A stretch of 64,000 nucleotides of DNA from an uncultured Desulfobacter sp. (GTDB lineage: Bacteria; Desulfobacterota; Desulfobacteria; Desulfobacterales; Desulfobacteraceae). Within the stretch, counting starts at the first letter, position 1; each line of letters starts with the position of its first letter. A program made the position numbers and the translations under genes. A model generated the notes under the pieces. It ran no database searches. It was not told the DNA's origin and was given only the letters and a program-made list of their open reading frames with translations. Of this stretch, positions 1 to 64,000 are shown piece by piece. The stretch spans positions 1,280,001-1,344,000 of the forward strand of contig OY762069.1 of the NCBI GenBank assembly GCA_963665095.1, read 5' to 3'.

Positions 1-55
1 CAGCCCTGGCCTTAAGCAGCCGCATTCTGGCCTTTTGATCCTTTACCTTCAACAT
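1..55 (-). CDS. 5' fragment of a gene running off the window, probably the metallopeptidase/VWA partner of the AAA ATPase
   Basis: ATG at 55 overlaps the stop of the ATPase and reads MLKVKDQKARMRLLKARA; the product is inferred from context only. Confidence 0.4.
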   Translation of the reverse strand, partial: MLKVKDQKARMRLLKARA

Positions 56-1038
56 TACACCAGAATCTGTGCATTTAAGGATGCCCAGTCGGAAAAAGCC
101 TTGGTATTGACCACCCCGGGTGTTTTTCGCACAGCCTCACGCATGAGAAGAACCGAAAACTCAGGAGGAAGACGTTTGCCCCAGGCCATGACAAAGGTTA
201 TATTTTCAACTGTCATGGCCGCCCCCATCATTTCACTTAGAGCAAAAAGCACGGCCGGGTTATCGGGAATCTGGACACCGGCAGGATCAGAGAGGATATC
301 GTCCACAGTGGGAAGCTGCTGCCATAATTCAAGAAATCCGGTGAATTCAGCTGCCGCACCTTTGCCTACGCTGCCGGCAACCAGCTCCGGGATTAAAACG
401 GCGTCCGGCTCAGAATCCATGAGTCTGGAAACAAATTCCCAGGATCGTGGCGATGGAAAGGCTCTGGTTTCACGTTTGGGATCAAAATCATGCAGCAGGC
501 TCGGCCTGAACCGGATAAAGGCTCTGACTTTACGTGAAATTCCGGTCTGGGCAGCCCACGCAAGCCACTGGTCCGGATCCACTTCAAAATCTATATGTAC
601 AAACCGGTTTGCCAGGGCAGAGGGCATCCGGTGGGATACTGCCCGGTCCTGCTCCCGGTTACCGGCCGCCACCACTGACCAGCCGTCAGGCAGCTCATAC
701 TCCCCAAGCCGCCGGTCAAGTACAAGCTGATAACAGGCTGCCTGGACAAGGGGTGGCGCGGCATTTAATTCATCCAGGAAAAGCACCCCTTTCCCCTCTG
801 TTGGGAAAAATGACGGGGTACACCAGTGGGAGCGCCCGTCCGGACTGATTTTAGGCAAGCCCCGAAGGTCCACAGGATCCAGCAGAATGGCCCTGACATC
901 AATGAGTGCCAGATCAAGATCATCTGCAGTCTGCCTGACCAGCTGGCTTTTTCCGATGCCGGGCGGTCCCCATATAAAAACAGGCTGAGCTATAGACAAA
1001 AGAGATGTAAGTGCCGGTTTAATCCGGGAAGGTTTCAT
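55..1038 (-). CDS. MoxR-like AAA+ ATPase (host)
   Basis: Walker A GPPGIGKS, Walker B LFLDELN, AAGN and ALANRF motifs. Confidence 0.85.
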   Translation of the reverse strand: MKPSRIKPALTSLLSIAQPVFIWGPPGIGKSQLVRQTADDLDLALIDVRAILLDPVDLRGLPKISPDGRSHWCTPSFFPTEGKGVLFLDELNAAPPLVQAACYQLVLDRRLGEYELPDGWSVVAAGNREQDRAVSHRMPSALANRFVHIDFEVDPDQWLAWAAQTGISRKVRAFIRFRPSLLHDFDPKRETRAFPSPRSWEFVSRLMDSEPDAVLIPELVAGSVGKGAAAEFTGFLELWQQLPTVDDILSDPAGVQIPDNPAVLFALSEMMGAAMTVENITFVMAWGKRLPPEFSVLLMREAVRKTPGVVNTKAFSDWASLNAQILV

Positions 1039-1195
1039 ATATCGCCTCTTATAAATATTTCCAATGCATCATGCATTTACTCTGATTTACTTTCTGTGTC
1101 AAGATTTTATTAGTTTTATATAACTTTTAATTATAATATATACATTGTCAGATTTTCCTATTTCAAATCCCGACCAGACAAACTCAATAACATGA

Positions 1196-1224
1196 TTGAC
1201 ATTCAAAAAAAGCCGGTGTAGGAT
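1196..1224 (+). promoter_or_regulatory. Original host sigma70-type promoter of the FMN riboswitch/ribB leader
   Basis: TTGACA (1196-1201), 17-bp spacer, TAGGAT (1219-1224), ending 7 nt before the riboswitch 5' sequence at attL. Confidence 0.7.
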
Positions 1225-1231
1225 CGCTGCC

Positions 1232-1258
1232 GTTCTCAGGGCGGGGTGAAATTCCCCA
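1232..1258 (+). repeat. attL core, equal to the first 27 nt of the FMN riboswitch aptamer
   Basis: GTTCTCAGGGCGGGGTGAAATTCCCCA is identical to 39030..39056 and lies about 30 bp from the integrase stop. Confidence 0.95.
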
Positions 1259-1289
1259 GATGATAAGAAAGATGTGGTTATAAATTCAG

Positions 1290-2594
1290 TTATTTAGCTA
1301 TTTTCTGACCGTCTGAAAAGTTTATCAAAAGTTTATCACTTTTAGCGGCGTCTTGCATTTCAGCAAGTTGGCGGGTGGCTGTGATCGCGTCTTGGTGGTC
1401 TGGCAGAAAGTATCTATAAAAGGCGTCTGATGCGTGGCCGGTAACATTGTTTTTAATTTGCTCTGGTGACATGATCCGCCCCAGGGCTGTGGTGGTAGAA
1501 TGCTTTGTGCCTGGGTACACAGGTACAGATTCAATTCCAAGGTTTTTAGCCGCCCTTTTCCACCATTCATTGAAAAGCTGGTCCCCAAACTGCCCGCCGG
1601 CCTTTTTCCCGCGCCCCTGTTTTAGATGCCGGAAAAAATAAACATCCGGCAACGTTGGCGGAGCCATGTTTCTAACCTCCTTGATCATATTTATATGTTC
1701 TGGAAGCAGGTGTATAAATTTAGGGTCACGTTCTTTAGGTTGCGGGAAAACTACCCACCCGTCTGATAAATTAATATGCCCCTCTTTAACATTCCTCATT
1801 TCCCCGGGCCTGACCTTAGGATACATGGATAAGAGCTTTATTCCCAACCATATGCGCGGATTTTTCTTCCATGTCAACCGCCGCAATTCGTCTAAAATCG
1901 CCTGCTGGTCTTCCATGGAAACAAGTGTCCGCATTTTCATGCGATAGCTGATTTCTGGGATATCTGGCATTTCTAATTTTGACCGTCTCTTTTCCCGACG
2001 CACAACCCATTTAAAAAAATCATTTAAAACAGAGCGCATACCGGCCAAGGTCTTTTTTGATATCGGCCCCAGGTCCACCATTTTGGTGGTCCCATCCGGC
2101 ATTCGCCTTTTCTGAATATTGCGATGGTCAAAGGATAGAAAATCATCTATTTCCGCGTCTGAAATCTGCTTGATCTGCAAACAATCCCATATCAACCCGT
2201 GATAATCGCTCTTGAATTCACCGGCCCGAGTAAGAACCTTTTTGATTCTATAAACTTGATCTGGCTTGATATCTTGCGTGGATTTAACTTGGGTGAATTT
2301 TTCGCGCAATGCATAAAAGGATAGCGGGTTTTCTTTCGCCCATTCCCTTTGATCAAACTCCCCCCGGTCTGTTTGTACTCTCAAAAAAGTTAAATGTCTT
2401 TCTGCTTCACCTACGGTTTTAAACCGCTTTGTGTGCTTTTTCCCAAATCGAACTTGACACGGCCCAGCCCATTGAATTTCCTGATGATTGGGGCAAGCCA
2501 TAAATCCCCGCCCCTCAATATACTTTAGTAATCCTTTCTGACCATTCTGCTGACATAGGAAACATTTTTGACTTGTATAAATAGAACCCTTCAT
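1290..2594 (-). CDS. int: Phage integrase (tyrosine recombinase)
   Basis: KVRPGE, PKE, YPGTKHS, TGH and FYRY catalytic-type motifs; adjacent to attL; start taken at MKGSIY (ORF is open to 2660). Confidence 0.85.
   Translation of the reverse strand: MKGSIYTSQKCFLCQQNGQKGLLKYIEGRGFMACPNHQEIQWAGPCQVRFGKKHTKRFKTVGEAERHLTFLRVQTDRGEFDQREWAKENPLSFYALREKFTQVKSTQDIKPDQVYRIKKVLTRAGEFKSDYHGLIWDCLQIKQISDAEIDDFLSFDHRNIQKRRMPDGTTKMVDLGPISKKTLAGMRSVLNDFFKWVVRREKRRSKLEMPDIPEISYRMKMRTLVSMEDQQAILDELRRLTWKKNPRIWLGIKLLSMYPKVRPGEMRNVKEGHINLSDGWVVFPQPKERDPKFIHLLPEHINMIKEVRNMAPPTLPDVYFFRHLKQGRGKKAGGQFGDQLFNEWWKRAAKNLGIESVPVYPGTKHSTTTALGRIMSPEQIKNNVTGHASDAFYRYFLPDHQDAITATRQLAEMQDAAKSDKLLINFSDGQKIAK
1316..1339 (+). 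repeat. Putative integrase arm-type sites (left arm)
   Basis: Tandem AAAAGTTTATC repeated with an 11-bp period; the same GTTTATCA pair occurs at 38963..38985. Confidence 0.55.
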
Positions 2595-2722
2595 ACAATA
2601 CCCGCCTTGATTAAGGTTATTGGCTGGATTGTTGTAAAATGGTTTATAATTCATCGTCAAGATTCGTTTCCCAAATGGTAAACGGCCGGGTAAAAAATAT
2701 ATACCCGGCCACGGGTCTGGAT

Positions 2723-3106
2723 TTATGCCTTATCCATCGTTGATATTTTGAAAGAAAATTCCGTCAATTCTTCCGGAACTTCCATTCCTAAATCTTCATA
2801 AAGCGAAAGCACACCTTTAATAATAGCCGCGAATATTTGGAAAGTTTGCTTCTTGTTTGCTTCATACTCCCTGATCAAATTTTGAACTGTATTTTTAGGT
2901 TCTCTGATGACAACCCTTGCGCCCAAACCAAGGTTAAATTCAGCATTCAGGCGTTTTACATTGGTGGCCCGAACTGGGAAGCCAAGGAACCTTGAGGCCC
3001 TTGCAGCCACGTCTTCCATAGCTACCACGGCCAAGGCGTCATTGTTATCAGTTAAAAATTTATGCAGTTCAACGGTTTGCGGATAGCTCAAAGTGTTCTT
3101 TTTCAT
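2723..3106 (-). CDS. Phage hypothetical protein
   Basis: 127-aa ORF tightly packed in the leftward early operon. Confidence 0.65.
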   Translation of the reverse strand: MKKNTLSYPQTVELHKFLTDNNDALAVVAMEDVAARASRFLGFPVRATNVKRLNAEFNLGLGARVVIREPKNTVQNLIREYEANKKQTFQIFAAIIKGVLSLYEDLGMEVPEELTEFSFKISTMDKA

Positions 3107-3111
3107 AATTT

Positions 3112-3447
3112 TTATATCTCCTTATTTTTAAATCGTCCTTCACTAAGCCTTGCAGGGGCATACCGTTCTATCATGTCTGAATTTGCCCCAAGCTCTTTTA
3201 ATGTGGCCTTTATACTTTGGCCGCCTGGTGCCCAATAACGGTATTTGGCAGGGGCGTTAAAAGGAATGATTAAATCACCATTTCCGCTTATATATGGCGG
3301 CGTCCACCCATCTTTATTATTCGTGCTTTCATGGATGATTTCACAAAGCCATTTAATTTCAAGGGTTTTCATTTCTGCAGGAGACTTGTTCATTAATCCT
3401 GTTTCGTTTAGCCTGGTGGCCAGGTGGTTAAGATTAATATTCATCAA
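3112..3447 (-). CDS. Phage hypothetical protein
   Basis: 111-aa ORF with ATGA overlap to the helicase stop. Confidence 0.65.
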   Translation of the reverse strand: MMNINLNHLATRLNETGLMNKSPAEMKTLEIKWLCEIIHESTNNKDGWTPPYISGNGDLIIPFNAPAKYRYWAPGGQSIKATLKELGANSDMIERYAPARLSEGRFKNKEI

Positions 3448-5105
3448 ACCCCCAAAAAAGATTCAATTTTAGAACGGTTAAAATGAAAGGTGAGATATGC
3501 CGCCGCTTCCCCCTTTGACAGTATGGAAACACCGCCAAACTGGGCTAAGGTTTCCAGTTGCCTGGGGCTTGCCGGATCTGTTGGCCATTTGGCAGCCTTG
3601 CGGCTATTTGATGCTGTTTCGTGTGTCCTCATCCAATCGTCTGCCGTGGCCACGGCCCCAAGCCGGTTAGTTTGGCCAAGGTGTCTGACTTCACGGCCTT
3701 TCCCACCAATTGAATGCCAGCTTTCTGAATCCGGGGAACATATGGCCGCCCAGGCTTCAAAGCCGGTGGCTACCATAAGGTTTTCGCTACCCCATAATGG
3801 ATACCACCGGAACGGACTTTTACTGATTAATTCAATTTCAATTAATCTTAATTCCGCCTCTTCATTGTAAACACCTTCGATCAATTCAACCTTGAATTCA
3901 TACCCGCAAAGGGGGCAAGTCATGGTTTGCACTGGCAACATTGCTTCACAATCCGGGCAGGTTTTTTTCCGGGCTTCAGATTCCTTTCCGGATTCTCCAC
4001 CATCGTCTTTCAGTTTTACAGTGCTGCTCAAATTGCCGATGGATATCAAGGTGATCCCAAAATCAAGCACCAAGCAATCAGACTTGATAAAACCGGGGTG
4101 TTTTTCAGGGTCTACTTTCCTAAGGCCCCGGCCCACCATTTGGATGGCCGTTGACTTATGGCTTGACGTTCTAAGCAGCATAACACAGGAGCATATTTGA
4201 CAGTCCCAGCCTTCCGTTAAAATCATGGGGTTGCACAAGACCGGAATTTCTCCCCGATCAAAGGCGGACAAGATTTCACGGCGGCGTGTAATACCTATTT
4301 TACCGTGAACGGATTCCGCCTCTATTCCGTGTTCTCTGAAAGCATTGCGAACATCTTCCGCGTGCTGAATGGTGGAACAAAAGGCAACCGTGGGGCGGCC
4401 CTGGGCCAGTTCAAGCCATTGGCCAACAATTTGCCCATTGTTATAATTAGTATTTTGGATAGCTTCAACTTCGGCCTGGTCAAAATCATTGGCTGTTTTC
4501 TTAACGTTTTTAAGTTGACTTTGGGTGCCAATATCAATAACCATTGCCGTGGGTGGAACCAGGTGTCCAGCTTGCACCATTTCTTCAATTGTTACCACAT
4601 CGGCGACATTGGAGAACGTTTTCCTCAGGCCCCGCCGGTCTGACCGTTCAGGGGTAGCCGTGACTCCTAAGATTTCAGTCTCCCGGTTGAGTTCCATTGC
4701 GCGGCCGATAACGCGCCTGTATGAATCGCTGGCCGCGTGATGTGCTTCATCAACTACCAGTAAATCAAAAGGCGGCAATGTGGATAGGTGGCTTTCCTGG
4801 CTTAACGTTTGCACCATTGAAAAGACGGTTTGCCCGCCCCAAGATTTGGTTTCAGCGTTAAAAAAGGAAATTGGGATAGTAGGGTTCACCAACTTGAATT
4901 TATCCGAATTCTGCCGGGTCAATTCATCACGGTGGGCCATAATTAAGGCCCGTTTTTGTTTTTTGATACGCTGGCCAGTTGCAGCGGAAAGGGCTATAGT
5001 TTTCCCAAAGCCTGTATTGGCAACCCCCAGGGTGTTCTTTTCTTTGGATAGTGCCTTGCAGCATTTATAAACAAAGATTTTTTGACGGGGTCTAAGAATA
5101 ATCAT
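3444..5105 (-). CDS. SF2 DEAH helicase with zinc ribbon (YejH/RadD-like)
   Basis: LRPRQ, TGFGKT, DEAHH, TATP, QMVGRGLR and CPDC..CPLC motifs; start taken at MIILRP. Confidence 0.9.
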   Translation of the reverse strand: MIILRPRQKIFVYKCCKALSKEKNTLGVANTGFGKTIALSAATGQRIKKQKRALIMAHRDELTRQNSDKFKLVNPTIPISFFNAETKSWGGQTVFSMVQTLSQESHLSTLPPFDLLVVDEAHHAASDSYRRVIGRAMELNRETEILGVTATPERSDRRGLRKTFSNVADVVTIEEMVQAGHLVPPTAMVIDIGTQSQLKNVKKTANDFDQAEVEAIQNTNYNNGQIVGQWLELAQGRPTVAFCSTIQHAEDVRNAFREHGIEAESVHGKIGITRRREILSAFDRGEIPVLCNPMILTEGWDCQICSCVMLLRTSSHKSTAIQMVGRGLRKVDPEKHPGFIKSDCLVLDFGITLISIGNLSSTVKLKDDGGESGKESEARKKTCPDCEAMLPVQTMTCPLCGYEFKVELIEGVYNEEAELRLIEIELISKSPFRWYPLWGSENLMVATGFEAWAAICSPDSESWHSIGGKGREVRHLGQTNRLGAVATADDWMRTHETASNSRKAAKWPTDPASPRQLETLAQFGGVSILSKGEAAAYLTFHFNRSKIESFLGV

Positions 5106-6354
5106 TTTTAACCGGCCCCCCAATGATACCAAGCGTGATACCCGGAACGTCTACCCCCTTTATAATTATAGCGGTTTCCTGGCCATTAGAGAGAATCAGT
5201 TCAAGAGATCCGGGGGCTGATCTTGCAATCATGGCCTTTATGGTATTTACTCTTTCTTCTTTGGCATCATTTACGGTTTTTCTTATATGGTTGTTGACAG
5301 GTTGCGCCATGGCGGCCGGCGATACTGCAGGAGCGGCCGGGCGTGGGGCTACTTTTTTTTCGTTCGGGACCACGGGGGCCGGTTTGGGTTCCTGTTTAAC
5401 CGCCGGCTGTAGCGCCTTAGTTTTATCAATAATCGCCCGGGCCTGGTTTATCTGAGTTTCCACCAATCCGGCAAGATGCGGGGCCGGAATCAAAACTTCA
5501 AGCTTTCCAAGGGCCTCCTCCATGGTTGCAAGGCTGGCCATTATCCCGAAGTTATCATTAAACCAGGCTACTTGATTGACCCGTTCCGATTCTAATTCAA
5601 GTCTTTTTAATTCCGCCTGTTTTTCTTCATGGATAACTGCCGCCTGATGTGCAAGTCTGGCCTTTTCGATGGAAACATTTAAAAGGCCGCAGGCATCTTG
5701 AAATTTTTCCTGGAATATCTCCTGGTTAATGCCTGTTGTTTCCAAAACGCCCAGGGCGCTTTTTATCTCAACCGCAGAAAGGCCAGGTTTTAAGGCATCA
5801 TTGCATAGGTCAACCAAGGTGTTATAATTTTTATTTAAGAGATCTAACCGTATTCTTTCAACCCTGGCCTGTTCATCTTCCCACTTTTTAATTTCAGAGG
5901 ACAAATGATCTTCGGTCGCCTTAATGTCAGTCACCAGGGCGGTAGCATCATCTTTAATGTTTTTTCTCTTTTTATTCAGGTCTGCTATCAACTCCTTTTC
6001 ACGCCGCTGGATTTTCAGGCGTAACCCCCGAACTTCGGTTTTTGCTTTTTTAATTTCAGTGAAAGTTTTTTTGTCCTCAAGATTCACAGTTAGGGATAGA
6101 TATACCTTTATTTCGGCCAGTGCTGCAGCTTGAATGTCATATCGGGTTAGAGCTGTTGGCGGAATGCCGGGCATGATTTCCGCGCGGGCTCCCGGCGTGT
6201 TCGGCGTCGACTGAATCACCTGGGCGGCCTGGGGGGGGGGCTGTTCTTTCAATGGGCCAAAATCCTGCCCACTCACCGGTTTAGCTTTACCCATTGGCAT
6301 CAGTTTTTGACCTGGGCAGGGATAATATTTTCTTCCATTGTTAAAATCACTCAT
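5092..6354 (-). CDS. Coiled-coil phage protein of unknown function
   Basis: 420-aa ORF with a long heptad-rich K/E/A segment and Pro-rich ends; AGGAG upstream. Confidence 0.7.
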   Translation of the reverse strand: MSDFNNGRKYYPCPGQKLMPMGKAKPVSGQDFGPLKEQPPPQAAQVIQSTPNTPGARAEIMPGIPPTALTRYDIQAAALAEIKVYLSLTVNLEDKKTFTEIKKAKTEVRGLRLKIQRREKELIADLNKKRKNIKDDATALVTDIKATEDHLSSEIKKWEDEQARVERIRLDLLNKNYNTLVDLCNDALKPGLSAVEIKSALGVLETTGINQEIFQEKFQDACGLLNVSIEKARLAHQAAVIHEEKQAELKRLELESERVNQVAWFNDNFGIMASLATMEEALGKLEVLIPAPHLAGLVETQINQARAIIDKTKALQPAVKQEPKPAPVVPNEKKVAPRPAAPAVSPAAMAQPVNNHIRKTVNDAKEERVNTIKAMIARSAPGSLELILSNGQETAIIIKGVDVPGITLGIIGGPVKNDYS

Positions 6355-6424
6355 GTGCCTTTTCTCCTTTCGTGTTTAATTACTCGGGTGTTTCCAAAGT
6401 GGTAATTACCCGGGTAAAAAAAGG

Positions 6425-7207
6425 TTATTTATTTGGCATCCATTGCGGTGGTTGGCCAGGACCATTGCATCCTTGTGGGGGTGTTTGGTATTGCTGTGAA
6501 TGTGGCGCTCCTTGTGCCTGGTGTGGTTGCTGGTATGTCTGGCCCGATTGTGCCGATGGGGCCTGATAGGATGGCGGTTGCTGATATCCACCCGCCTGGG
6601 CGGCACCCTGCCCGTTTGCGGCGGGGATTTCTGGCAGGGGTTTATCAGTGATAATCTGTCCACCGGCCATGACCGTTTTATAATCCTGCTCATCTTCAAG
6701 GGTAATTACTTTGAACAGGCTGTTATTAATGTACTGGTCGCCTGGCTGGGGTTTTTTAACGCTCACCATTGCCGGGAACTCCATCCCCTGAAAATGATCT
6801 GGCCCAACCCCTGTTTTTGCCTGCATGGCTTCCGGCGATCCATCGGCTGGATGTATTCCCCGGGCGGCCTCAACAATTGCGCGCATCTTTGCACCGCCGC
6901 CTTTGCAAGTGCCTGCCTGGCCTTTATCTATACCCTGAACCTGCATATTAACTGGAAGAAAAATATAATCATAAAATTTATTCCCATTATATTCGCCTTG
7001 GGAAATTACCTCAAAGACACAATCAAAGCCCACCAGCGGAACCCCACTATTTTTGCCTGGTTTGAATGTTCTGACGAGTGGATGAATGGCGCTTGTGCTG
7101 CCATTATCTGGCTTCCGTATTGAAAGCCGGACCTTGACTATTGATCTGTCAGGAATACAACCGCCCCCGCCGGTTTTCTGTTCTGATTCATTGTTCAAAT
7201 CAAACAT
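6425..7207 (-). CDS. Putative phage ssDNA-binding protein
   Basis: Follows the AAA_24 ATPase; Q/P/G-rich tail ending PPQWM is typical of phage SSB-like proteins. Confidence 0.55.
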   Translation of the reverse strand: MFDLNNESEQKTGGGGCIPDRSIVKVRLSIRKPDNGSTSAIHPLVRTFKPGKNSGVPLVGFDCVFEVISQGEYNGNKFYDYIFLPVNMQVQGIDKGQAGTCKGGGAKMRAIVEAARGIHPADGSPEAMQAKTGVGPDHFQGMEFPAMVSVKKPQPGDQYINNSLFKVITLEDEQDYKTVMAGGQIITDKPLPEIPAANGQGAAQAGGYQQPPSYQAPSAQSGQTYQQPHQAQGAPHSQQYQTPPQGCNGPGQPPQWMPNK

Positions 7208-8045
7208 TGTCTTGATTCTCCTGTTTAATGGTTGCGGGCATGGGATAGCGCCCGTTTGTTGCTTTATTCAGGGCGGTATGGAATCCGCCCCATGTCTTAT
7301 CTTGACCAATGTAAATTTCAGACGGCAGGCCCCAACGGTTTTTAGCCAAAAACGCGGGTCTTTCTTCCGTGTGGATGAGACGTTCCCCGGTACCTGTGCC
7401 GCGTCTTTTTTCTTGGTTGAATCCCGTTTCCGTTCTTTCAATGACAGTTCGATAGCGACAGAACAAAACCATATCAACCCATTCTTGCCAAAGCGCAAAA
7501 GCCCGCTTATGTAATTTAATCTGGTATCTGTCATATGGTTCTGTGTCTGGGGCGGCAAAGTTTTTTATCTCAGAATGGGCGATTAAAATAATATTCATCT
7601 GCTTAACTTTGAGTAAGTGTTCGAGCCAGTTCATAAGGTTTAGCCATGGCGCATCAGCTTCAATATATCCCTTTCCATATCCAAAACTTTCAATACTGTC
7701 TTGACCCTTTGCGGCACAAGTCTGGGAATGTATCAGGGGCTCAGTCCAATCCAGGGAATCAATAACCAGGCTTTTATACTGGTGCGATTCACTGAGAAGC
7801 CACTGAACCATATTGATAATGGTATTGTATCCTGACCCGCGGGCAAGGCGGCCTTCGTCATCATAGCTATCCTTTACAACCATTGGGAATGTATCAATAT
7901 CCACATTGCTGGCCCCGTCTTCCGTCCTCAAAAGAATAGCCCCTTCAAAGGTGGCTCCAAAAGTTGTCTTTCCCAGGCCGTGGGTGCCGTACAATAAAAT
8001 CCTTTGCGGCTGCCATTCGGCGTTAGCTTTAACAGGTTGAAACAT
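7200..8045 (-). CDS. AAA_24 / Sak4-like phage ATPase
   Basis: LYGTHGLGKTT, VIDSLDW, LIAHS and AKNR motifs. Confidence 0.85.
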   Translation of the reverse strand: MFQPVKANAEWQPQRILLYGTHGLGKTTFGATFEGAILLRTEDGASNVDIDTFPMVVKDSYDDEGRLARGSGYNTIINMVQWLLSESHQYKSLVIDSLDWTEPLIHSQTCAAKGQDSIESFGYGKGYIEADAPWLNLMNWLEHLLKVKQMNIILIAHSEIKNFAAPDTEPYDRYQIKLHKRAFALWQEWVDMVLFCRYRTVIERTETGFNQEKRRGTGTGERLIHTEERPAFLAKNRWGLPSEIYIGQDKTWGGFHTALNKATNGRYPMPATIKQENQDNV

Positions 8046-8176
8046 TTCAATCTCCTTGATACTTTTAAATTACAATTAACTTCACGGTATCGTTTACGAT
8101 TTGGTAAAAACAAAGACAAACAAAAAGGGCGGCGCGGCAGGCCGGCCCCATATTCAAAAAAATAAATTGGGCTTTT

Positions 8177-8587
8177 CTATTCTTCCTCTTTTTCTTTTTG
8201 CGCCTTGGCCTTCCTAACGATGCCCATAAGCGCGTCATATGGGTCAATACCCAAGCTTTCTAACTCATGCCATACTTTCCGGGCTTTAGGATTTTTATAA
8301 AATTGCATATCAAGGATATGTGCCTTGCCTGCATCAGACATTTCAACATTTTTAACAATATCTTCCGCCATGATAATCCCTTCTCCTATCAATATGGCCA
8401 AGTGTTTTTCAGTCACAGGGCGGCCATATTTCTCGAAATTTTTAAGTTCAGTGAAGCGGGTTTGAACAATGCCAGTTTTTTCTGATAATTCTTTGTCGAG
8501 CCAACCGTCATCATTTAACCGTTCAAGTTTTTTACCAAGATATACTGTGATATCTTCATACAATTTTTTTTTGTCAATTTTCCGCAT
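8177..8587 (-). CDS. Probable phage repressor (XRE-type HTH)
   Basis: DKELSEKTGIVQTRFTELKN is HTH-like; first leftward gene at the divergent control region; start taken at MRKIDK. Confidence 0.55.
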   Translation of the reverse strand: MRKIDKKKLYEDITVYLGKKLERLNDDGWLDKELSEKTGIVQTRFTELKNFEKYGRPVTEKHLAILIGEGIIMAEDIVKNVEMSDAGKAHILDMQFYKNPKARKVWHELESLGIDPYDALMGIVRKAKAQKEKEEE

Positions 8588-8649
8588 TTTGAATACCCTT
8601 TCAAGTTTATTTCTTTTATTTTTTTGCTTGTCTTTTTTCACACAGTTTC

Positions 8650-8770
8650 CTTTTAGCACGTGGATTTTTTTAATGTCAAGATAATTTACCAAATAATTTA
8701 CATTTTAATTTACCAAATAATTTACCAAACGGTATTGACATTTACCAAATTGTAAACTATACGGTGAAAT
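8650..8770. promoter_or_regulatory. Divergent immunity region with promoters and operator repeats
   Basis: Four ATTTACCAAA copies; TTGACA at 8735-8740 (+) with TTTAC-N6-GTAAA in its spacer; TTGACA on the minus strand at 8674-8679. Confidence 0.7.
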
Positions 8771-8800
8771 ATCGGGAAAAACCAAGTAGGGAAACGTCAA

Positions 8801-9163
8801 ATGAATGATTTAGAAATCAAGGAAAATATGTATCTTGGGGCTTTATGTCGCCGTGGCCATGATTATCAGGGCACAGGTTGTTCAGTAAGATACAAAAACA
8901 AGGGGGCATTAAAGGGCGGCATCTGTATTCTCTGCAATCGTGAAAATAAACGGAAGAATGCAAAGGCGAAAGGCGGGGCCGGGAAACGGCGCGGTAAAAA
9001 TACCCGAATATCCGCAATCTGCCCCATGTGTAGAGCTATACACATGGTTTATATGGCAAGTGGTTGGGCAGGTAACGGTATCCCCAGAAAATACTGCCCG
9101 AATTGCAACGGACAAAGAAAGAGATTGATAGAGGGGGAAATCAATTATGGCTATACAAATTGA
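8801..9163 (+). CDS. Cys-rich, probably zinc-binding phage protein
   Basis: CRRGH, CILC, CPMC and CPNC motifs; first rightward early gene. Confidence 0.65.
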   Translation: MNDLEIKENMYLGALCRRGHDYQGTGCSVRYKNKGALKGGICILCNRENKRKNAKAKGGAGKRRGKNTRISAICPMCRAIHMVYMASGWAGNGIPRKYCPNCNGQRKRLIEGEINYGYTN

Positions 9164-9379
9164 GAAAGGCATTACCCGGATTTTCCTTTTAGCTGCTCTT
9201 TTTTTCTGGCCGTTTGGGTCGGTATACTATAAGTCGAGCATAACCGGACCGCTGCCCGTCTGGCCCTGGAAACAGAAAAGGTAAACGCTTTATATGTCAC
9301 CTTGAAACATTCAACTTTTGAGGTTTCCATAATCCCCACCAAGGCCCCAAAAGCATTAAAACCAAAAGAATGGAAATAA
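9147..9379 (+). pseudogene. Possible disrupted small membrane-anchored protein gene
   Basis: MAIQIEKG... has an RBS; a shift at the T7 run (9199-9205) plus readthrough of TAA 9230 would give a frame ending just before the ATG at 9381. Confidence 0.3.
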
Positions 9380-9380
9380 T

Positions 9381-10118
9381 ATGTTTAATCTTAATTCTGA
9401 AACAGATGTTTCCGCCCCCATAAATTACCTGATTGATTCAGCCCTTGAACTTGAGGAAGCTTTTTCAACGAAACGAAATTACCTGGGCGGCAGCCGGTTG
9501 GGCGTCCACTGTGAACGGGCTTTGCAATACGAGTTCACACACTACCCAGTAGACCCGGACAAGAGATTTCAGGGGCGTATTTTACGGGTGTTTTCAAGGG
9601 GCCATTGGGTTGAAGGTCTTATTATTGATTGCCTGAAAAAAGCTGGTTTTGGCATTATTACGGAATCGCGGGACGGCGGGCAATTCGGGTTTGTTTCCCA
9701 TGATGGCTATGTAAAAGGTCATTGTGACGGAATAATTTTGACCGGCCCGGAGCATTTAGGCCCATGGCCACGCTTGTGGGAATGTAAAGGCCTTGGCGCA
9801 AAATATTGGCGCGCCCTTGTTAAGCACAGGCTTAAAAAAGATAAACCAATTTATTACGCCCAGGTTCAGTTCTATATGGGGAAATTCGGCTTATCCGATA
9901 ATCCGGCAATTTTCTGCGCGGTGAACATGGATACAATGGAATTATATTGGGAAAGCGTGCCTTTTGACCCCGTTTTTTTTGATTCCTTGGAAAAAAAAGC
10001 TTGGCGGATTATTGATGCCTGCAGGGCTGAAAGCTTACTTCCCAGAGATAGCCAGGACCGAAATTTTTATAAATGTAAACTATGTTCATGGCGGATTGCT
10101 TGCCATGGGCCGGAATAA
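9381..10118 (+). CDS. Cas4-like PD-(D/E)XK exonuclease
   Basis: GHCDG..WECK, QVQFYM, an N-terminal Cys plus C-terminal CKLC-x5-C Fe-S pattern. Confidence 0.85.
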   Translation: MFNLNSETDVSAPINYLIDSALELEEAFSTKRNYLGGSRLGVHCERALQYEFTHYPVDPDKRFQGRILRVFSRGHWVEGLIIDCLKKAGFGIITESRDGGQFGFVSHDGYVKGHCDGIILTGPEHLGPWPRLWECKGLGAKYWRALVKHRLKKDKPIYYAQVQFYMGKFGLSDNPAIFCAVNMDTMELYWESVPFDPVFFDSLEKKAWRIIDACRAESLLPRDSQDRNFYKCKLCSWRIACHGPE

Positions 10119-10201
10119 ACTCGTTTAATGATAGGGGGGTGGAAAGAAGTATGAATAAGAATAAAAAAGCAATTTCATTCGTTAAAAGCCTGTCTATGGA
10201 A

Positions 10202-10259
10202 TATACCGGATAATCCTTTATGAGACTAAGCCGGAAACAACACGGATTTTAATATATTA
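10202..10259 (+). repeat. 58-bp direct repeat, copy 1
   Basis: TATACCGGATAATCCTTTATGAGACTAAGCCGGAAACAACACGGATTTTAATATATTA is identical to 11037..11094. Confidence 0.95.
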
Positions 10260-10265
10260 AATGTA

Positions 10266-11048
10266 ATGAAATCACATTCAAAAATAAACGAATTGAGCCT
10301 TTTTTCAGGTGCCGGTGGGGGTCTCCTGGCGTCAAAATATATGCTTAATTGGAGGACTGTTGGATATGTCGAACAGAACAGCTATTGCCAGCACGTTATC
10401 AGACAGAGAATCCTTGACGGTCACCTCGATGATGCCCCTATCTATGGCGATATCAGAACATTCATTGATTCAGGATGTGCCGGGCTTTATCGAGGAATTA
10501 CGGACGTCATATCAGCCGGTTTCCCATGCCAGCCATTTAGCAGAGCAGGAAAAAAACAATGCGAAAAAGATGCCAGGAATAAATGGCCGGAAACGTCAAA
10601 ATGCATCGAGATTATTCGACCCCAAGCAATCCAACTGGAGAACGTCGCAGGGCTTGTTACCAATGGGTATATCAACACAGTGTTTAGTGACCTGGCCAGT
10701 CTCAGGTATGACTTTAGGTATGATGTTTTACCCGCTGCCGCCTATGGTGCCGACCATTTACGGAAAAGATTGTGGGTTATTGCCTACGCCAGTGGCATCG
10801 GACTGGAAACGGCAGGGCGTTACTTTAGAAACGGCTCAAAGGTACGTTGCAAATGGCCGGGGCGCGCCTCTCCCCCTAAAATTGACGTTATTGACAGGGT
10901 CAACAGGCATACCGAACCCCCGTTTTTACGAAAGTATGATGGGGTGGCCTCTTGGGTGGACAGAATTAAAGCCATTGGAAATGGTCAGCATTCAGGAGTG
11001 GCAGCGGGTGTATGGACTGATTTAACGGAATCAATTTATACCGGATAA
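10266..11048 (+). CDS. DNA (cytosine-5)-methyltransferase, alpha-type polypeptide
   Basis: Motif I LFSGAGG, IV GFPCQPFS, VI LENV, VIII HLRKR, X RIKAIGNG; no motif IX in this frame. Confidence 0.9.
   Translation: MKSHSKINELSLFSGAGGGLLASKYMLNWRTVGYVEQNSYCQHVIRQRILDGHLDDAPIYGDIRTFIDSGCAGLYRGITDVISAGFPCQPFSRAGKKQCEKDARNKWPETSKCIEIIRPQAIQLENVAGLVTNGYINTVFSDLASLRYDFRYDVLPAAAYGADHLRKRLWVIAYASGIGLETAGRYFRNGSKVRCKWPGRASPPKIDVIDRVNRHTEPPFLRKYDGVASWVDRIKAIGNGQHSGVAAGVWTDLTESIYTG
10309..11025 (+). CDS. Nested alternative-frame polypeptide, putative beta subunit of the methyltransferase
   Basis: 238 stop-free codons inside the MTase gene, ending in motif-IX-like PNPRFYESMMGWPLGWT; true start uncertain. 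Confidence 0.65.
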   Translation: MPVGVSWRQNICLIGGLLDMSNRTAIASTLSDRESLTVTSMMPLSMAISEHSLIQDVPGFIEELRTSYQPVSHASHLAEQEKNNAKKMPGINGRKRQNASRLFDPKQSNWRTSQGLLPMGISTQCLVTWPVSGMTLGMMFYPLPPMVPTIYGKDCGLLPTPVASDWKRQGVTLETAQRYVANGRGAPLPLKLTLLTGSTGIPNPRFYESMMGWPLGWTELKPLEMVSIQEWQRVYGLI

Positions 11049-11094
11049 TCCTTTATGAGACTAAGCCGGAAACAACACGGATTTTAATATATTA
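11037..11094 (+). repeat. 58-bp direct repeat, copy 2
   Basis: Identical to 10202..10259; contains the MTase stop codon. Confidence 0.95.
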
Positions 11095-11310
11095 TCTTGA
11101 TTTTTCATCGAAAAATATAAGGTATTTGTCAAGCATGTTAACAGACTGCAACCATATCAACGTCATGAGTAGCCGGGAGGGGGCGGCGGTTATGCCCTGT
11201 TCGCCCCTTTCCCATTTGAGCCATAAACCACGACTTACGCCCATGGCTTTTGCTATTTCTGTTTGCGACAGGCCCAGGGTTAACCGGGCCTGTTTTGGAT
11301 CCATTGACAT
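11092..11310 (-). CDS. XRE-family HTH protein
   Basis: ARLTLGLSQTEIAKAMGVSRGLWLKWERGE. Confidence 0.85.
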   Translation of the reverse strand: MSMDPKQARLTLGLSQTEIAKAMGVSRGLWLKWERGEQGITAAPSRLLMTLIWLQSVNMLDKYLIFFDEKSR

Positions 11311-11320
11311 TTCTTGTATC

Positions 11321-11608
11321 CTATTTTTTAACTTTTCTTTTTCGGCCGCCTTTAATTTGAGGTCTCATTTTATACCCACATTCGCTTACTCTAATCAACC
11401 CCCCTTCACCCATTGTGGTAAGCTTGCCAATCAAAGACATGATAGCCTGATTTTCAGCCTTAACCGTGGATGTCCCATCGTGATGGTGAGCAAGATAAGG
11501 GTAGCGGTGCATTGTTGTTGGGTACAAGTCAGGACAATTGTCTTTTGCCTCTTCTCTCATTGCATCTTCAATTACATCAGGATTGACTTTAAATTTCGCA
11601 CTCAACAT
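11321..11608 (-). CDS. Hypothetical moron protein
   Basis: AAGGA RBS before MLSAKF; the longer ORF call would start inside the promoter. Confidence 0.5.
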   Translation of the reverse strand: MLSAKFKVNPDVIEDAMREEAKDNCPDLYPTTMHRYPYLAHHHDGTSTVKAENQAIMSLIGKLTTMGEGGLIRVSECGYKMRPQIKGGRKRKVKK

Positions 11609-11783
11609 GATTGTGATCCTTTCCGGCAGTTTAGCGACTTGCCGAGGTCGAGTGATTATAAAATTTTTTCGGCTATATCCAAGGCGTTTTCGGTAAGAAA
11701 CCAGTCTTTTCCATCTTTGCCAATTAAATTTTTTACTTCCATGCTTGAAAAAAGACCTCTTGCCTTGCCGCCTTAATGATTTT

Positions 11784-11812
11784 AATTTAGTCCCTATTAG
11801 GGACAATGTAAA
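11784..11812 (-). promoter_or_regulatory. Promoter with palindromic operator for the leftward moron operon
   Basis: TTTACA-17-TAAATT on the minus strand; the spacer holds GTCCCTA-A-TAGGGAC. Confidence 0.6.
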
Positions 11813-11923
11813 TAAAAAAGTTAATGAGATGTGTTTTTTTTACTATTGGCCAAAGGGAAGCAGTGCTTTTTTGTCCATTGATTTACCAAACTGGAAACTA
11901 AACAGAAAACAAAAAGATAAACC

Positions 11924-14032
11924 ATGCTGTTAAATCTAAATAATGAAGCCCGCCAACGTGAAGACAGACCGGGTACCGCCCCAGAAATTCAAGCAGACCC
12001 AGTGGAAAGTTTTCTGTCCCGCCTGGCTGAATTTGACTTATATCCGCCTGATATAAGACAGGATGGCAAGTTACACCGGTTTGCCGTTGGTGAATCCCGT
12101 AATCAGGCCGGGTGGTATGTCTTTTACCCTGGGGATGTTGCCGCCGGAGCCTTTGGAAATTGGCGAGAAAGTTTAACTGAAAAATGGTGTAGCGTTGATC
12201 CGCGAACGATGACATATGAACAGCGGGCTGAACGCGACCAAAAAATAAAGCTTGCCCAGGAGGCGGAACGGAAAGAACAGGAAAAGAACGAAACCGCCGC
12301 CCAAAAAAGGGCAAACGCGGTTTTAAATGCAGCCGCGCCGGTTATCGGCCAGGGGCATGAATATTTAAAGGCTAAGGGGGTTGATGCCCACGGCATATAT
12401 CTTTCCGCCCGTGGTGACTTGCTTGTCCCTATGGTGGATAAGAACCGCTGTCTTTGGAATGTGGAAGTAATCAAGGCCGGCGGCGGGCCTAAAAAGGGTT
12501 TGTTTGGCGGCCGGCGTAAGGGGGTATTCTTCACAATCCCCGGCCAACCTGGGAATAATAACCTTTTCATATGTGAAGGATATAGCACCGGGGCAACCAT
12601 TTATGAAAAGACCGCTGCAACGGTTATTTGCTCGTTCAATGCCGGTAACCTGCCTCACATTGCCCAGGATATTAAAGAGCTCTACCCAGCACATAATATC
12701 ACCATTGCGGCGGACAATGACCAATTCAGCAACGGGAAAAACGTGGGGATAGTTAAGGCTCAGGAAGCGGCAAGGGCTATTAGTGCCGGATTGACTTATC
12801 CTGCCTTCACTTTGGATCAAATAAGCACATGGCGGCGTTTAAATAATAATCAGGAAAAAGGCCCAACGGATTTCAACGATTTGGCGGCCTTAGATCCTGC
12901 AGCGGTGGTTGTTCAATTGGGGGAACGGGATAAAAAGGCCCCTGCCCTGCCGCCCCTTACCCCTGCCAATACCTCAATGATTAACTGGTTGCCTGCCAGG
13001 CCCCCCAATCGTGATTTTGTCTTTAATCTTTTCGGCAAACCAATGATGCCTAAGGGCGCGGTTGGTGTGCTGTCTGCCACGGGGGGGACGGGGAAAACAT
13101 TTTTCCTATTGGCCCTGGCTGCCATGGCCGCAAAGGGCGGTACCTTTGGTCCGATTTCTGCCGTGTGTCCTCTAAAGGTCTTGGTGATATGTGGGGAAGA
13201 TGATCAAGACGAAATAGGCCGGCGTATATGGGATATTACCGGCGGGAATATCCCGCCAAATTTGCATGCTGCCAGTGTTTATGGTGAGGTCGGCCCATTA
13301 ATGCGGCTTGAAAAGGGGGTTCCTGAAAGGGCGGCTGGGTTTTATTGGCTGGAAGAAACCTTGAAGAACCACCCAGGTATTGACCTTTTAATAATTGACC
13401 CGAAAAGCCGGTTTTATGGCCTGGACGAAAACAGCAACGATCATGCCACGGAATGGATAAGGTGCCTTGAATATTTATGTAAAGAATATGTTCCCAATAT
13501 TCTTTTTGCCGCTCATACGAGTCAGGGCGAAATGGGCCGAATTTCCCAAAAAATGAACAGGGGGGCCACGGCCATTATTGACGGATGCCGATGGCAGGCC
13601 GGCTTAGCCCAGATGGATCCAGACACGGCAGATAAATACCACATAGATAGCCCGCGGGACTACATAGCCTTTGACGTGCCGAAATCCAACTATTCCGCCC
13701 GACAACAAAACGCTATTTATTTTAAAAGGACCGATACCGGGGCCCTGGAGTATGTTGAACTCAAAATACCACAAAGCACCCAGGATGAAATAAACACCTT
13801 TCTTACCTTATTAAAAAATTCACATGAACAATTTACAGATAGAGATTTAAAAAAAGAGAAAATCGGAAAATCTTTCTTTAATTCCATGAAAGAAAATCAT
13901 CCAGATTTTAAGCGTGAGGATGGATTCAACCAATTGATAAATACCTGCCTTGGAACAGGTGTCATAAGACGAATTTGGATCGGCACAGGATCTGGAAGAA
14001 AAAACATACTTGAGGTTGTAGACAATGGGTGA
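11924..14032 (+). CDS. Primase-helicase (TOPRIM plus AAA_25/RepA-type helicase)
   Basis: ICEGYSTG, AADND and PTDFND motifs; GGTGKT, GEDD and LIIDP motifs. Confidence 0.9.
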   Translation: MLLNLNNEARQREDRPGTAPEIQADPVESFLSRLAEFDLYPPDIRQDGKLHRFAVGESRNQAGWYVFYPGDVAAGAFGNWRESLTEKWCSVDPRTMTYEQRAERDQKIKLAQEAERKEQEKNETAAQKRANAVLNAAAPVIGQGHEYLKAKGVDAHGIYLSARGDLLVPMVDKNRCLWNVEVIKAGGGPKKGLFGGRRKGVFFTIPGQPGNNNLFICEGYSTGATIYEKTAATVICSFNAGNLPHIAQDIKELYPAHNITIAADNDQFSNGKNVGIVKAQEAARAISAGLTYPAFTLDQISTWRRLNNNQEKGPTDFNDLAALDPAAVVVQLGERDKKAPALPPLTPANTSMINWLPARPPNRDFVFNLFGKPMMPKGAVGVLSATGGTGKTFFLLALAAMAAKGGTFGPISAVCPLKVLVICGEDDQDEIGRRIWDITGGNIPPNLHAASVYGEVGPLMRLEKGVPERAAGFYWLEETLKNHPGIDLLIIDPKSRFYGLDENSNDHATEWIRCLEYLCKEYVPNILFAAHTSQGEMGRISQKMNRGATAIIDGCRWQAGLAQMDPDTADKYHIDSPRDYIAFDVPKSNYSARQQNAIYFKRTDTGALEYVELKIPQSTQDEINTFLTLLKNSHEQFTDRDLKKEKIGKSFFNSMKENHPDFKREDGFNQLINTCLGTGVIRRIWIGTGSGRKNILEVVDNG

Positions 14033-14225
14033 TTCTTTGCGGAATTTTTACCTTTGCGGGGCTTCCGGAAGTTGCGGAATTTTATTGAATTCCGCAAAGA
14101 AACTTATTGAATTTATTAAAAATAATCGACAAATTCTTTGCGGAATTTGACCCTTGCGGATTTTAAAAATTCCGCAATGTAAGTTATTGAAATTATTACT
14201 TATGGATTGCGGAGCTTGCGGATTC
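14033..14225. repeat. Iteron-like cluster, putative phage replication origin
   Basis: Seven TTGCGG and two inverted CCGCAA copies with AT-rich spacers, directly after the primase gene. Confidence 0.65.
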
Positions 14226-14318
14226 CCCCTAAAGGGGGGAACAAGTAGCGGGCTTTAAAGCCCCGCTTATTGTCCCCATAGATTGAGTTTAAAAAACAAA
14301 AGAAAGGAGTGTTTGATT

Positions 14319-14717
14319 ATGGCAAAAACAAAAAATAATTCTCCCTTGGAAGAGTGGGAACAGGAACAGGTTTTTAAGTGGATATTATCAAACCAAATCA
14401 GGGAGCCAAAACTACAACTTGCCTATGGAACCCTAAACGGCGTTCGGTTGGCCCCCAGGCTTCGGTCAAAGATGAAAGCGCAGGGGAACAGGAAGGGCGT
14501 TCATGATATCGTGTTGCCGGCAAAAAGCCATTGCGGTAGATATCCTGGTCTTTATCTGGAATTGAAACGGCTCAAGGGCGGCCGGGTATCTGAGGACCAA
14601 AAAAGATATCACCAGCTGATAAAAGAACAGGGATATAAAAGCGTTGTTTGCAGGGGGCACTTTGAGGCGATACAAAAAATTGACGCTTATCTGGGCGGAA
14701 ATTTGCCCATTTTTTAG
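14319..14717 (+). CDS. VRR-NUC domain nuclease
   Basis: EEWEQ, GVHDIV, LYLELK and SEDQK motifs; AGGAG before ATG 14319. Confidence 0.85.
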   Translation: MAKTKNNSPLEEWEQEQVFKWILSNQIREPKLQLAYGTLNGVRLAPRLRSKMKAQGNRKGVHDIVLPAKSHCGRYPGLYLELKRLKGGRVSEDQKRYHQLIKEQGYKSVVCRGHFEAIQKIDAYLGGNLPIF

Positions 14718-14774
14718 CGTTTATTATTTACCAGATTGTAAACTATACGGTAACCAACAAAAGGAGCTAAGAAC

Positions 14775-15500
14775 ATGAAAATCGTTAATCAGGGGCATAG
14801 AATTTTGAGCGTACCTAATAGTCTTGGATTGATCGAGCGTGCAGGGCGAACCTGCTACAAGTCGGAAAAGCATATGGGGTGCCTTGTGAACGGGAATTCA
14901 GATGGAGATTTGAACCCCACGGATATTGAAATTTGTGCATGGTATGACATTCACGGTGGTAGTGATTGCGGCATGGAAAGTTGTGAACACCATTCAAGTC
15001 AGGAGTTCGCCCGGAGGCTCATTAGAAGGGGGCATAATGCTATGCTCGAATTTGGGGATGTCGTAGTAAAATTTACAACCAATCGGGGTATCTCCCATGA
15101 ATTGGTTAGGCACCGCCTTTCAAGCTTCGCCCAGGAATCCACCCGATATGTCAAATACAGTGGTGAAATTGAATTTATTAGGCCCGAATGGATGAGCGAA
15201 GAATATACACGTGCTAAAGGGGCCTGGTTGTCTGCTATGGAAAAAATTGAAAGTGAATATTTATTTCTGCTGAAACATGGCCTTAAGCCTCAAGATGCGC
15301 GGGGCATCCTGCCCAATGATCTTAAAACTGAAATTGTTATGAAAGCGAATTTTAGAGAATGGCGGCATATTTTCAGTCTTAGGTGTGACAAGGCGGCCCA
15401 TCCTCAAATGGTGGCCCTGATGCGTCCTCTTTTGGCGGATCTTGCGGACCGGGTACCGGTTGTTTTTGAAGATTTGGCAGAAAGGTTTTTAACCTTATGA
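14775..15500 (+). CDS. thyX: Flavin-dependent thymidylate synthase
   Basis: GHNAMLEF, HELVRHR-x7-STRY signature, ARGILP and NFREWRH motifs. Confidence 0.93.
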   Translation: MKIVNQGHRILSVPNSLGLIERAGRTCYKSEKHMGCLVNGNSDGDLNPTDIEICAWYDIHGGSDCGMESCEHHSSQEFARRLIRRGHNAMLEFGDVVVKFTTNRGISHELVRHRLSSFAQESTRYVKYSGEIEFIRPEWMSEEYTRAKGAWLSAMEKIESEYLFLLKHGLKPQDARGILPNDLKTEIVMKANFREWRHIFSLRCDKAAHPQMVALMRPLLADLADRVPVVFEDLAERFLTL

Positions 15501-15913
15501 AGACGGCTCCTAAAAATAACCAGATAGAGGGGAAGCCGCACCCGTCTTTGATTCCTATGGATATTTTAATGAATCATTTATGCCCTGCATATGATGAGGG
15601 ATTAAAAAAATATTATCGTGAATCTTGGCGGCTTGGGTTTCCCGTTTCCGTTTCATTCGATGCTATGCAACGGCATGCCATACATTTTTTTTATTTTGGT
15701 GAAGATATTGACCCTGATTCCACAACAATGAAACATCATTTATCAGGTGTAATTTTCAATGCTATTTGCATATTGAACACCCTTGAACAAAGGCCTGATT
15801 TAGATGACAGGCCAGCGAAAGGAAAGAAAAAATGTTTAAATTCTCAAAGCGGTCAAAACAGAATATGGAAGGCATTGATTCACGCCTGCAGGAAATTGCT
15901 GAAAAAGCAATAA
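15497..15913 (+). CDS. DUF5664-type dATP/dGTP diphosphohydrolase-like protein
   Basis: GKPHPSLIP, GLKKY..W..G, AMQRH and GEDIDPDS..HHL pattern. Confidence 0.7.
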   Translation: MKTAPKNNQIEGKPHPSLIPMDILMNHLCPAYDEGLKKYYRESWRLGFPVSVSFDAMQRHAIHFFYFGEDIDPDSTTMKHHLSGVIFNAICILNTLEQRPDLDDRPAKGKKKCLNSQSGQNRIWKALIHACRKLLKKQ

Positions 15914-16215
15914 AAATAAGCCGGGTTGATTTCGGCATTCCAGGGGATGGCGGGCTAAGAACGGACAGGCAGCAATATAATTTATTTCTTGATGGCAAAT
16001 CAATGTGTGATGGATGTTTCAAAATTAGCAAGCACCAGAACGGCAAGGCTCTTGATTTTTATGCATATGTTGATGGTAAGGCTTCATGGAATGAATTTGA
16101 CTTAACCATGGTTGCCGCCGCTCTTTTATGCGCCGCCTGTATCCTTGGTTATAAAATTACCTGGGGTGGATTTTGGACGTTTAAAGACCTACCACATATA
16201 GAACTCATAGAATAA
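15832..16215 (+). CDS. Endolysin, peptidase M15 family
   Basis: RTDRQQ, SKHQNGKALD and WGGFW..DLPHIEL motifs. Confidence 0.85.
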   Translation: MFKFSKRSKQNMEGIDSRLQEIAEKAIKISRVDFGIPGDGGLRTDRQQYNLFLDGKSMCDGCFKISKHQNGKALDFYAYVDGKASWNEFDLTMVAAALLCAACILGYKITWGGFWTFKDLPHIELIE

Positions 16216-16363
16216 AAAAAACAATATGTAGTTGAATAATCCACAAATAAAAAATATAAGGGATTCATGATTAGCGTTTACCAAAAAATAAACGATTGGG
16301 TAAAAGGCGGTGTTCATGTAATCTCCTTGGTGTGTCTGGTGAGGCCTGCCGGAATAATCCGGC

Positions 16364-16404
16364 GGGTCCTTCCCAGGCTTTTCTTTTTGGGTCGGCGGAA
16401 CCCC
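16364..16404 (+). other. Candidate cos region
   Basis: GGGTCCT (the lambda cosQ sequence) followed by GC-rich GGGTCGGCGGAACCCC, just upstream of the terminase small subunit. Confidence 0.45.
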
Positions 16405-16444
16405 GATCTTTCACTTCATACCAGCTTTTTAGGGCTTCCCTACA

Positions 16445-16966
16445 ATGGCTAACAGAGCAGATTTACCCTTTCAGTTGAACCAAAGCCAGGCAGCGGATTT
16501 TTTAGGGATAAAACGTCAAACCCTGATTGAAAAGAATTTTCCCACAGAAAAACGTGGACGGATTGTTTATTACGATTCCCGGGATTTATTAGCCTGGGCC
16601 ATTGATCGAGCAACAAAGCCATATATTAAACAACTTGCCTCAGTTAGTGAGGAAAAAACATTTGAAACTGAAAGGCTTAGACTCACAACGGCCCAGGCTG
16701 ATGCCCAGGAGTTAAAAAACGAACAGGCCCGCGCCAATGTGGTGCCGGTAGAATTTGCTATTCATGTTTTGGCGAAAGTTGCCAATGAGGCCGCAGGGAT
16801 ATTGGATAGCTTGCCATTGCATATCAAGCGGCGGCATCCGGAAGTTTCAAAAAAACTTTTAGATACAATCCGCCGGGAATTATCAAAATCAATGAATGCC
16901 CTTGCAGCCCTGAATGATACGGCCTTGCCTGGAATTATAGATGAATTTATCAGCCAAACAGATTAA
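16445..16966 (+). CDS. Terminase small subunit (Nu1-like)
   Basis: N-terminal winged HTH and ERLRLTTAQADAQELKN. Confidence 0.88.
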   Translation: MANRADLPFQLNQSQAADFLGIKRQTLIEKNFPTEKRGRIVYYDSRDLLAWAIDRATKPYIKQLASVSEEKTFETERLRLTTAQADAQELKNEQARANVVPVEFAIHVLAKVANEAAGILDSLPLHIKRRHPEVSKKLLDTIRRELSKSMNALAALNDTALPGIIDEFISQTD

Positions 16967-18962
16967 AAATTTTATTAATTCTGTCCGTTTGGGCCTGGTT
17001 GGCTTTTTTCGCCCGTTACCGTTGACGGCCGTTGAATGGGCAGACGAAAATTTTTATTTGTCTGCAGAATCATCCTATACGGAAGGCCGTTGGGAAACTT
17101 TACCCTTTCAGGTGGCAATCCTTAATGCAATGGGTAGTGATGAAATCAGGGTTGTAAACCTGGTTAAGTCTGCCCGGGTTGGTTATAGCCAGATGTTAAA
17201 GGCCCTTTTGGGTTACAACTTGGAGCACCGGAAGCGGAATCAATTAATGTTCCAGCCCACGGATGCTGCAGCCGCCGGGTTTATGAAGTCCCACATTGAA
17301 ACCATGATAAGGGATGTTCCAGTGGTTAAGGCCCTGGCCCCCTGGGAAGGAAAAAAACACCGGGATAATACCAAGGACACCAAACGGTTTTCAAACTCTA
17401 AACAGCTTTGGTGTGTTGGTGGAACCGCCGCCAAAAATTACCGGGAAAAATCCCCGGACGTGGTTCTTTATGACGAGCTTGCCGCTTTCCCCAGCGATGT
17501 GGAAAAAGAGGGCAGCCCCACTTTTTTGGGTGATAAGAGAATTGAAGGTTCAGTGTTCCCAAAATCGGTACGCGGATCCACGCCAAAGATAAAAGGTGAA
17601 TGTGAGATTGAGCGGGCGGCTAGTGAATCGGAAGTAAATTTAAAATTCAATATCCCCTGCCCTTTATGTGGCGCGGAACAGTCTTTGAAGTGGGGCGGCA
17701 AAGAGGCGGACAACGGTTTTAAATTTGATACGGATAACCCGGACGGCGTAAAACATGAGTGTGAAGAATGTCACGGTTTGGCCGGGTATTCTGAATGGAT
17801 GCCGGAGCAAGAAAGGGGCCGGTGGATTTGCATTGACACTGGTATTTGGACGTGTGACGGGCTGGAATATTTCAGCGCGGATGATAAAAAGATTGAACCA
17901 CCTGAAAATATAACTTTCTGGATTTGGACAGCATACAGCCCCTTTACTGATTGGGCGCGGATTGTAAAAGATTTTTTGGCTGCCAAAAAAGATCCTGGTA
18001 AATTAAAAACTTTTGTCAATACCACCCTGGGGGAAACCTGGGAAGAATCAGGCGAAAAAATAGAACATGATATCCTTTATCAACGCCGGGAGCAATACCC
18101 GGCAGAGGTACCCGCCGGCGGCCTGGTTTTGACGTGTGCTGTTGATGTCCAGGACGATAGGTTAGAGGCAGAGGTTCAGGCCTGGGGGCAATACGATGAA
18201 AATTGGAGAATTGACTTTCAGGTTTTCCACGGAGACCCCGGTAAGGTGGATGTCTGGAAAGATCTTGACCTTTTCTTGCAAAAAACATTTTTGCATGAGA
18301 ACGGCCACGCCTTGAAGATAGCTTGCACTTTGGTTGATTCCGGTGGGCATTATACCCAGGAGGTTTACCGCTTTTGTAAAAGGAAAAGCGGCCGGCGGAT
18401 TTTTGCTATTAAGGGCCAGGGTGGCACAGGCGTTCCAATTATTTCACGGCCAAGCAAGTCCAATCTTGGGAAAGTAAAGTTGTTTAGGGTTGGAGTTGAT
18501 ACGGCCAAGGAATTGGTTTTAGCCCGCCTGGGCACAGATGAACCCGGCCCAGCTTATTGTCATTTCCCAATATCTTATAAATTTGATGAAGAATATTTCA
18601 AGCAGTTGACGGCGGAAGAACGGAGAACAAAGTTTGTGAAGGGATTTGCCGTTAAGGAATGGCATAAAATTAGGAAACGGAACGAAGCTTTTGACTTGGC
18701 AGTTTATAACCTGGCTGCCCGTGAATTGCTTAATCCTAATTATGCTGCCCTTGCTAAAAAAATGTCCAGGGTGATTGAGGTTGAACCGGTTGGGGAAAAA
18801 ATCATAAGTGAAAAATTGCGGGAAATTATCACCAAATTGGAAACAAAAGTGGAAAAAAAGATTCCCCTTGAAAGGTTGTCAAAACCGGCAGTGCCACAAA
18901 AACCCAAGCCACAAAAACAAGCGCCGCCAAAGCAGCGTAAACGGATGAGGATAAAATTTTAA
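16941..18962 (+). CDS. Terminase large subunit (lambda gpA family)
   Basis: KSARVGYS, LYDELAAF, GSTP, VDVQDDR, VDSGG and RNEAFD motifs. Confidence 0.95.
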   Translation: MNLSAKQIKNFINSVRLGLVGFFRPLPLTAVEWADENFYLSAESSYTEGRWETLPFQVAILNAMGSDEIRVVNLVKSARVGYSQMLKALLGYNLEHRKRNQLMFQPTDAAAAGFMKSHIETMIRDVPVVKALAPWEGKKHRDNTKDTKRFSNSKQLWCVGGTAAKNYREKSPDVVLYDELAAFPSDVEKEGSPTFLGDKRIEGSVFPKSVRGSTPKIKGECEIERAASESEVNLKFNIPCPLCGAEQSLKWGGKEADNGFKFDTDNPDGVKHECEECHGLAGYSEWMPEQERGRWICIDTGIWTCDGLEYFSADDKKIEPPENITFWIWTAYSPFTDWARIVKDFLAAKKDPGKLKTFVNTTLGETWEESGEKIEHDILYQRREQYPAEVPAGGLVLTCAVDVQDDRLEAEVQAWGQYDENWRIDFQVFHGDPGKVDVWKDLDLFLQKTFLHENGHALKIACTLVDSGGHYTQEVYRFCKRKSGRRIFAIKGQGGTGVPIISRPSKSNLGKVKLFRVGVDTAKELVLARLGTDEPGPAYCHFPISYKFDEEYFKQLTAEERRTKFVKGFAVKEWHKIRKRNEAFDLAVYNLAARELLNPNYAALAKKMSRVIEVEPVGEKIISEKLREIITKLETKVEKKIPLERLSKPAVPQKPKPQKQAPPKQRKRMRIKF

Positions 18963-18963
18963 C

Positions 18964-19209
18964 ATGGCCTTGAATGAAAGAGAGCAGGAACGGAAAGCGC
19001 ACCTTGAAACCCTTCTTGCTGCAATTCAAGACGCTGAAAAGGGTACATGGTCCGCTGCTGTGCAGGAAATGAGTATAAGTGGGCGCTCCCTTGTCCGGTT
19101 CAAACCGGAAGAATTGGCGAAGTATTACCGGGTTTATGCCAAGGAACTGGCCCAATTGGAAGCCAAGGAATCAGGAACCAGAACCAGAACCGTCAGAGTG
19201 TGGGGGTAG
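18964..19209 (+). CDS. Head-tail joining protein (gpW-like)
   Basis: Small ORF between terminase and portal; contains EMSISGRSL. Confidence 0.65.
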   Translation: MALNEREQERKAHLETLLAAIQDAEKGTWSAAVQEMSISGRSLVRFKPEELAKYYRVYAKELAQLEAKESGTRTRTVRVWG

Positions 19210-19210
19210 T

Positions 19211-20650
19211 ATGGCAAGCAGAAGAGAGCGGCGCAGCCTGGCAAAAATGCGGATGTTTGAAGGGGCAAGTAATGACCGGCTTGTCAACTCTTGGGATTCT
19301 CAACCGTGGACAATTGACCAGATTATTTACAGCCAGTTGGAAGCATTGCGGGCCAGGTCGCGGGAACAGGTGCGGAACAATACGTATTTAACCAGGCTTG
19401 GGATAGTCCTTCAGAATAATATCGTTGGGGCAAATGGTGTTCAGGTAAAGCCCATGGTTTTGGATTTTCAGGGCGGCGCTGACAAACTGGCAAGGCAGGT
19501 TATTAAAACAGGCTGGGTTGATTTCTTGGATAATACCGGCTTGGTTGATATGGAGCTTCTAATCATGCTGACCATGGTTTCCGATGGTGAAGCTTTTATC
19601 ACTATGGAATCAGATGAAAACAGAAATCTTGTGCCAACGTTTTTAGACCCAGCCCTGATAGATATTAATTACAACCGCAATGAGAACGGCAAAAATATTA
19701 TTAAGTTTGGGATTGAATACGATGCTTATTCCCGCCCGGTTAGATATTGGGTGAATGAAGATTTTTCTAAATATCATCCCATGGTTGGTAATACCGGAAC
19801 CGGAAATATAAAACGGCGTAGTATTCCCGCCGGCAAAATGATCCATATATTTCGAAAGGTTTGGGTTGGCCAGACACGTGGTATTCCTTGGGGTGTGGTT
19901 TCCCTTTACGATTTGTTCCAGGTTAATAAATTCAAAACTGCAGCTGTGACGGCGGGTCGAATTGGCGCAGCAAAAATGGGTTTTTTCTTCAATGAAGATG
20001 GAGAAGAATATTCGGGTGATGATGAAAGTGGGGACTATTCCGTAAACGCGGAAGCCGGCACATTTGAAAATATAGGGAATATGAAATTTGAACCCTTTGA
20101 CCCAACATATCCGGCGGGTGAATTTGAAGTTTTTTTAAACAAGGTTTTGCAGGGGGTGTCTGCTGGTTTGGGCATAGATGCACACACCCTTACCAATGAT
20201 CTTTCAAACGTAAATTATTCATCTGCCCGGGTGGGAATGCTTGAAACACGGGAATATTACAAAACACTTCAAAATTGGTTAATCCGGATTTTTGTTAGGC
20301 CTCTTTATCAAAAATGGCTTGCAACGGAATTGATTATGGGCCGCTTGGAATCTGGGCGGATAACCCTTTCTCGTGGGTTTGATTATTACAAACCGGCAAC
20401 TTTTCAGGGCCGCCGGTGGGATTGGGTAGACCCGGACAAAGAAATGAGCGGGAACCAAAAGGCGTATGGACTAAGGATTAAATCTATAAGTCAAATGATA
20501 CGGGAGCGTGGGCAGGATCCAGAGGAGGTTTTTCAAGAGATTTCGGAAGAAAAAAAACTCTTGGAGCGTTTGGACATATCGCCGAATCTCGTAATAAACA
20601 AACTTAATAAGGAAGGGGGCGAATCGAATGCCAAGCAAACCAAAAATTAG
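19211..20650 (+). CDS. Portal protein, lambda family
   Basis: LRARSRE..RNN, GQTRGIPW, VNYSSAR and WDWVDP.KE motifs. Confidence 0.93.
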   Translation: MASRRERRSLAKMRMFEGASNDRLVNSWDSQPWTIDQIIYSQLEALRARSREQVRNNTYLTRLGIVLQNNIVGANGVQVKPMVLDFQGGADKLARQVIKTGWVDFLDNTGLVDMELLIMLTMVSDGEAFITMESDENRNLVPTFLDPALIDINYNRNENGKNIIKFGIEYDAYSRPVRYWVNEDFSKYHPMVGNTGTGNIKRRSIPAGKMIHIFRKVWVGQTRGIPWGVVSLYDLFQVNKFKTAAVTAGRIGAAKMGFFFNEDGEEYSGDDESGDYSVNAEAGTFENIGNMKFEPFDPTYPAGEFEVFLNKVLQGVSAGLGIDAHTLTNDLSNVNYSSARVGMLETREYYKTLQNWLIRIFVRPLYQKWLATELIMGRLESGRITLSRGFDYYKPATFQGRRWDWVDPDKEMSGNQKAYGLRIKSISQMIRERGQDPEEVFQEISEEKKLLERLDISPNLVINKLNKEGGESNAKQTKN

Positions 20651-22466
20651 AGAATCCACTTTTGAAAGGGCCTTCATCCTTGACCGGTCCACAATTGATG
20701 AAAAAAAAAGAACCGTAGAACTTGCCTTTTCATCTGAAATAGAGGTGTTGCGGTGGTTTGGTGTGGAAATATTAGACCATTCGCCGGAATCTGTTAACCT
20801 GGCGCGCCTTCTTAACGGTGGGGCTGCCCTGATGGATCATAACAGAACGGATCAGGTAGGTGTGGTGGAATCAGCCAGGGTGGACGCGGATAGAAAAGGC
20901 CGGGCCATTGTCCGATTCGGGAAGTCAGTCAGGGCAAATGAAATTTTTCAGGATGTTGTGGACGGTATACGGCAGCATGTTTCTGTAGGGTATCGGATTA
21001 ACGAATATAAGCGGACCAAAGGGGAAGGCGGCAAGCCGGATGTTGTCAGGGCCACCAAGTGGACACCCTACGAAATCAGTTTTGTTTCCGTGCCGGCAGA
21101 CGATACCGTAGGTGTTGGCAGATCATTAGAAGAACATGAAAACCATAATATACAGGAGGGCTATGTAATGCCTGGAGAAAACAAAGAAGTAAAAACCGAA
21201 AAGACCAGAACAGAGCCAGCGCAGGTGGCCCACGTTGCAAACGAAGGCCAGCCCCAGGGCATGGATGTCGCCGCTATTCGGGCCGATGCTATTAAAGAGG
21301 ACCGTGTCAGAGTTGCCGGTATTGAACGTGCTTTTGCCCAGGTGCCTGGCATTCCTGTTGAACTCAAAAGAAGGGCTATTGAGAGCGGCATGTCAGAGCA
21401 GGAATTTAGAGCGGCCGCTTTTGACAGTATGGTGTTAAAGCCCGGTGAGGTGCCGCACCCACAGCCGGATTTTGAAAAAATGCGGCAGGAATCCAAGCAG
21501 GATTATTCCCTGATTCGCGCCATTGCCGCACAGCTTTCAGGTGATTGGACAGGGGCAGGCTTTGAAAGGGAGGTTTCCAAGGAACTTGCCAGAGAACACA
21601 CTGTGATTGGTGGTGGCCTGATGGTGCCGGCTTCCATCTTTGGAGAGCGTGCGGACATGACCACGGGCGCGGGCCTTTATGGTGATACCCACCTTGCAAG
21701 CCAGTTTATTGATACCTTGCGGGCTGAAACAATGATGGGCAGACTTGGTGCTCGCTTTATTCCTGGCCTGGTAGGATCCGTCTCCATTCCGAAAAAAACT
21801 GGCAATGCCACCTTTGGGTTTGTCGGTGAAGGTGATGACGCCACACCGTCTGACGTACCCGTGGGTAAAATTACTATGGCTGGAAAACACATTTCCGGCC
21901 TTGTGCCCCTGACCTTTGAACTTATCCGGCAGTCAAGCCCCGCCATTGAGGATATTGTGCGGGCTGATATGTTGGAAGGCATGGGCCTGGCCATTGACGG
22001 CGCGGCTTTCAACGCCAACGGCACAGGAAACAATCCCCTTGGGATACTGGCTACACCTGGAATTCATACCGTGACAGCTACGGACACCACAAACAAAATT
22101 CCCACCTGGGCGGAAGTAATTGCAATGGAGGCGGCTCTTGAAGATGTTAACGCCCTGAAAGGCAAGCTGTCATACATCACCAGAGCCACAATCAAGGCCG
22201 CCTTGAAACAGGCAAAGAAGGACGCCGGTTCAGGTGAATTTGTATGGAAGGGCCAGGAGATGAACGGATACAAGGCGCATGCCACAACCCAGGTTCCCGT
22301 AAAAACCACCCTTTTTGGTAATTTTACTGATGTGCTGATAGGCCTTTGGGGAGTGGTTGAGCTAATTCCCAAACGGAATGAAAAAACCGGCGGCCTTGAT
22401 ATTGGTGTGCATCAGATGATTGATATTGGTGTTCGCCGGGCTGAATCCTTTTGTAAAATCGTTTAG
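20628..22466 (+). CDS. Prohead protease fused to HK97-fold major capsid protein
   Basis: Protease part LMDH, VSVGY, EISFVSVPAD; capsid part GGGLMVP, NPLGIL, LFGNF. Confidence 0.92.
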   Translation: MPSKPKIRESTFERAFILDRSTIDEKKRTVELAFSSEIEVLRWFGVEILDHSPESVNLARLLNGGAALMDHNRTDQVGVVESARVDADRKGRAIVRFGKSVRANEIFQDVVDGIRQHVSVGYRINEYKRTKGEGGKPDVVRATKWTPYEISFVSVPADDTVGVGRSLEEHENHNIQEGYVMPGENKEVKTEKTRTEPAQVAHVANEGQPQGMDVAAIRADAIKEDRVRVAGIERAFAQVPGIPVELKRRAIESGMSEQEFRAAAFDSMVLKPGEVPHPQPDFEKMRQESKQDYSLIRAIAAQLSGDWTGAGFEREVSKELAREHTVIGGGLMVPASIFGERADMTTGAGLYGDTHLASQFIDTLRAETMMGRLGARFIPGLVGSVSIPKKTGNATFGFVGEGDDATPSDVPVGKITMAGKHISGLVPLTFELIRQSSPAIEDIVRADMLEGMGLAIDGAAFNANGTGNNPLGILATPGIHTVTATDTTNKIPTWAEVIAMEAALEDVNALKGKLSYITRATIKAALKQAKKDAGSGEFVWKGQEMNGYKAHATTQVPVKTTLFGNFTDVLIGLWGVVELIPKRNEKTGGLDIGVHQMIDIGVRRAESFCKIV

Positions 22467-22475
22467 GTCTTTTCA

Positions 22476-22501
22476 GGCGGGGCTTTTCATGCCCCGCTTT
22501 T
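22476..22501 (+). terminator. Intrinsic terminator after the capsid gene
   Basis: GGCGGGGC-loop-GCCCCGCT followed by a T run. Confidence 0.7.
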
Positions 22502-22530
22502 AACCAAAAGGTAAACTAAAAGGTAAAGTT

Positions 22531-22710
22531 ATGAAAATTAAAATCATAAGAGACTGTGCGATCTCAGTGGAAGAAAACGCCATAAAAGGTGATCTGCTGG
22601 ATGTCGAAAAACCGCTTGGCGTATCCCTGATTCAGTGCGGCGCGGCCGCAAAAGCCGAAGAGGAACCCGATGCCGAAGAAATCAAGGGAAAAGGCAAGGG
22701 CAAAAGATAG
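22531..22710 (+). CDS. Small head-associated protein (59 aa, not in ORF track)
   Basis: MKIKIIRDC...KGKGKR fills the gap between capsid and adaptor genes. Confidence 0.6.
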   Translation: MKIKIIRDCAISVEENAIKGDLLDVEKPLGVSLIQCGAAAKAEEEPDAEEIKGKGKGKR

Positions 22711-22713
22711 CGC

Positions 22714-23043
22714 ATGGTGACCCTACAGGAACAATTTGCAGACGATCTTGACCGGGCTTTTTATAACAGCGGGATTTTTGCTGAAACCATCCAATGGGAC
22801 AATGTAAGTATCTTGGCCATGGTATCGGATCCGGAAGAAATGCCGGGGGATATTGAAGCGAAAATTATTAGGAAAACCGTGGCGGTACAGAAAAAGGATA
22901 TTTCCGTACCGCCACGGGTTGATGATCAGGTCCTTTTAAAACTGGATGCATTCACGGTTGACGGTGGGGAGTATTGGACCGTCGGCAGCGTGAAAAACCT
23001 TTGGCATGAATGGGAAGTTTCTTTTTATAGGTTTACAGCGTGA
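22714..23043 (+). CDS. Head-tail adaptor (FII-like)
   Basis: Size, position and QFADDLDRAFYN..FAE start. Confidence 0.65.
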   Translation: MVTLQEQFADDLDRAFYNSGIFAETIQWDNVSILAMVSDPEEMPGDIEAKIIRKTVAVQKKDISVPPRVDDQVLLKLDAFTVDGGEYWTVGSVKNLWHEWEVSFYRFTA

Positions 23044-23633
23044 ATATAAATTTTTCAGGCGATGTTGCGGAACAGGCGGCCCAGGTCATTTCGACAATGG
23101 GGAGTCATGGGAAAATGGCCGTTGCCAGGTCTTTAAACCGGACAACCCAGGGGGTTAAGACTGATTCTGCCCGCGTGGTCCGTGATCGTTACAGTATAAA
23201 GGCCAGGGTTGTAACTAAGACCTTTTCCGTTGATCAGCGGGCCAAGTCGAACACCCTGACAGCATCCACAAAATCAACCGGCAGCCGCGCCCCATTAATT
23301 GCTTTTGGTGCCAGGCCCGCCCGGCCCGGTGGAAGGAAACCCACTAAAGGGGTTTCCGTTAAGGTTCGGAATAGCCGGAAAACGATTGATGGTTCATTTG
23401 TTGCCAGAATGAAAAACGGCAAGCTTGGAATTTTCCGTAGGTCCGGAGAATTCGGCAGGAATCAGGACAGTCACCTGGAGCGTATCCAAGAAATAAAAAC
23501 CCTGGCCGTACCCCAGGCCATTAAATGGCAGGAAGGGGCACAAGGGAAAATTGCAAGCCTTGCAGCTGCCAGATTTGAAAAGCGCCTTGGCCACGAAGTG
23601 GGTAGGGTTTTGGAAAAAATGGGGGCCAGATAA
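23040..23633 (+). CDS. Minor tail protein Z-like
   Basis: Basic protein with ARSLNRT, FVARMKNG and GIFRR. Confidence 0.75.
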   Translation: MNINFSGDVAEQAAQVISTMGSHGKMAVARSLNRTTQGVKTDSARVVRDRYSIKARVVTKTFSVDQRAKSNTLTASTKSTGSRAPLIAFGARPARPGGRKPTKGVSVKVRNSRKTIDGSFVARMKNGKLGIFRRSGEFGRNQDSHLERIQEIKTLAVPQAIKWQEGAQGKIASLAAARFEKRLGHEVGRVLEKMGAR

Positions 23634-24157
23634 TGAGCTTTGAATTAATCAAAACGATTAATGGTTTAATTGCAACCGGCACGCGGGATTTTTACTTGCG
23701 GCAGCCTGAAAAGCGGCCCGGGGAATATGTTCAGCCAAACCTTTATATTGGCGCGGTGCCGCCAAAGCGGAAAGGAAATATCCCGGGGCATGATGATAAC
23801 TCTATTTTTCCCTTTGTTGTAAACCGGTTGGTGTCAGGGATTGATGATTATGAATTGTCAACCCTTAACGTACATACGGTTTGCGGCATTTACACCGGTG
23901 AAGGCGTGGAAGCTGGAGAACATGACGTTATAAATCTTGTGATGCGCATAAAACGCCTTTTGACTGAGGTACACATATTAGAAGAGCGTTTTACCCGGAT
24001 TCCTCCCCTTGAATGGAATCTTGGAGATCCGGAAGATAAGTATTTACAGGCGTTCCCATATTTTGGTGGGGTGGTGAAAACAACCTGGACAGCCCCCACC
24101 TATGAACCAATTTTAACAGCACAGGAGGCAGCGAAAGTTTATGGCGAAATCGAGTAA
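23633..24157 (+). CDS. Tail completion/terminator-like protein
   Basis: Position before the sheath; FPFVV and PYFGG. Confidence 0.55.
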   Translation: MSFELIKTINGLIATGTRDFYLRQPEKRPGEYVQPNLYIGAVPPKRKGNIPGHDDNSIFPFVVNRLVSGIDDYELSTLNVHTVCGIYTGEGVEAGEHDVINLVMRIKRLLTEVHILEERFTRIPPLEWNLGDPEDKYLQAFPYFGGVVKTTWTAPTYEPILTAQEAAKVYGEIE

Positions 24158-24410
24158 AACACCCGCAAAAGAAACGCCTGACACGGTTATCTATGTGGGG
24201 CCGAATCTCAGTGGTGACATTCTTATTTCACAGTTTACGGTTTTTAAAAACGGTTTGCCGCCCTACCTTGCGGAACGCACCGGGGCCGATCCTGTTTTTA
24301 AAAGTCTTTTTGTGCCCTTGCCAGGTTTAACGGTTGCCAGGGCAGACTTGAAAAACCCAGGGTCAAGGATGGCAAGGGCATTTAATACAGTAAGGAAGGG
24401 GGCTAAATAA
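24141..24410 (+). CDS. Phage hypothetical protein
   Basis: IYVGP small ORF translationally coupled to the sheath gene. Confidence 0.65.
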   Translation: MAKSSKTPAKETPDTVIYVGPNLSGDILISQFTVFKNGLPPYLAERTGADPVFKSLFVPLPGLTVARADLKNPGSRMARAFNTVRKGAK

Positions 24411-25840
24411 TGACGTATAAACATGGTGTTTACGTTCTTGAACAAGCAACGAGCATCTTACCGCCGGTTCGGGTGGAATCCGGCTTGCCGGTGGTTTTTG
24501 GAACCGCCCCAGTTCATCTTGTGGATAACGGGCCGGTAAATGAACCTATCCTTTGTTATTCATATTCTGAGGCGGTTATGGGTTTGGGTTATTCTTCCGA
24601 TTTTGCAAAATACACCCTTTGTGAATTCATGTCGGCAGCCTTCGCCCTGTTTGGGGTGGCCCCGGTCGTTTTTGTCAATGTATTTGACCCTGACACCCAT
24701 AAAACAGCCATCGACGAAGAAACAGTAACCCTTGTGAGCGGGAAGGCAAAACTTGCCAATGGTGATATTGTGGACATTCCGGTGGTGAAAAATTCTGTAG
24801 GGGATAAAACGTTTGTCCTTGATACTGATTTCACTTTGGACCGGGCAACCGGCGATATTGAGCGAATTGAAACCGGATCTATGGCGGCAGCTGAAGAATT
24901 GAAAGTTGCTTATGATAAGGCGAATCCTGGGGCCGTGACCGGCACTGATATCATTGGCGGTGTTGACGGTTCTACGGGGGCCTATACTGGTCTTGAACAT
25001 TTGAATTCAATTTTCCCCAAATTCCGCCTTGTGCCAGGCCAGGTAGTTGCCCCGGGTTGGTCTCATGATTCAGGTGTTGCTGCTGTTATGCACGCCAAGG
25101 CCGGTAACATTAACGGACATTTCAAGGCCGTGGCCGTGGTGGATATTGATTCTGATACCGTTACCAAATATACAGACGTGGCGGCCACGAAAAACACCAA
25201 CAACTTAACCGATGAACAGTTGATTGTCTGTTGGCCAAAAGTTTCCCTTGGCGATGTTGAATACTGGCTATCCTCACAGGTAGCGGCCCTGAATTGCCTT
25301 GTTGATTCCGATAACGGCGACATTCCGTATACCTCCCCATCAAATAAGAATTTGCAAATGGATAAGGCAATAGCCAATGGTGTGGCTATTGAACTTGGTC
25401 CAGACCAGGCCGGATATTTGAACGGTCAGGGCATTGTCACAGCCTTAAATTTTATCGGTGGCTGGAAATGTTGGGGGAACAGAACGGGGTGTTACCCTGG
25501 TGTAACCGATGTGAAAGACGCTTTTATCCCCATCCGGAGAATGTTTAATTGGACCGCCAATACTATTATTTTGACATATTGGCAAAAGGTTGACTTCCCA
25601 GTGAACCGGCGTTTGATAGAAACTATCATGGATTCGGTTAATATCTGGTTAAACGGATTGGCGGGGCGTCAATTTATACTTGGCGGCAGGGTAGAGTTAC
25701 TGGAAGATGAAAACCCTACCACAGACCTGATGGATGGCGTTATTAAATTCCACGTATATCTAACACCCCCCAGCCCTGCCCGGGAACTTGATTTTATACT
25801 GGAATATGACCCGGCATATCTTCAAACCCTTTTCGGCTAA
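24410..25840 (+). CDS. Contractile tail sheath (P2 FI-like)
   Basis: YKHGVYV start, SPSNK, WGNRT and FIPIRR motifs. Confidence 0.93.
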   Translation: MTYKHGVYVLEQATSILPPVRVESGLPVVFGTAPVHLVDNGPVNEPILCYSYSEAVMGLGYSSDFAKYTLCEFMSAAFALFGVAPVVFVNVFDPDTHKTAIDEETVTLVSGKAKLANGDIVDIPVVKNSVGDKTFVLDTDFTLDRATGDIERIETGSMAAAEELKVAYDKANPGAVTGTDIIGGVDGSTGAYTGLEHLNSIFPKFRLVPGQVVAPGWSHDSGVAAVMHAKAGNINGHFKAVAVVDIDSDTVTKYTDVAATKNTNNLTDEQLIVCWPKVSLGDVEYWLSSQVAALNCLVDSDNGDIPYTSPSNKNLQMDKAIANGVAIELGPDQAGYLNGQGIVTALNFIGGWKCWGNRTGCYPGVTDVKDAFIPIRRMFNWTANTIILTYWQKVDFPVNRRLIETIMDSVNIWLNGLAGRQFILGGRVELLEDENPTTDLMDGVIKFHVYLTPPSPARELDFILEYDPAYLQTLFG

Positions 25841-25905
25841 AGATTAATCTTGTGCGGGTGAGATCCCCGCACATTTTAAATTAATAAACAGGGAGCAATA
25901 AAATA

Positions 25906-26427
25906 ATGTCCAACAAGATTGCTGAAAAATTAATTAATTTCCGGGTTTATAATGAAGGCAATGACCTCTTGGGGGTTGCTGACGTTGAGCTACCCACTAT
26001 TGAATCCATGACGGAAACCATAAAGGGTGCCGGTATTGCCGGAGAAGTGGATAGCCCCACCCTTGGCCATTATCAATCTATGGGTATTACCCTTAATTGG
26101 AGGACGGCCAGCAAGGCTGCCGCAGAGTTAACCAAACCACAGGCACACCAGCTTGAATTAAGGGGTGCGGTCCAAGTATACGATGCTGCCGCCGGGAAGT
26201 ATGAAGTAACCCCACAAAAAATTGTTGTAAAGGCTGTCCCCAAAACATTGGCCCTTGGAAAGCTTGATGTGGGTGTGAAGCAAGGATCTTCAAACGCCTT
26301 TGAAATCACATATATCAAGATTTTCATTGACGGAACGGAAGTTTTTGAGCTGGATAAATTTAACTACATTTGCAGGGTGAAGGGTGAGGACTACTTAACC
26401 GACACCAGGAGGGCACTGGGTTTATAA
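25906..26427 (+). CDS. Tail tube (P2 FII-like)
   Basis: GAGIAGEVD and ELDKFNY..R.ALGL. Confidence 0.9.
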   Translation: MSNKIAEKLINFRVYNEGNDLLGVADVELPTIESMTETIKGAGIAGEVDSPTLGHYQSMGITLNWRTASKAAAELTKPQAHQLELRGAVQVYDAAAGKYEVTPQKIVVKAVPKTLALGKLDVGVKQGSSNAFEITYIKIFIDGTEVFELDKFNYICRVKGEDYLTDTRRALGL

Positions 26428-26428
26428 T

Positions 26429-26829
26429 ATGGAAAAATTTACGTTAAAATACCCCTTTGACTTTGAGGGAGAAAAGGTTGAAACCCTGGAACTTAAAGCG
26501 CGGCTGAAAGGGAATGACCTCTTAGCCGCTGAAGGTGAAATGAAAATTCATGGTATCGTTGATCCAACCGAAGCAGAACGAAACCTTTTCATGGCAGCCA
26601 GGGCGGTTTCCCAGCCGGTGGAAGTTGTTAAGGCAATGGACTTGGCTGATTATGTGAGCCTGGCCAATAAACTTCCAAGTTTTTTATAGACGGGGGCGCG
26701 TTAAGGCAAGTTGTTTTAACCCTTGCCCGCGCAAGCCATACCAGTGTTGCGTTTTGGTTAAATGAATCCCTTGACGATTTGGCGGGTTGGATGGATGCAG
26801 CCGTTGAAGCGTTCGGGGATTCGCCATAA
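26429..26829 (+). CDS. Tail assembly chaperone (26429..26689) with -1 frameshift extension to 26829
   Basis: T-TTT-TTA slippery site just before the stop; the -1 frame reads IDGGALRQVVLTLARASHTSVAFWLNESLDDLAGW..SP*. Confidence 0.75.
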
Positions 26830-26858
26830 ATGCCCCCGAAGATCAGGAGCGTGAAAAC

Positions 26859-29171
26859 ATGGCAGGAAATAAAAAGTTTGAAGTTGGTTTCAATCTATCG
26901 GCAGCCCTGACCCCCGCCTTTTCTGGCACCCTGGGAAAAGCATCAAAACAAATGTCAAGGTTTGGGGCCGTCATAAAGCAGGCGGAAACCGGGCAAAAAA
27001 GTATTAAACGATTCTCTGAGCTAAGGTACGGTTTGAACGAGACGAAAACCGCCCTTGTGGATGCCAGGGCAAAGGCGGCAGCCCTTAAAAAAGAGTTTGA
27101 CAATACAGCCAAACCCACTAAAAAGCTGTCCGCCCAGGTGGCAGCCGCCCATAAAAATGTCCATAGGCTGGAAACAAAGCTGAGATCCCAGCGCCGTGCC
27201 CTTGGGGCGGCGAAAGGCGGACTTGACCAGGCTGGTATCTCCACCCGAAATCTGGCCAAAGAAAACAGCCGCCTGGCTGCATCCATTGACAAGGCAAAGG
27301 CCGCACAAAACAGGCTTAACAGGGCCAGGGCAACAATGGCCGGTGCAAAGCCTAAAATGGGCAGCATGGGGGGCAAGGCCATGGCCGCCGGTGCGATTAC
27401 CGGCGCGGCCATGGCCGCCCCTATTTTTTCCACGGCTTCATTGAACCAGGAAATGTCACGGGTCCAGGCCCTTTCTGGTGCCACGCAGGCGGAATACAAT
27501 AAAATGCGGGCATTGGCTGGCAGCCTGGGAGAAACCACCAGCTTTACGGCAAAGCAGGCAGCCGAGGGCATGAGCTATTTGTCAATGGCCGGCTTTAAAG
27601 TCAATGAAACAATGGCGGCCATGCCGGGCGTTTTAAATGTTGCTAAGGCAGCCGGTGAAGACCTGGGCCTGACGGCGGATATTGCAAGTAATATCCTTTC
27701 AGGGTTTGGTATTAAGGCCACGGAAATGGGGCGCGTGGGTGATGTGCTGACCCAGACCTTTACAAGTTCAAATACGAACCTGGCGGACCTGGGGGAAACA
27801 ATGAAGACGGCGGCCCCTATGGCCAAAATTTTGGGGGTTTCCCTTGAAGAAACGGCGGCCATGGCTGGCCTACTTGCGAACGTCGGTATCAAGGGCAGCC
27901 TTGCCGGTACGGGCATACAGGCCACAATGTCCAGGCTTGCCGCGCCAAAAGGCCCTGGTGCTGACGCCATGGCAAGCCTGGGAGTGAATTCCAGGGATGA
28001 AATGGGGAACGCCCGGAATGTAATAGAGGTTTTAGGCGATCTATCCGAAGCCATGGAAGGCATGGGTACCGGTGAAAAAACTTCATATCTTAAAGATATT
28101 TTTGGCCAGGAGCATTTCAAAACGGCGGCAAGTTTGCTTGAAGTTGGAACGGTTGGGATAAGGAAATATCACAATGAGATTCAGCAGGCCCATAAGATTG
28201 GCAAGGCCTCCCAGGTTGCCAGAATCATGGATGATAACGAGATTGGACGCTGGCAGGGTTTTAAATCCGCAGTTGACGGCGCAGCCCGCGTCCTTGGGGA
28301 TGCCCTGGCCCCCGCTGTAAATTCCGTTTTGTCTGGTATGACGCGCGCTGTGCGCGGGGTCACGGCCTGGATGAAGGGACACAAAACCATTGCAAAGGTT
28401 GTTGCCTGGTCCGTGCCAATTATAGGCGGTCTTACCACGGCAGCCCTGGGCCTTGGCGCTGCCCTTGCTGGGATAAAGTTTGCCGTTGCCGGGCTGGCCG
28501 TTCTTGGGCCGGTGTTTGGCGGTATCAAGGCCGCCTTTGCCGGGCTGTCAGTTGTTGGCCCTATTATTGCCGGTGCCAAAGCGCTTTTTGCCGGGCTGGC
28601 CATTGTGACCGCTCCGATATCCGGAACAGTGCTTGCCATTGGTGCGGCTGTCGTTGGTGTGGGTGCCGCTGTTTATCAGGTTTATAAGCATTGGGACAAG
28701 CTGAAGGGGTGTATTGCTGAATTATGGGGAAATTTGACAAAGGCCATTGATAAAATGGCTGTCTTTTCAAAAATGGGCGGCTGGCTGAAAGATAAATTTT
28801 CTTTTTCAATTTTTGGTGATTCTAAAAATAAGGAAAAGGGCGGCAAGCCAGGAAAAACTTTTTCCAATATACCAAAGACAAACGGACAGATTTCTGATAA
28901 ATCCAAAAATGTAAACGATTTGGTAAATCAGTTAAAAAACAATACCGGAAACAATCAAGCTGAGATGCTTAAAAAGGCGGCCGGCCTTTCCCGGTCTGTT
29001 AAAGGGGCAGAGATAAACCAAACGGTTGCCCCGGTTATCAATATCGCTCCCGGTGTTGATGCCAAAGGAGTGAAAGCAGCAATCTCCCAAAGCATGACAG
29101 AAACAAAGGAGTCTATGAAAACAGCCCTTGAAAACGTTTTAGCCCAGGAACGGCGGCTTGCTTATGAGTGA
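26859..29171 (+). CDS. Tail tape measure protein
   Basis: 770-aa Ala/Gly-rich protein with TP901-type core (FTAKQAAEGM, GIKGSLAGT). Confidence 0.93.
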   Translation: MAGNKKFEVGFNLSAALTPAFSGTLGKASKQMSRFGAVIKQAETGQKSIKRFSELRYGLNETKTALVDARAKAAALKKEFDNTAKPTKKLSAQVAAAHKNVHRLETKLRSQRRALGAAKGGLDQAGISTRNLAKENSRLAASIDKAKAAQNRLNRARATMAGAKPKMGSMGGKAMAAGAITGAAMAAPIFSTASLNQEMSRVQALSGATQAEYNKMRALAGSLGETTSFTAKQAAEGMSYLSMAGFKVNETMAAMPGVLNVAKAAGEDLGLTADIASNILSGFGIKATEMGRVGDVLTQTFTSSNTNLADLGETMKTAAPMAKILGVSLEETAAMAGLLANVGIKGSLAGTGIQATMSRLAAPKGPGADAMASLGVNSRDEMGNARNVIEVLGDLSEAMEGMGTGEKTSYLKDIFGQEHFKTAASLLEVGTVGIRKYHNEIQQAHKIGKASQVARIMDDNEIGRWQGFKSAVDGAARVLGDALAPAVNSVLSGMTRAVRGVTAWMKGHKTIAKVVAWSVPIIGGLTTAALGLGAALAGIKFAVAGLAVLGPVFGGIKAAFAGLSVVGPIIAGAKALFAGLAIVTAPISGTVLAIGAAVVGVGAAVYQVYKHWDKLKGCIAELWGNLTKAIDKMAVFSKMGGWLKDKFSFSIFGDSKNKEKGGKPGKTFSNIPKTNGQISDKSKNVNDLVNQLKNNTGNNQAEMLKKAAGLSRSVKGAEINQTVAPVINIAPGVDAKGVKAAISQSMTETKESMKTALENVLAQERRLAYE

Positions 29172-29364
29172 GTACAAAACTGTTCAGGGTGACACCTTTG
29201 ATATTATCGCCCTTAAAATTTGGGGTGATGAAAAAAAAGCTTGCCACCTGTTAGGAGCAAACCCCGGCATTAAGAATCTTTTTTTTCTCAATGCCGGGGT
29301 GTCAATAATTATTCCAGAAATTGAAACCACGTCAATGGATCCGGTGCCGCCATGGCAAAGATAA
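29164..29364 (+). CDS. Tail protein X (LysM-like)
   Basis: YKTVQGDTFD..ANP..PPW. Confidence 0.85.
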   Translation: MSEYKTVQGDTFDIIALKIWGDEKKACHLLGANPGIKNLFFLNAGVSIIIPEIETTSMDPVPPWQR

Positions 29365-30365
29365 GACAGGCCTTTTTAGATTTGACATATGATGGGCGTG
29401 ATATCAGCCGGGATATTTCAGGATTTTTGATAGACTTTTCCTATACTGATTACATTGGCGGCAAGGCAGATGATTTGCAAATCACGGTTGAAAACCGGGC
29501 TGGGCTTTGGTCTGGATCCTGGTTTCCTGGTAAGGGTGCTATGCTAACCGCGTCAATCAAAAGCAGCTTGTGTGGCAAGGACTCTATTTTAAAATGTGGT
29601 GTTTTTGCCGTGGATGAAATCACAGCCCAAGGGCCGCCCGATACAGTTACTATAAAAGCCGTTTCCAGCTTAACCGCCAAGGCTTTTAAGCGTGTGAATA
29701 AATCCAGGCCCTGGCAAAGCATCACTTTAAAAACGATCATGAATGATATAGCGACGGAACACAGCCTTGGTGCTTTTTTCCAGGCAAGTGAAGACCCGCA
29801 ATATATCCGGCTTGATCAGAAAGAGGAATCAGACCTTGCCTTTTTAAACCGGATTTGCCGTGAAAATGATTTATCTTTAAAAGTATCAGACGAAAAAATC
29901 ATTATCTTTGAAGGCAAACAGCTTGAACAGGTGGCCCCGGTTCGAATCGTTGAAAAAGGTGTAAGCGATCTATCCAGATACACCTTGAAGTCAAAAACTT
30001 TTGATGTTTATCGGGCCTGTGAAATTACTTACATGGACCCGACTGAGAAGGCAGAGAAAACTTTCACCTTCACCCCGCCTGGTGCTCCTGATGTTGGCCA
30101 GGTTTTAAAATTAAACAGACGGGTGGAGAGTTTAGCCCAGGCTGAAAGGGTGGCCATGGGTAGCCTGAAGCGAAAAAACCAAGAGGAAATAACCGGAAAC
30201 TTTGATCTGATGGGAGATACTGTTCTATTGGCCGGCTTGACCCATGCCGTTAATGGCTTTGGTGCTTTTGATGGAAAGTATATCATTGATGAAGCCAGGC
30301 ACAGCAGTGACAAGGACGGCGGATATTCAACGGCAATTAAATCAAGGAAGGTTTTAGGGTGGTGA
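29352..30365 (+). CDS. Baseplate hub / late control D protein
   Basis: QKEESDLAFLNR motif. Confidence 0.88.
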   Translation: MAKIRQAFLDLTYDGRDISRDISGFLIDFSYTDYIGGKADDLQITVENRAGLWSGSWFPGKGAMLTASIKSSLCGKDSILKCGVFAVDEITAQGPPDTVTIKAVSSLTAKAFKRVNKSRPWQSITLKTIMNDIATEHSLGAFFQASEDPQYIRLDQKEESDLAFLNRICRENDLSLKVSDEKIIIFEGKQLEQVAPVRIVEKGVSDLSRYTLKSKTFDVYRACEITYMDPTEKAEKTFTFTPPGAPDVGQVLKLNRRVESLAQAERVAMGSLKRKNQEEITGNFDLMGDTVLLAGLTHAVNGFGAFDGKYIIDEARHSSDKDGGYSTAIKSRKVLGW

Positions 30366-30366
30366 T

Positions 30367-30825
30367 ATGATCCGGGATCTTGAAAAAAGAATTATGGCCC
30401 TTGAAACCAGGTTAAATCAAATGATCCGGATTGGAAAAGTTTCTACTATTGACCCTGCAGCGGGAACCGCCCGGGTAATCCTTCCTGATTCTGGCGGGGT
30501 CGTTTCCTATGATTTGCCTATCCTTTTCAAGAAAACACAGAATGATAAATATTATTCAATGCCGGATATCGGGGAGCAAGTTTTGTGTTTGTTCCTTCCC
30601 AACGGCCAGGAACAAGGCTTTATTATAGGCTCTTTTTTTTCCCAAATTGATTCCACGCCGGTAAACGATCCGGATAAAACGCATGTTAAGTTCAGGGACA
30701 ATACGAGCATGGAATATGACCGTAAAAAACATAGATTGACAGTTAATATAAAGGGGCGGGTCTTAGTGAATGCTACGGGGCCGATTGAAATAATCGGATC
30801 AACAATAGATTTGAACAGGGGATAA
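30367..30825 (+). CDS. Baseplate spike protein V
   Basis: IRIGKVS, PDIGEQVLCL and YDRKKH. Confidence 0.88.
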   Translation: MIRDLEKRIMALETRLNQMIRIGKVSTIDPAAGTARVILPDSGGVVSYDLPILFKKTQNDKYYSMPDIGEQVLCLFLPNGQEQGFIIGSFFSQIDSTPVNDPDKTHVKFRDNTSMEYDRKKHRLTVNIKGRVLVNATGPIEIIGSTIDLNRG

Positions 30826-31140
30826 ATGGCAGCGATCACACGTAACGGGGATCTTTCCATGGGCATATGTGCATGTTGTTGTCCGTCATGCCCCCATGGG
30901 TGGGTCAGTGTGCATGTGGGCGGTAGCTCTAATGTTCGGGCCAACAACATGGGTGTTATGAGGGATCAGGATATAGGCGTGTCAAATTGCCCGCATTGCC
31001 CTACATCGTTTGCCGTTACGGCATCCCGGACTGTTCGGGCCAATGGCCGGGGCGTGCACCGGTTAGGTGATGTGCATAATGTTGCTTGTGGCAGCGGCCT
31101 TGTTATTTCTGCTTCATCTAATATTTTTGCGGGGGTTTAA
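30826..31140 (+). CDS. PAAR-type spike tip protein
   Basis: TRNGD, SNVRAN and HRLGD repeats; Cys/His rich; follows gpV. Confidence 0.8.
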   Translation: MAAITRNGDLSMGICACCCPSCPHGWVSVHVGGSSNVRANNMGVMRDQDIGVSNCPHCPTSFAVTASRTVRANGRGVHRLGDVHNVACGSGLVISASSNIFAGV

Positions 31141-31142
31141 AC

Positions 31143-32039
31143 ATGTCTGAATTTGCCATAGAGGTGAATGAATCAAAGCTTGGATTTGCTGTTTTATGTA
31201 AGTGCCTTGATCTTCATCACATTGCTGTGACGTTGCGTGATCTCGGTTTAGCTGAATTTTTTCCAGATGTATCCATTCAATTTAAGGATGTTTGTTCGGT
31301 ACTTAGATTTGGCGTCAGCGCAAAAATTGCCTGGACCGGGCAGTCAATGACCAAGGCGGATTCTGTGCCGGATGACACCCGGGTACCGGCAACGGTAGAA
31401 ATCAATGACGCCCTTATCAGCTTGATGTATAACGCAGCCGTAGCAAAAGGCATCACTCTTTCTGAATCATATGTATTCACAGCAGTGGACGGCGAATACA
31501 TAGAAGCATCAAAAACATGGTCAGGCGCAGCAAAAATATATCTTGATATGATGTCTTTGGCTGATGAGCTTACCATGTTTAAAATTGTATTCGGTGATTT
31601 GTACTTGGGCACAGTAGATATTAATCGCAGTCCTGGGCAGGTGATCCCGTTCGCGAGTTGTCCGCTGCCACTGGCCCATACTGCAGTGGGTTTTTCTATT
31701 GCAAACTGGTCCGGGATAAAGGCGGCGGCTGGGGATTACATCAATAACCTAATGCGCTTACCTGCTCTGGATGTTTTCGCGTTGTCTCCTGGTGAACTAT
31801 CCACAAGTGTTTCAAGCATTACCGTTTCAGGCGTTGTTCACCCTTCAGACGCGACTTTAACTATTTTTGACTGTTCTGCAGGTGGGGCTATTATTGCCGT
31901 CATGGAAGCGGAAGGATCAAACGGGGTTCAGTTTGCATCCGGAACATGGTTGTCTGGCGCATCTGTCCGGGTGGTTGTGGCCACGGCATCCGCCCCGTCA
32001 TCAATCACTTTCACTGTATTGACTATGGCCGCTTTATGA
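31143..32039 (+). CDS. Hypothetical protein inside the baseplate module
   Basis: 298-aa ORF coupled to both neighbours; no recognised motif. Confidence 0.6.
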   Translation: MSEFAIEVNESKLGFAVLCKCLDLHHIAVTLRDLGLAEFFPDVSIQFKDVCSVLRFGVSAKIAWTGQSMTKADSVPDDTRVPATVEINDALISLMYNAAVAKGITLSESYVFTAVDGEYIEASKTWSGAAKIYLDMMSLADELTMFKIVFGDLYLGTVDINRSPGQVIPFASCPLPLAHTAVGFSIANWSGIKAAAGDYINNLMRLPALDVFALSPGELSTSVSSITVSGVVHPSDATLTIFDCSAGGAIIAVMEAEGSNGVQFASGTWLSGASVRVVVATASAPSSITFTVLTMAAL

Positions 32040-32419
32040 TTGGTACATTTGGAAATATTGCTTTCGAAACCAGCACGAAAAAGGTTTTAACTTTTGATGA
32101 GTTCGAAAGGGTGACCGCCGCTATTTTCGCAGAACACAAGGTTATTGATCAAAAGCCAAAGCTACAGCTTACCGGCCTTGCTTTGGACCAAATTACTTTT
32201 TCCATTTTCCTATCTGCATTCCTGGGCGTTGACCCTGCAGATGAAATCCAAAGTTTTAAAGAGATTGCGGCCAAGGGTGAGGCTAGAAAATTAATTATGG
32301 GCGGGCAAGTTGTTGGGGATTTTGTCCTTGTAAACATGACAGAAAAATGGAGCCATGTAAACGCCAGGGGTAAAGTGGTAACAGCCATGCTTAATATCAC
32401 CTTAAAGGAATATGTCTGA
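32036..32419 (+). CDS. P2 gpU-like tail protein
   Basis: MIGTFGNIAF and EH.VI..KP.LQ.TG. Confidence 0.85.
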   Translation: MIGTFGNIAFETSTKKVLTFDEFERVTAAIFAEHKVIDQKPKLQLTGLALDQITFSIFLSAFLGVDPADEIQSFKEIAAKGEARKLIMGGQVVGDFVLVNMTEKWSHVNARGKVVTAMLNITLKEYV

Positions 32420-32745
32420 TGGAATTAGATATAACCGCAACCATGGAGACAATAGAGATCGGCGCCACCGGGGCAACGGAAATTATCCAGAATGTAAAAA
32501 CCATTATTTCCACAATCCGTGGAACGGTGCCCCTTGATAGAACCTTCGGTATCAGTTGGGATTTTATTGATATGCCCGCCCCTGCATCCCGGGCTGCTTT
32601 TATCGCTGAAATTGTGGAGGAAGTTGAAAAGCAGGAGCCCCGCGTAAATGTGATAAGCGTTTCATGGGATGAAGATCAGGCCAAAGAAATGGACGGAAAA
32701 CCTACGCCAACGATTAAAATAAAAATCAAGGATGAATATTTATGA
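32419..32745 (+). CDS. Baseplate wedge gpW/gp25-like
   Basis: GTVPLDRTFG and EPRV. Confidence 0.85.
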   Translation: MELDITATMETIEIGATGATEIIQNVKTIISTIRGTVPLDRTFGISWDFIDMPAPASRAAFIAEIVEEVEKQEPRVNVISVSWDEDQAKEMDGKPTPTIKIKIKDEYL

Positions 32746-33848
32746 TTGCGGATATCAGTTTTTGTGAAACAGACACGGCCACGGTTGAACAGTCCATTAT
32801 AGATATTTACGAAGGCATAACGGGGGCAACATTATACCCGGGTGATCCGGTGCGGCTGTTTTTGGAATCCCTTGCAGCTGTCATAGGGCAACAAAGGGTC
32901 ATTATTGACCAGGCAGGAAAATCAAATTTGGTCAATTATGCAAGGGAAGCGTATCTTGATCATATTGGGGCTATGACTGATACCCCAAGGCTTGAGATGG
33001 CAAAGGCAATAGTGAAGGTCCGGTTTGTATTGTCTGGTGTGCTTGGTAGTGTAACCCCCATTGCAAAGGGCGTCAGGGTTTCACCGGACGGGAAAATATT
33101 CTTTGAAACTGTTGCGGCTGCAGAGATCCCGGCGGGGGAATCTTCTCTTGTGATTGATTGTCAATGTACGGAAGCCGGGGCGCTTGGAAACGGTTTTTTA
33201 CCCGGTCAAATAACCAAGCTGGTTGACCCTATTCCTTATGTTGCTAGCGTGATCAATACCACAGAAACAACCGGCGGCGCAGATTTGGAGACCGATGCCG
33301 CATATGTCGAAAGGATTATTCTTGCCCCTGAAAAATATTCTGTTGCCGGGCCTGATGGCGCCTATCAGTACTGGGCTAAAACAGCCAACCAAAATATAAT
33401 TGACATTGCCACCTTTTCCCCATCCCCTGGTGTGGTCAATGTTATCCCCCTGGCCCTGGGTGGAACCCTTCCGGATGATGAAATTTTAACCGCTGTTGGC
33501 AACCTTTTAAACAGGCGTGACAAGCGCCCATTGACAGATAGTATACAAGTCTTGCCACCCAATCAGATTAATTACGATATATCATTAACTTATTATATTG
33601 CAGTTTCTGATATTCCCTTGGTTGCCCAGATCCAAGCAAATGTTAACGCTGCAGTTGAAAACTTTAAGGCGTGGCAGAAATCTAAGCTTGGGCGGGATAT
33701 TAACCCCAGCGTTTTGACACAATACATAATGGGCGCCGGGGCAAAAAGAGTTTCGATTATTTCTCCTACTTATGCCGCCCTTGAACCTAATCAGGTGGCG
33801 AATGATGTAACTATGACTATTACCTATGGTGGGATCGAAGATGAGTAA
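32742..33848 (+). CDS. Baseplate J protein
   Basis: GGADLETD, SVAGPDGAY and RPLTD motifs. Confidence 0.92.
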   Translation: MIADISFCETDTATVEQSIIDIYEGITGATLYPGDPVRLFLESLAAVIGQQRVIIDQAGKSNLVNYAREAYLDHIGAMTDTPRLEMAKAIVKVRFVLSGVLGSVTPIAKGVRVSPDGKIFFETVAAAEIPAGESSLVIDCQCTEAGALGNGFLPGQITKLVDPIPYVASVINTTETTGGADLETDAAYVERIILAPEKYSVAGPDGAYQYWAKTANQNIIDIATFSPSPGVVNVIPLALGGTLPDDEILTAVGNLLNRRDKRPLTDSIQVLPPNQINYDISLTYYIAVSDIPLVAQIQANVNAAVENFKAWQKSKLGRDINPSVLTQYIMGAGAKRVSIISPTYAALEPNQVANDVTMTITYGGIEDE

Positions 33849-34485
33849 AAGTCTAAAAGAGATTAATTTTCTTGACCTGTTGCCGTCTTCAATTTCTGGT
33901 GACGAAAAAATGAAAGCGGCCGCGCTGGCGCTTAACGCAGAGCTTTCATATCTAAATGATAAGACGGATTTGATATTTCTTTGGTCAAGAATTGACACCA
34001 TAGAGGAGCCGCTCATATCTGCCCTTGCTTACCAGATGCATGTTGACTATTGGGACGATAATTTTTTATTTGATCAAAAAAGGGAAATTGTAAAAACGTC
34101 TATTGCCTGGCACCGGATCAAAGGCACCCGGGCGGCTGTTGATAAAATGCTTGCTTTTGTTATAGGCGGCGGGGTGGCGGAAGATTGGCACGAATATGGC
34201 GGAGAGCCCTTCTATTTTCGAATTGTCACCACGGAAAGCCTAGTCAATCAGGAAACTTTTGAAAAGAAATTAATCCCGGCAATCAATCGGGCAAAAAATA
34301 CCCGGTCATGGTTGGAAGAAATTATTGTTGATCGTGATATCTCCGGAGACCTTTTCTTTGGCCTTGGGATCGTTCAGAGAAAAAAAATCACAATTGGTTT
34401 TGCCCTCAACATTGCGCCCCAAGAGGATAGGTTTATTGGGTTAGCGTTGAGGATCGGCAAAAGAATAACAATTAACGCAGCATAA
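33841..34485 (+). CDS. Tail protein I (P2-like)
   Basis: LAYQMHVD, HRIKGT..AV and AKNTRSWL. Confidence 0.88.
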   Translation: MSKSLKEINFLDLLPSSISGDEKMKAAALALNAELSYLNDKTDLIFLWSRIDTIEEPLISALAYQMHVDYWDDNFLFDQKREIVKTSIAWHRIKGTRAAVDKMLAFVIGGGVAEDWHEYGGEPFYFRIVTTESLVNQETFEKKLIPAINRAKNTRSWLEEIIVDRDISGDLFFGLGIVQRKKITIGFALNIAPQEDRFIGLALRIGKRITINAA

Positions 34486-34496
34486 AGGAGTGTTTA

Positions 34497-35552
34497 ATGT
34501 CTGGTTTTTCTGCCAACTACTTAACGCTAAAGGGTATAGCGTTACAATCCAAGGCGCAAACCGGGGTACAATTACAATTCACCCGGATTGGCATCGGTGA
34601 CGGTGTTTTGCCCGATGGTCAGGCGTTGCGGGATTTGACAGCCCTGTTACATGAAAAAATATCAGTACCCATTCAGGAATTAGAGGTTGTTGGGAATGGG
34701 ACAAGTCGCCTAAATTTCCTTTTAACCAATAAGGACCGGACTGAAGGGGTCTTTATTCGGGAGATCGGAATTTTTGCGATGGACCCAGACGAGGGAGAAA
34801 TTCTATATGCCATAACATACGCTGGTGACAAATATGATTATCTCCCCCCGGATGGCGAAGCAACGGCCGTTTCCCAGGATGTTGATATTTATACTATCAT
34901 CGGGAATGCCCCGAATGTAACGGCGGTTTTTGCCCAGGTGGCAGCCATTGATGTGGATGTAAAACAGCATCTTGTTGAAGCGGCAACGGCAAACGGGCAG
35001 ACTGATTTTATTTTGCCATGGCCATATAACCCCCGCCGCCCCAACCTGGCGGTTTATCGGGATGGGGTCAAGCAGATTCGTGGTATCCATTGGGACCCAC
35101 CACCGGCGGAAGCGGAAGCGGAAACAAGCACAACGGTGATTTTTAAGGCACCCCTGGCAGGCCTGGTTGATGGCCTTGAATTCTTTTCCATCCCCGTGGC
35201 TGCTGGGACGCATAAGGTTGCAACGGTCTGGCATAAAGCGGCGGACTACACAATCACAAATGGAAACAACGGGCATGTTCTGACCAATCGTGATTGTACT
35301 ACTGCAATGATATTCACTCTGGATTCAATGATTTCCGTTGGGATGCGTGTCACGGTGGCCAAACTTGCGGCCTATGACGTAACCGTCCAGGCCCCGGCCG
35401 GGGAAAGCATCATTGATAGTATTGCCGGGGGTTATATTCAGAATATAGATGATTCCCAGGTGGGTGCCACGCTTAGCTTGATCAAAGTGAGTGACACGCT
35501 TTGGACAGTAGAGCGGGGTTTCGGAACATGGTCAACAAATAACGGGGAATAG
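34497..35552 (+). CDS. Tail fibre protein
   Basis: N-terminal LTLKG..IGIGDG..IREIGIFA..GEILYA baseplate-binding domain. Confidence 0.85.
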   Translation: MSGFSANYLTLKGIALQSKAQTGVQLQFTRIGIGDGVLPDGQALRDLTALLHEKISVPIQELEVVGNGTSRLNFLLTNKDRTEGVFIREIGIFAMDPDEGEILYAITYAGDKYDYLPPDGEATAVSQDVDIYTIIGNAPNVTAVFAQVAAIDVDVKQHLVEAATANGQTDFILPWPYNPRRPNLAVYRDGVKQIRGIHWDPPPAEAEAETSTTVIFKAPLAGLVDGLEFFSIPVAAGTHKVATVWHKAADYTITNGNNGHVLTNRDCTTAMIFTLDSMISVGMRVTVAKLAAYDVTVQAPAGESIIDSIAGGYIQNIDDSQVGATLSLIKVSDTLWTVERGFGTWSTNNGE

Positions 35553-35556
35553 AATT

Positions 35557-36339
35557 ATGAACGATTTTAATTTTGGGTATGCGGTTGAGGTTTCCACCCA
35601 TAAAAAAGTTGTAAAGTTTACTGCATCCGGGGTTTGGACGGTGCCAGCAGACGTGGAAGTTATTGAAGCTGTGATCGTTGGCGGAGGCGGCTCCGGTGGG
35701 TTTTGTTCGCAGTATGCCGGTGGAGGCGGAGGCGGTTGTATTCGCTGGCAGAAAATCCCTGTTGTTGGGCTATCATCCATTCCTGTGGTTGTAGGTGTCG
35801 GCGGCGCTGCATTAACCGCTGTGGGGGATGGCAACGATGGCGGGGACTCCTATGTATTAAGCGATATTTATTTAGCGCCTGGGGGCAAGGGCGGGAAATC
35901 ATATCAGGGTGCCAGTGCAGCGATCCAGGGTGGTTATGGCGGCGGTTTTTCTATAACCGATGTTGTGAACAATACTTATGGCGTGCTCACCACCACTTCG
36001 GGCGGGGCGATGGGTAATGAGGCAGCAACAGCATCCCCCGCAGTCAATGCTGGTATTATTAGATCCTTTGGCTGGGGGGCTTATTGCTCCGGCGGACAAG
36101 GAGGGCATGGATACAATTCTGCCGTCGGAGCTAACGGGGGCAGTAATCCCTTTGGTAATGGCGGGACTGGCCTGACAGATACGCAACGGCTTGGCGGCGG
36201 CGGCGCAAGCTTCGGCCCAGGGGGTGATTATGGTTCAGATGTCCCTGCCGGGTCAATCGGCGGCGGATCTGGTGCGGCCCATGCGCTACACGGCCCGTCT
36301 GGTCCAGGGGCCAATGGCGCTGTTTATATTTTTTATTAA
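35557..36339 (+). CDS. Glycine-rich tail fibre-associated protein
   Basis: FTASGVWTVP..VGGGGSGG..GGGGGG..GANGAVYI. Confidence 0.75.
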   Translation: MNDFNFGYAVEVSTHKKVVKFTASGVWTVPADVEVIEAVIVGGGGSGGFCSQYAGGGGGGCIRWQKIPVVGLSSIPVVVGVGGAALTAVGDGNDGGDSYVLSDIYLAPGGKGGKSYQGASAAIQGGYGGGFSITDVVNNTYGVLTTTSGGAMGNEAATASPAVNAGIIRSFGWGAYCSGGQGGHGYNSAVGANGGSNPFGNGGTGLTDTQRLGGGGASFGPGGDYGSDVPAGSIGGGSGAAHALHGPSGPGANGAVYIFY

Positions 36340-36354
36340 TTAGGAGGTGTCTCC

Positions 36355-36906
36355 ATGCAATACGCACAAATAAGAGCTGGTAAAGTTAATATTATTGAGG
36401 TTGCAGATGCAACCGCACTGGCTGCTTTGCGGGCAACGGGATTGACAATCATTGATATCTCAGGGCGTGACCCGCGCCCGGCAACCGGTTGGGGTTATGA
36501 TGCTGATGCATCCATTTTCTTGGCCCCGCAGGAGCAAACTCCTTGTGTTTGTCTCCATGTGGAAATATCTGGCGGAGATGGAGGGGACCCTCCCGGCATA
36601 AGTAATGACGGGGTGGACTCCCTTTCTGTTTCTGCAGTATTCCGGGCAACCGAAGATTCTAATTCAGACATCGTGGAAGACGTTAATATCACCCGCAGGA
36701 TCAATATTAGGGACGATAAAAATAATGTTGCCAATATCATCAAAATTTCTTTTGCTGCTGGTATTTGCAACTTCTCTTATGCCACGGCCAGGGCTGCAGG
36801 GCTTTTCCATATCGCCCAGGCGGATTTTACCGAGAAAATTAATGGTGTGTCTATTAAGCTTATAGGAGACACACAATTTAAAGTGTATGAAGATTATACA
36901 AGCTAA
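36355..36906 (+). CDS. Tail fibre accessory/assembly-like protein
   Basis: YAQIRAGKVNII..GWGYD..F.AP; GGAGG RBS. Confidence 0.55.
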   Translation: MQYAQIRAGKVNIIEVADATALAALRATGLTIIDISGRDPRPATGWGYDADASIFLAPQEQTPCVCLHVEISGGDGGDPPGISNDGVDSLSVSAVFRATEDSNSDIVEDVNITRRINIRDDKNNVANIIKISFAAGICNFSYATARAAGLFHIAQADFTEKINGVSIKLIGDTQFKVYEDYTS

Positions 36907-36915
36907 AGGGGGGGC

Positions 36916-37173
36916 ATGCCAAAAAGCCTGGCTGAATTAAAAGATAATGCCCTTGCCTGGACGCTTGTTTTTATCATGTCCAGCTTTGCGGCGGTATTGG
37001 CATATCAAAATAACCGGATAGCCGCCCTTTATGACAAAAACGCTGCCTTGTCTGGAGAATTTGTCCGCCTTGAACGGTATCAGGCAGACCGGATAACAAC
37101 CCGGGACGTATTACGGCGAATAGAGGCAAATATAGATAAGCTCATAATAATGATGGTGGATAAAAGGGGTTAA
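36916..37173 (+). CDS. Small single-TM membrane protein (holin-like)
   Basis: One hydrophobic helix plus a coiled coil, located after the tail genes. Confidence 0.5.
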   Translation: MPKSLAELKDNALAWTLVFIMSSFAAVLAYQNNRIAALYDKNAALSGEFVRLERYQADRITTRDVLRRIEANIDKLIIMMVDKRG

Positions 37174-37174
37174 A

Positions 37175-37546
37175 TTGATTGAGACACAGGTAACCACGCC
37201 GGTAAAATATGAAGACCTTACGCCAGCGATAAAGCAGAGAATTTGTAACGGATGCGGCGGAAAGGGCGGAATCGTGAAACCACCGCATAGAATATTCTTT
37301 GAATCGTCATGCAATCACCATGATTATGGGTATTTCAAGGGGTGTACGGAACAAGACCGGAAAGCGGCGGACCTTGGCCTTTACCGTGCCATGGTTAACG
37401 ATTGCGCGGGTCTTCCCTGGTATCAAAAAGTCAGATATCGCCCATGGTGCTGGCTGTATTATATGGGTGTTCGTGTTGCAGGAAGAAAATTTTTTTATTA
37501 TGGAAATACCAAAAAGTTTCCAAAAATGGAAAAAGGAGAGTGTTGA
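37175..37546 (+). CDS. Phage protein with CxxHDxxY motif (phospholipase A2-like/DUF1353-like)
   Basis: CNGCG, CNHHDYGY, RKAAD and Y.GVR..G. Confidence 0.6.
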   Translation: MIETQVTTPVKYEDLTPAIKQRICNGCGGKGGIVKPPHRIFFESSCNHHDYGYFKGCTEQDRKAADLGLYRAMVNDCAGLPWYQKVRYRPWCWLYYMGVRVAGRKFFYYGNTKKFPKMEKGEC

Positions 37547-37549
37547 AAA

Positions 37550-37936
37550 ATGGAAAAAAGGTTTTGTTTTTTTCTGATTGTGATTTTGTTTAGCTTTGTG
37601 GCCTTGTTTGGCTGTAAAACAGATGAAGTCTTGAGGTCAGCGAATGCAATTTATCTTGACATCAAAACGGTAGTAACCGCCCCGGGTGTACGGGAAAAGA
37701 TCCCCCCGGTTGTGATGGTCAGACTTGCACAGCTTGAGCTTATTTACTTGAGTGCCGCCCAGGATATTAAGGCCACAGGGGTGGAGAACTCCCGCCCCAT
37801 TACCGTGGTGGTGGATTGCGCTGATGAATTTTTACAAATAATTAATACCATGGCGCTGAATGGAAAATATGAAAAGGAGATTAAAGCCATTGGAATAGCC
37901 ATTGACGTTTTGAAAAATCATATTCAGCGTGAATGA
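37550..37936 (+). CDS. Lipoprotein
   Basis: Signal peptide with LFGC lipobox. Confidence 0.7.
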   Translation: MEKRFCFFLIVILFSFVALFGCKTDEVLRSANAIYLDIKTVVTAPGVREKIPPVVMVRLAQLELIYLSAAQDIKATGVENSRPITVVVDCADEFLQIINTMALNGKYEKEIKAIGIAIDVLKNHIQRE

Positions 37937-37965
37937 GCAGATAAAGCATAAAAACGAATTAAGCA

Positions 37966-37997
37966 GGCCCCCTGGATTTTATCTTGGGGGCTTTTTT
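37966..37997 (+). terminator. Late operon intrinsic terminator
   Basis: GGCCCCC-loop-GGGGGCT followed by a T run. Confidence 0.7.
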
Positions 37998-38051
37998 GTT
38001 TTTTTAAATTATGTTAGTCATACCGATCCATATATCAACCAAGGGGGTGTT

Positions 38052-38459
38052 ATGGTTCGAATTATTAAACTTGCTGGATTGGTGATTTTCGGTTTTATAG
38101 CGTTCTTTATCGTGGTTGGTACGATTGCCCTATTGACTGGCCCCAATACTTCAAATGACCATCAAAAAACAACCCAATCCAACAAAATAGAAGATAGTCA
38201 GGGCAAAGATGCTGTTATCATGAAGGGGTGCTTTTATTCCAAGGATTTAGATATAATAAAAAAATTTCATAACCTGCAAGAAATTGGTAGGGCCGAAGAA
38301 TCAGCCCTGAATGATATGATTAAAAGCGGTGATGTTGTGGAAGTGGTAAGCCCAAGGTTAGAAGTCAGAATAATTGATAGATCAAAGGCGCCATTTTTTA
38401 AATTTGACACAGGCTTTATTGAGGGGTGGGTACATGGCGGGTGTGTTGATGGATTTTAA
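38052..38459 (+). CDS. Membrane-anchored moron protein
   Basis: GGGGG RBS then MVRIIK with an N-terminal TM helix; lies after the terminator. Confidence 0.6.
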   Translation: MVRIIKLAGLVIFGFIAFFIVVGTIALLTGPNTSNDHQKTTQSNKIEDSQGKDAVIMKGCFYSKDLDIIKKFHNLQEIGRAEESALNDMIKSGDVVEVVSPRLEVRIIDRSKAPFFKFDTGFIEGWVHGGCVDGF

Positions 38460-38467
38460 TGATATAT

Positions 38468-38632
38468 TCACTCTGCATTTAACGGGTAGTTTTGTCTTAA
38501 AAGGGCAATTATATTTTCAATATTTTCCCCTGTCTGCTTAAGCGTTGGCGACAAATCTTTTTCATTAACTGCTTTTATCGTTGAATATGCCTCTAATAAT
38601 TCCAAGAAAAATTTTAATCTATCTTTTTTCAT
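38468..38632 (-). CDS. 54-aa hypothetical protein downstream of the C4-like RNA (not in ORF track)
   Basis: GAGGGGAG RBS; MKKDRLKFFLELLEAYSTIK...PLNAE*. Confidence 0.5.
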   Translation of the reverse strand: MKKDRLKFFLELLEAYSTIKAVNEKDLSPTLKQTGENIENIIALLRQNYPLNAE

Positions 38633-38685
38633 ATTGCGCTCTCCCCTCTTTATATAGAAATGTTTTTTGAACTTTAATATGACAA

Positions 38686-38762
38686 TGCGGGCCGCATCCA
38701 GGTTGACAGATCGGAAACCATAGGAAACCGACGGGCACAGAACCCCCCGAACACGGCCCGCA
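38686..38762 (-). ncRNA. C4-like antisense RNA
   Basis: 14-bp closing stem (its G-U pairs form only on the minus strand), two inner hairpins, and unpaired segments complementary to upstream 38777..38803. Confidence 0.6.
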
Positions 38763-38962
38763 ATAATGGACCGCGCTTATGGTTTTTCCGGCTGTCAACC
38801 CGGGACCGGAATTTTATCCGATCATCGGTTGTATGGCACATAAGAAATATGGAAGTCAAGAATATAAAAACATCAAAAGACGGAGAATTTATTCCCTGTT
38901 ATATCAATATTTGTTAGTCCAGCGCCTTTTTTTACCATGTGGGAGACGTTTGATTTTTAAAA

Positions 38963-38985
38963 AAAGTTTATCAGAGGTTTATCAA
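38963..38985 (+). repeat. Putative integrase arm-type sites (right arm)
   Basis: AAAGTTTATCAGAGGTTTATCAA; same motif and 11-bp period as 1316..1339. Confidence 0.55.
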
Positions 38986-38988
38986 GGG

Positions 38989-39017
38989 TTGACACCCGGG
39001 CTGAAAAGCCTTAATCT
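38989..39017 (+). promoter_or_regulatory. Phage-encoded replacement promoter for the riboswitch-ribB leader
   Basis: TTGACA (38989-38994), 17-bp spacer, TAATCT (39012-39017). Confidence 0.6.
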
Positions 39018-39029
39018 GCCCGGGTTTTT

Positions 39030-39056
39030 GTTCTCAGGGCGGGGTGAAATTCCCCA
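39030..39056 (+). repeat. attR core
   Basis: Identical to 1232..1258. Confidence 0.95.
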
Positions 39057-39186
39057 CCGGCGGTAACCTGAACACCATGGCGCAAGCCATCAGGAAAGCC
39101 CGCGAGCGCTCTGCTTTTGATACAGAGGTCAGCAGATCCGGTGAAACTCCGGAGCCGACGGTGACAGTCCGGATGGAAGAGAATAA
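39030..39186 (+). ncRNA. FMN riboswitch (RFN element)
   Basis: AGGGCGGGGTGAAATTCCCCACCGGCGGT..AGCCCGCGAGCG..GTCAGCAGATCCGGTGAAACTCCGGAGCCGACGGT..AGTCCGGATGGAAGAGAA, upstream of ribB. Confidence 0.97.
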
Positions 39187-39340
39187 GCACGGAAACTGTC
39201 TGCCATTGCAGCTGCATCCGGACGGATTTTTATAATACATAAAAAAACCTCCGGACAGTGATGATGACTATTGTTTTTTGCCTGTTTCGTTTTCCACGCC
39301 CTGATTCATGTATTAATTTATTATTTAAAGGAGTTGAATC

Positions 39341-39997
39341 ATGAATCAGAATTCGTTAAACCAGTTTGGAAACTCAATCCAGCGACTTGAAGCCGGACTA
39401 GATGCCCTTCGCCGGGGTACAGGTGTCCTGGTTGCTGACGATGAAAACCGGGAGAACGAGGTTGATCTAATTTTTCCCGCCCACAGCCTCACGATTGAAC
39501 AGATGGCTATGCTGATCCGCGAATGCAGCGGCATTGTCTGCCTGTGTCTTCCCCCAAAAAGAGTTGACGCATTAGGTCTTCCACCCATGGTGGATAAAAA
39601 TTCAAGCCCCTATCAAACCGCATTTACAGTGTCCATTGAAGCGGCAAAAGGGGTTACTACGGGTGTATCTGCCAGGGACAGGGTTACCACTGTCCAGGCA
39701 GCCATTGCCCCTGACGCTGCCCCGGAAGACCTGAACCATCCCGGCCATGTATTTCCCCTTCAGGCAAAACCGGGCGGTGTGCTTGAACGTAAGGGCCATA
39801 CAGAAGCAACGGTTGACCTGATGACCTTAGCAGGTCTGCCCCCTTACGGGGTATTGTGCGAACTGACCAACACTGACGGCACCATGGCAAGGTTGCCCAG
39901 GGCAGTACAGTTTGCCTTGAAACACGGACTGTCAGTTCTCACTGTGGAGGATATTGTCAATTACAGGCTGAAGGAGCAAAGCGTTAAAGCATCATAA
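39341..39997 (+). CDS. ribB: 3,4-dihydroxy-2-butanone-4-phosphate synthase
   Basis: [31 protein letters not shown] and GHTEA motifs. Confidence 0.97.
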
Positions 39998-40357
39998 TTG
40001 TATCCCGGCATCTTTAATAGGAATTACCTGTTTCCAGAAGATGCCGGAACATTTTTCATAATCGTATCTCCTATTTTTAAAACACCCCTGCCTTGAATCT
40101 GTAAAAAGTTTTGACTTTCCTCTCAGATTTGTGCTAAAAATTTTTATTATCATGCGAAATATGTTCTAAACGCTCAATAATCCAGCTGAAAATTCGTACA
40201 TACGCAACTGCGATCACACAATTTCACTTCAGCCTTATTGAGCTGTTTAAAAAGCTTTATCTATCTTTGAATTTGACTTTAAAATATTTTGATATGACAA
40301 AAAAACTCTGACATTAGTCTTTACAGACCTTTTTTATACAAGACGGAGGATCCGACA

Positions 40358-40918
40358 TTGAACGATTTTTTAAAAAATCTGAGAAGTTCCGGTAAAAAGG
40401 AAGCTGCCTCACCCAGAAAAGCCATGGATACGAATTACTTCTCACAAAGTGACCGGCGCCTGACAAAAGAAAGACGCCCGTCCGCCTTTACCCGAAGCAA
40501 CTCACACCCGCCGGTAAAGGATACGACGTTGAGCCAGGAGATTGGGGAGCTAATGCCCGTGATTGCTGAAAATACATCCCGGCTGGTAAAGGAAATAAGC
40601 CGACTGGCAACGGTCAGTGAAATGGTCATGGAATCCCAGATACGCCAGCAAACCGCCCTGGCTGATTTTTTTGAATCACTGAGCGAATTTCTGGCAAACA
40701 GTCCACAGATAGACGGCATCCCCATGGCCACAACCAGTTATGCCTGTGGCACCCATTACACCAAAGATGATATTATCTCAACCATCAATATGATGCGGGA
40801 CCAGGGGGCCACTTTTGCCACCATTGCAGAATACCTCAGAGACAAAGGTATCCCTACCTTTTCCGGCAGAGGGCAATGGCATGCCCAGACCATCCACAGG
40901 TTGTGCAAACAAAATTAG
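40358..40918 (+). CDS. Hypothetical protein with C-terminal recombinase-like HTH
   Basis: IAEYLRDKGIPTFSGRGQWHAQTIHRL; GGAG RBS before a TTG start. Confidence 0.65.
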   Translation: MNDFLKNLRSSGKKEAASPRKAMDTNYFSQSDRRLTKERRPSAFTRSNSHPPVKDTTLSQEIGELMPVIAENTSRLVKEISRLATVSEMVMESQIRQQTALADFFESLSEFLANSPQIDGIPMATTSYACGTHYTKDDIISTINMMRDQGATFATIAEYLRDKGIPTFSGRGQWHAQTIHRLCKQN

Positions 40919-41544
40919 TCTTTTTTAAGCCCTTTAATGATTATATCAAAGGCAGTTTGCAATGTTGGTCTGACAAAATTTTTTTCATCATTCAACCTCC
41001 GTTTTGAATCAACCCAGAGGACAACACCTGAATACGTGGCCCAGAGTATGTCTGCCAGGGCTACTGGATGCTCATCAGCAAAAAGCCCTTTTTCAATCCC
41101 TTCCTGAACCACCATGATAATGGCACGGTGAGCCCGGCTGGAATTTTTCTTCAGCTCATCCATGACTTCATCTGAGAGGTTGTACAGGGTTTCACCGGAC
41201 TGTAGATGAAATAAATTAATCAGGATACTGGCATCATGTTCATACATATCAATGAACACATCTCTAAACCTGGCAATTTTCTCCAGTACGTCCATATCCT
41301 GATCCACAACTTTACCTATTTCAATGCCAAGATGCTCTAAAAGATCTATGGACAGGGAGGTATGAAGCTCTTCCTTGTTTTTGAAATACAGATATAGTGT
41401 GCCCGGACTCAGTTCCGCTTTGGAAGCAATCTCCTCCATGGTGGCAGAATTAAATCCTTTTTTGGAAAACACATGACGGGCAGCAGCAAGTATTTCCTGG
41501 CGTCTTCGTTCCTTTTCCCGTTGTTTTCGTTCATATATACCCAT
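40915..41544 (-). CDS. TetR/AcrR family regulator
   Basis: FSKKGFNSATMEEIA..GTLYLYFKNKEEL; start taken at MGIYER. Confidence 0.92.
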   Translation of the reverse strand: MGIYERKQREKERRRQEILAAARHVFSKKGFNSATMEEIASKAELSPGTLYLYFKNKEELHTSLSIDLLEHLGIEIGKVVDQDMDVLEKIARFRDVFIDMYEHDASILINLFHLQSGETLYNLSDEVMDELKKNSSRAHRAIIMVVQEGIEKGLFADEHPVALADILWATYSGVVLWVDSKRRLNDEKNFVRPTLQTAFDIIIKGLKKD

Positions 41545-41867
41545 GTGCACTCTTTTATTTATTGAATTTGGTTCATTATTTTTAACAAAAGTTGTCTTAC
41601 AGCAATCAAACAGGAATCTCAAGAAAAAGATTTGTAAATCCTAATTTATTTTAAACACACAGCAGGGAAATTCATGTTTATCAAGAAATAAAAGCAGGAA
41701 AATAGATAAATATTCACAACCAGACCATTTTTATATATGATATCTGACAAGTTCTTTTATCTAAAAATAATTAACACGCTCAATTATTACAATAACATTG
41801 ATCTGCTTTGAAAGCATTGGCAACATGACTTTTTTAAAAAGAGGCAGTAAAATACGGGAGGTTGACT

Positions 41868-43790
41868 ATGACCAAAGCCACTTACTGGGCAGATTCCTTT
41901 GTTGATAAGCTTTGCAGTGCCCAGGATGCCCTTAAACATATCCATTCCGGCCAGCGCGTGTTTGTGGGGTCATCATGTGCTGAACCCCAGCACCTGGTCA
42001 ATGAATTATCCGCCATTTCCTCACGGTTTACCGACCTTGAAATCGTGCGGCTTCTCAGCATTGAAAGCGGCCCTTTAACCCTTATCGCCAACCGCTCTCA
42101 CTCCCAGCAGTTTAATATCCGATCTTTTTATCTCGGATCCGGTGCCCCCTCCATTATCCGGAAAAACCAGCGGTTCATCACGCCGGCCAACCTCTCCCAG
42201 ATCCCGGACCTGTTCAAATCCGGACTGATGCCGTTGAATGCCGCCCTGATCCAGGCTACCCCGCCGGATGACTTTGGCTGGATGAGCTTAGGGATTTCCG
42301 TGGACATCAACCTGGCTGCCTGTGAAACAGCTGATATTGTTATCTGCCAGATCAACCCTAAAATGCCCCGGGTTTTAGGCAGAAGTTTTATTCATGTCAA
42401 TGATGTTGATTTTATTGTTGAGCATGAAGAGGAACTTTTAACCATTCAGCCGCTTCCGGAACATGAATCCGCCAATATTATAGCCAAACATATTTCAAGG
42501 CTCATTAAAGACGGCTCCACCATTCAGACCAGCCTTGGGGTGACCACAGAAGCCACCATGGTGGCCCTGGCAGGAAAAAATGACCTGGGGATTCATTCCC
42601 AATACCTGTCTGATGCCATTATGCGCCTTTTTTCCATAGGTGTAATTACCAACAAGCAAAAAGGATTTAACAATGGAAAACTTGTGGCAGGCGCAGCAGT
42701 AGGTTCCAGGCTGCTCTATGAATTCCTTGACGACAATCCGTCCATTGAGTTTCATCCATCCGACTATATCAACAACCCGGGCATCATCGGCAGGCACAAT
42801 AGAATGGTGACCCTGAACACAGCTGCAGCCATTGACCTGACCGGCCAGGTGGCAGCTGATGCCCTGCCTCTGAACAACTACACCGGCATTAACGGACTGC
42901 TGGATTTCACACGGGGCGCAGCCATGTCAGAAGGGGGAAAATCCATCCTCATGATGACAGCCACCCAGGACCATGGCCAGAAAAGCAGAATCGTTCCGCA
43001 GCTTGCCGACTATGCCGTGGTAGTTCCAAGGGGCGATGTCCAGTTTGTGGCAACGGAATACGGTGTGGTGAATCTGTTCGGTAAAACCCTTCAGGAAAGG
43101 GTCATGGCTCTTGTATCCATTGCCCACCCTGATTTCAGAGATGAGCTGTTTGCCGCTGCCAAGGAACTTGATCTCATAGACAGCGACCGCAAATTCAAAC
43201 AGGCCATCAAAGGGGTCTACCCGCTCAAATATGAAGAGACAATCGTCATAAAAGAAATTCCCATCACCTTCAGACCGGCAAAACCGGTGGACGAGCGGTT
43301 TATACAGGAGCACTATTACACCATGAACCGCGGGGATATTGTTTCCAGATTCTTCCACGAAAAGAAAAGTTTTGTCCATGACCAGATTGAAACCACTTAT
43401 GAAATCGATTATATCAATGACCTGACCATTGTCGCCACCATTGGAGAACTGGGATTTGAAAAAATCATTGCCGTAGGCGAGTATTTCAGAAACAGCATCA
43501 TCAATATGGCAGAAGTGGCGTATTCGGTGTCCAAGGAATACCAGGGAATGGGGATTGCAAACATCTTACAGGAAAAACTTGTCCAGGCAGCCATTGACAA
43601 CAGTATCAAAGGACTGATCGCCTATACGTCCCCGCAGAACAAGGGCATGATTGGTCTGTTTCACAAGCTGCCGTATAATATCAAAACGGAAAAAGATGAT
43701 GACATGATTATTTTAAGCTGTGTTTTTGATGAGCCTAGGGATGATGACGGAGGCAAGGCCCTGGGAGATGCCATTTTGTCCATGGGATAA
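41868..43790 (+). CDS. Acetyl-CoA hydrolase/transferase fused to a GNAT domain
   Basis: DLTGQV, DFTRGA..S.GGKSI, TEYGVVNL.GK; C-terminal AEVAYSV..YQGMGIA. Confidence 0.88.
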   Translation: MTKATYWADSFVDKLCSAQDALKHIHSGQRVFVGSSCAEPQHLVNELSAISSRFTDLEIVRLLSIESGPLTLIANRSHSQQFNIRSFYLGSGAPSIIRKNQRFITPANLSQIPDLFKSGLMPLNAALIQATPPDDFGWMSLGISVDINLAACETADIVICQINPKMPRVLGRSFIHVNDVDFIVEHEEELLTIQPLPEHESANIIAKHISRLIKDGSTIQTSLGVTTEATMVALAGKNDLGIHSQYLSDAIMRLFSIGVITNKQKGFNNGKLVAGAAVGSRLLYEFLDDNPSIEFHPSDYINNPGIIGRHNRMVTLNTAAAIDLTGQVAADALPLNNYTGINGLLDFTRGAAMSEGGKSILMMTATQDHGQKSRIVPQLADYAVVVPRGDVQFVATEYGVVNLFGKTLQERVMALVSIAHPDFRDELFAAAKELDLIDSDRKFKQAIKGVYPLKYEETIVIKEIPITFRPAKPVDERFIQEHYYTMNRGDIVSRFFHEKKSFVHDQIETTYEIDYINDLTIVATIGELGFEKIIAVGEYFRNSIINMAEVAYSVSKEYQGMGIANILQEKLVQAAIDNSIKGLIAYTSPQNKGMIGLFHKLPYNIKTEKDDDMIILSCVFDEPRDDDGGKALGDAILSMG

Positions 43791-43816
43791 CACCTGACAT
43801 AAATTGGGGCAGCAAT

Positions 43817-44041
43817 CTAATTTTTTTCAGGTTTACATAACTGTTTGGACTTGGATGATAATCGTCCGCATTTCTTACATGAAAAGGCCAGTTTTTTCCT
43901 TACAGGGGCGCACACCTGGCTGGCCTCGATAGACGATGCGCCGCACTCTTTGCAGACAAATGCTTCGGTTACACCCGAGGATTTACGCAAGTGCTCTTTT
44001 TTCTTTTTGCACGATTTGCAGGCCCGAATCTTATTTCCCAT
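43817..44041 (-). CDS. Small Cys/Lys-rich protein
   Basis: GGAGG RBS; three CxxC pairs with repeated F.CK.CG...C.P. Confidence 0.6.
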   Translation of the reverse strand: MGNKIRACKSCKKKKEHLRKSSGVTEAFVCKECGASSIEASQVCAPVRKKLAFSCKKCGRLSSKSKQLCKPEKN

Positions 44042-44207
44042 ACTGCAACCTCCATGTAAAAATGAAATGATCATCCAATCCTTCCAAAATAGTACCGATT
44101 TATCAAAGGTCAATTTGCGCATATAAACAGTGTCTGAACGAAAACCCCATGTTTGGTGTTGGACGCAAAGTCACCCACCTGCGGCGTTCAAACACTTAGG
44201 ACCGCAA

Positions 44208-44845
44208 GTCATATACCTCCGGCAAAGCCGGAGGCTTGATTTTGTGAACCGCTCAAAGCGGTTATTTAATGGCCACCTCAAAGGTGGCAATACATTACCT
44301 GAATAAAGTCAGTTGTTCTAAGCGCTGATCCTCTTTCTCCTGGGTTCTGATGTATTCTCTAACGACATCTTCATCTCTCCCAACAGTTGAAACGTGATAA
44401 CCTCTGGCCCAAAACTGCTGACCTGTATAATTTTTTCTATGGCCCAGATAATTCCGAGCGATGTGGATGGCACTTTTACCTTTGATAAATCCGACAACTT
44501 GTGCCACCGAGTACTTTGGAGGGATCGAGATCAGCATATGGACATGGTCGGGCATCATATGCCCCTCTAAAACCTCGCTTTCCTTACATCTTGCTAAATC
44601 CTTGAAAACTTGCCCAAGGTATTTCCTAAGTTGGCCGTACAGTGTCTTTCTGCGGTACTTCGGTATCCACACAACATGGTATTTGCATTCCCAACGGCTG
44701 TGGGATAAACTTAATTCGTTGTTCATGAAAGCCTTTCCTTTGTGAATTTGAGCGGTTCACTTTTGGATGGGCTTTCATTTTTCCCCGCAAATGTCAAACT
44801 TTGGTGAGTCCCCCGGCAGAGCCGGGGGTTTACCTAAGGACAATT
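44208..44845 (-). mobile_element. IS200-group insertion sequence (ends approximate)
   Basis: tnpA flanked by subterminal hairpins CCTCCGGC-AAA-GCCGGAGG (44217-44235) and CCCCCGGC-AGA-GCCGGGGG (44810-44828). Confidence 0.85.
44295..44726 (-). CDS. tnpA: IS200/IS605 Y1 (HUH) transposase
   Basis: YHVVWIPKYRR, DHVHML, IKGKS, FWARGY and YIRTQ motifs. Confidence 0.97.
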   Translation of the reverse strand: MNNELSLSHSRWECKYHVVWIPKYRRKTLYGQLRKYLGQVFKDLARCKESEVLEGHMMPDHVHMLISIPPKYSVAQVVGFIKGKSAIHIARNYLGHRKNYTGQQFWARGYHVSTVGRDEDVVREYIRTQEKEDQRLEQLTLFR

Positions 44846-45174
44846 AAATAAAGTGAGCAAAAATTGCGCAGAACTTTGGCTCATATACAAGGCGCACCAA
44901 AGGTTCAATAGCAGGCCTATTGGGCCTTTGGTGCAACGCAGTAGATGAGTCAAAGGGCAAGCAAGTTTGTTCATGTTATTTTGTTTGCGGTCCTTAGCAT
45001 CCAGGCATAGCGGGCCAGGATATTTAATTTGCCTGACAGGCAGGAATGGCCCTGCTACGAAACGGGCAAAATCTTGATTCAAAACATGGGGTGTGATATT
45101 AGACCTGCCATGGCTATAACACAGTTAAACACACCTTTTAATCCCTTTACGCTTCATCGGCCTGGAACAAAATA

Positions 45175-46737
45175 ATGACACTTCAGCTTGACCATATCAG
45201 GGCTGTACATGACATCAGCCGCCCATATCTGTTTATAAAAACAGGAAGAAATACACAGGTAAGCCGTCCGTCGCAAAGCAATATGGGCAGTATGGCTGAC
45301 CAGGCCTATGTACCGCCTGTCATGCCGGAAAACCTTGGTGATCCGGAATTTAAGACCCGGCATGGTTTAAAGTTCGCCTATATCGCCGGTGCCATGGCCA
45401 ATGGTATTGCGTCAACGGCTCTGGTCAGGACCATGGGAGAAAACGGAATGGTCGGTTTTTTCGGTGCCGGCGGACTGGGTCTGGATCAGATAGAATCCGC
45501 CATTCTTGAACTGAAATCCACCCTCAAGGAAAAACCCTTTGGATTCAACTTGATCCACAGCCTAGGAGATCCTGATCACGAAATGGCAACAGTTAAACTG
45601 TACCTGCGCCATGGGGTGACAAAAATATCGGCGGCTGCTTTTTTACGCATCACCCTGCCCCTGGTTTACTATCGCGTGAAAGGGCTTCACAGAAACAGCA
45701 GAGGGGAAATAACAGCGCCCAACCATATCATTGCCAAGGTTTCCCGTATTGAAGTGGCAAGACAGTTTTTTGCACCGCCACCTGAAAAACTGGTAAATCA
45801 GCTGGCCACAGCCGGGATGATTACCCCTGAAGAGGCCCGCCTTGCCGCCCATATTCCCATGGCCCGGGATCTGACAGCTGAGGCAGATTCCGGAGGGCAC
45901 ACGGATAACCGCCCGGCCCTGGCCCTGTTACCTACCTTCATTGCCCTGAAAAATGAGATCATGGCATCCCGAAACTATGCACAGCCCCTTTGTGTGGGTC
46001 TGGCCGGGGGCATCGCAACCCCGGAATCAGCAGCAGCAGCGTTCAGTATGGGGGCAGCTTATATCTTAACCGGCTCCATCAACCAGGCCTGCGTTGAGGC
46101 AGGTATCTGCGAGGATGTCAAAAAAATGCTGTGCCAGGCAGAACAGGCAGACGTTGCCATGGCGCCCTCAGCTGACATGTTTGAAATCGGGGCCCGGGTT
46201 CAGGTGCTGAAGCGGGGCACCCTGTTTTCTGTTCGTGCCGAAAAGCTGTATCAACTGTATAGAAGACATACCGAATTTGAAAACCTGCCACCGGCGGCAC
46301 AAAAGGAGATTCAGGAAAAATTTCTGCAGACATCCTTTGAGTCGGCCTGGCAGTCCACAAAAAATTTTTTTCTCTCCCGGGGCAATGCAGCCGAAATCGA
46401 ACGGGCCCAAAAAGATGCCAGGCATAAAATGGCCCTGGTGTTCAGGTCTTACCTGGGGCAGTCGTCAAGATGGGCCATTCAGGGCGATCCGTCACGCAAA
46501 ATGGATTACCAGGTCTGGTGCGGCCCTGCCATGGGTGCTTTTAACCAGTGGGCCAAAGGCAGTTTTCTTGAATCCCACGCCAACCGGCTCGCCGCGCATA
46601 TCGCTTTGAATCTTCTGGTCGGTGCCTGTGTCGTCACCCGTGCCGCATTTGCCAGAACCCAGGGAATTGCCCTGCCACCTGAAGCCGGCCAGTTCGGCCC
46701 CATGCCCATGGATCAAATTCTTAAACTGATATCCTGA
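45175..46737 (+). CDS. pfaD: PfaD-family enoyl reductase
   Basis: GAMANGIAS, EADSGGHTDN, MFEIGARVQVLKRG and DYQVWCGPAMGAFN motifs. Confidence 0.92.
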   Translation: MTLQLDHIRAVHDISRPYLFIKTGRNTQVSRPSQSNMGSMADQAYVPPVMPENLGDPEFKTRHGLKFAYIAGAMANGIASTALVRTMGENGMVGFFGAGGLGLDQIESAILELKSTLKEKPFGFNLIHSLGDPDHEMATVKLYLRHGVTKISAAAFLRITLPLVYYRVKGLHRNSRGEITAPNHIIAKVSRIEVARQFFAPPPEKLVNQLATAGMITPEEARLAAHIPMARDLTAEADSGGHTDNRPALALLPTFIALKNEIMASRNYAQPLCVGLAGGIATPESAAAAFSMGAAYILTGSINQACVEAGICEDVKKMLCQAEQADVAMAPSADMFEIGARVQVLKRGTLFSVRAEKLYQLYRRHTEFENLPPAAQKEIQEKFLQTSFESAWQSTKNFFLSRGNAAEIERAQKDARHKMALVFRSYLGQSSRWAIQGDPSRKMDYQVWCGPAMGAFNQWAKGSFLESHANRLAAHIALNLLVGACVVTRAAFARTQGIALPPEAGQFGPMPMDQILKLIS

Positions 46738-46864
46738 CCAGGTATGTAAAACTTTTGTCAATTCTTGATTAAATGGATAAGTCATCCCCATTTTTCGGTG
46801 TATTCCGTATATATTGATACAAAAACGCCTGAATTAACCCCTTAACCACAATATTTTTTCATAC

Positions 46865-49800
46865 ATGATATCCGAAACCACAGCTGAGACAGACATTTTG
46901 CGCACCCGTCAGGTGCCTGTAGCCATCATTGGCATGGGTTGCATTTTCCCTGAATCAAGAAACCTGAAAGAATTCTGGCACCTTTTGTTTAACGGTATTG
47001 ACGCGGTTTCCGCCATACCGGAAACGTCACACTGGCAGGTAAAGGATTATTTTGACAAAGATCCGGCCTGCCCTGACCATACCTATTGCACCCGAGGCGG
47101 ATTCATACCTGACATTGCCTTTGACCCATTAAGCTACGGGATTCCCCCGAACAATATTACTGCCACAGACACCTCACAGCTTTTAGGCCTTGAGGTTGTG
47201 CGCATGGCCCTGGCTGATGCGGGCTATCCTGTGGGACATGCCCACCTTAAGGAAAAACGGGTGAATGTCATTCTCGGTGTTACCGGTACCCAGGAACTGG
47301 TAATTCCCTTAGGGGCAAGACTGGGCCATCCCTTCTGGAAAAGAGCACTGGATGCCGCCGGGGTTGACCAGGCCCGGAAAGAGGCTGTCCTTAAACATAT
47401 TGGTGACTCCTATGTGAGCTGGCAGGAAAATTCCTTTCCCGGTCTTCTGGGCAATGTGGTGGCCGGAAGGATCGCCAACCGACTTGATCTGTCCGGTACC
47501 AACACGGTTTGCGACGCTGCCTGTGCAAGCTCTCTTTCTGCCATCCATACTGCTATCATGGAGCTTGAAACCGGATGCTGCGATATGTCCATTACCGGCG
47601 GGGTGGACACGCTGAATGATATCTTCATGCACATGTGCTTCTCCAAAACCGGCGTGCTCTCCCACACCAGTGATGCCCGGCCGTTCTCAAAAGATGCAGA
47701 CGGCACTGTACTCGGCGAAGGCATTGGCATGCTGGTACTCAAACGCCTGGATGACGCCCAAAGGGACAACGACCGGATTTATGCAGTTATCAAAGGCATG
47801 GGAACGGCCAGTGACGGCCGGACTTCCGCCGTGTACGCCCCTGAGGCCAAAGGCCAGGTTAAAGCCCTGGCAGACGCCTATGGCAAAGCTGGGTTTGATC
47901 CCGGCACTGTGGGTCTGATTGAAGCGCATGGTACCGGCACCCGGGTGGGCGACAAGGTGGAATTCACCGCATTAAAACAGTTTTTTAAGGCGAATCCCAC
48001 AGCCTCTGCAGCCATCGGGTCTGTAAAATCCATGATCGGCCATGCCAAGGCGGCAGCAGGTGCCGCCGGCATTATAAAAGCCGCCCTGGCCCTTCATCAC
48101 AAGGTTCTTCCCCCAACCCTGAAGGCAAAGACCCCTGACCCGGATTTGGATATTCAGAACTCCCCCTTTTATCTTAACCAGACTTCCCGGCCCTGGACCG
48201 GCAAAGAGAGCGGTTGTTCGCCAAGGCGGTCCGGTGTTTCAGCATTTGGATTTGGGGGGTCGAACTTCCATGCGGTACTTGAAGAGTATCTGCCGGAAAA
48301 AGAGCATGTTTCCTGGGACGGTGCCGTTCAGATTATTGCTGTATCGGCAGAGAACCGGCAACAGATGGCTGAAAAATTAGAGCGCATATCTAAAGAGATT
48401 AAAGCCCATGACACCCGGGACCGGGCCGCCTTTTTCCAGGCCGTATCCTGGCAGGCCTGTGAATCGAGAAAAATATTCAGCGTGTCAGATAATTTGCGTC
48501 TGCTCATTCTTATCAATACCCCTGACACCACCCTGGATCTTATTGAGCAGGCCCTTCAGGTGATTAGTGAAAAAAGCCAGGCCAAGCCACCAATCTTTTT
48601 CGGGGCAGGCACGTCTGCGGGCAAGCTGGCATTTATCTATCCGGGCCAGGGCAGCCAGTACACGGGTATGGCGAGCCGGATCATGTCCCAGTTTCCGGAA
48701 AGCCTTCAGACACTGAGCTGCGCTGATGCCTGTGTAAAACTAACAAAAGACGGTAAAGATGATGCCCTTTTATCCACTTATATCTACCCACTGCCTGAAT
48801 ATGCAGTAGATAAAACAACCGCTGAGACAGCCTTGCGCCAGACCCGGATTGCCCAGCCGGCCATTGGTGCTGTATCTCTGGCCATGACCCGGATTCTGTC
48901 CAGATTCAAGGTGGTTCCTGACATGGCCTGCGGGCACAGCTATGGGGAATTATGTGCCCTTTATGCGGCAGGCTGGATAGATGAACAGACCTGTCTTGAA
49001 CTGTCTGCCGCCAGGGGTCAGTTTATGGCCAAAGCAGGAGAAGGAAATGATGATCCCGGCAGTATGCTTGCCGTTAAAGCCGGCATTGACCGGATTGAAG
49101 CCCTGATTGAAGAAGAGGGGCTGGATCTTGTTCTGGCAAATAAAAACAGTCCCAGCCAGGGGGTCCTGTCCGGGGAAACCGCGCTGATCTTAAAAGCGGA
49201 AAAACTATGCCGGCTGAAAAAAATGCGGGCTGTCAAACTGCCTGTTGCAGCGGCGTTTCACAGCCGCCTGGTGGCCCAGGCTGCGGCCCCGTTTAAAGCC
49301 ATGACTGCCGGGGCAGCCATGACACCGGGGAAAATCATTGTGTTATCCAATACTACGGGTCAGCCCTATCCGGAAGACGTGACAAAAGCCAGGGAACTTT
49401 TAGGGCAGCAGTTAATGCACCCGGTCGATTTTATAGGCAATATCCAGTACATGCACAGCCAGGGTGTTGACACCTTTGTTGAGGTTGGCCCTAAAACTGT
49501 TCTCTCCGGCCTTGTTAGAGCCATACTCAAAGGAAAGGATATTCAGACCCTGGCACTGGATACGTCAGCCGGCAAAACCTCTGGAATACAGGACCTCGGA
49601 CACTGCCTGTGTGCCATTGCTGCCAAGGGTTTTGACATTGACCTGTCCGCATGGGAAGAGGACGCCCCCCCTCCGACACCCAAAAAATTCACCATCATGC
49701 TGAATGGCGCCAATCCAAAGCCGGATTTACCAGAAACCAGTCCCCCTGAAACACCGGATAAAAAAGCGGATTTACTCCGTGCAAAGGACCACAAGCCCGA

Positions 49801-52800
49801 AGTAAACCCGGAATCGGACACCAGAAGCGGATCGCAGACAACCGTGGGCAGAAACGCCGACGGCCATTGCACCCCAAAGACTTCCACCATGCAAGGAAAT
49901 GCCATGACATCTTTTCCACACCCTGAATGTAATGCCACACAGATCCAGACTGACTCAAATCAGGTTCAGACCGCCGGTCCAGCAACCAACCCGGAACTGC
50001 TCATTCAGGGCCTTTCAGCCATTCAACAGCTCCAGGCCCAGACCGCCCGGGCCCATGAAAAATTTCTGGAAACCCAGGCTGAAGCCAGCAGAACTTTAGC
50101 GGCACTCATGGCACAGACACGGGGGCAGTACCCTTTACAGGCTCCAGGGTACAGTCAGGCAGGTTTTTCCAGTCAGCACCCTGCCCGGGTGGACGGATCC
50201 TATGCCCAGCCTTATCCGCAACCCCTTGATACGACCCGGACGGTTGCGCAGCCTTCTTACATCCAGACAGTATCCACGCCGCCTCAGACACCCATGCCTC
50301 ACCCGGCAGAAACGGCAGCTGCCAGCCGGCCATCTGTATCAGATTCCTTAAAGAGAGCCACCGCTGAAGAATCCTCCACCTCAGGTAATGATACGGTCCC
50401 TGAAATCCAGAAGATTTTGTTTGAAACGGTGAGCCGCCTGACAGGCTTTCCCGTTGAGATGCTGGAATCCCACATGGATATAGAATCAGACCTCGGCATT
50501 GACTCCATTAAAAAAGTGGAAATTATTTCAGAGCTGGAAAAGGCGTTCCCTGACAGTAAAAACCTTTCAGCCGAGAGTTTAAGCACTGTTAGAACCCTTG
50601 CTGATATCTGCAGTGCGGTAACTGATGATAGCAGTGATACAGGCCCGGTCCAGACCCGGCAACTGTTAGAGCCTCAAAACTCAGCAAGCCAGATCCCTAC
50701 AGAATCAGCCGTTAACGCAAACAGTGACACCCTTGGTATACTCATAAATATTATCAGTGAACTGACAGGTTTCCCCAAAGAGATGCTGGAGCCTGAAATG
50801 GATCTGGAATCAGATCTTGGCATCGACTCGATCAAGCGGGTGGAAATCCTGTCGCGTCTTGAACAGGAGCAGCCGGAATCACGCGCCATGTCCCCGGATG
50901 ACATGGGAAGTTTAAAAACCATCGGAGACATTGTCCTCCATCTTAATGCTGATAAAAAACCGGTTTCCACTGAAACCGGCAAAAAAAAAACTGCGCATGA
51001 CGCCCTGACCCCGGCAGCGGACCTGGATAAAGAGTTAATTCCCTCCAAGCCCCTGGTTCGCCAGGAAGTGGCATTAACTGTTTATCCCACCCACCAGGTA
51101 CGTTTTTACAACGGGGCGCGGATTCAAATACCATCAGATAAAACCGTCTATCTTACCCGTGACAGTTCAGGCATTGCCGGGGTGTTTGAGCAGGAGTTCA
51201 AAAAACTTGGCATTAAGACCCGGATCATTGAACCGGACCCGGACAAACTTTCAGACATTTCAAATGCAGCCGGCCTGGTACTCATTCCAGATACATTTGC
51301 CTCCCCTGAAGATAAGGCAGCCGGACACTTCCTGTTTACATCATTTTGTCTTGCCGCAAAATTTGGCGACGCGCTTAAAACCAATGCCAGAACAGGTGAC
51401 GGTTTTATGGCCTGTATCAGTTTTCTTGGCGGCAGTTTTGGTTTCAAAGGGATAACAAAGGGGCTCAGCCCTATATACGGCGGCATTGCCGGACTGGCTA
51501 AAACTGCGGCCCTTGAATGGCGGCCAGTGCTGTGCAGGGCCCTTGATCTTCCCTTTGACAGAGATGCGGTCAAAGAAAATGCTGAGGCAGCCGTGGCACT
51601 GATGCTGACCCGGGGGGCAGTGGAAATGGGGCTTTTCGGCGAACAATGTTGCATTCCTGAGCTGTCGGCCAGGCAGATCTGCCCAACAAACGCCGTTGAC
51701 CTTGATGATTCTGATGTAGTGCTTATCTCAGGCGGAGCCAAGGGGGTTACCGCCGAATGTGCCCTGGCCTTAGCCAAGGCCGCTTCCTCTAAAATTGCCC
51801 TGTTTGGCCGTTCCCGGCCCCCATTTGAAGAACCCGCATGGATTGCCGGAATTACGGATCCGGCAGAGATGAAGAAAGCCATTTTTGCCAACGCATTTAA
51901 AAATGAAAAACCAAATCCGGCCCGGGTTGAAGCTCAATACAGATCTTTTATATCAAACCGGGACATTAAGATGAACCTGGACAGGATAGGGACCTGGGCC
52001 CGTGAGGTCCGGTATTACTGCGTGGACATTCAGAAAAAGGCCATAGTTAAACAGGCCATAGCCCAGGTGTCTGGTGAACTTGGCACCATTTCAGCCCTGA
52101 TTCATGGTGCAGGAGTCCTTGAAGATAAGCTTATATGCGAAAAATCACCTGAACAGTTCACACGGGTATTTGACACAAAGGTCAAGGGGCTGTCTAACCT
52201 TCTTTCCGGCATTGATGAAACCTGTTTGAAACACCTTGTTCTTTTTTCATCCGTGGCTGCCCGATTCGGCAATACCGGCCAGTGTGATTACGCCATGGCC
52301 AATGAAGTGTTGAACAAAATAGCCCAGACCATATCAACTGGCAAGACTACCTGTAAAACCATATCGATAAACTGGGGCCCCTGGGACGGAGGCATGGTCA
52401 CAGATGCGCTGAAACGGGAATTTGAGAAACGTGGAATAGATTTGATCCCCATTGACCAGGGAGCTTCTCAGATGGTTATGGAAATGGCAAATCCGGATCA
52501 GACCTGTGTTGAAGTGGTCATCGGGGGAACCATCTCTTCAAGCCTTGAAAAAAAATCCCAGACAATGAGCAAAGCGTTGACCCAGAGTTTTGGTACGCGT
52601 CAAAGCCCAGTGGTTAATGACCACATGATAGACAAAACACCAGTGGTCCCCTTTGCCCTTATGGTGGACCTTCTGGCCTGCGGTGCCGAACAAAACAATC
52701 CCGGCCTTAAATTTGCCGGAATGGACAATGTCCGTCTGCTTAAAGGGATTATACCCGACAAGAAACCAGTGGATGTCCAGGTAGATATTGGAAAGTGCAA

Positions 52801-54592
52801 AACCCAGGATAACCAGCTGTTTGTGCCGGCAACCTTAAGTTCTACCGGTTCCAAAGATTCCCAGATTCTTCATGCCAACGCCAGTGTATTGCTCGCAGAC
52901 AGCCTGCCAGCCCCTCCTGTGTTGTCCAAAGCCGCTTTTATGGGGCTGTCCCCCTGGGATATCACCGTAAAGCAGGCATACGAGAAGATTCTTTTCCATG
53001 AAGGCGAGCTTCAGTGCATATCAGAAATTTGCGGGATTTCCTCCAAAGGCATTGAAGTTACAACCACCACAGCGCCTGATATCTGTGAATGGTACGAAAC
53101 GCCCCATGCCCGTCAATGGTGCATGGATCCCATGGTGCTGGATGCGGCATTTCAGGCAGCTATTTTATGGACCTATCACCAATGCGGCCAGGCTTGTCTG
53201 CCTGCAAGTTTTATCAATTTAAGAGTGTACCGCACTTTTCCCAAACAGCCCGGCCAGGCGGTCAGAATTTTGTTTACCGTCAACCATCAGAACCAGCACA
53301 AAATACAAGGGTATTTTACGTTTCTGGATGAATCCGGCACAGTCCTGGCCAGTATTATGGGATTTGAGGCAGTAACAGATCCGGGTCTGCTTGACAAATT
53401 CAGGGCCCGGCCCCTGTTTGACCGGGATAAAATTATTGCCTTTGCCCAGGGAAACCCGTCTGACGCATTTGGCGCTCCCTATAAAATTTTTGATAGTGAA
53501 CGGGAAATTGCCCGTCTGCCAAGACCACCCTACTTTTTTATGGATGCCGTGATCAAAGCGGATCATCCAGCCTGGCAGACCGCTCCCGGTGGATGGATAG
53601 AGTCATCATTTAATATAGATGAAAATCAATGGTATTTTGCAGCCAACCACAGCCACACCATGCCCTTTTGCATTCTTCTTGAGATTGCACTTCAGCCCTG
53701 CGGATGGCTCGCAGCCTATGGCGGGGCGGCCCTGCTGTGCGATGACCGGCTGCATTTCAGAAATCTGGGAGGAAAAGCCATTCTTTTTCAGAACCTTACC
53801 CGGAATTCCGGAAAAGTCATGGTGCGGGTTAAAATGACCGATGTTTCCAGAGCCGGTGGTATGATCATTGAAAATTTTGAGATGGAGGTGTTGTGCCGGG
53901 GCCGGGAAATATATAAAGGCACAACCAATTTTGGCTTTTTTACCAGCAATGCCCTGGCCAATCAGGTGGGGATACGCCACCCGGAAGCCTACCAGGTACT
54001 TGATGAAAACCCGGATGGATCCGTGATTCGATTTGAAGACCATGCGCCTTTCACGCCTGAAGATGTAACAACAGGCCCCAATACCGGTATGCCGGCCAAA
54101 TCGCTGAGAATGATCGATGAAATTACCCATCTGGATTTACATGGCGGTATCCACAACAAGGGCTGTATCCAGGGAATTAAGCAAGTGGATCCAGAAGAGT
54201 GGTTTTTTAAAGCGCATTTTTATCAGGATCCTGTATGTCCTGGATCCTTAGGGGTGGAATCCTTTCTTCAGCTGATCAGATTTTTCCTCTTGAAAAAATA
54301 CAGGCTTTCCCCTGATCAATATCTGCCGGTCATGACGGAAAATAGTGCTCATGAATGGACGTACAGAGGGCAGGTGATCCCTTCCAATTCAACCATCGTT
54401 GTTCAGGCCCACATAAAGCAAGACCGGATGGATAATACCGGTTGCACAGCAACGGCTGACGGCACCCTGTGCGTGGACGGCATCTGCATTTATGAAATGA
54501 AAGATTTCAGTATGACGCTGCAGGCCATTCAAACTGAACAGACACCATTATCTGACAAAGCTGATAAAATCACAGCCACCCCCGCAAAATAA
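46865..54592 (+). CDS. PfaA-like iterative type I PKS/FAS: KS-AT-ACP-ACP-KR-DH plus two FabA-type dehydratases
   Basis: DAACASS, EAHGTGT, GHSYGE, AFHS, LGIDSIK twice, GGAKGVT, DH..PVVP, and FKAHFYQDPVCPGSLGVE. Confidence 0.92.
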   Translation: MISETTAETDILRTRQVPVAIIGMGCIFPESRNLKEFWHLLFNGIDAVSAIPETSHWQVKDYFDKDPACPDHTYCTRGGFIPDIAFDPLSYGIPPNNITATDTSQLLGLEVVRMALADAGYPVGHAHLKEKRVNVILGVTGTQELVIPLGARLGHPFWKRALDAAGVDQARKEAVLKHIGDSYVSWQENSFPGLLGNVVAGRIANRLDLSGTNTVCDAACASSLSAIHTAIMELETGCCDMSITGGVDTLNDIFMHMCFSKTGVLSHTSDARPFSKDADGTVLGEGIGMLVLKRLDDAQRDNDRIYAVIKGMGTASDGRTSAVYAPEAKGQVKALADAYGKAGFDPGTVGLIEAHGTGTRVGDKVEFTALKQFFKANPTASAAIGSVKSMIGHAKAAAGAAGIIKAALALHHKVLPPTLKAKTPDPDLDIQNSPFYLNQTSRPWTGKESGCSPRRSGVSAFGFGGSNFHAVLEEYLPEKEHVSWDGAVQIIAVSAENRQQMAEKLERISKEIKAHDTRDRAAFFQAVSWQACESRKIFSVSDNLRLLILINTPDTTLDLIEQALQVISEKSQAKPPIFFGAGTSAGKLAFIYPGQGSQYTGMASRIMSQFPESLQTLSCADACVKLTKDGKDDALLSTYIYPLPEYAVDKTTAETALRQTRIAQPAIGAVSLAMTRILSRFKVVPDMACGHSYGELCALYAAGWIDEQTCLELSAARGQFMAKAGEGNDDPGSMLAVKAGIDRIEALIEEEGLDLVLANKNSPSQGVLSGETALILKAEKLCRLKKMRAVKLPVAAAFHSRLVAQAAAPFKAMTAGAAMTPGKIIVLSNTTGQPYPEDVTKARELLGQQLMHPVDFIGNIQYMHSQGVDTFVEVGPKTVLSGLVRAILKGKDIQTLALDTSAGKTSGIQDLGHCLCAIAAKGFDIDLSAWEEDAPPPTPKKFTIMLNGANPKPDLPETSPPETPDKKADLLRAKDHKPEVNPESDTRSGSQTTVGRNADGHCTPKTSTMQGNAMTSFPHPECNATQIQTDSNQVQTAGPATNPELLIQGLSAIQQLQAQTARAHEKFLETQAEASRTLAALMAQTRGQYPLQAPGYSQAGFSSQHPARVDGSYAQPYPQPLDTTRTVAQPSYIQTVSTPPQTPMPHPAETAAASRPSVSDSLKRATAEESSTSGNDTVPEIQKILFETVSRLTGFPVEMLESHMDIESDLGIDSIKKVEIISELEKAFPDSKNLSAESLSTVRTLADICSAVTDDSSDTGPVQTRQLLEPQNSASQIPTESAVNANSDTLGILINIISELTGFPKEMLEPEMDLESDLGIDSIKRVEILSRLEQEQPESRAMSPDDMGSLKTIGDIVLHLNADKKPVSTETGKKKTAHDALTPAADLDKELIPSKPLVRQEVALTVYPTHQVRFYNGARIQIPSDKTVYLTRDSSGIAGVFEQEFKKLGIKTRIIEPDPDKLSDISNAAGLVLIPDTFASPEDKAAGHFLFTSFCLAAKFGDALKTNARTGDGFMACISFLGGSFGFKGITKGLSPIYGGIAGLAKTAALEWRPVLCRALDLPFDRDAVKENAEAAVALMLTRGAVEMGLFGEQCCIPELSARQICPTNAVDLDDSDVVLISGGAKGVTAECALALAKAASSKIALFGRSRPPFEEPAWIAGITDPAEMKKAIFANAFKNEKPNPARVEAQYRSFISNRDIKMNLDRIGTWAREVRYYCVDIQKKAIVKQAIAQVSGELGTISALIHGAGVLEDKLICEKSPEQFTRVFDTKVKGLSNLLSGIDETCLKHLVLFSSVAARFGNTGQCDYAMANEVLNKIAQTISTGKTTCKTISINWGPWDGGMVTDALKREFEKRGIDLIPIDQGASQMVMEMANPDQTCVEVVIGGTISSSLEKKSQTMSKALTQSFGTRQSPVVNDHMIDKTPVVPFALMVDLLACGAEQNNPGLKFAGMDNVRLLKGIIPDKKPVDVQVDIGKCKTQDNQLFVPATLSSTGSKDSQILHANASVLLADSLPAPPVLSKAAFMGLSPWDITVKQAYEKILFHEGELQCISEICGISSKGIEVTTTTAPDICEWYETPHARQWCMDPMVLDAAFQAAILWTYHQCGQACLPASFINLRVYRTFPKQPGQAVRILFTVNHQNQHKIQGYFTFLDESGTVLASIMGFEAVTDPGLLDKFRARPLFDRDKIIAFAQGNPSDAFGAPYKIFDSEREIARLPRPPYFFMDAVIKADHPAWQTAPGGWIESSFNIDENQWYFAANHSHTMPFCILLEIALQPCGWLAAYGGAALLCDDRLHFRNLGGKAILFQNLTRNSGKVMVRVKMTDVSRAGGMIIENFEMEVLCRGREIYKGTTNFGFFTSNALANQVGIRHPEAYQVLDENPDGSVIRFEDHAPFTPEDVTTGPNTGMPAKSLRMIDEITHLDLHGGIHNKGCIQGIKQVDPEEWFFKAHFYQDPVCPGSLGVESFLQLIRFFLLKKYRLSPDQYLPVMTENSAHEWTYRGQVIPSNSTIVVQAHIKQDRMDNTGCTATADGTLCVDGICIYEMKDFSMTLQAIQTEQTPLSDKADKITATPAK

Positions 54593-55378
54593 ATGGCATC
54601 CCATATCCGGAACACCATGAAAACAAAAGGAATCATATATGTCTGCTTTGGCCGGGAATTTGATGAGAGTCTGGCCGGTTTGATGCGAGTTAACCGCAGA
54701 TCAACCGGCTTACCAGTCACAGTGATGACCAACCAGAAAGAACCGTCACCAATCTGGAAAGAACTCCGTGACATCCGCTTTATCTATTTTGATCTGCCGC
54801 AAAAAGATAACCGTCAGGTAAAGACCAGCGCAATAAACTATTCTCCCTATGATCAGACACTGCTTTTAGATGCGGATACAGTGATTCAAAGAAAAGGGGC
54901 CAGGGATATTTTTCTTGATCTTGACCATGCAGACATCATTGTCAGTCCGGAATTCACCATACAATCAGGGGAGTTAACCTATAATATATACAAACGCACC
55001 ATTGAGAAGACAAAAACAAAACTGCCTCTGACTGTGGCCAGTGGCGGATTCCTGGTTTTCAACAAAAATGAAAGGGTTAACCATTTCTTTGAGTTATGGC
55101 ACAGCTACTGGCAGCGTATGGGTTCCGGCAGGGAAATGCCATCCCTGGCCTGTGCCTTGAAAAATTCCAGTGCCCATGTCGTCTATAAATCCGGTATTTA
55201 CTCCCAGCGTAAAAGAGATCCCAACTGCATAATCCAGCACAACTGGAACTGGAGAACAGATTTCTGGTCCTCTTTGCGAAGCAATATATTTAAAAAATAT
55301 GGTGTCCGGAACCCAAACTCTGACAAATCATTTGACGTCAATGAAAATGAGGACTGGAAAATGGTGAAATGCGATTGA
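54593..55378 (+). CDS. Putative GT-A fold glycosyltransferase
   Basis: KGIIYV, SPYDQTLLLDADT (DxD) and SGGFLVF. Confidence 0.6.
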   Translation: MASHIRNTMKTKGIIYVCFGREFDESLAGLMRVNRRSTGLPVTVMTNQKEPSPIWKELRDIRFIYFDLPQKDNRQVKTSAINYSPYDQTLLLDADTVIQRKGARDIFLDLDHADIIVSPEFTIQSGELTYNIYKRTIEKTKTKLPLTVASGGFLVFNKNERVNHFFELWHSYWQRMGSGREMPSLACALKNSSAHVVYKSGIYSQRKRDPNCIIQHNWNWRTDFWSSLRSNIFKKYGVRNPNSDKSFDVNENEDWKMVKCD

Positions 55379-55478
55379 TGGGGAAATGATAGATGCCCGC
55401 CGAATTCACCCGGGACAATGCTGCCAAACATCCTGACTCGGCCAGACGCTTGACCCGATTAGCTCACTTTTTAGAAAT

Positions 55479-56861
55479 TCAGGTGAAAATTTTTCCGGGA
55501 TTTAAAATATTCTTGGGATCAAATACTTTTTTAATGCCTTTCATGAGCGCCATTTCAGCAGCAGAAACCTCTTTTGTCAGGTAAGGCATCTTGGTAATGC
55601 CAACCCCATGCTCTCCGGTGATGGTGCCGCCGAGCCTTAAAGCGGCATCAAACAGTTTATCCACAGCCCTATTTGCCTTCTCAGCCTGAAATTTATCTGT
55701 TTTGTCGTACATAATATTGCAATGGATGTTACCGTCCCCGGCATGGCCAAATGCCACCACAGTCAGGCCGGATTCCCTCTGGATCTTTTCAACAGCTTCC
55801 ACCATGCGGGCAATCTTTGAAATGGGCACCACAATATCTTCATTAATTTTGTTGGGAGCTATTTTATAAAGGACAGGAGATAAAGATTTTCTGGCCTGCC
55901 ACAGCTCTTTTGCCTCGTCATCCGTGGATGCGGTAATGACGTCCAACGCCCCGTGTTCAAGACAGAATTGCCGGATCACATCGGCATCTTCATTTACCAG
56001 GGCATTGGAATGTCCGTCCAGTTCCAGAATAAGCATGGCCCGGGTATGTTCCGGCAGCTGGAATGCAAGCCGGTCTTTCACCAGCGACAACGAGGCGTTA
56101 TCCAGATATTCCACACACCGTGGAACCGCTGTCTGTTTGACAATATCAGATACGGCCTGTGCGGCTTGTTCTGTGCTGCGGAAAAAAACCGCCATGGTTT
56201 TCACAGCACAGGGCTTTGGCAACAGGCGGACCACAATCCGGGTCACAAAGGCCAGAGTGCCTTCAGAGCCCACAATGAGGCGGGTCAGATCATATCCGGC
56301 CACACCCTTGGCCGTAATCACCCCTGTTTTAATGATGTCGCCGTTGGGGAGCACAGCCCCCAAGCCCAGGACATAATCCCTTGTTACCCCGTACTTTACA
56401 GCCTTTGGGCCCCCGGCACACTCCGCCACATTCCCGCCCATGGTACACACGGCGGATGAGGCCGGATCCGGCGGATAAAACAGGCCCCTGGCCTCCACGG
56501 CATCCTGGAGATCTTTTACAATCACACCAGGTTCCACCTGGGCAGTAAAATTGCGGTCATCAATCTCTAAAATTTTGTTCAGCCGGCTGGTGGCAATGAC
56601 AACCCCCCCCTGGACCGGAACAGCGCCGCCTGTCATACCGGATCCGCTGCCCCTTGGAACGACGGGAAACTCAAAGGCAGTGGCAAGCTTCAAAATCTGG
56701 GAAACCTGGGCTTCTGTGTCTGGAAACACAACCGCATCAGGTAAAAAAGATTTGCCTGTGGCATCATAGGAATAAAGCAGTCGTTCTTCTTTTCCAGTGC
56801 TTAAATTCTCTTTTCCAACTATTTTTTCAAGGGGGTCTAATTGGTTTGCCGTAAGCGCCAT
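55479..56861 (-). CDS. FAD-linked oxidase, GlcD / D-lactate dehydrogenase family
   Basis: PRGSGSG, YPPDPAS, KYGVTRDYV, GHAGDGNIH, GEHGVG and LNPGK motifs. Confidence 0.92.
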   Translation of the reverse strand: MALTANQLDPLEKIVGKENLSTGKEERLLYSYDATGKSFLPDAVVFPDTEAQVSQILKLATAFEFPVVPRGSGSGMTGGAVPVQGGVVIATSRLNKILEIDDRNFTAQVEPGVIVKDLQDAVEARGLFYPPDPASSAVCTMGGNVAECAGGPKAVKYGVTRDYVLGLGAVLPNGDIIKTGVITAKGVAGYDLTRLIVGSEGTLAFVTRIVVRLLPKPCAVKTMAVFFRSTEQAAQAVSDIVKQTAVPRCVEYLDNASLSLVKDRLAFQLPEHTRAMLILELDGHSNALVNEDADVIRQFCLEHGALDVITASTDDEAKELWQARKSLSPVLYKIAPNKINEDIVVPISKIARMVEAVEKIQRESGLTVVAFGHAGDGNIHCNIMYDKTDKFQAEKANRAVDKLFDAALRLGGTITGEHGVGITKMPYLTKEVSAAEMALMKGIKKVFDPKNILNPGKIFT

Positions 56862-58259
56862 TTAAAATTTGCCTGATTCAAGTTTGTCCGACAGATACTT
56901 AATCTGTTCGTACGTCTGCCCTCTTTGTTTTATCTCTTTTTCAATCGCATTGACCGAATAGATGGCTGTGGCGTGATACCGCTGGAAACTGGCACCAATC
57001 TTTTTTATGGGCTGGTCAGTGTAGCGTTTTGAAAGAAACATGGCCACCTGACGGGGTTTGACAATATGCTGCTTTCTGGATTTGGACACCAGCTGCTGCT
57101 CAGAAACATCATATTGTTCACACACCAGCTTTTTAATCAGGTCAATGGTGATCTGCTGCCGGGTCCGGATCATATTTTTCAAGACACTTCTGGCAAGCTC
57201 AATATCTATTTTACGGTGCATCAGCTGGCCTTTGGTAACCACACCTAAAAGCGCACTTTCAAGCTGGCGGACATCATCACATGCCTCCTGGGCTATATAT
57301 TCGGTTACCGGCATGGGTAGAATGCATTTCATGGCCCTGGATTTTTTATTGAGTATCTTCACCCGTGTACCAAAGTCAGGAGCCTTGATCTCCGTCACAA
57401 TGCCCATATTCAGCCGGGACTTAAGACTGTCATTTAATTTGGGAATTTCATCCGGTCTTTCCGAGCCTGAAAAAATTATTTTTTTGTCTGCGTCAATCAG
57501 ATAGTCCAGTGTCATGGCAAGCTCTTTCTGGGTGGCGGTTTTCCCGGTAAGAAAATGGACATCTTCAAGAATCAGTACATCACATTTACGGCGGTATTTT
57601 TCCTTAAACTGGTCAATCTGGTTATTTCTTAAAGAAAATATCATTTCATTGGTAAAATCCTCGGCAGTCACATACAGCACACCCTGGGCCATGCCGTTGT
57701 CAATGATGTGATGGCCAACAGCCTGGGACAGATGGCTTTTTCCCAAACCGGTTTTACCTAAAAGAAACAGGACGCCTGCCCCGTTAAGTGTACCCTGGGC
57801 AAGACATAAGGAAGCTGTATAGGCAAAGCTGGAATTATCCCCGACAACAAAGTCATCAAAGGTAAAACTTTTTTTAAGCATCCTGCCGCAGTTAAAGGCT
57901 GGTGTCATACCCGGCAATGCCGGTTGCATCTGGGCTGGAACACAGTTAGCGGCAGGGATGGCGGGAATCACACCATGCAGGTCAATCTCTGTTCCTGCAG
58001 AACCTGCTCCTGCTCTTTTTTTTCTGTTTTGGACTTTAAATTCAATTTTGACCTTTTGCCCAAAACGCAAAAAACCCTGCTCGAAATAACCCAAATAATT
58101 ATCCTTTAACCGTTTTACATAAAAATCATTAGGTGCAGATAAAACTACACAGCCGGGCTCGTGAGAAGATAATGATACCGGTTCAATCCACATCCGATAA
58201 CAATGATCAGGAACAGATTCTTTGATATGTAATTTGATTTCTTTCCAGAATGATTCCAT
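56862..58259 (-). CDS. dnaA: DnaA-family replication initiator (divergent, probable paralogue)
   Basis: FTFDDFVVG, GLGKSHL, LKSRL, DVRQLE and RQVAMFL; start is 58259 or 58271. Confidence 0.85.
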   Translation of the reverse strand: MESFWKEIKLHIKESVPDHCYRMWIEPVSLSSHEPGCVVLSAPNDFYVKRLKDNYLGYFEQGFLRFGQKVKIEFKVQNRKKRAGAGSAGTEIDLHGVIPAIPAANCVPAQMQPALPGMTPAFNCGRMLKKSFTFDDFVVGDNSSFAYTASLCLAQGTLNGAGVLFLLGKTGLGKSHLSQAVGHHIIDNGMAQGVLYVTAEDFTNEMIFSLRNNQIDQFKEKYRRKCDVLILEDVHFLTGKTATQKELAMTLDYLIDADKKIIFSGSERPDEIPKLNDSLKSRLNMGIVTEIKAPDFGTRVKILNKKSRAMKCILPMPVTEYIAQEACDDVRQLESALLGVVTKGQLMHRKIDIELARSVLKNMIRTRQQITIDLIKKLVCEQYDVSEQQLVSKSRKQHIVKPRQVAMFLSKRYTDQPIKKIGASFQRYHATAIYSVNAIEKEIKQRGQTYEQIKYLSDKLESGKF

Positions 58260-58771
58260 TCGGCAATACATAACCTTTTCTTACAACAAATAATACAGCG
58301 CAAGACTGTTCAAAGATTTAAGTTTAAAAAAGTATTAATAAAAGCAGATCATAATGATTTTTAAATTGTGGTCTATTTTTTATGTGAATCTTATTTACCG
58401 GTCAACCGGGATAAGATTCGTTAGCCCTCTGTTAGAATATGATGTGGTATATTTTTTCAATATATTGTTTTTATTATAAATATATTGTGAAACAAAGATT
58501 TTTTCTCCTGATTACAATAAGTTCGCCAAAGGCCTATTTTAACAGGAAATATTTAAAAAGTTGAATTTTCTGTCATAAAAGCATATTTTTTTTTCTTCGA
58601 TTTTCTGCATTTTACTTTGATTTCCGTCAAATTAAACAAAAAGAATCAAAAATTGCTAACCCTTAAATTTACAAGGGTTTCACAATTTCGCCCGGGAATT
58701 GTATTTACACCCTGTTTCGGCAATAGTATATTTTTATTTTTTAACAGCTGAATGAAAGAAGCAATAAACTA

Positions 58772-59800
58772 ATGAAAAGCTATTTTAACCGCCCTGTGCT
58801 CGGCATCACCATGGGCGACCCGGCAGGCATCGGGCCTGAAATTATGATTGAGGCTCTGTCAGATCCTGAAACTACAAAAATGTGTATTCCAGTGGTTTTA
58901 GGAGATCTGAAGGTTCTTAAAAAGGCTGACAAAGGCAATAAAATTATATCAAAGTTAGTCCTGACAGACGATTTATCCTGCGATTTTTCAAAATTCTCCA
59001 GGGGTTGCCTGATTCCACTTTCATCTTTAGACACAAATGTTACCAGGTTGGGTACCCCGACACCGGAAACCGGCAGGGCCATGGAGACTTATATTAATAC
59101 CGGGGTGGACCTGGCAATAACAGGCGCCATTGATGCCATAGTCACATGCCCGATCACCAAAACAGGACTGAAACTGGCCGGCTCCGCCTTTCATGGCCAC
59201 ACAGAACTTATCGCACACCGGACAGGCACCACCAACTTTGCCATGATGATGGCAGGCAGCCGCCTTAAGGTTGTTTTGGCCACCATTCATATTCCTTTGT
59301 CTCAAGTGGCCACCCTGTTGTCGCAGCAGGAGATATTAAGAATCATCACGCTTACCCGTGACACTTTGACCGCAAGGTTTGGAATTTCACACCCCCGGCT
59401 GGCAGTGGCAGGCCTCAACCCCCATGCCGGAGAGCTGGGTTTGTTCGGCAACGAGGAAAATGACATTATTGTGCCCGCCATAGATGCGGCCAGACAGAAT
59501 GGCTGTGACATCACCGGACCTTTACCTCCGGACACCGTGTTTTTCAGTGCTGTAAACGGCCGGTTTGATGCAGTGGTCTGCATGTACCATGACCAGGGCC
59601 TTATTCCCTTTAAACTGATCCATTTCAGGGATGGCGTGAACACCACCATCGGCCTTCCCATCATCCGCACCTCAGTGGATCACGGCACGGCCTATGACAT
59701 TGCCTGGAAAGGAGTGGCAGATCCTACGAGCATGAAAGAGGCAATAAAAATGGCAGCCATGCAGGCAGTGAATCTTAAAAGGCATGCCCATGACGGTTGA
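58772..59800 (+). CDS. pdxA: 4-hydroxythreonine-4-phosphate dehydrogenase
   Basis: MGDPAGIGPE, GHTE, LNPHAGE, MYHDQG and RTSVDHGTA motifs. Confidence 0.95.
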   Translation: MKSYFNRPVLGITMGDPAGIGPEIMIEALSDPETTKMCIPVVLGDLKVLKKADKGNKIISKLVLTDDLSCDFSKFSRGCLIPLSSLDTNVTRLGTPTPETGRAMETYINTGVDLAITGAIDAIVTCPITKTGLKLAGSAFHGHTELIAHRTGTTNFAMMMAGSRLKVVLATIHIPLSQVATLLSQQEILRIITLTRDTLTARFGISHPRLAVAGLNPHAGELGLFGNEENDIIVPAIDAARQNGCDITGPLPPDTVFFSAVNGRFDAVVCMYHDQGLIPFKLIHFRDGVNTTIGLPIIRTSVDHGTAYDIAWKGVADPTSMKEAIKMAAMQAVNLKRHAHDG

Positions 59801-62615
59801 TCATATCATTATAAAAGGGGCAAGGACCCATAACTTAAAAAATATTGATGTCACCATCCCCAAAAACAGCCTTACCGTTGTCACAGGCCTGTCAGGATCC
59901 GGCAAATCCTCGCTTGCCTTTGACACCCTTTATGCCGAAGGCCAGAGACGCTATGTGGAGTCTTTGTCCACCTATGCCCGCCAGTTTTTAGGCCAGATGG
60001 ACAAGCCGGATGTGGATGCCATTATCGGGCTCTCCCCGGCCATTGCCATTGAACAGAAAACCGCGTCCCATAATCCGCGGTCCACTGTGGGAACGGTGAC
60101 AGAAATTTATGATTACCTGCGCCTGCTGTTTGCCCGTGTGGGCCGGCCACACTGCCATGTATGCGGCAAACCGGTTACCGGGGCTTCCATTGACCAGATT
60201 ATCCAGAATATTATATCCCCCCTGCCCCCAACTGCACAAAAAATTATGGTTTTGGCCCCTGTGGTCCGGGCTAAAAAAGGCAGCCATGGCCAATTAATCC
60301 ATCACCTTAAAAAAGAAGGGTTTGCCAGGCTTCGGGTTGACGGGCACATCTGTCTGATTGAAGAGGCCCCTCTTCTGGATAAAAAAAAGGCCCATACCAT
60401 TGAGGTGGTGGTGGACCGGCTTATGCTGAAAGCAGGCATTGAACAGCGGCTTTCAGATTCCGTGGAAACAGCCCTGTCCCTTTCTGAAGGCAAAGTGATC
60501 ATAGTCAATCTTGACCTGAAAACTGAAAACTTGTTCAGCGAAAAAGCCGCCTGTCTCACCTGCGGCATCTCATACCCGGAATTTACACCGGCCAGTTTTT
60601 CCTTTAATTCCCCCCATGGGGCCTGCCCCCATTGCGACGGCCTGGGCCATTTAACTGATTTTGATCCGGACCGTATTGTTCCGGACACACACATCTCCCT
60701 TCGTCAGGGAGCCGTACTGCCCTGGGCCGGCAAAGATTCAGTGCGGCAAATGGAATTTCTTGACGCACTGGTTACCCACTACAAACAGGACATCTACACG
60801 CCGTTCAAAGACCTGTCACCCCAGTTTCAAAAAGTGATCCTCCATGGGTCAGGCAGGGAAAAGATTCCTTTTTACGTGGAGCAGGCCGGCAAAAAGATTG
60901 TGTATGAAAAAATATTTGAGGGGGTTGTCGAGCAGCTGGCCCGCCGTTACCGTGATACAAAATCCCTGTCTGTGAAACAGGATCTTGAAAAATATATGGG
61001 GCACAGTATCTGCTCACACTGCAGCGGATCACGGCTGAACCCGGCATCATCCGCAGTCACAGTGGACGGCATGGGCATCCATGACATTGCCGCCATGTCT
61101 GTAAAGCAGGCCAGACACTTTATCAGGGGATTGAATTTCAGTGGCCAGGACAAAACCATATCCCAGGCCATTCTTTCAGAGTTGTCCCAACGACTCTCTT
61201 TTCTGGAAGATGTGGGCTTGGATTATCTGACCCTGAACCGCTCTGCAACCACCCTGTCCGGAGGAGAAAGTCAGCGGATAAGACTTGCCACCCAGATCGG
61301 TTCAAAACTGTCCGGGGTCCTCTATGTGCTGGATGAACCCAGCATCGGGTTGCATCAGCGGGACAATGCCCGGCTGATCAATACGTTGATGCACCTTAAA
61401 TCCTTAGGTAACACGGTGCTGGTGGTGGAGCACGATGAAAAGACCATGCTGGCCTCTGATTTTGTTATTGACGTGGGACCGGGTGCCGGTGTCAAAGGCG
61501 GGCAGGTGGTGTTTTCCGGCCCACCAGAGGACCTGCTTGACGCCTCCTGCCTGACAGGTCAGTATCTGTCCGGCAGGCAAACCATCCCGGTACCGGATCA
61601 GCGGCGGCAGGACAACGGCCAATATCTTGAAATTCAGGGGGCCTGTGCCAACAACCTGAAGGATATTGATGCGGCATTTCCCTTAGGGTGTCTCACCTGT
61701 GTGACAGGCGTGTCCGGGTCAGGAAAGTCAACCCTGGTTCTGTCAACTTTGTACCGGGCCCTTGCAGGCAGAATCAACCGCTCCCGAAAGCCTGTGGGAA
61801 AACATCATAGCATATCAGGCATGGAATATCTGGACAAGGTCATCCATATTGATCAGTCCCCCATCGGCAAGACCCCGAGATCCAACCCGGGCACCTACAC
61901 CGGGGTCCTGACCCATATTCGTGAGTTATTTGCCCAGACACCCGATGCCAGGGCCAAAGGATTTAAAGCCGGCCGCTTCAGCTTTAATATCAAAGGCGGC
62001 AGGTGTGAATCCTGTTCAGGAGACGGTATTGTCAAAATAGAGATGCACTTTCTCCCGGATGTCTATGTAACCTGCGATGTATGCAAGGGCAGGCAGTTCA
62101 ACCGGGAGACCCTTGATATCAAATACAGAGGGAAAAACATCGCTGAAGTACTGGATATGACCATCAACCAGGCTGTTGAATTTTTCAACAATATCTTAGC
62201 CATCCGACATACTCTGTCCACCCTGGTGGATACCGGTCTTGGGTATATAAAGCTTGGTCAGGCAGCCACAACCTTGTCCGGTGGTGAAGCCCAGCGCATC
62301 AAACTTGCCAGGGAACTGTCAAAAAGAAGTACGGGAAAAACCATCTATATTCTGGATGAACCCACCACAGGACTGCATTATGATGATATCAAAAAACTTC
62401 TGGCTGTCCTTGATAAACTGGTTGCGGCCGGAAATACTGTGGTGGTCATTGAACACCACATGGATGTCATCAAATGTGCGGACCATGTCATTGATCTTGG
62501 GCCTGAAGGCGGAGACCAGGGTGGCCGGATTATTGCCAACGGCACACCCGAACAGGTTGCCGCCACGCCCAAATCCCACACAGGATTTTACCTTAACAAG
62601 GTTCTTCAGATATGA
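59790..62615 (+). CDS. uvrA: Excinuclease ABC subunit A
   Basis: [23 protein letters not shown], two ABC domains and zinc fingers. Confidence 0.98.
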
Positions 62616-62756
62616 CGGTTGCCCCCTCCTGGGTGATTCCTAATGAATATGCCTGAGCATGTCACCCGGGCAAAGAGTTGCTTGCGAAAAACAGCCCGTT
62701 ATTATACTCATGGTGCATTACAATTTTACCAACAATTATAAAATCGGCCAACAAGT

Positions 62757-63101
62757 ATGGATACCTGCTCACAAAAATGCATCAACCCGGAAGAGGTGAA
62801 AAAGACCCTGAAAACAATGCCGGCACCTGAAACCATCACAGGCCTTTCCGAAATTTTCAAGGCCCTGGGGGATGCATCCCGGATCAAAATTGTCACAGCC
62901 CTGCTGGACAGGGAGCATTGTGTATGTGATCTTTCCGTGCTTTGCGGCCAGAGCGAATCTGCCGTATCCCATCAGCTCAGGGTGTTGCGGACCCTGCGCA
63001 TCGTTAAAAACCGGCGCCAGGGTAAAATTGTCTACTATTCCCTGGATGACGACCATGTCCGGTCACTGCTTCAGATGAGCATTGAGCATATCACCCACTG
63101 A
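62757..63101 (+). CDS. ArsR/SmtB metal-sensing repressor
   Basis: FKALGD..R, EHCVCDL, SAVSHQLR and YYSLDDDHV..H. Confidence 0.93.
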   Translation: MDTCSQKCINPEEVKKTLKTMPAPETITGLSEIFKALGDASRIKIVTALLDREHCVCDLSVLCGQSESAVSHQLRVLRTLRIVKNRRQGKIVYYSLDDDHVRSLLQMSIEHITH

Positions 63102-63203
63102 CATTAAAATATTTTAAAACCGCTCCCCCCTAAAACGCTGTCCCTGTCGCAATGATTTTACGACAGACCCTGATTTTTTTTCATTGACAGATTTTTCACT
63201 TGC

Positions 63204-63235
63204 ATATATGAACAACAACTCATATGTTCATATAT
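63204..63235. promoter_or_regulatory. SmtB/ArsR-type operator palindrome
   Basis: ATATATGAACA-N10-TGTTCATATAT downstream of TTGACA (63184-63189). Confidence 0.7.
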
Positions 63236-63281
63236 TAACGACGTACAAATTTTAGGCAATGAATAAACACTGGAAAAAATA

Positions 63282-64000
63282 ATGATAACCACAATAAAAA
63301 ACATCATTTTTGAAATCTGGCATGTTTACCTGGATGTATCGGTATTCATGCTCTTCGGCTTTCTTATGGCAGCACTTCTCTACGTATTTTTCAAGGCAGA
63401 CCGGATTAAAAAATACTTAGGTAAAGGCCGGGTGAAACCTGTCCTGCGTGCGGCGTTGTTCGGAATTCCCATCCCTTTGTGCAGTTGCGGGGTGATTCCT
63501 GTGGTCACAGGATTAAAAAAACAGGGGGCCAATGACGGGGCAGCCCTGGCATTCATGATCGCCACCCCGGAATCCGGCGTGGACTCCATTGCCGTTTCCT
63601 GGGCCATGCTGGATCCGGTGATGACTGTCATGCGGCCTGTTGCCGGATTGATTACCGCCATATCCACCGGAATTACCGCAAACCTGTTCAGCAGCAGGGA
63701 ACAAAAAAAGGCCCTTGCACCGGACCCGTTTTTTGCAACCGTCCCGGAACAGGGACACGCCTGCGGATGCAGTTCCGGTGCCTGCGAAACCCAAATGGGC
63801 AAAGCCGGAGTTGAGTCCCCCCTTTTCACACGCCTGGCACAGGGGTTGAATTTTGCCTTTGGCGACCTGCTCACCGATATTGCCAAACCTTTTACCATCG
63901 GGGTAGTGATTGCCGGGTTCATTACATTCTTTTTTCCTTCCGGCATCAGCGCATGGTCCCAGAGTAATCCAATTCTTGCCATGCTGGTCATGCTGGTGGC
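63282..64000 (+). CDS. DUF318/ArsP-like metal permease (truncated by the window end; not in ORF track)
   Basis: Frame from ATG 63282 contains GIPIPLCSCGVIP and FMIATPESGVDS. Confidence 0.88.
   Translation, partial: MITTIKNIIFEIWHVYLDVSVFMLFGFLMAALLYVFFKADRIKKYLGKGRVKPVLRAALFGIPIPLCSCGVIPVVTGLKKQGANDGAALAFMIATPESGVDSIAVSWAMLDPVMTVMRPVAGLITAISTGITANLFSSREQKKALAPDPFFATVPEQGHACGCSSGACETQMGKAGVESPLFTRLAQGLNFAFGDLLTDIAKPFTIGVVIAGFITFFFPSGISAWSQSNPILAMLVMLV

Follow-up and report, generated by a model that had tools for sequence, protein, structure and literature searches.

A Desulfobacter prophage at the FMN riboswitch of ribB, with an integrase from a tmRNA- and tRNA-targeting family

The window analysed here, a 64-kb stretch from the 6.9-Mb single-contig genome of an uncultured Desulfobacter sp. 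(G000), contains a 37.8-kb myovirus-type prophage placed between the two copies of an exact 27-bp direct repeat, upstream of the riboflavin gene ribB. The features of the locus are as follows, with positions counted from the first letter of the window.

55..1038, minus strand: host AAA ATPase gene (PF07728), left flank of the site; 80-82% identical genes abut the FMN riboswitch in loci L099 and L101-L104
1196..1224, plus strand: original host ribB promoter, TTGACA-17-TAGGAT, left at attL; 10/12 consensus, antisense into the integrase 3' end
1232..1258, plus strand: attL core, an FMN aptamer stub (5' P1 strand, J1/2, P2 hairpin); 7-nt loop at 1247-1253, the presumed overlap region
1281..1294, plus strand: IHF-like site (labelled from the IHF consensus), 27 bp after the 7-nt loop, an offset common to 27/31 att sites of the family
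1290..2594, minus strand: tyrosine integrase P0001, 434 aa (PHROG_1, E 6.5e-12); 3' end 31 bp from the attL repeat
1321..1338, plus strand: paired arm-type repeats TTTATCA, 11-bp period, within the integrase 3' coding region; also in the tmRNA-targeting sisters L002/L003
2723..16215, strand unspecified: recombination, replication and nucleotide genes and endolysin (helicase, Sak4, Cas4-like exonuclease, DNA methylase, primase-helicase, ThyX, dGTP diphosphohydrolase)
16445..36339, plus strand: virion module with lambda-type terminase, portal and protease-capsid, and a contractile tail (sheath, tube, tape measure, baseplate, fibres)
38681..38767, minus strand: C4-type antisense RNA at the prophage right end (RF01695, 48 bits, cut-off 45)
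38967..38984, plus strand: paired arm-type repeats TTTATCA, 11-bp period, attR side
38989..39017, plus strand: putative phage-supplied replacement promoter for ribB, TTGACA-17-TAATCT, read from the sequence; -10 box 3/6
39026..39188, plus strand: reconstituted full FMN riboswitch aptamer (RF00050, 115.3 bits)
39030..39056, plus strand: attR core, the phage-supplied aptamer 5' end; loop at 39045-39051
39341..39997, plus strand: ribB (DHBP synthase; PF00926, E 2.4e-79)

The repeat, GTTCTCAGGGCGGGGTGAAATTCCCCA, is identical at both ends (100%, spacing 37,798), and the whole genome holds only these two matches when up to 5 substitutions are allowed. The right copy belongs to a full-length FMN aptamer, whose Rfam match (gathering cut-off 66.2 bits, model positions 1-138) is the sole FMN match of the genome and has ribB, a riboflavin gene, downstream. 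The left copy departs from the aptamer directly after the P2 hairpin. A preliminary description of this DNA had taken the repeat for the 5' end of the FMN aptamer upstream of ribB, with a truncated stub at attL and a full aptamer at attR, and the exact repeat and the Rfam match bear out both statements; it had also let the prophage run from 1232 to 39186, of which the start stands and the end moves to 39056, position 39186 being about the aptamer end. As in tRNA/tmRNA islands, the split RNA is restored from a fragment that the element itself carries. The 64-kb window contains no tRNA or tmRNA gene, and the target is an FMN riboswitch instead. The prophage behaves like a tRNA/tmRNA-targeting island without being a member of that class.

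Profile matches (Pfam, PHROG) place head, tail, replication and lysis gene sets within the prophage, including lambda-type packaging, a contractile tail and an endolysin; neither a holin nor a repressor was named by them, and a comparison with GenBank phages returned no match. Contigs of 4 of the 16 listed sequencing runs were compared with the window. They listed no attP or attB excision junction, contigs being known to drop rare forms. Those of runs X7 and X11 match 300-1258, X11 with differences at 3 of 959 letters, and three records extend by 1-4 further letters that do not match the window; 1310-3300 is without cover in either run, which in itself proves nothing. The X7/X11 pattern would fit the presence of empty sites in near-identical strains. 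Contig cover from run X6 is patchy and uninformative. A search of sequencing runs listed none of RNA.

Named relatives put the host in the Desulfobacteraceae, probably in Desulfobacter, and the empty site is seen among its congeners. One full FMN aptamer is present in 22 of the genus's 25 genomes, counting G000, and ribB lies downstream of it in 21/21 congener loci. The adjacency of ATPase, riboswitch and ribB that had been predicted for prophage-free relatives was found at five of these 21 loci (L099, L101-L104), where the same AAA ATPase gene directly precedes the site in the order ATPase-promoter-riboswitch-ribB. Among 161 genomes of the family, 43 match a 22-nt pattern of the FMN 5' end, and two copies occur only in G000 and in one further genome, G028. 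The same two genomes are the only ones to hold integrases of at least 78% identity, among 43 genomes with a homologue. The G028 integrase, 78% identical to P0001, lies beside an FMN stub of its own, with the same distance between stub and stop; the repeat there measures 31 bp, and both of its copies, which are situated on different contigs and whose linkage we infer, show the loop variant TGGAATT. The host gene at its attL is presumably prs-like, a label read from the sequence. In place of the genes of the P0001 prophage, the G028 element has a Rep-like ORF, a sensor-type protein and a repressor-like ORF. A close integrase adjoining an FMN stub in a second genome thus lends support to the riboswitch as attachment site.

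P0001 is without a Pfam match, and its assignment to the tyrosine-recombinase fold with arm-binding, core-binding and catalytic domains comes from PHROG_1 and from a structure model (pLDDT 91) for which Foldseek finds lambda Int (E 1.3e-8), XerA (1e-8) and also the integron integrase IntI. The catalytic box is a variant one, composed of R262, K287, Y360, K364, H387 and Y395, to which we assign roles from tyrosine-recombinase motifs. R262, K287, H387 and Y395 are conserved in the family; the HxxR motif is replaced by Y360/K364, which are family-conserved as well (YxGTKH). Two insertions, of 8 and 19 residues, lie in the core-binding domain at about 126-133 and at 158-176, and in an alignment of 13 rows both are confined to the clade formed by the FMN integrases and P0007. 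In the model the 19-residue insertion is a basic beta-hairpin placed directly before helix 180-205, a helix that, in this fold, is expected to face the core DNA. The insertions may have helped the change of target. The likeness to lambda Int (PDB 1Z1B and others) consists in the fold, the paired arm sites, the IHF-like site and a 7-bp spacer between inverted core sites, and direct-repeat cores with arm-type repeats on both sides are found here too; P0001 differs, however, in having only ~12% identity and in its YxGTKH where HxxR is expected.

The family was surveyed through homologue loci pooled from four scans and two genome searches, 103 with a C-terminal match and 85 of them distinct, leaving out L023 and L127 (without the C-terminus) and L024 and L025 (below cut-off). 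By pattern, a tmRNA or tRNA T-arm lies within 200 bp of the integrase stop at 61/85 loci, with the two counts pooled because the pattern can mistake one for the other; FMN is found at 2 and neither at 20, the remaining 2 being without a flank. ARAGORN and Rfam confirm many of the pattern-assigned tmRNA and tRNA targets. A tmRNA or tRNA att was located farther away at 6 of the 22 pattern-unassigned loci, leaving 16/85 without an assigned target, and Rfam detected no riboswitch at 11 loci left unassigned by the pattern. The flank scan of integrase homologues that the preliminary description had proposed thus yields FMN at 2 loci among targets that are mostly T-arms, and its idea of a riboswitch-targeting integrase is retained for a small subclade and given up for the broad family, which is one of tmRNA/tRNA T-arm integrases.

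Direct relatives of the integrase sit at tmRNA, tRNA-His and tRNA-Lys, and in G000 itself an integrase of 61% identity occupies the tmRNA 3' end, where a 26-bp repeat begins at the T-stem. A midpoint-rooted tree of 52 rows combines 33 distinct loci (at least 350 aa, at least 40% identity) with 6 distant rows and 13 proteins that lack DNA context. In it the two FMN integrases group with five of the DNA-less proteins (100/100), P0007 joins at 100/99, and the FMN clade is sister to the tmRNA pair L002/L003 (99/96) amid tmRNA- and tRNA-targeting rows. The insertion-bearing clade comprises 8 proteins with DNA context for 2, both FMN-occupied cases being from one genus and P0003, P0005, P0006, P0007, P0122 and P0123 being protein-only. 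P0007 has both insertions and keeps tmRNA-clade residues elsewhere. Viral contigs yielded no locus when scanned with P0001 or with the close-clade alignment. Scanned for the FMN 5' pattern, they gave 6 loci, each of them a full aptamer and none accompanied by a P0001-type integrase. The viral contig locus L121, considered as an FMN-site integrase, was rejected, since its integrase is unrelated and ends 195 bp upstream with a tRNA-like end between. A metagenome scan gave 6 loci, the sole close match repeating the G028 integrase, and an order-wide sample of 401 genomes held no further close clade member.

Tyrosine recombinases recognise their core as a double-stranded dyad symmetry around a spacer. 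From this analogy the GGGG/CCCC arms of the FMN target are most likely recognised in duplex form, as a dyad flanking a 7-bp spacer, rather than as a hairpin, so that the landing pad of the preliminary description holds as regards the riboswitch and probably not as regards the hairpin. The sublocation of integration within tRNA and tmRNA genes, with a T-loop/J subsite, was reportedly set out by Williams in 2002. We aligned 31 att sites on the 7-nt loop, namely all distinct loci of at least 48% identity with a nearby antisense target. An IHF-like motif, searched as a regular expression with two mismatches allowed and labelled from the IHF consensus, begins 27 bp after the loop at 27 of these sites (2/2 FMN, 25/29 tmRNA/tRNA) and 28 bp after it at one, and is unmatched at three; the paired arm repeats follow in step. 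By this common register, the FMN loop TGAAATT occupies the exact position of the tmRNA loop TTCAACT. The repeat reaches 15 bp upstream and 5 bp downstream of the loop at the FMN site and 3 bp upstream and 16 bp downstream at the tmRNA sister, a mirrored reach that is predicted by crossover in the loop when the short end of the RNA is 5' instead of 3'. Terminal loops of the FMN riboswitch contain T-loop motifs of consensus (YGNRA)NY, according to the accessible part of 10.1101/2022.12.26.521914, and TGAAATT fits that consensus. Crossover subsites at the T loop are described for tDNA islands in the portion of PMC4383910 available.

Considered jointly, the repeat and its boundaries, the empty sites, the further occupied genome, the placement in the tree and the common register, all observed directly, make it quite probable that the riboswitch is a true att site, used by a subclade of tmRNA T-arm integrases through crossover in the loop and with exchange of the promoter. 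In the mechanism that we propose, the Desulfobacteraceae integrase subclade, descended from tmRNA T-arm-targeting integrases, would recombine across the 7 bp encoding the FMN L2 T-loop. GGGG and CCCC would serve as inverted core-binding sites, strand exchange would take place inside the 7-bp loop, IHF and the arm sites would aid assembly, and the two core-binding-domain insertions would have aided the retargeting from tmRNA to FMN. Because the crossover lies ~20 bp from the RNA 5' end, the element must bring an upstream piece, not a downstream one, and so presents the mirror image of a tmRNA island. Its P arm would bring the 5' P1 strand together with promoter-like sequence, with the consequence that the integrated ribB would keep a complete FMN-sensing leader transcribed from phage DNA. 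The stranded host promoter at attL would then point toward the integrase gene. Decay of the left end at a later time may leave the phage-type promoter behind for ribB, as five congener loci discussed below suggest.

The retargeting step is open to a rival account, in which a relaxed integrase still recognises a generic GGG-N7-CCC core, the attP has captured the FMN overlap with 5' sequence, and the insertions are incidental. We regard this as rather unlikely, yet as deserving weight: GGG-N7-CCC is common to FMN and tmRNA/tRNA targets, the arm repeats and IHF register are those of the tmRNA sisters, and the family moves among tmRNA and several tRNAs without the insertions. Set against it, the FMN clade is well supported and shows changes in predicted DNA-facing helices besides the two insertions, and the tmRNA core arms extend to a GCGGG/CCCGCC-type symmetry that is absent from FMN. 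The two accounts differ in mechanism alone; the riboswitch remains the att site in both.

Exchange of the promoter, as the preferred reading has it, concerns both ends of the element. At attL, a promoter scan found 2 promoters compared with 1.3 in shuffles, which is weak alone, and TTGAC recurs at the same -40 position in 12/21 congener FMN loci. The repeat appears to begin about where the transcript of the host promoter would start. That this promoter stays at attL, now 38 kb from ribB, is absent from the preliminary description. With the host promoter stranded there, ribB probably runs from a phage-supplied one, and from its position and the need for a promoter, the sequence of the phage arm is predicted to fill that role, although the promoter scan at attR did not call the phage TTGACA-17-TAATCT at -45. 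A search behind the attL stub returned no terminator. In folding, P1 has 9 bp at attR and 6 bp in the rebuilt host version, with the overall energy equal (-59.6 compared with -59.8), so that no regulatory shift is shown.

Five congener loci (L084, L086, L087, L089, L091) show TTGAC at -45/-46, followed 17 bp on by a TA-x-x-x-T box, and their upstream regions resemble the phage right end with alignment scores of 10-33, compared with at most 1 in the other 16 congeners. These five of 21 phage-type ends are interpreted as probable relics of insertions that have lost their left end. Alternatively, they could represent a host promoter allele once captured by the phage, the host promoter never having been replaced there. 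We consider this unlikely. It would agree with the outcome that neither a second stub or attL nor a close integrase was found in the five genomes (three of the five assemblies being fragmented), with TTGAC at -47 to -49 in other congeners that are without arm repeats, and with a phage-side promoter region of G028 that looks host-like by eye, a pair that the alignment score does not cover. It is opposed by the paired TTTATCA, which is the arm motif found within the integrase gene itself and in the tmRNA sisters and which recurs strictly in 3/5 of these ends, more loosely in a fourth and as a single copy in the fifth, at a chance of ~3e-4 per 130 nt. The arm motif occurs at 0/20 FMN loci outside the genus (20/21 fetched), and in G029 and G037 there are 2.8 and 5 kb of other genes, respectively, between ATPase and riboswitch.

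That an ordinary tmRNA phage integrated just once at a secondary site, without any FMN-specific lineage existing, might be suspected from the few occupied examples and from the tmRNA site of G000 being already taken by the sister element. This is very unlikely, for such an event would leave a tmRNA fragment and a short repeat; the element has 27 bp of FMN, no tmRNA 3' fragment exists inside the prophage, a different element with a 78% integrase sits at FMN in another species (G028), and five further genomes have a matching right end at FMN. That the repeat is an assembly artefact or arose by chance, for which no point in favour was found, is practically negligible considering the single-contig genome, an X2 contig that crosses attL unbroken, the independent G028, which has the same arrangement together with a loop variant peculiar to it, and the empty sites in relatives. 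Run X2 may be source data of the assembly.

The finding is real: a site-specific integration that restores the gene it enters and whose evolutionary route is unusually clear. Compared to tRNA/tmRNA islands (Islander; PMC4383910, as far as accessible), the FMN prophage has in common the tyrosine integrase beside att, the RNA-restoring fragment and a probable crossover in the T-loop 7-mer, and differs in that its target is a cis-regulatory mRNA leader rather than tDNA. A 5' fragment occurs in only 159/3919 islands of the Islander set, according to the same portion of that source; the displaced fragment of the FMN prophage is 5', hence the promoter must be replaced too. The nearest published case, judging from the available part of PMC12540744, is phiEf11 in ffs (4.5S SRP RNA) of Enterococcus faecalis, which likewise has a 27-bp att core in a structured non-tDNA RNA that is partly reconstituted; ffs encodes a trans-acting RNA and is changed at the 3' side, unlike the FMN leader. 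No FMN insertion was found in the text and 4 supplements of that study as available, though its pipeline included the FMN model. Pneumococcal prophages using csRNA genes as attB, as cited in the same part of PMC12540744, resemble our case in targeting a small regulatory RNA, but csRNA is trans-acting and not a ligand-binding riboswitch.

A literature search, mostly at listing level and with subscription journals largely uncovered, found no paper on a riboswitch attB, and TIGER (Mageeney 2020) could already have such sites as intergenic. Riboswitch targets are not named in TIGER/Islander 2025 (PMC12424338), nor in the accessible parts of ProBord (PMC13626063) and Integrase-On-Demand (PMC12884075); one ProBord supplement, possibly incomplete, has no match for riboswitch, FMN, ribB or Desulfobacter. 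The intergenic share of att sites is 22.8% in PMC12424338 and 17.5% in the part of PMC13626063 available. Surveys would probably file riboswitch att sites as intergenic and tDNA-fragment finders would miss them, so more may be hidden there. Tentatively, and with the balance of our judgement somewhat against it, riboswitch T-loop hairpins could be a general, overlooked att class only a short step for integrases from tRNA/tmRNA T-arms. The present lineage would then have put ribB under a phage-built promoter and a longer P1 helix, and that promoter would have become fixed in ~1/4 of the genus once the elements had decayed.

The importance of the locus lies in extending the range of RNA elements that serve as attB to cis-acting riboswitches, in suggesting that a phage can rewire a housekeeping regulatory leader, and in a traceable route of integrase target change, from tmRNA T-loop to FMN T-loop with the register kept. 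A conserved, gene-preserving landing site is offered for the engineering of sulfate reducers. The 61%-identical integrases with different targets in one genome make the specificity switch accessible to direct comparison. The tmRNA site of G000 is itself occupied, by the element of the sister integrase.

Across the FMN riboswitch loci of the congeners (L084-L104), the seven-nucleotide L2 loop of the aptamer occurs as TGAAATT, CGAAATT, TGGAATT, TGCAATT, TGGAACT and CGGAATT. If this loop constitutes the overlap region for strand exchange, any one attP would be suited to only some of the hosts. Five of the congeners have probable relic sites, FMN sites having a phage-type right end for which no attL was found, and at two of these (L113 in genome G029; L107 in genome G037) cargo-like genes are left between the host AAA ATPase gene and the FMN riboswitch. 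Among these genes are two paired ORFs that look like a nuclease effector and its immunity protein, and a Uma2-like ORF. At a third such site, L112 (genome G045), the 10 kb upstream of the probable relic attR contain transposase-like ORFs as well as two pieces of group II intron.

The tyrosine integrase of the prophage (P0001; window 1290-2594, minus strand) gave no Pfam match. Throughout its family, as represented in alignments A1 and A3, the HxxR box is replaced by YxGTKH, and the N-terminus is rich in Cys and His (C11, C14, C34 and H37), residues that possibly form a zinc site. A distant homologue (L051, 32%) is accompanied by arm repeats and an IHF-like site; the sequence at its expected core position is neither tRNA, tmRNA nor FMN riboswitch. 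The same genome as the prophage harbors a 22.6-kb element at tmRNA (G000:C1:2158346-2180956), which carries a sister integrase and a second integrase-like gene, along with a primase-like gene and transposase-like ORFs.

Within the prophage, the following features were recorded.

Recurring sequences and right-end matches in the prophage (window coordinates)
2667, 8093, 8721, 8741, 11882, 14727, 16277, 22500: recurring near-palindrome of the TTTACC-A-x-GGTAAA type
10202-10259 and 11037-11094: perfect 58-bp direct repeat
37175-37546: weak match, below cut-off, to prokaryotic phospholipase A2, among the phage right-end genes
38681-38767, minus strand: match to C4 antisense RNA, lying 260 bp inward from attR

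The near-palindromes, mainly intergenic, are probably repressor operators, grouped at the divergent point 8692/8801. The 58-bp repeat flanks a C5 DNA methylase gene (10266-11048) on either side, a layout as if of an excisable cassette, and a similar sequence is found at G000:C1:5206269-5206346. Besides the C4 antisense RNA match near attR, there is a c4-2 match in the related element L012. Elsewhere in the window, a PfaD-like gene and a 2575-aa PKS/FAS (45175-55378) resemble a gene cluster for polyunsaturated fatty acids or hydrocarbons.

Follow-up and report, generated by a model that had tools for sequence, protein, structure and literature searches.

A prophage inside the FMN riboswitch of ribB in a Desulfobacter genome, and the likely promoter at its right end

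How might a riboswitch-controlled gene stay in use when a prophage is integrated within the riboswitch itself? The question is raised by a 64,000-nucleotide stretch of the genome of an uncultured Desulfobacter sp. (the whole stretch is called the window below, and the genome G000), where the 27-bp repeat found at both ends of a prophage forms the 5′ end of the FMN riboswitch that precedes ribB (Table 1). Our preferred reading, to which we give a probability of about 0.78 on the basis of sequence comparison, is that a phage-supplied 5′ leader and a likely promoter restore FMN-regulated ribB, a spare gene copy. The prophage lodges inside the riboswitch, where its integrase probably cuts at the tRNA-like T-loop of the ribB FMN switch; the right end of the prophage brings the front of the switch and a likely replacement promoter, from which ribB would be transcribed under FMN regulation. 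As the T-loop comes early in the leader, close to its 5′ end, what the phage must resupply is the upstream part and not a 3′ end. The 5′ part does come from the element; for a promoter at the locus, the evidence is one of conservation.

Table 1. Features of the window that bear on the insertion (positions within the window)
Feature	Position	Strand	Remarks
Displaced host promoter-like site	1196..1224	+	TTGACA-17-TAGGAT; upstream of attL core
attL copy of 27-bp identity block	1232..1258	+	5′ fragment of FMN riboswitch
Prophage, 37.8 kb	1259..39029	.	terminase, portal, capsid, contractile-tail and baseplate genes on + strand
IHF-like site, integrase-side arm	1284..1296	+	7/9 to consensus; suggestive only
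Tyrosine integrase, open frame, 456 aa	1290..2660	-	phrog_1, E 6.5e-12
Tandem arm-type repeats GTTTATCA, two, 11-nt period	1320..1338	+	within 3′ end of integrase gene
C4 antisense RNA match	38681..38767	-	48 bits, gathering score 45
Tandem arm-type repeats GTTTATCA, two	38966..38984	+	phage right end
Likely phage-supplied promoter	38989..39017	+	-35 TTGACA 38989-38994, 17-nt spacer, -10 TAATCT 39012-39017
GC hairpin and T-run, possible terminator	38994..39032	+	not conserved in related flanks
Riboswitch 5′ part, putatively phage-supplied	39024..39044	+	flank, P1 5′ strand, TCAGGGCG, P2 5′ stem
FMN riboswitch aptamer (RF00050)	39026..39188	+	115.3 bits; sole FMN riboswitch in genome
attR identity block	39030..39056	+	P2 stem GGGG/CCCC around 7-nt T-loop TGAAATT
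T-loop TGAAATT, putative crossover region	39045..39051	+	by comparison with relatives
Switch strand CGCCCTGATTCAT	39297..39309	+	complementary to core TCAGGGCG and TGAATCA/start-codon region
ribB, stand-alone DHBP synthase, second copy in genome	39341..39997	+	above TIGR00506 cut-off

The attachment site and its integrase

The 27-bp repeat is perfect and has just two copies in the 6.9-Mb genome. With a direct repeat at both ends, an adjacent integrase gene and arm-type repeats on both arms, the locus has the make-up of a phage attachment (att) site. An empty site with joined host flanks is found at the level of the genus: 15 of the 22 switch-bearing genomes have a native leader, and in 11 of these 15 it has the promoter register of attL (G000 being kept apart and G011 counted separately). 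A search of sequencing runs listed no RNA run with this DNA. One sequencing run, whose reads were checked at the attR side, matches the host side almost perfectly and leaves the phage side uncovered; it could come from an empty-site strain. There are no tRNA or tmRNA genes in the window, and the att site is thus in neither. The element works like the islands that target such genes, but at a T-loop mimic.

Related integrases were located at 30 loci, of which 27 adjoin the T-arm of a tmRNA or tRNA and two the P2 loop of an FMN switch, while one was left unassigned. The tRNAs concerned are, as we take them from their sequence, of the His and Pro types. A related integrase at L032 (G083) has adjacent DNA without tRNA, tmRNA or FMN core. 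The two integrases at FMN cores, those of G000 and G014, are 75% identical to each other. A tree of 28 integrases places both, together with four context-less entries, in a clade supported at 100/100; P0004 in this clade is identical to the G014 protein, the context-less P0007 branches next, and the nearest neighbours of known target use tmRNA. P0003, P0005, P0006 and P0007 show 71-83% identity. The cores of the relatives have a 7-nt loop (TTCAACT or TTCAATT) in a short stem, and the FMN core reads GGGG-TGAAATT-CCCC. Loop L2 of the FMN riboswitch is described as a T-loop with the consensus UGAAA-UU (10.1101/2022.12.26.521914). The integrase has likely switched from the T-arms of tRNA and tmRNA to a look-alike T-loop in a riboswitch, and by analogy with the relatives we infer a crossover within the 7-nt loop TGAAATT. 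In tmRNA the identity block is 3′ of the loop; here it extends 11 nt 5′ of the P2 stem. Owing to this 5′ direction, the front of the switch is what the phage restores, and a promoter is required as well.

Where relatives of the integrase have a named source, it is the Desulfobacteraceae. Viral contigs held neither a relative of the integrase nor a match to the core. Phage records gave no integrase match, and part of the riboswitch was matched only briefly, in six of them. A metagenome scan for arms plus core returned 14 matches, all of them chance matches and none running into a riboswitch. G000 carries a second element of ∼22.6 kb at tmRNA (G000:C1:2158346-2180956), with a 66% identical integrase and the same arm repeats, and cross-talk between the two G000 integrases is possible. 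At L029, L101, L102 and L112, elements are stacked at tmRNA, with a right-end-type flank immediately followed by another integrase.

Some further features of the prophage were recorded. A promoter-like site at 38839-38811 (-) is on the same strand as the C4 antisense RNA match. Six copies of a 26-nt repeat of the ATTTACCA..TAAAC type lie in intergenic regions of the prophage (at 8708, 8740, 11881, 14726, 16276 and 22499), with related copies at 2666 and 6390; they are candidate repressor operators. A perfect 58-nt direct repeat (10202-10259 and 11037-11094) flanks a C5 DNA methylase gene (10266-11048), a unit that looks like a small inserted cassette.

A likely promoter at the right phage end

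An earlier note on this DNA had proposed that TTGACA-17-TAATCT, just inside the phage end, mirrors the displaced host site TTGACA-17-TAGGAT and replaces it as a promoter. Both sites are there with their 17-nt spacers, but their registers differ and the phage -10 box is weak. The end of the -10 box is 7 nt from the core at the host site versus 12 nt at the phage site; the host register, with 22 nt from the -10 end to the P2 loop, is that of 12 of 18 native leaders. Transcription usually starts a few nt past the -10 box, so that from a host box this close to the core hardly any of the host flank CC would be transcribed. TAATCT matches TATAAT at 3/6 positions, and the phage site thus falls short, at its -10, of a sigma-70 definition that asks for at least 4/6 matches per hexamer and a spacer of 16-18 nt. 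A consensus promoter scan lists the host site and not the phage site. Native -10 boxes at the FMN switch are often equally weak (TAAGAC, TATCCT, TAGATC). With a promoter matrix trained on the 18 native FMN leaders, which are related and dominated by one clade, the phage site scores 12.4 and the displaced host site 17.4; a score of 12.4 was matched by 6 of 2000 shuffles of the phage flank. The pattern TTGAC(A/T)-17-TA occurs three times on the + strand of the prophage, with ∼0.003 expected in a segment of 34 nt. A TATAAT within the leader (39231-39236) is without a -35 box.

What supports a replacement promoter, despite the poor -10, is a comparison of seven phage-derived flanks. Our genus set comprised 25 genomes, 22 of which have an FMN switch: 15 are native, two have both att copies (G000 and G014) and five have a phage-type flank only (G006, G010, G012, G020 and G024, called scars below). 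The complete genome of G019 gave no FMN match. All seven phage-derived flanks have TTGAC at the -35 position and a TA-type box 16-17 nt further on, with matrix scores of 12.4, 15.3, 12.5, 15.3, 6.6, 4.0 and 9.0. As controls we used 20 right ends of tmRNA-inserted elements, that is, the non-tmRNA upstream flanks of T-arm copies; intact tmRNA rows, a foreign tmRNA (L108) and a truncated row (L126) were left out, and several of the control ends probably belong to more distant integrases. The controls score -3.3 to 7.2. Five of the seven phage-derived flanks lie above all of them, and two scar flanks (6.6 and 4.0) score inside the control range. The top control owes its 7.2 to arm repeats that read TTGACC.

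The scars are of phage origin, as shown by their arm repeats and by shared sequence. Tandem arm repeats occur in six of the seven phage-derived flanks (G012 has a single arm) and in none of 17 native flanks; no exact tandem 7-mer repeat turned up in another 21 native leaders, taken from across the wider family (L025 gave no row). The G010 flank has 22 bases identical to the left arm repeats of the G000 phage. In each scar, a phage end of ∼70-90 nt is joined to host-like DNA. Over the 1 to 20 kb examined upstream of the five scars there was no integrase match and no other likeness to the G000 phage (∼1 kb for G010), and neither a second core nor a host-type promoter pattern was found in the five genomes, three of which are drafts of 90-1180 contigs in which remnants could be missed. 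An extra core match in G012 was ruled out as a riboswitch fragment. The AAA gene that precedes attL here is ∼2.8 kb (G012) and ∼5 kb (G024) from the scar. The first ORF upstream of the scar is divergent in both G006 and G024, which makes read-through an unlikely reason for the phage end to have been retained. A c-di-GMP-I riboswitch lies ∼330 nt upstream of the G010 scar, facing away (L093 666-747, -).

Scar genomes interleave with native ones on a recA tree (four of the five; G011, being mis-oriented, was ignored, and G012, being partial, was left out) and on a ribB tree, where the five scars as a single clade are rejected (p-AU 1.8e-5). This points to repeated events or to transfer of the leader. 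A search of 401 genomes of the order for the broken-core pattern, in a set with two other genomes of the genus and without G014, found it in G000 only. The earlier note had overlooked both the likely switch of integrase target and a likely phage promoter kept where no phage is found, which we consider the more interesting points. To a fuller history we give slightly better than an even chance: a T-arm integrase jumped to the FMN T-loop, its layout of arm plus IHF site became a promoter that kept the gene on, this was domesticated more than once, and by now it drives ribB in roughly one quarter of the genus.

Alternative roles for the phage flank

The promoter is likely to have arisen from the layout of attP, since in relatives an IHF-like motif already follows an arm repeat at a distance of 17 nt; the controls show this arrangement to be ancestral. 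Recombination needs alone can explain part of the promoter match. It might even be that the promoter look is wholly a by-product of attP, made of a third arm repeat and an IHF site, and that ribB is silent or otherwise driven in the lysogen. The TTGACA of the phage end falls on the 11-nt period of the arm repeats; an IHF-like motif 41 nt before the loop (39004-39016) takes in part of the spacer and of the -10; in the controls the best IHF-like match is at 41 nt in 5 of 20 and at 31 nt in four more; and ribB is redundant. By score alone, against what we take to be the IHF consensus, phage ends equal host leaders (5-8/9), so that only the register of these motifs is suggestive. We nonetheless think this explanation, the chief rival to our reading, improbable. 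The scar -35 reads CTTGACTT in all five and is a poor match to the adjoining GTTTATCA arms, yet TTGAC is invariant in 6/6 aligned flanks of the G000 type. The G014 element differs in layout, with its arms 24 nt further out, and reaches the same promoter arrangement (TTGACT-17-TAACAC, resembling its displaced host TTGACT-17-TAAGAC). Moreover, the phage retains 11 bases of the riboswitch on the 5′ side of the P2 stem, for which recombination would have no use. A second possibility, which is compatible with restoration of ribB, is that the flank serves as an insulator, as the earlier note had held: a hairpin would stop late-direction phage transcripts before they reach ribB and, in the excised circle, the convergent integrase. 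A hairpin followed by Ts does exist. Its arms, ACCCGGGC (38994-39001) and GCCCGGGT (39018-39025), form 7-8 GC-rich pairs around a 16-nt loop region and are followed by TTTTTGTT (TTTTGTT directly after the second arm). On the + strand we found no other hairpin-plus-T-run locus in the interval that separates the last phage gene from the core (38460-39030), the late genes point toward the hairpin, and a transcript from ∼39024 would lack its 5′ arm, so that the promoter need not be blocked. Its stability of -17.1 kcal/mol was, however, at least equalled by 14 of 200 shuffles (z -1.54), and its loop is above the 3-8 nt of an intrinsic terminator, although stem and U-tract are present; a terminator scan with loops of 3-8 nt found no sites. 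For the six other phage-derived flanks the folding energies lie between -3.8 and -8.2 kcal/mol, so that the strong hairpin is a feature of one flank in seven, and by the same type of measure one control end folds more strongly (-18.4). The hairpin may terminate transcription in the G000 phage, outside the flank design that is shared; an insulator role seems doubtful to us, if less so than the by-product explanation.

The remaining alternative concerns the riboswitch. This has a covariance-model score of 115.3 versus a gathering threshold of 66.2 over the full model (1-138), and ribB, a riboflavin gene, lies downstream of it with an expression platform. TCAGGGCG pairs with the switch strand, whose motif GCCCTGATTC, complementary to TCAGGGCG, is kept in 20/20 leaders. 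As TCAGGGCG is inside the identity block, the switch pairing is the same with either flank, and we predict translational control downstream through the same pairing strands in both cases. The phage flank might nevertheless have been selected to alter promoter strength or switch stability and thereby to control the flavin supply of the host. As previously suggested, it pairs for at least 2 bp more than the host flank: P1 has 9 contiguous pairs (one G-U) versus 6. Folding shifts by 0.6-2.5 kcal/mol toward P1 in the lysogen leader, depending on the assumed start, and in the model P1 and the ON helix lie 3.7-4.3 kcal/mol apart with host starts and 1.8-3.1 kcal/mol apart with phage starts. The lower promoter score than that of the displaced host site would fit such retuning too, as would the precedent of HK022, whose prophage promoter alters host regulation (PMC6814406). 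The longer P1 is not conserved, however: among the seven phage-derived flanks P1 has 9 pairs in two, 7 in one and 6 in four, and native leaders range from 5 to 12. Modelled accessibility of the ribosome site, in ligand-free folding, is 0.37 in all five variants and in both forced states, so that the model gives no change of output.

Nor does the gene complement favour control of flavin supply. The other DHBP synthase of the genome is a 401-aa ribBA-like ORF beside genes that we take, from their sequence, to be RibD- and RibE-like, and this main rib cluster is without an FMN switch. The five scar genomes also carry a second copy of DHBP synthase. Phage control of flavin supply is thus unlikely, and the lysogenic control proposed earlier was overstated; we regard selected retuning as the least probable of the explanations considered, and on our reading the mechanism is one of host gene restoration. 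Selection to restore ribB may itself be mild, given that the gene is redundant with the ribBA-like gene and that G019 has no FMN match. The prophage carries ThyX and also a gene with a dATP/dGTP diphosphohydrolase domain (14775-15913); ThyX is a flavin-dependent thymidylate synthase, and the phage might conceivably require flavin from its host.

Precedents and significance

Tyrosine integrases that target the T-loop of tRNA and tmRNA genes, as Williams is said to have described in 2002, reportedly use a 7-nt loop within a short inverted repeat. The system here has the same family of enzyme, the same orientation of the integrase gene and, putatively, a 7-nt loop as core. What such elements restore is the RNA gene's 3′ end; in our case the identity block reaches in the 5′ direction and a promoter is required. 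The riboswitch at rcnR|thiM is, we presume, the TPP switch of thiM; the att site of the PICI EcCI224 would then lie in a riboswitch leader, as here, but in a different riboswitch, host phylum and type of element. EcCI224 is catalogued at rcnR|thiM in the supplement of PMC10111431, and the word 'riboswitch' has no match in the main text and in the supplement that we searched.

The dusA islands insert near the 5′ end of their target, replace its 5′ part and bring putative -10 and -35 boxes, by which the gene remains transcribable (PMC4482086). They resemble our prophage in the 5′ replacement and the putative promoter supply; they target a coding gene, whereas our prophage has a riboswitch leader as its target and an integrase of T-arm-targeting stock. 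In HK022 at torS/torT, a prophage promoter replaces that of the adjacent host gene (PMC6814406). This is the promoter replacement proposed here; HK022, though, demonstrably changes regulation, while our data support restoration only, at a site inside an RNA switch. Our literature searches turned up no case of an attachment site in an FMN riboswitch, nor one for thiM; large island catalogues may list the site unnamed. Neither the main text of PMC12884075 nor that of PMC13626063 has a match to 'riboswitch', and one supplement of the latter, probably incomplete, gave none either.

As ribB is a spare copy, the insertion has little meaning for flavin supply. Its interest is that it extends the target range of these integrases from RNA genes to the T-loop of a riboswitch, and that their specificity may jump to a look-alike, in structure and sequence, of the tRNA T-arm. 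It also offers a small, testable case of the birth of a promoter from recombination signals, in which phage DNA would become a lasting promoter of the host.
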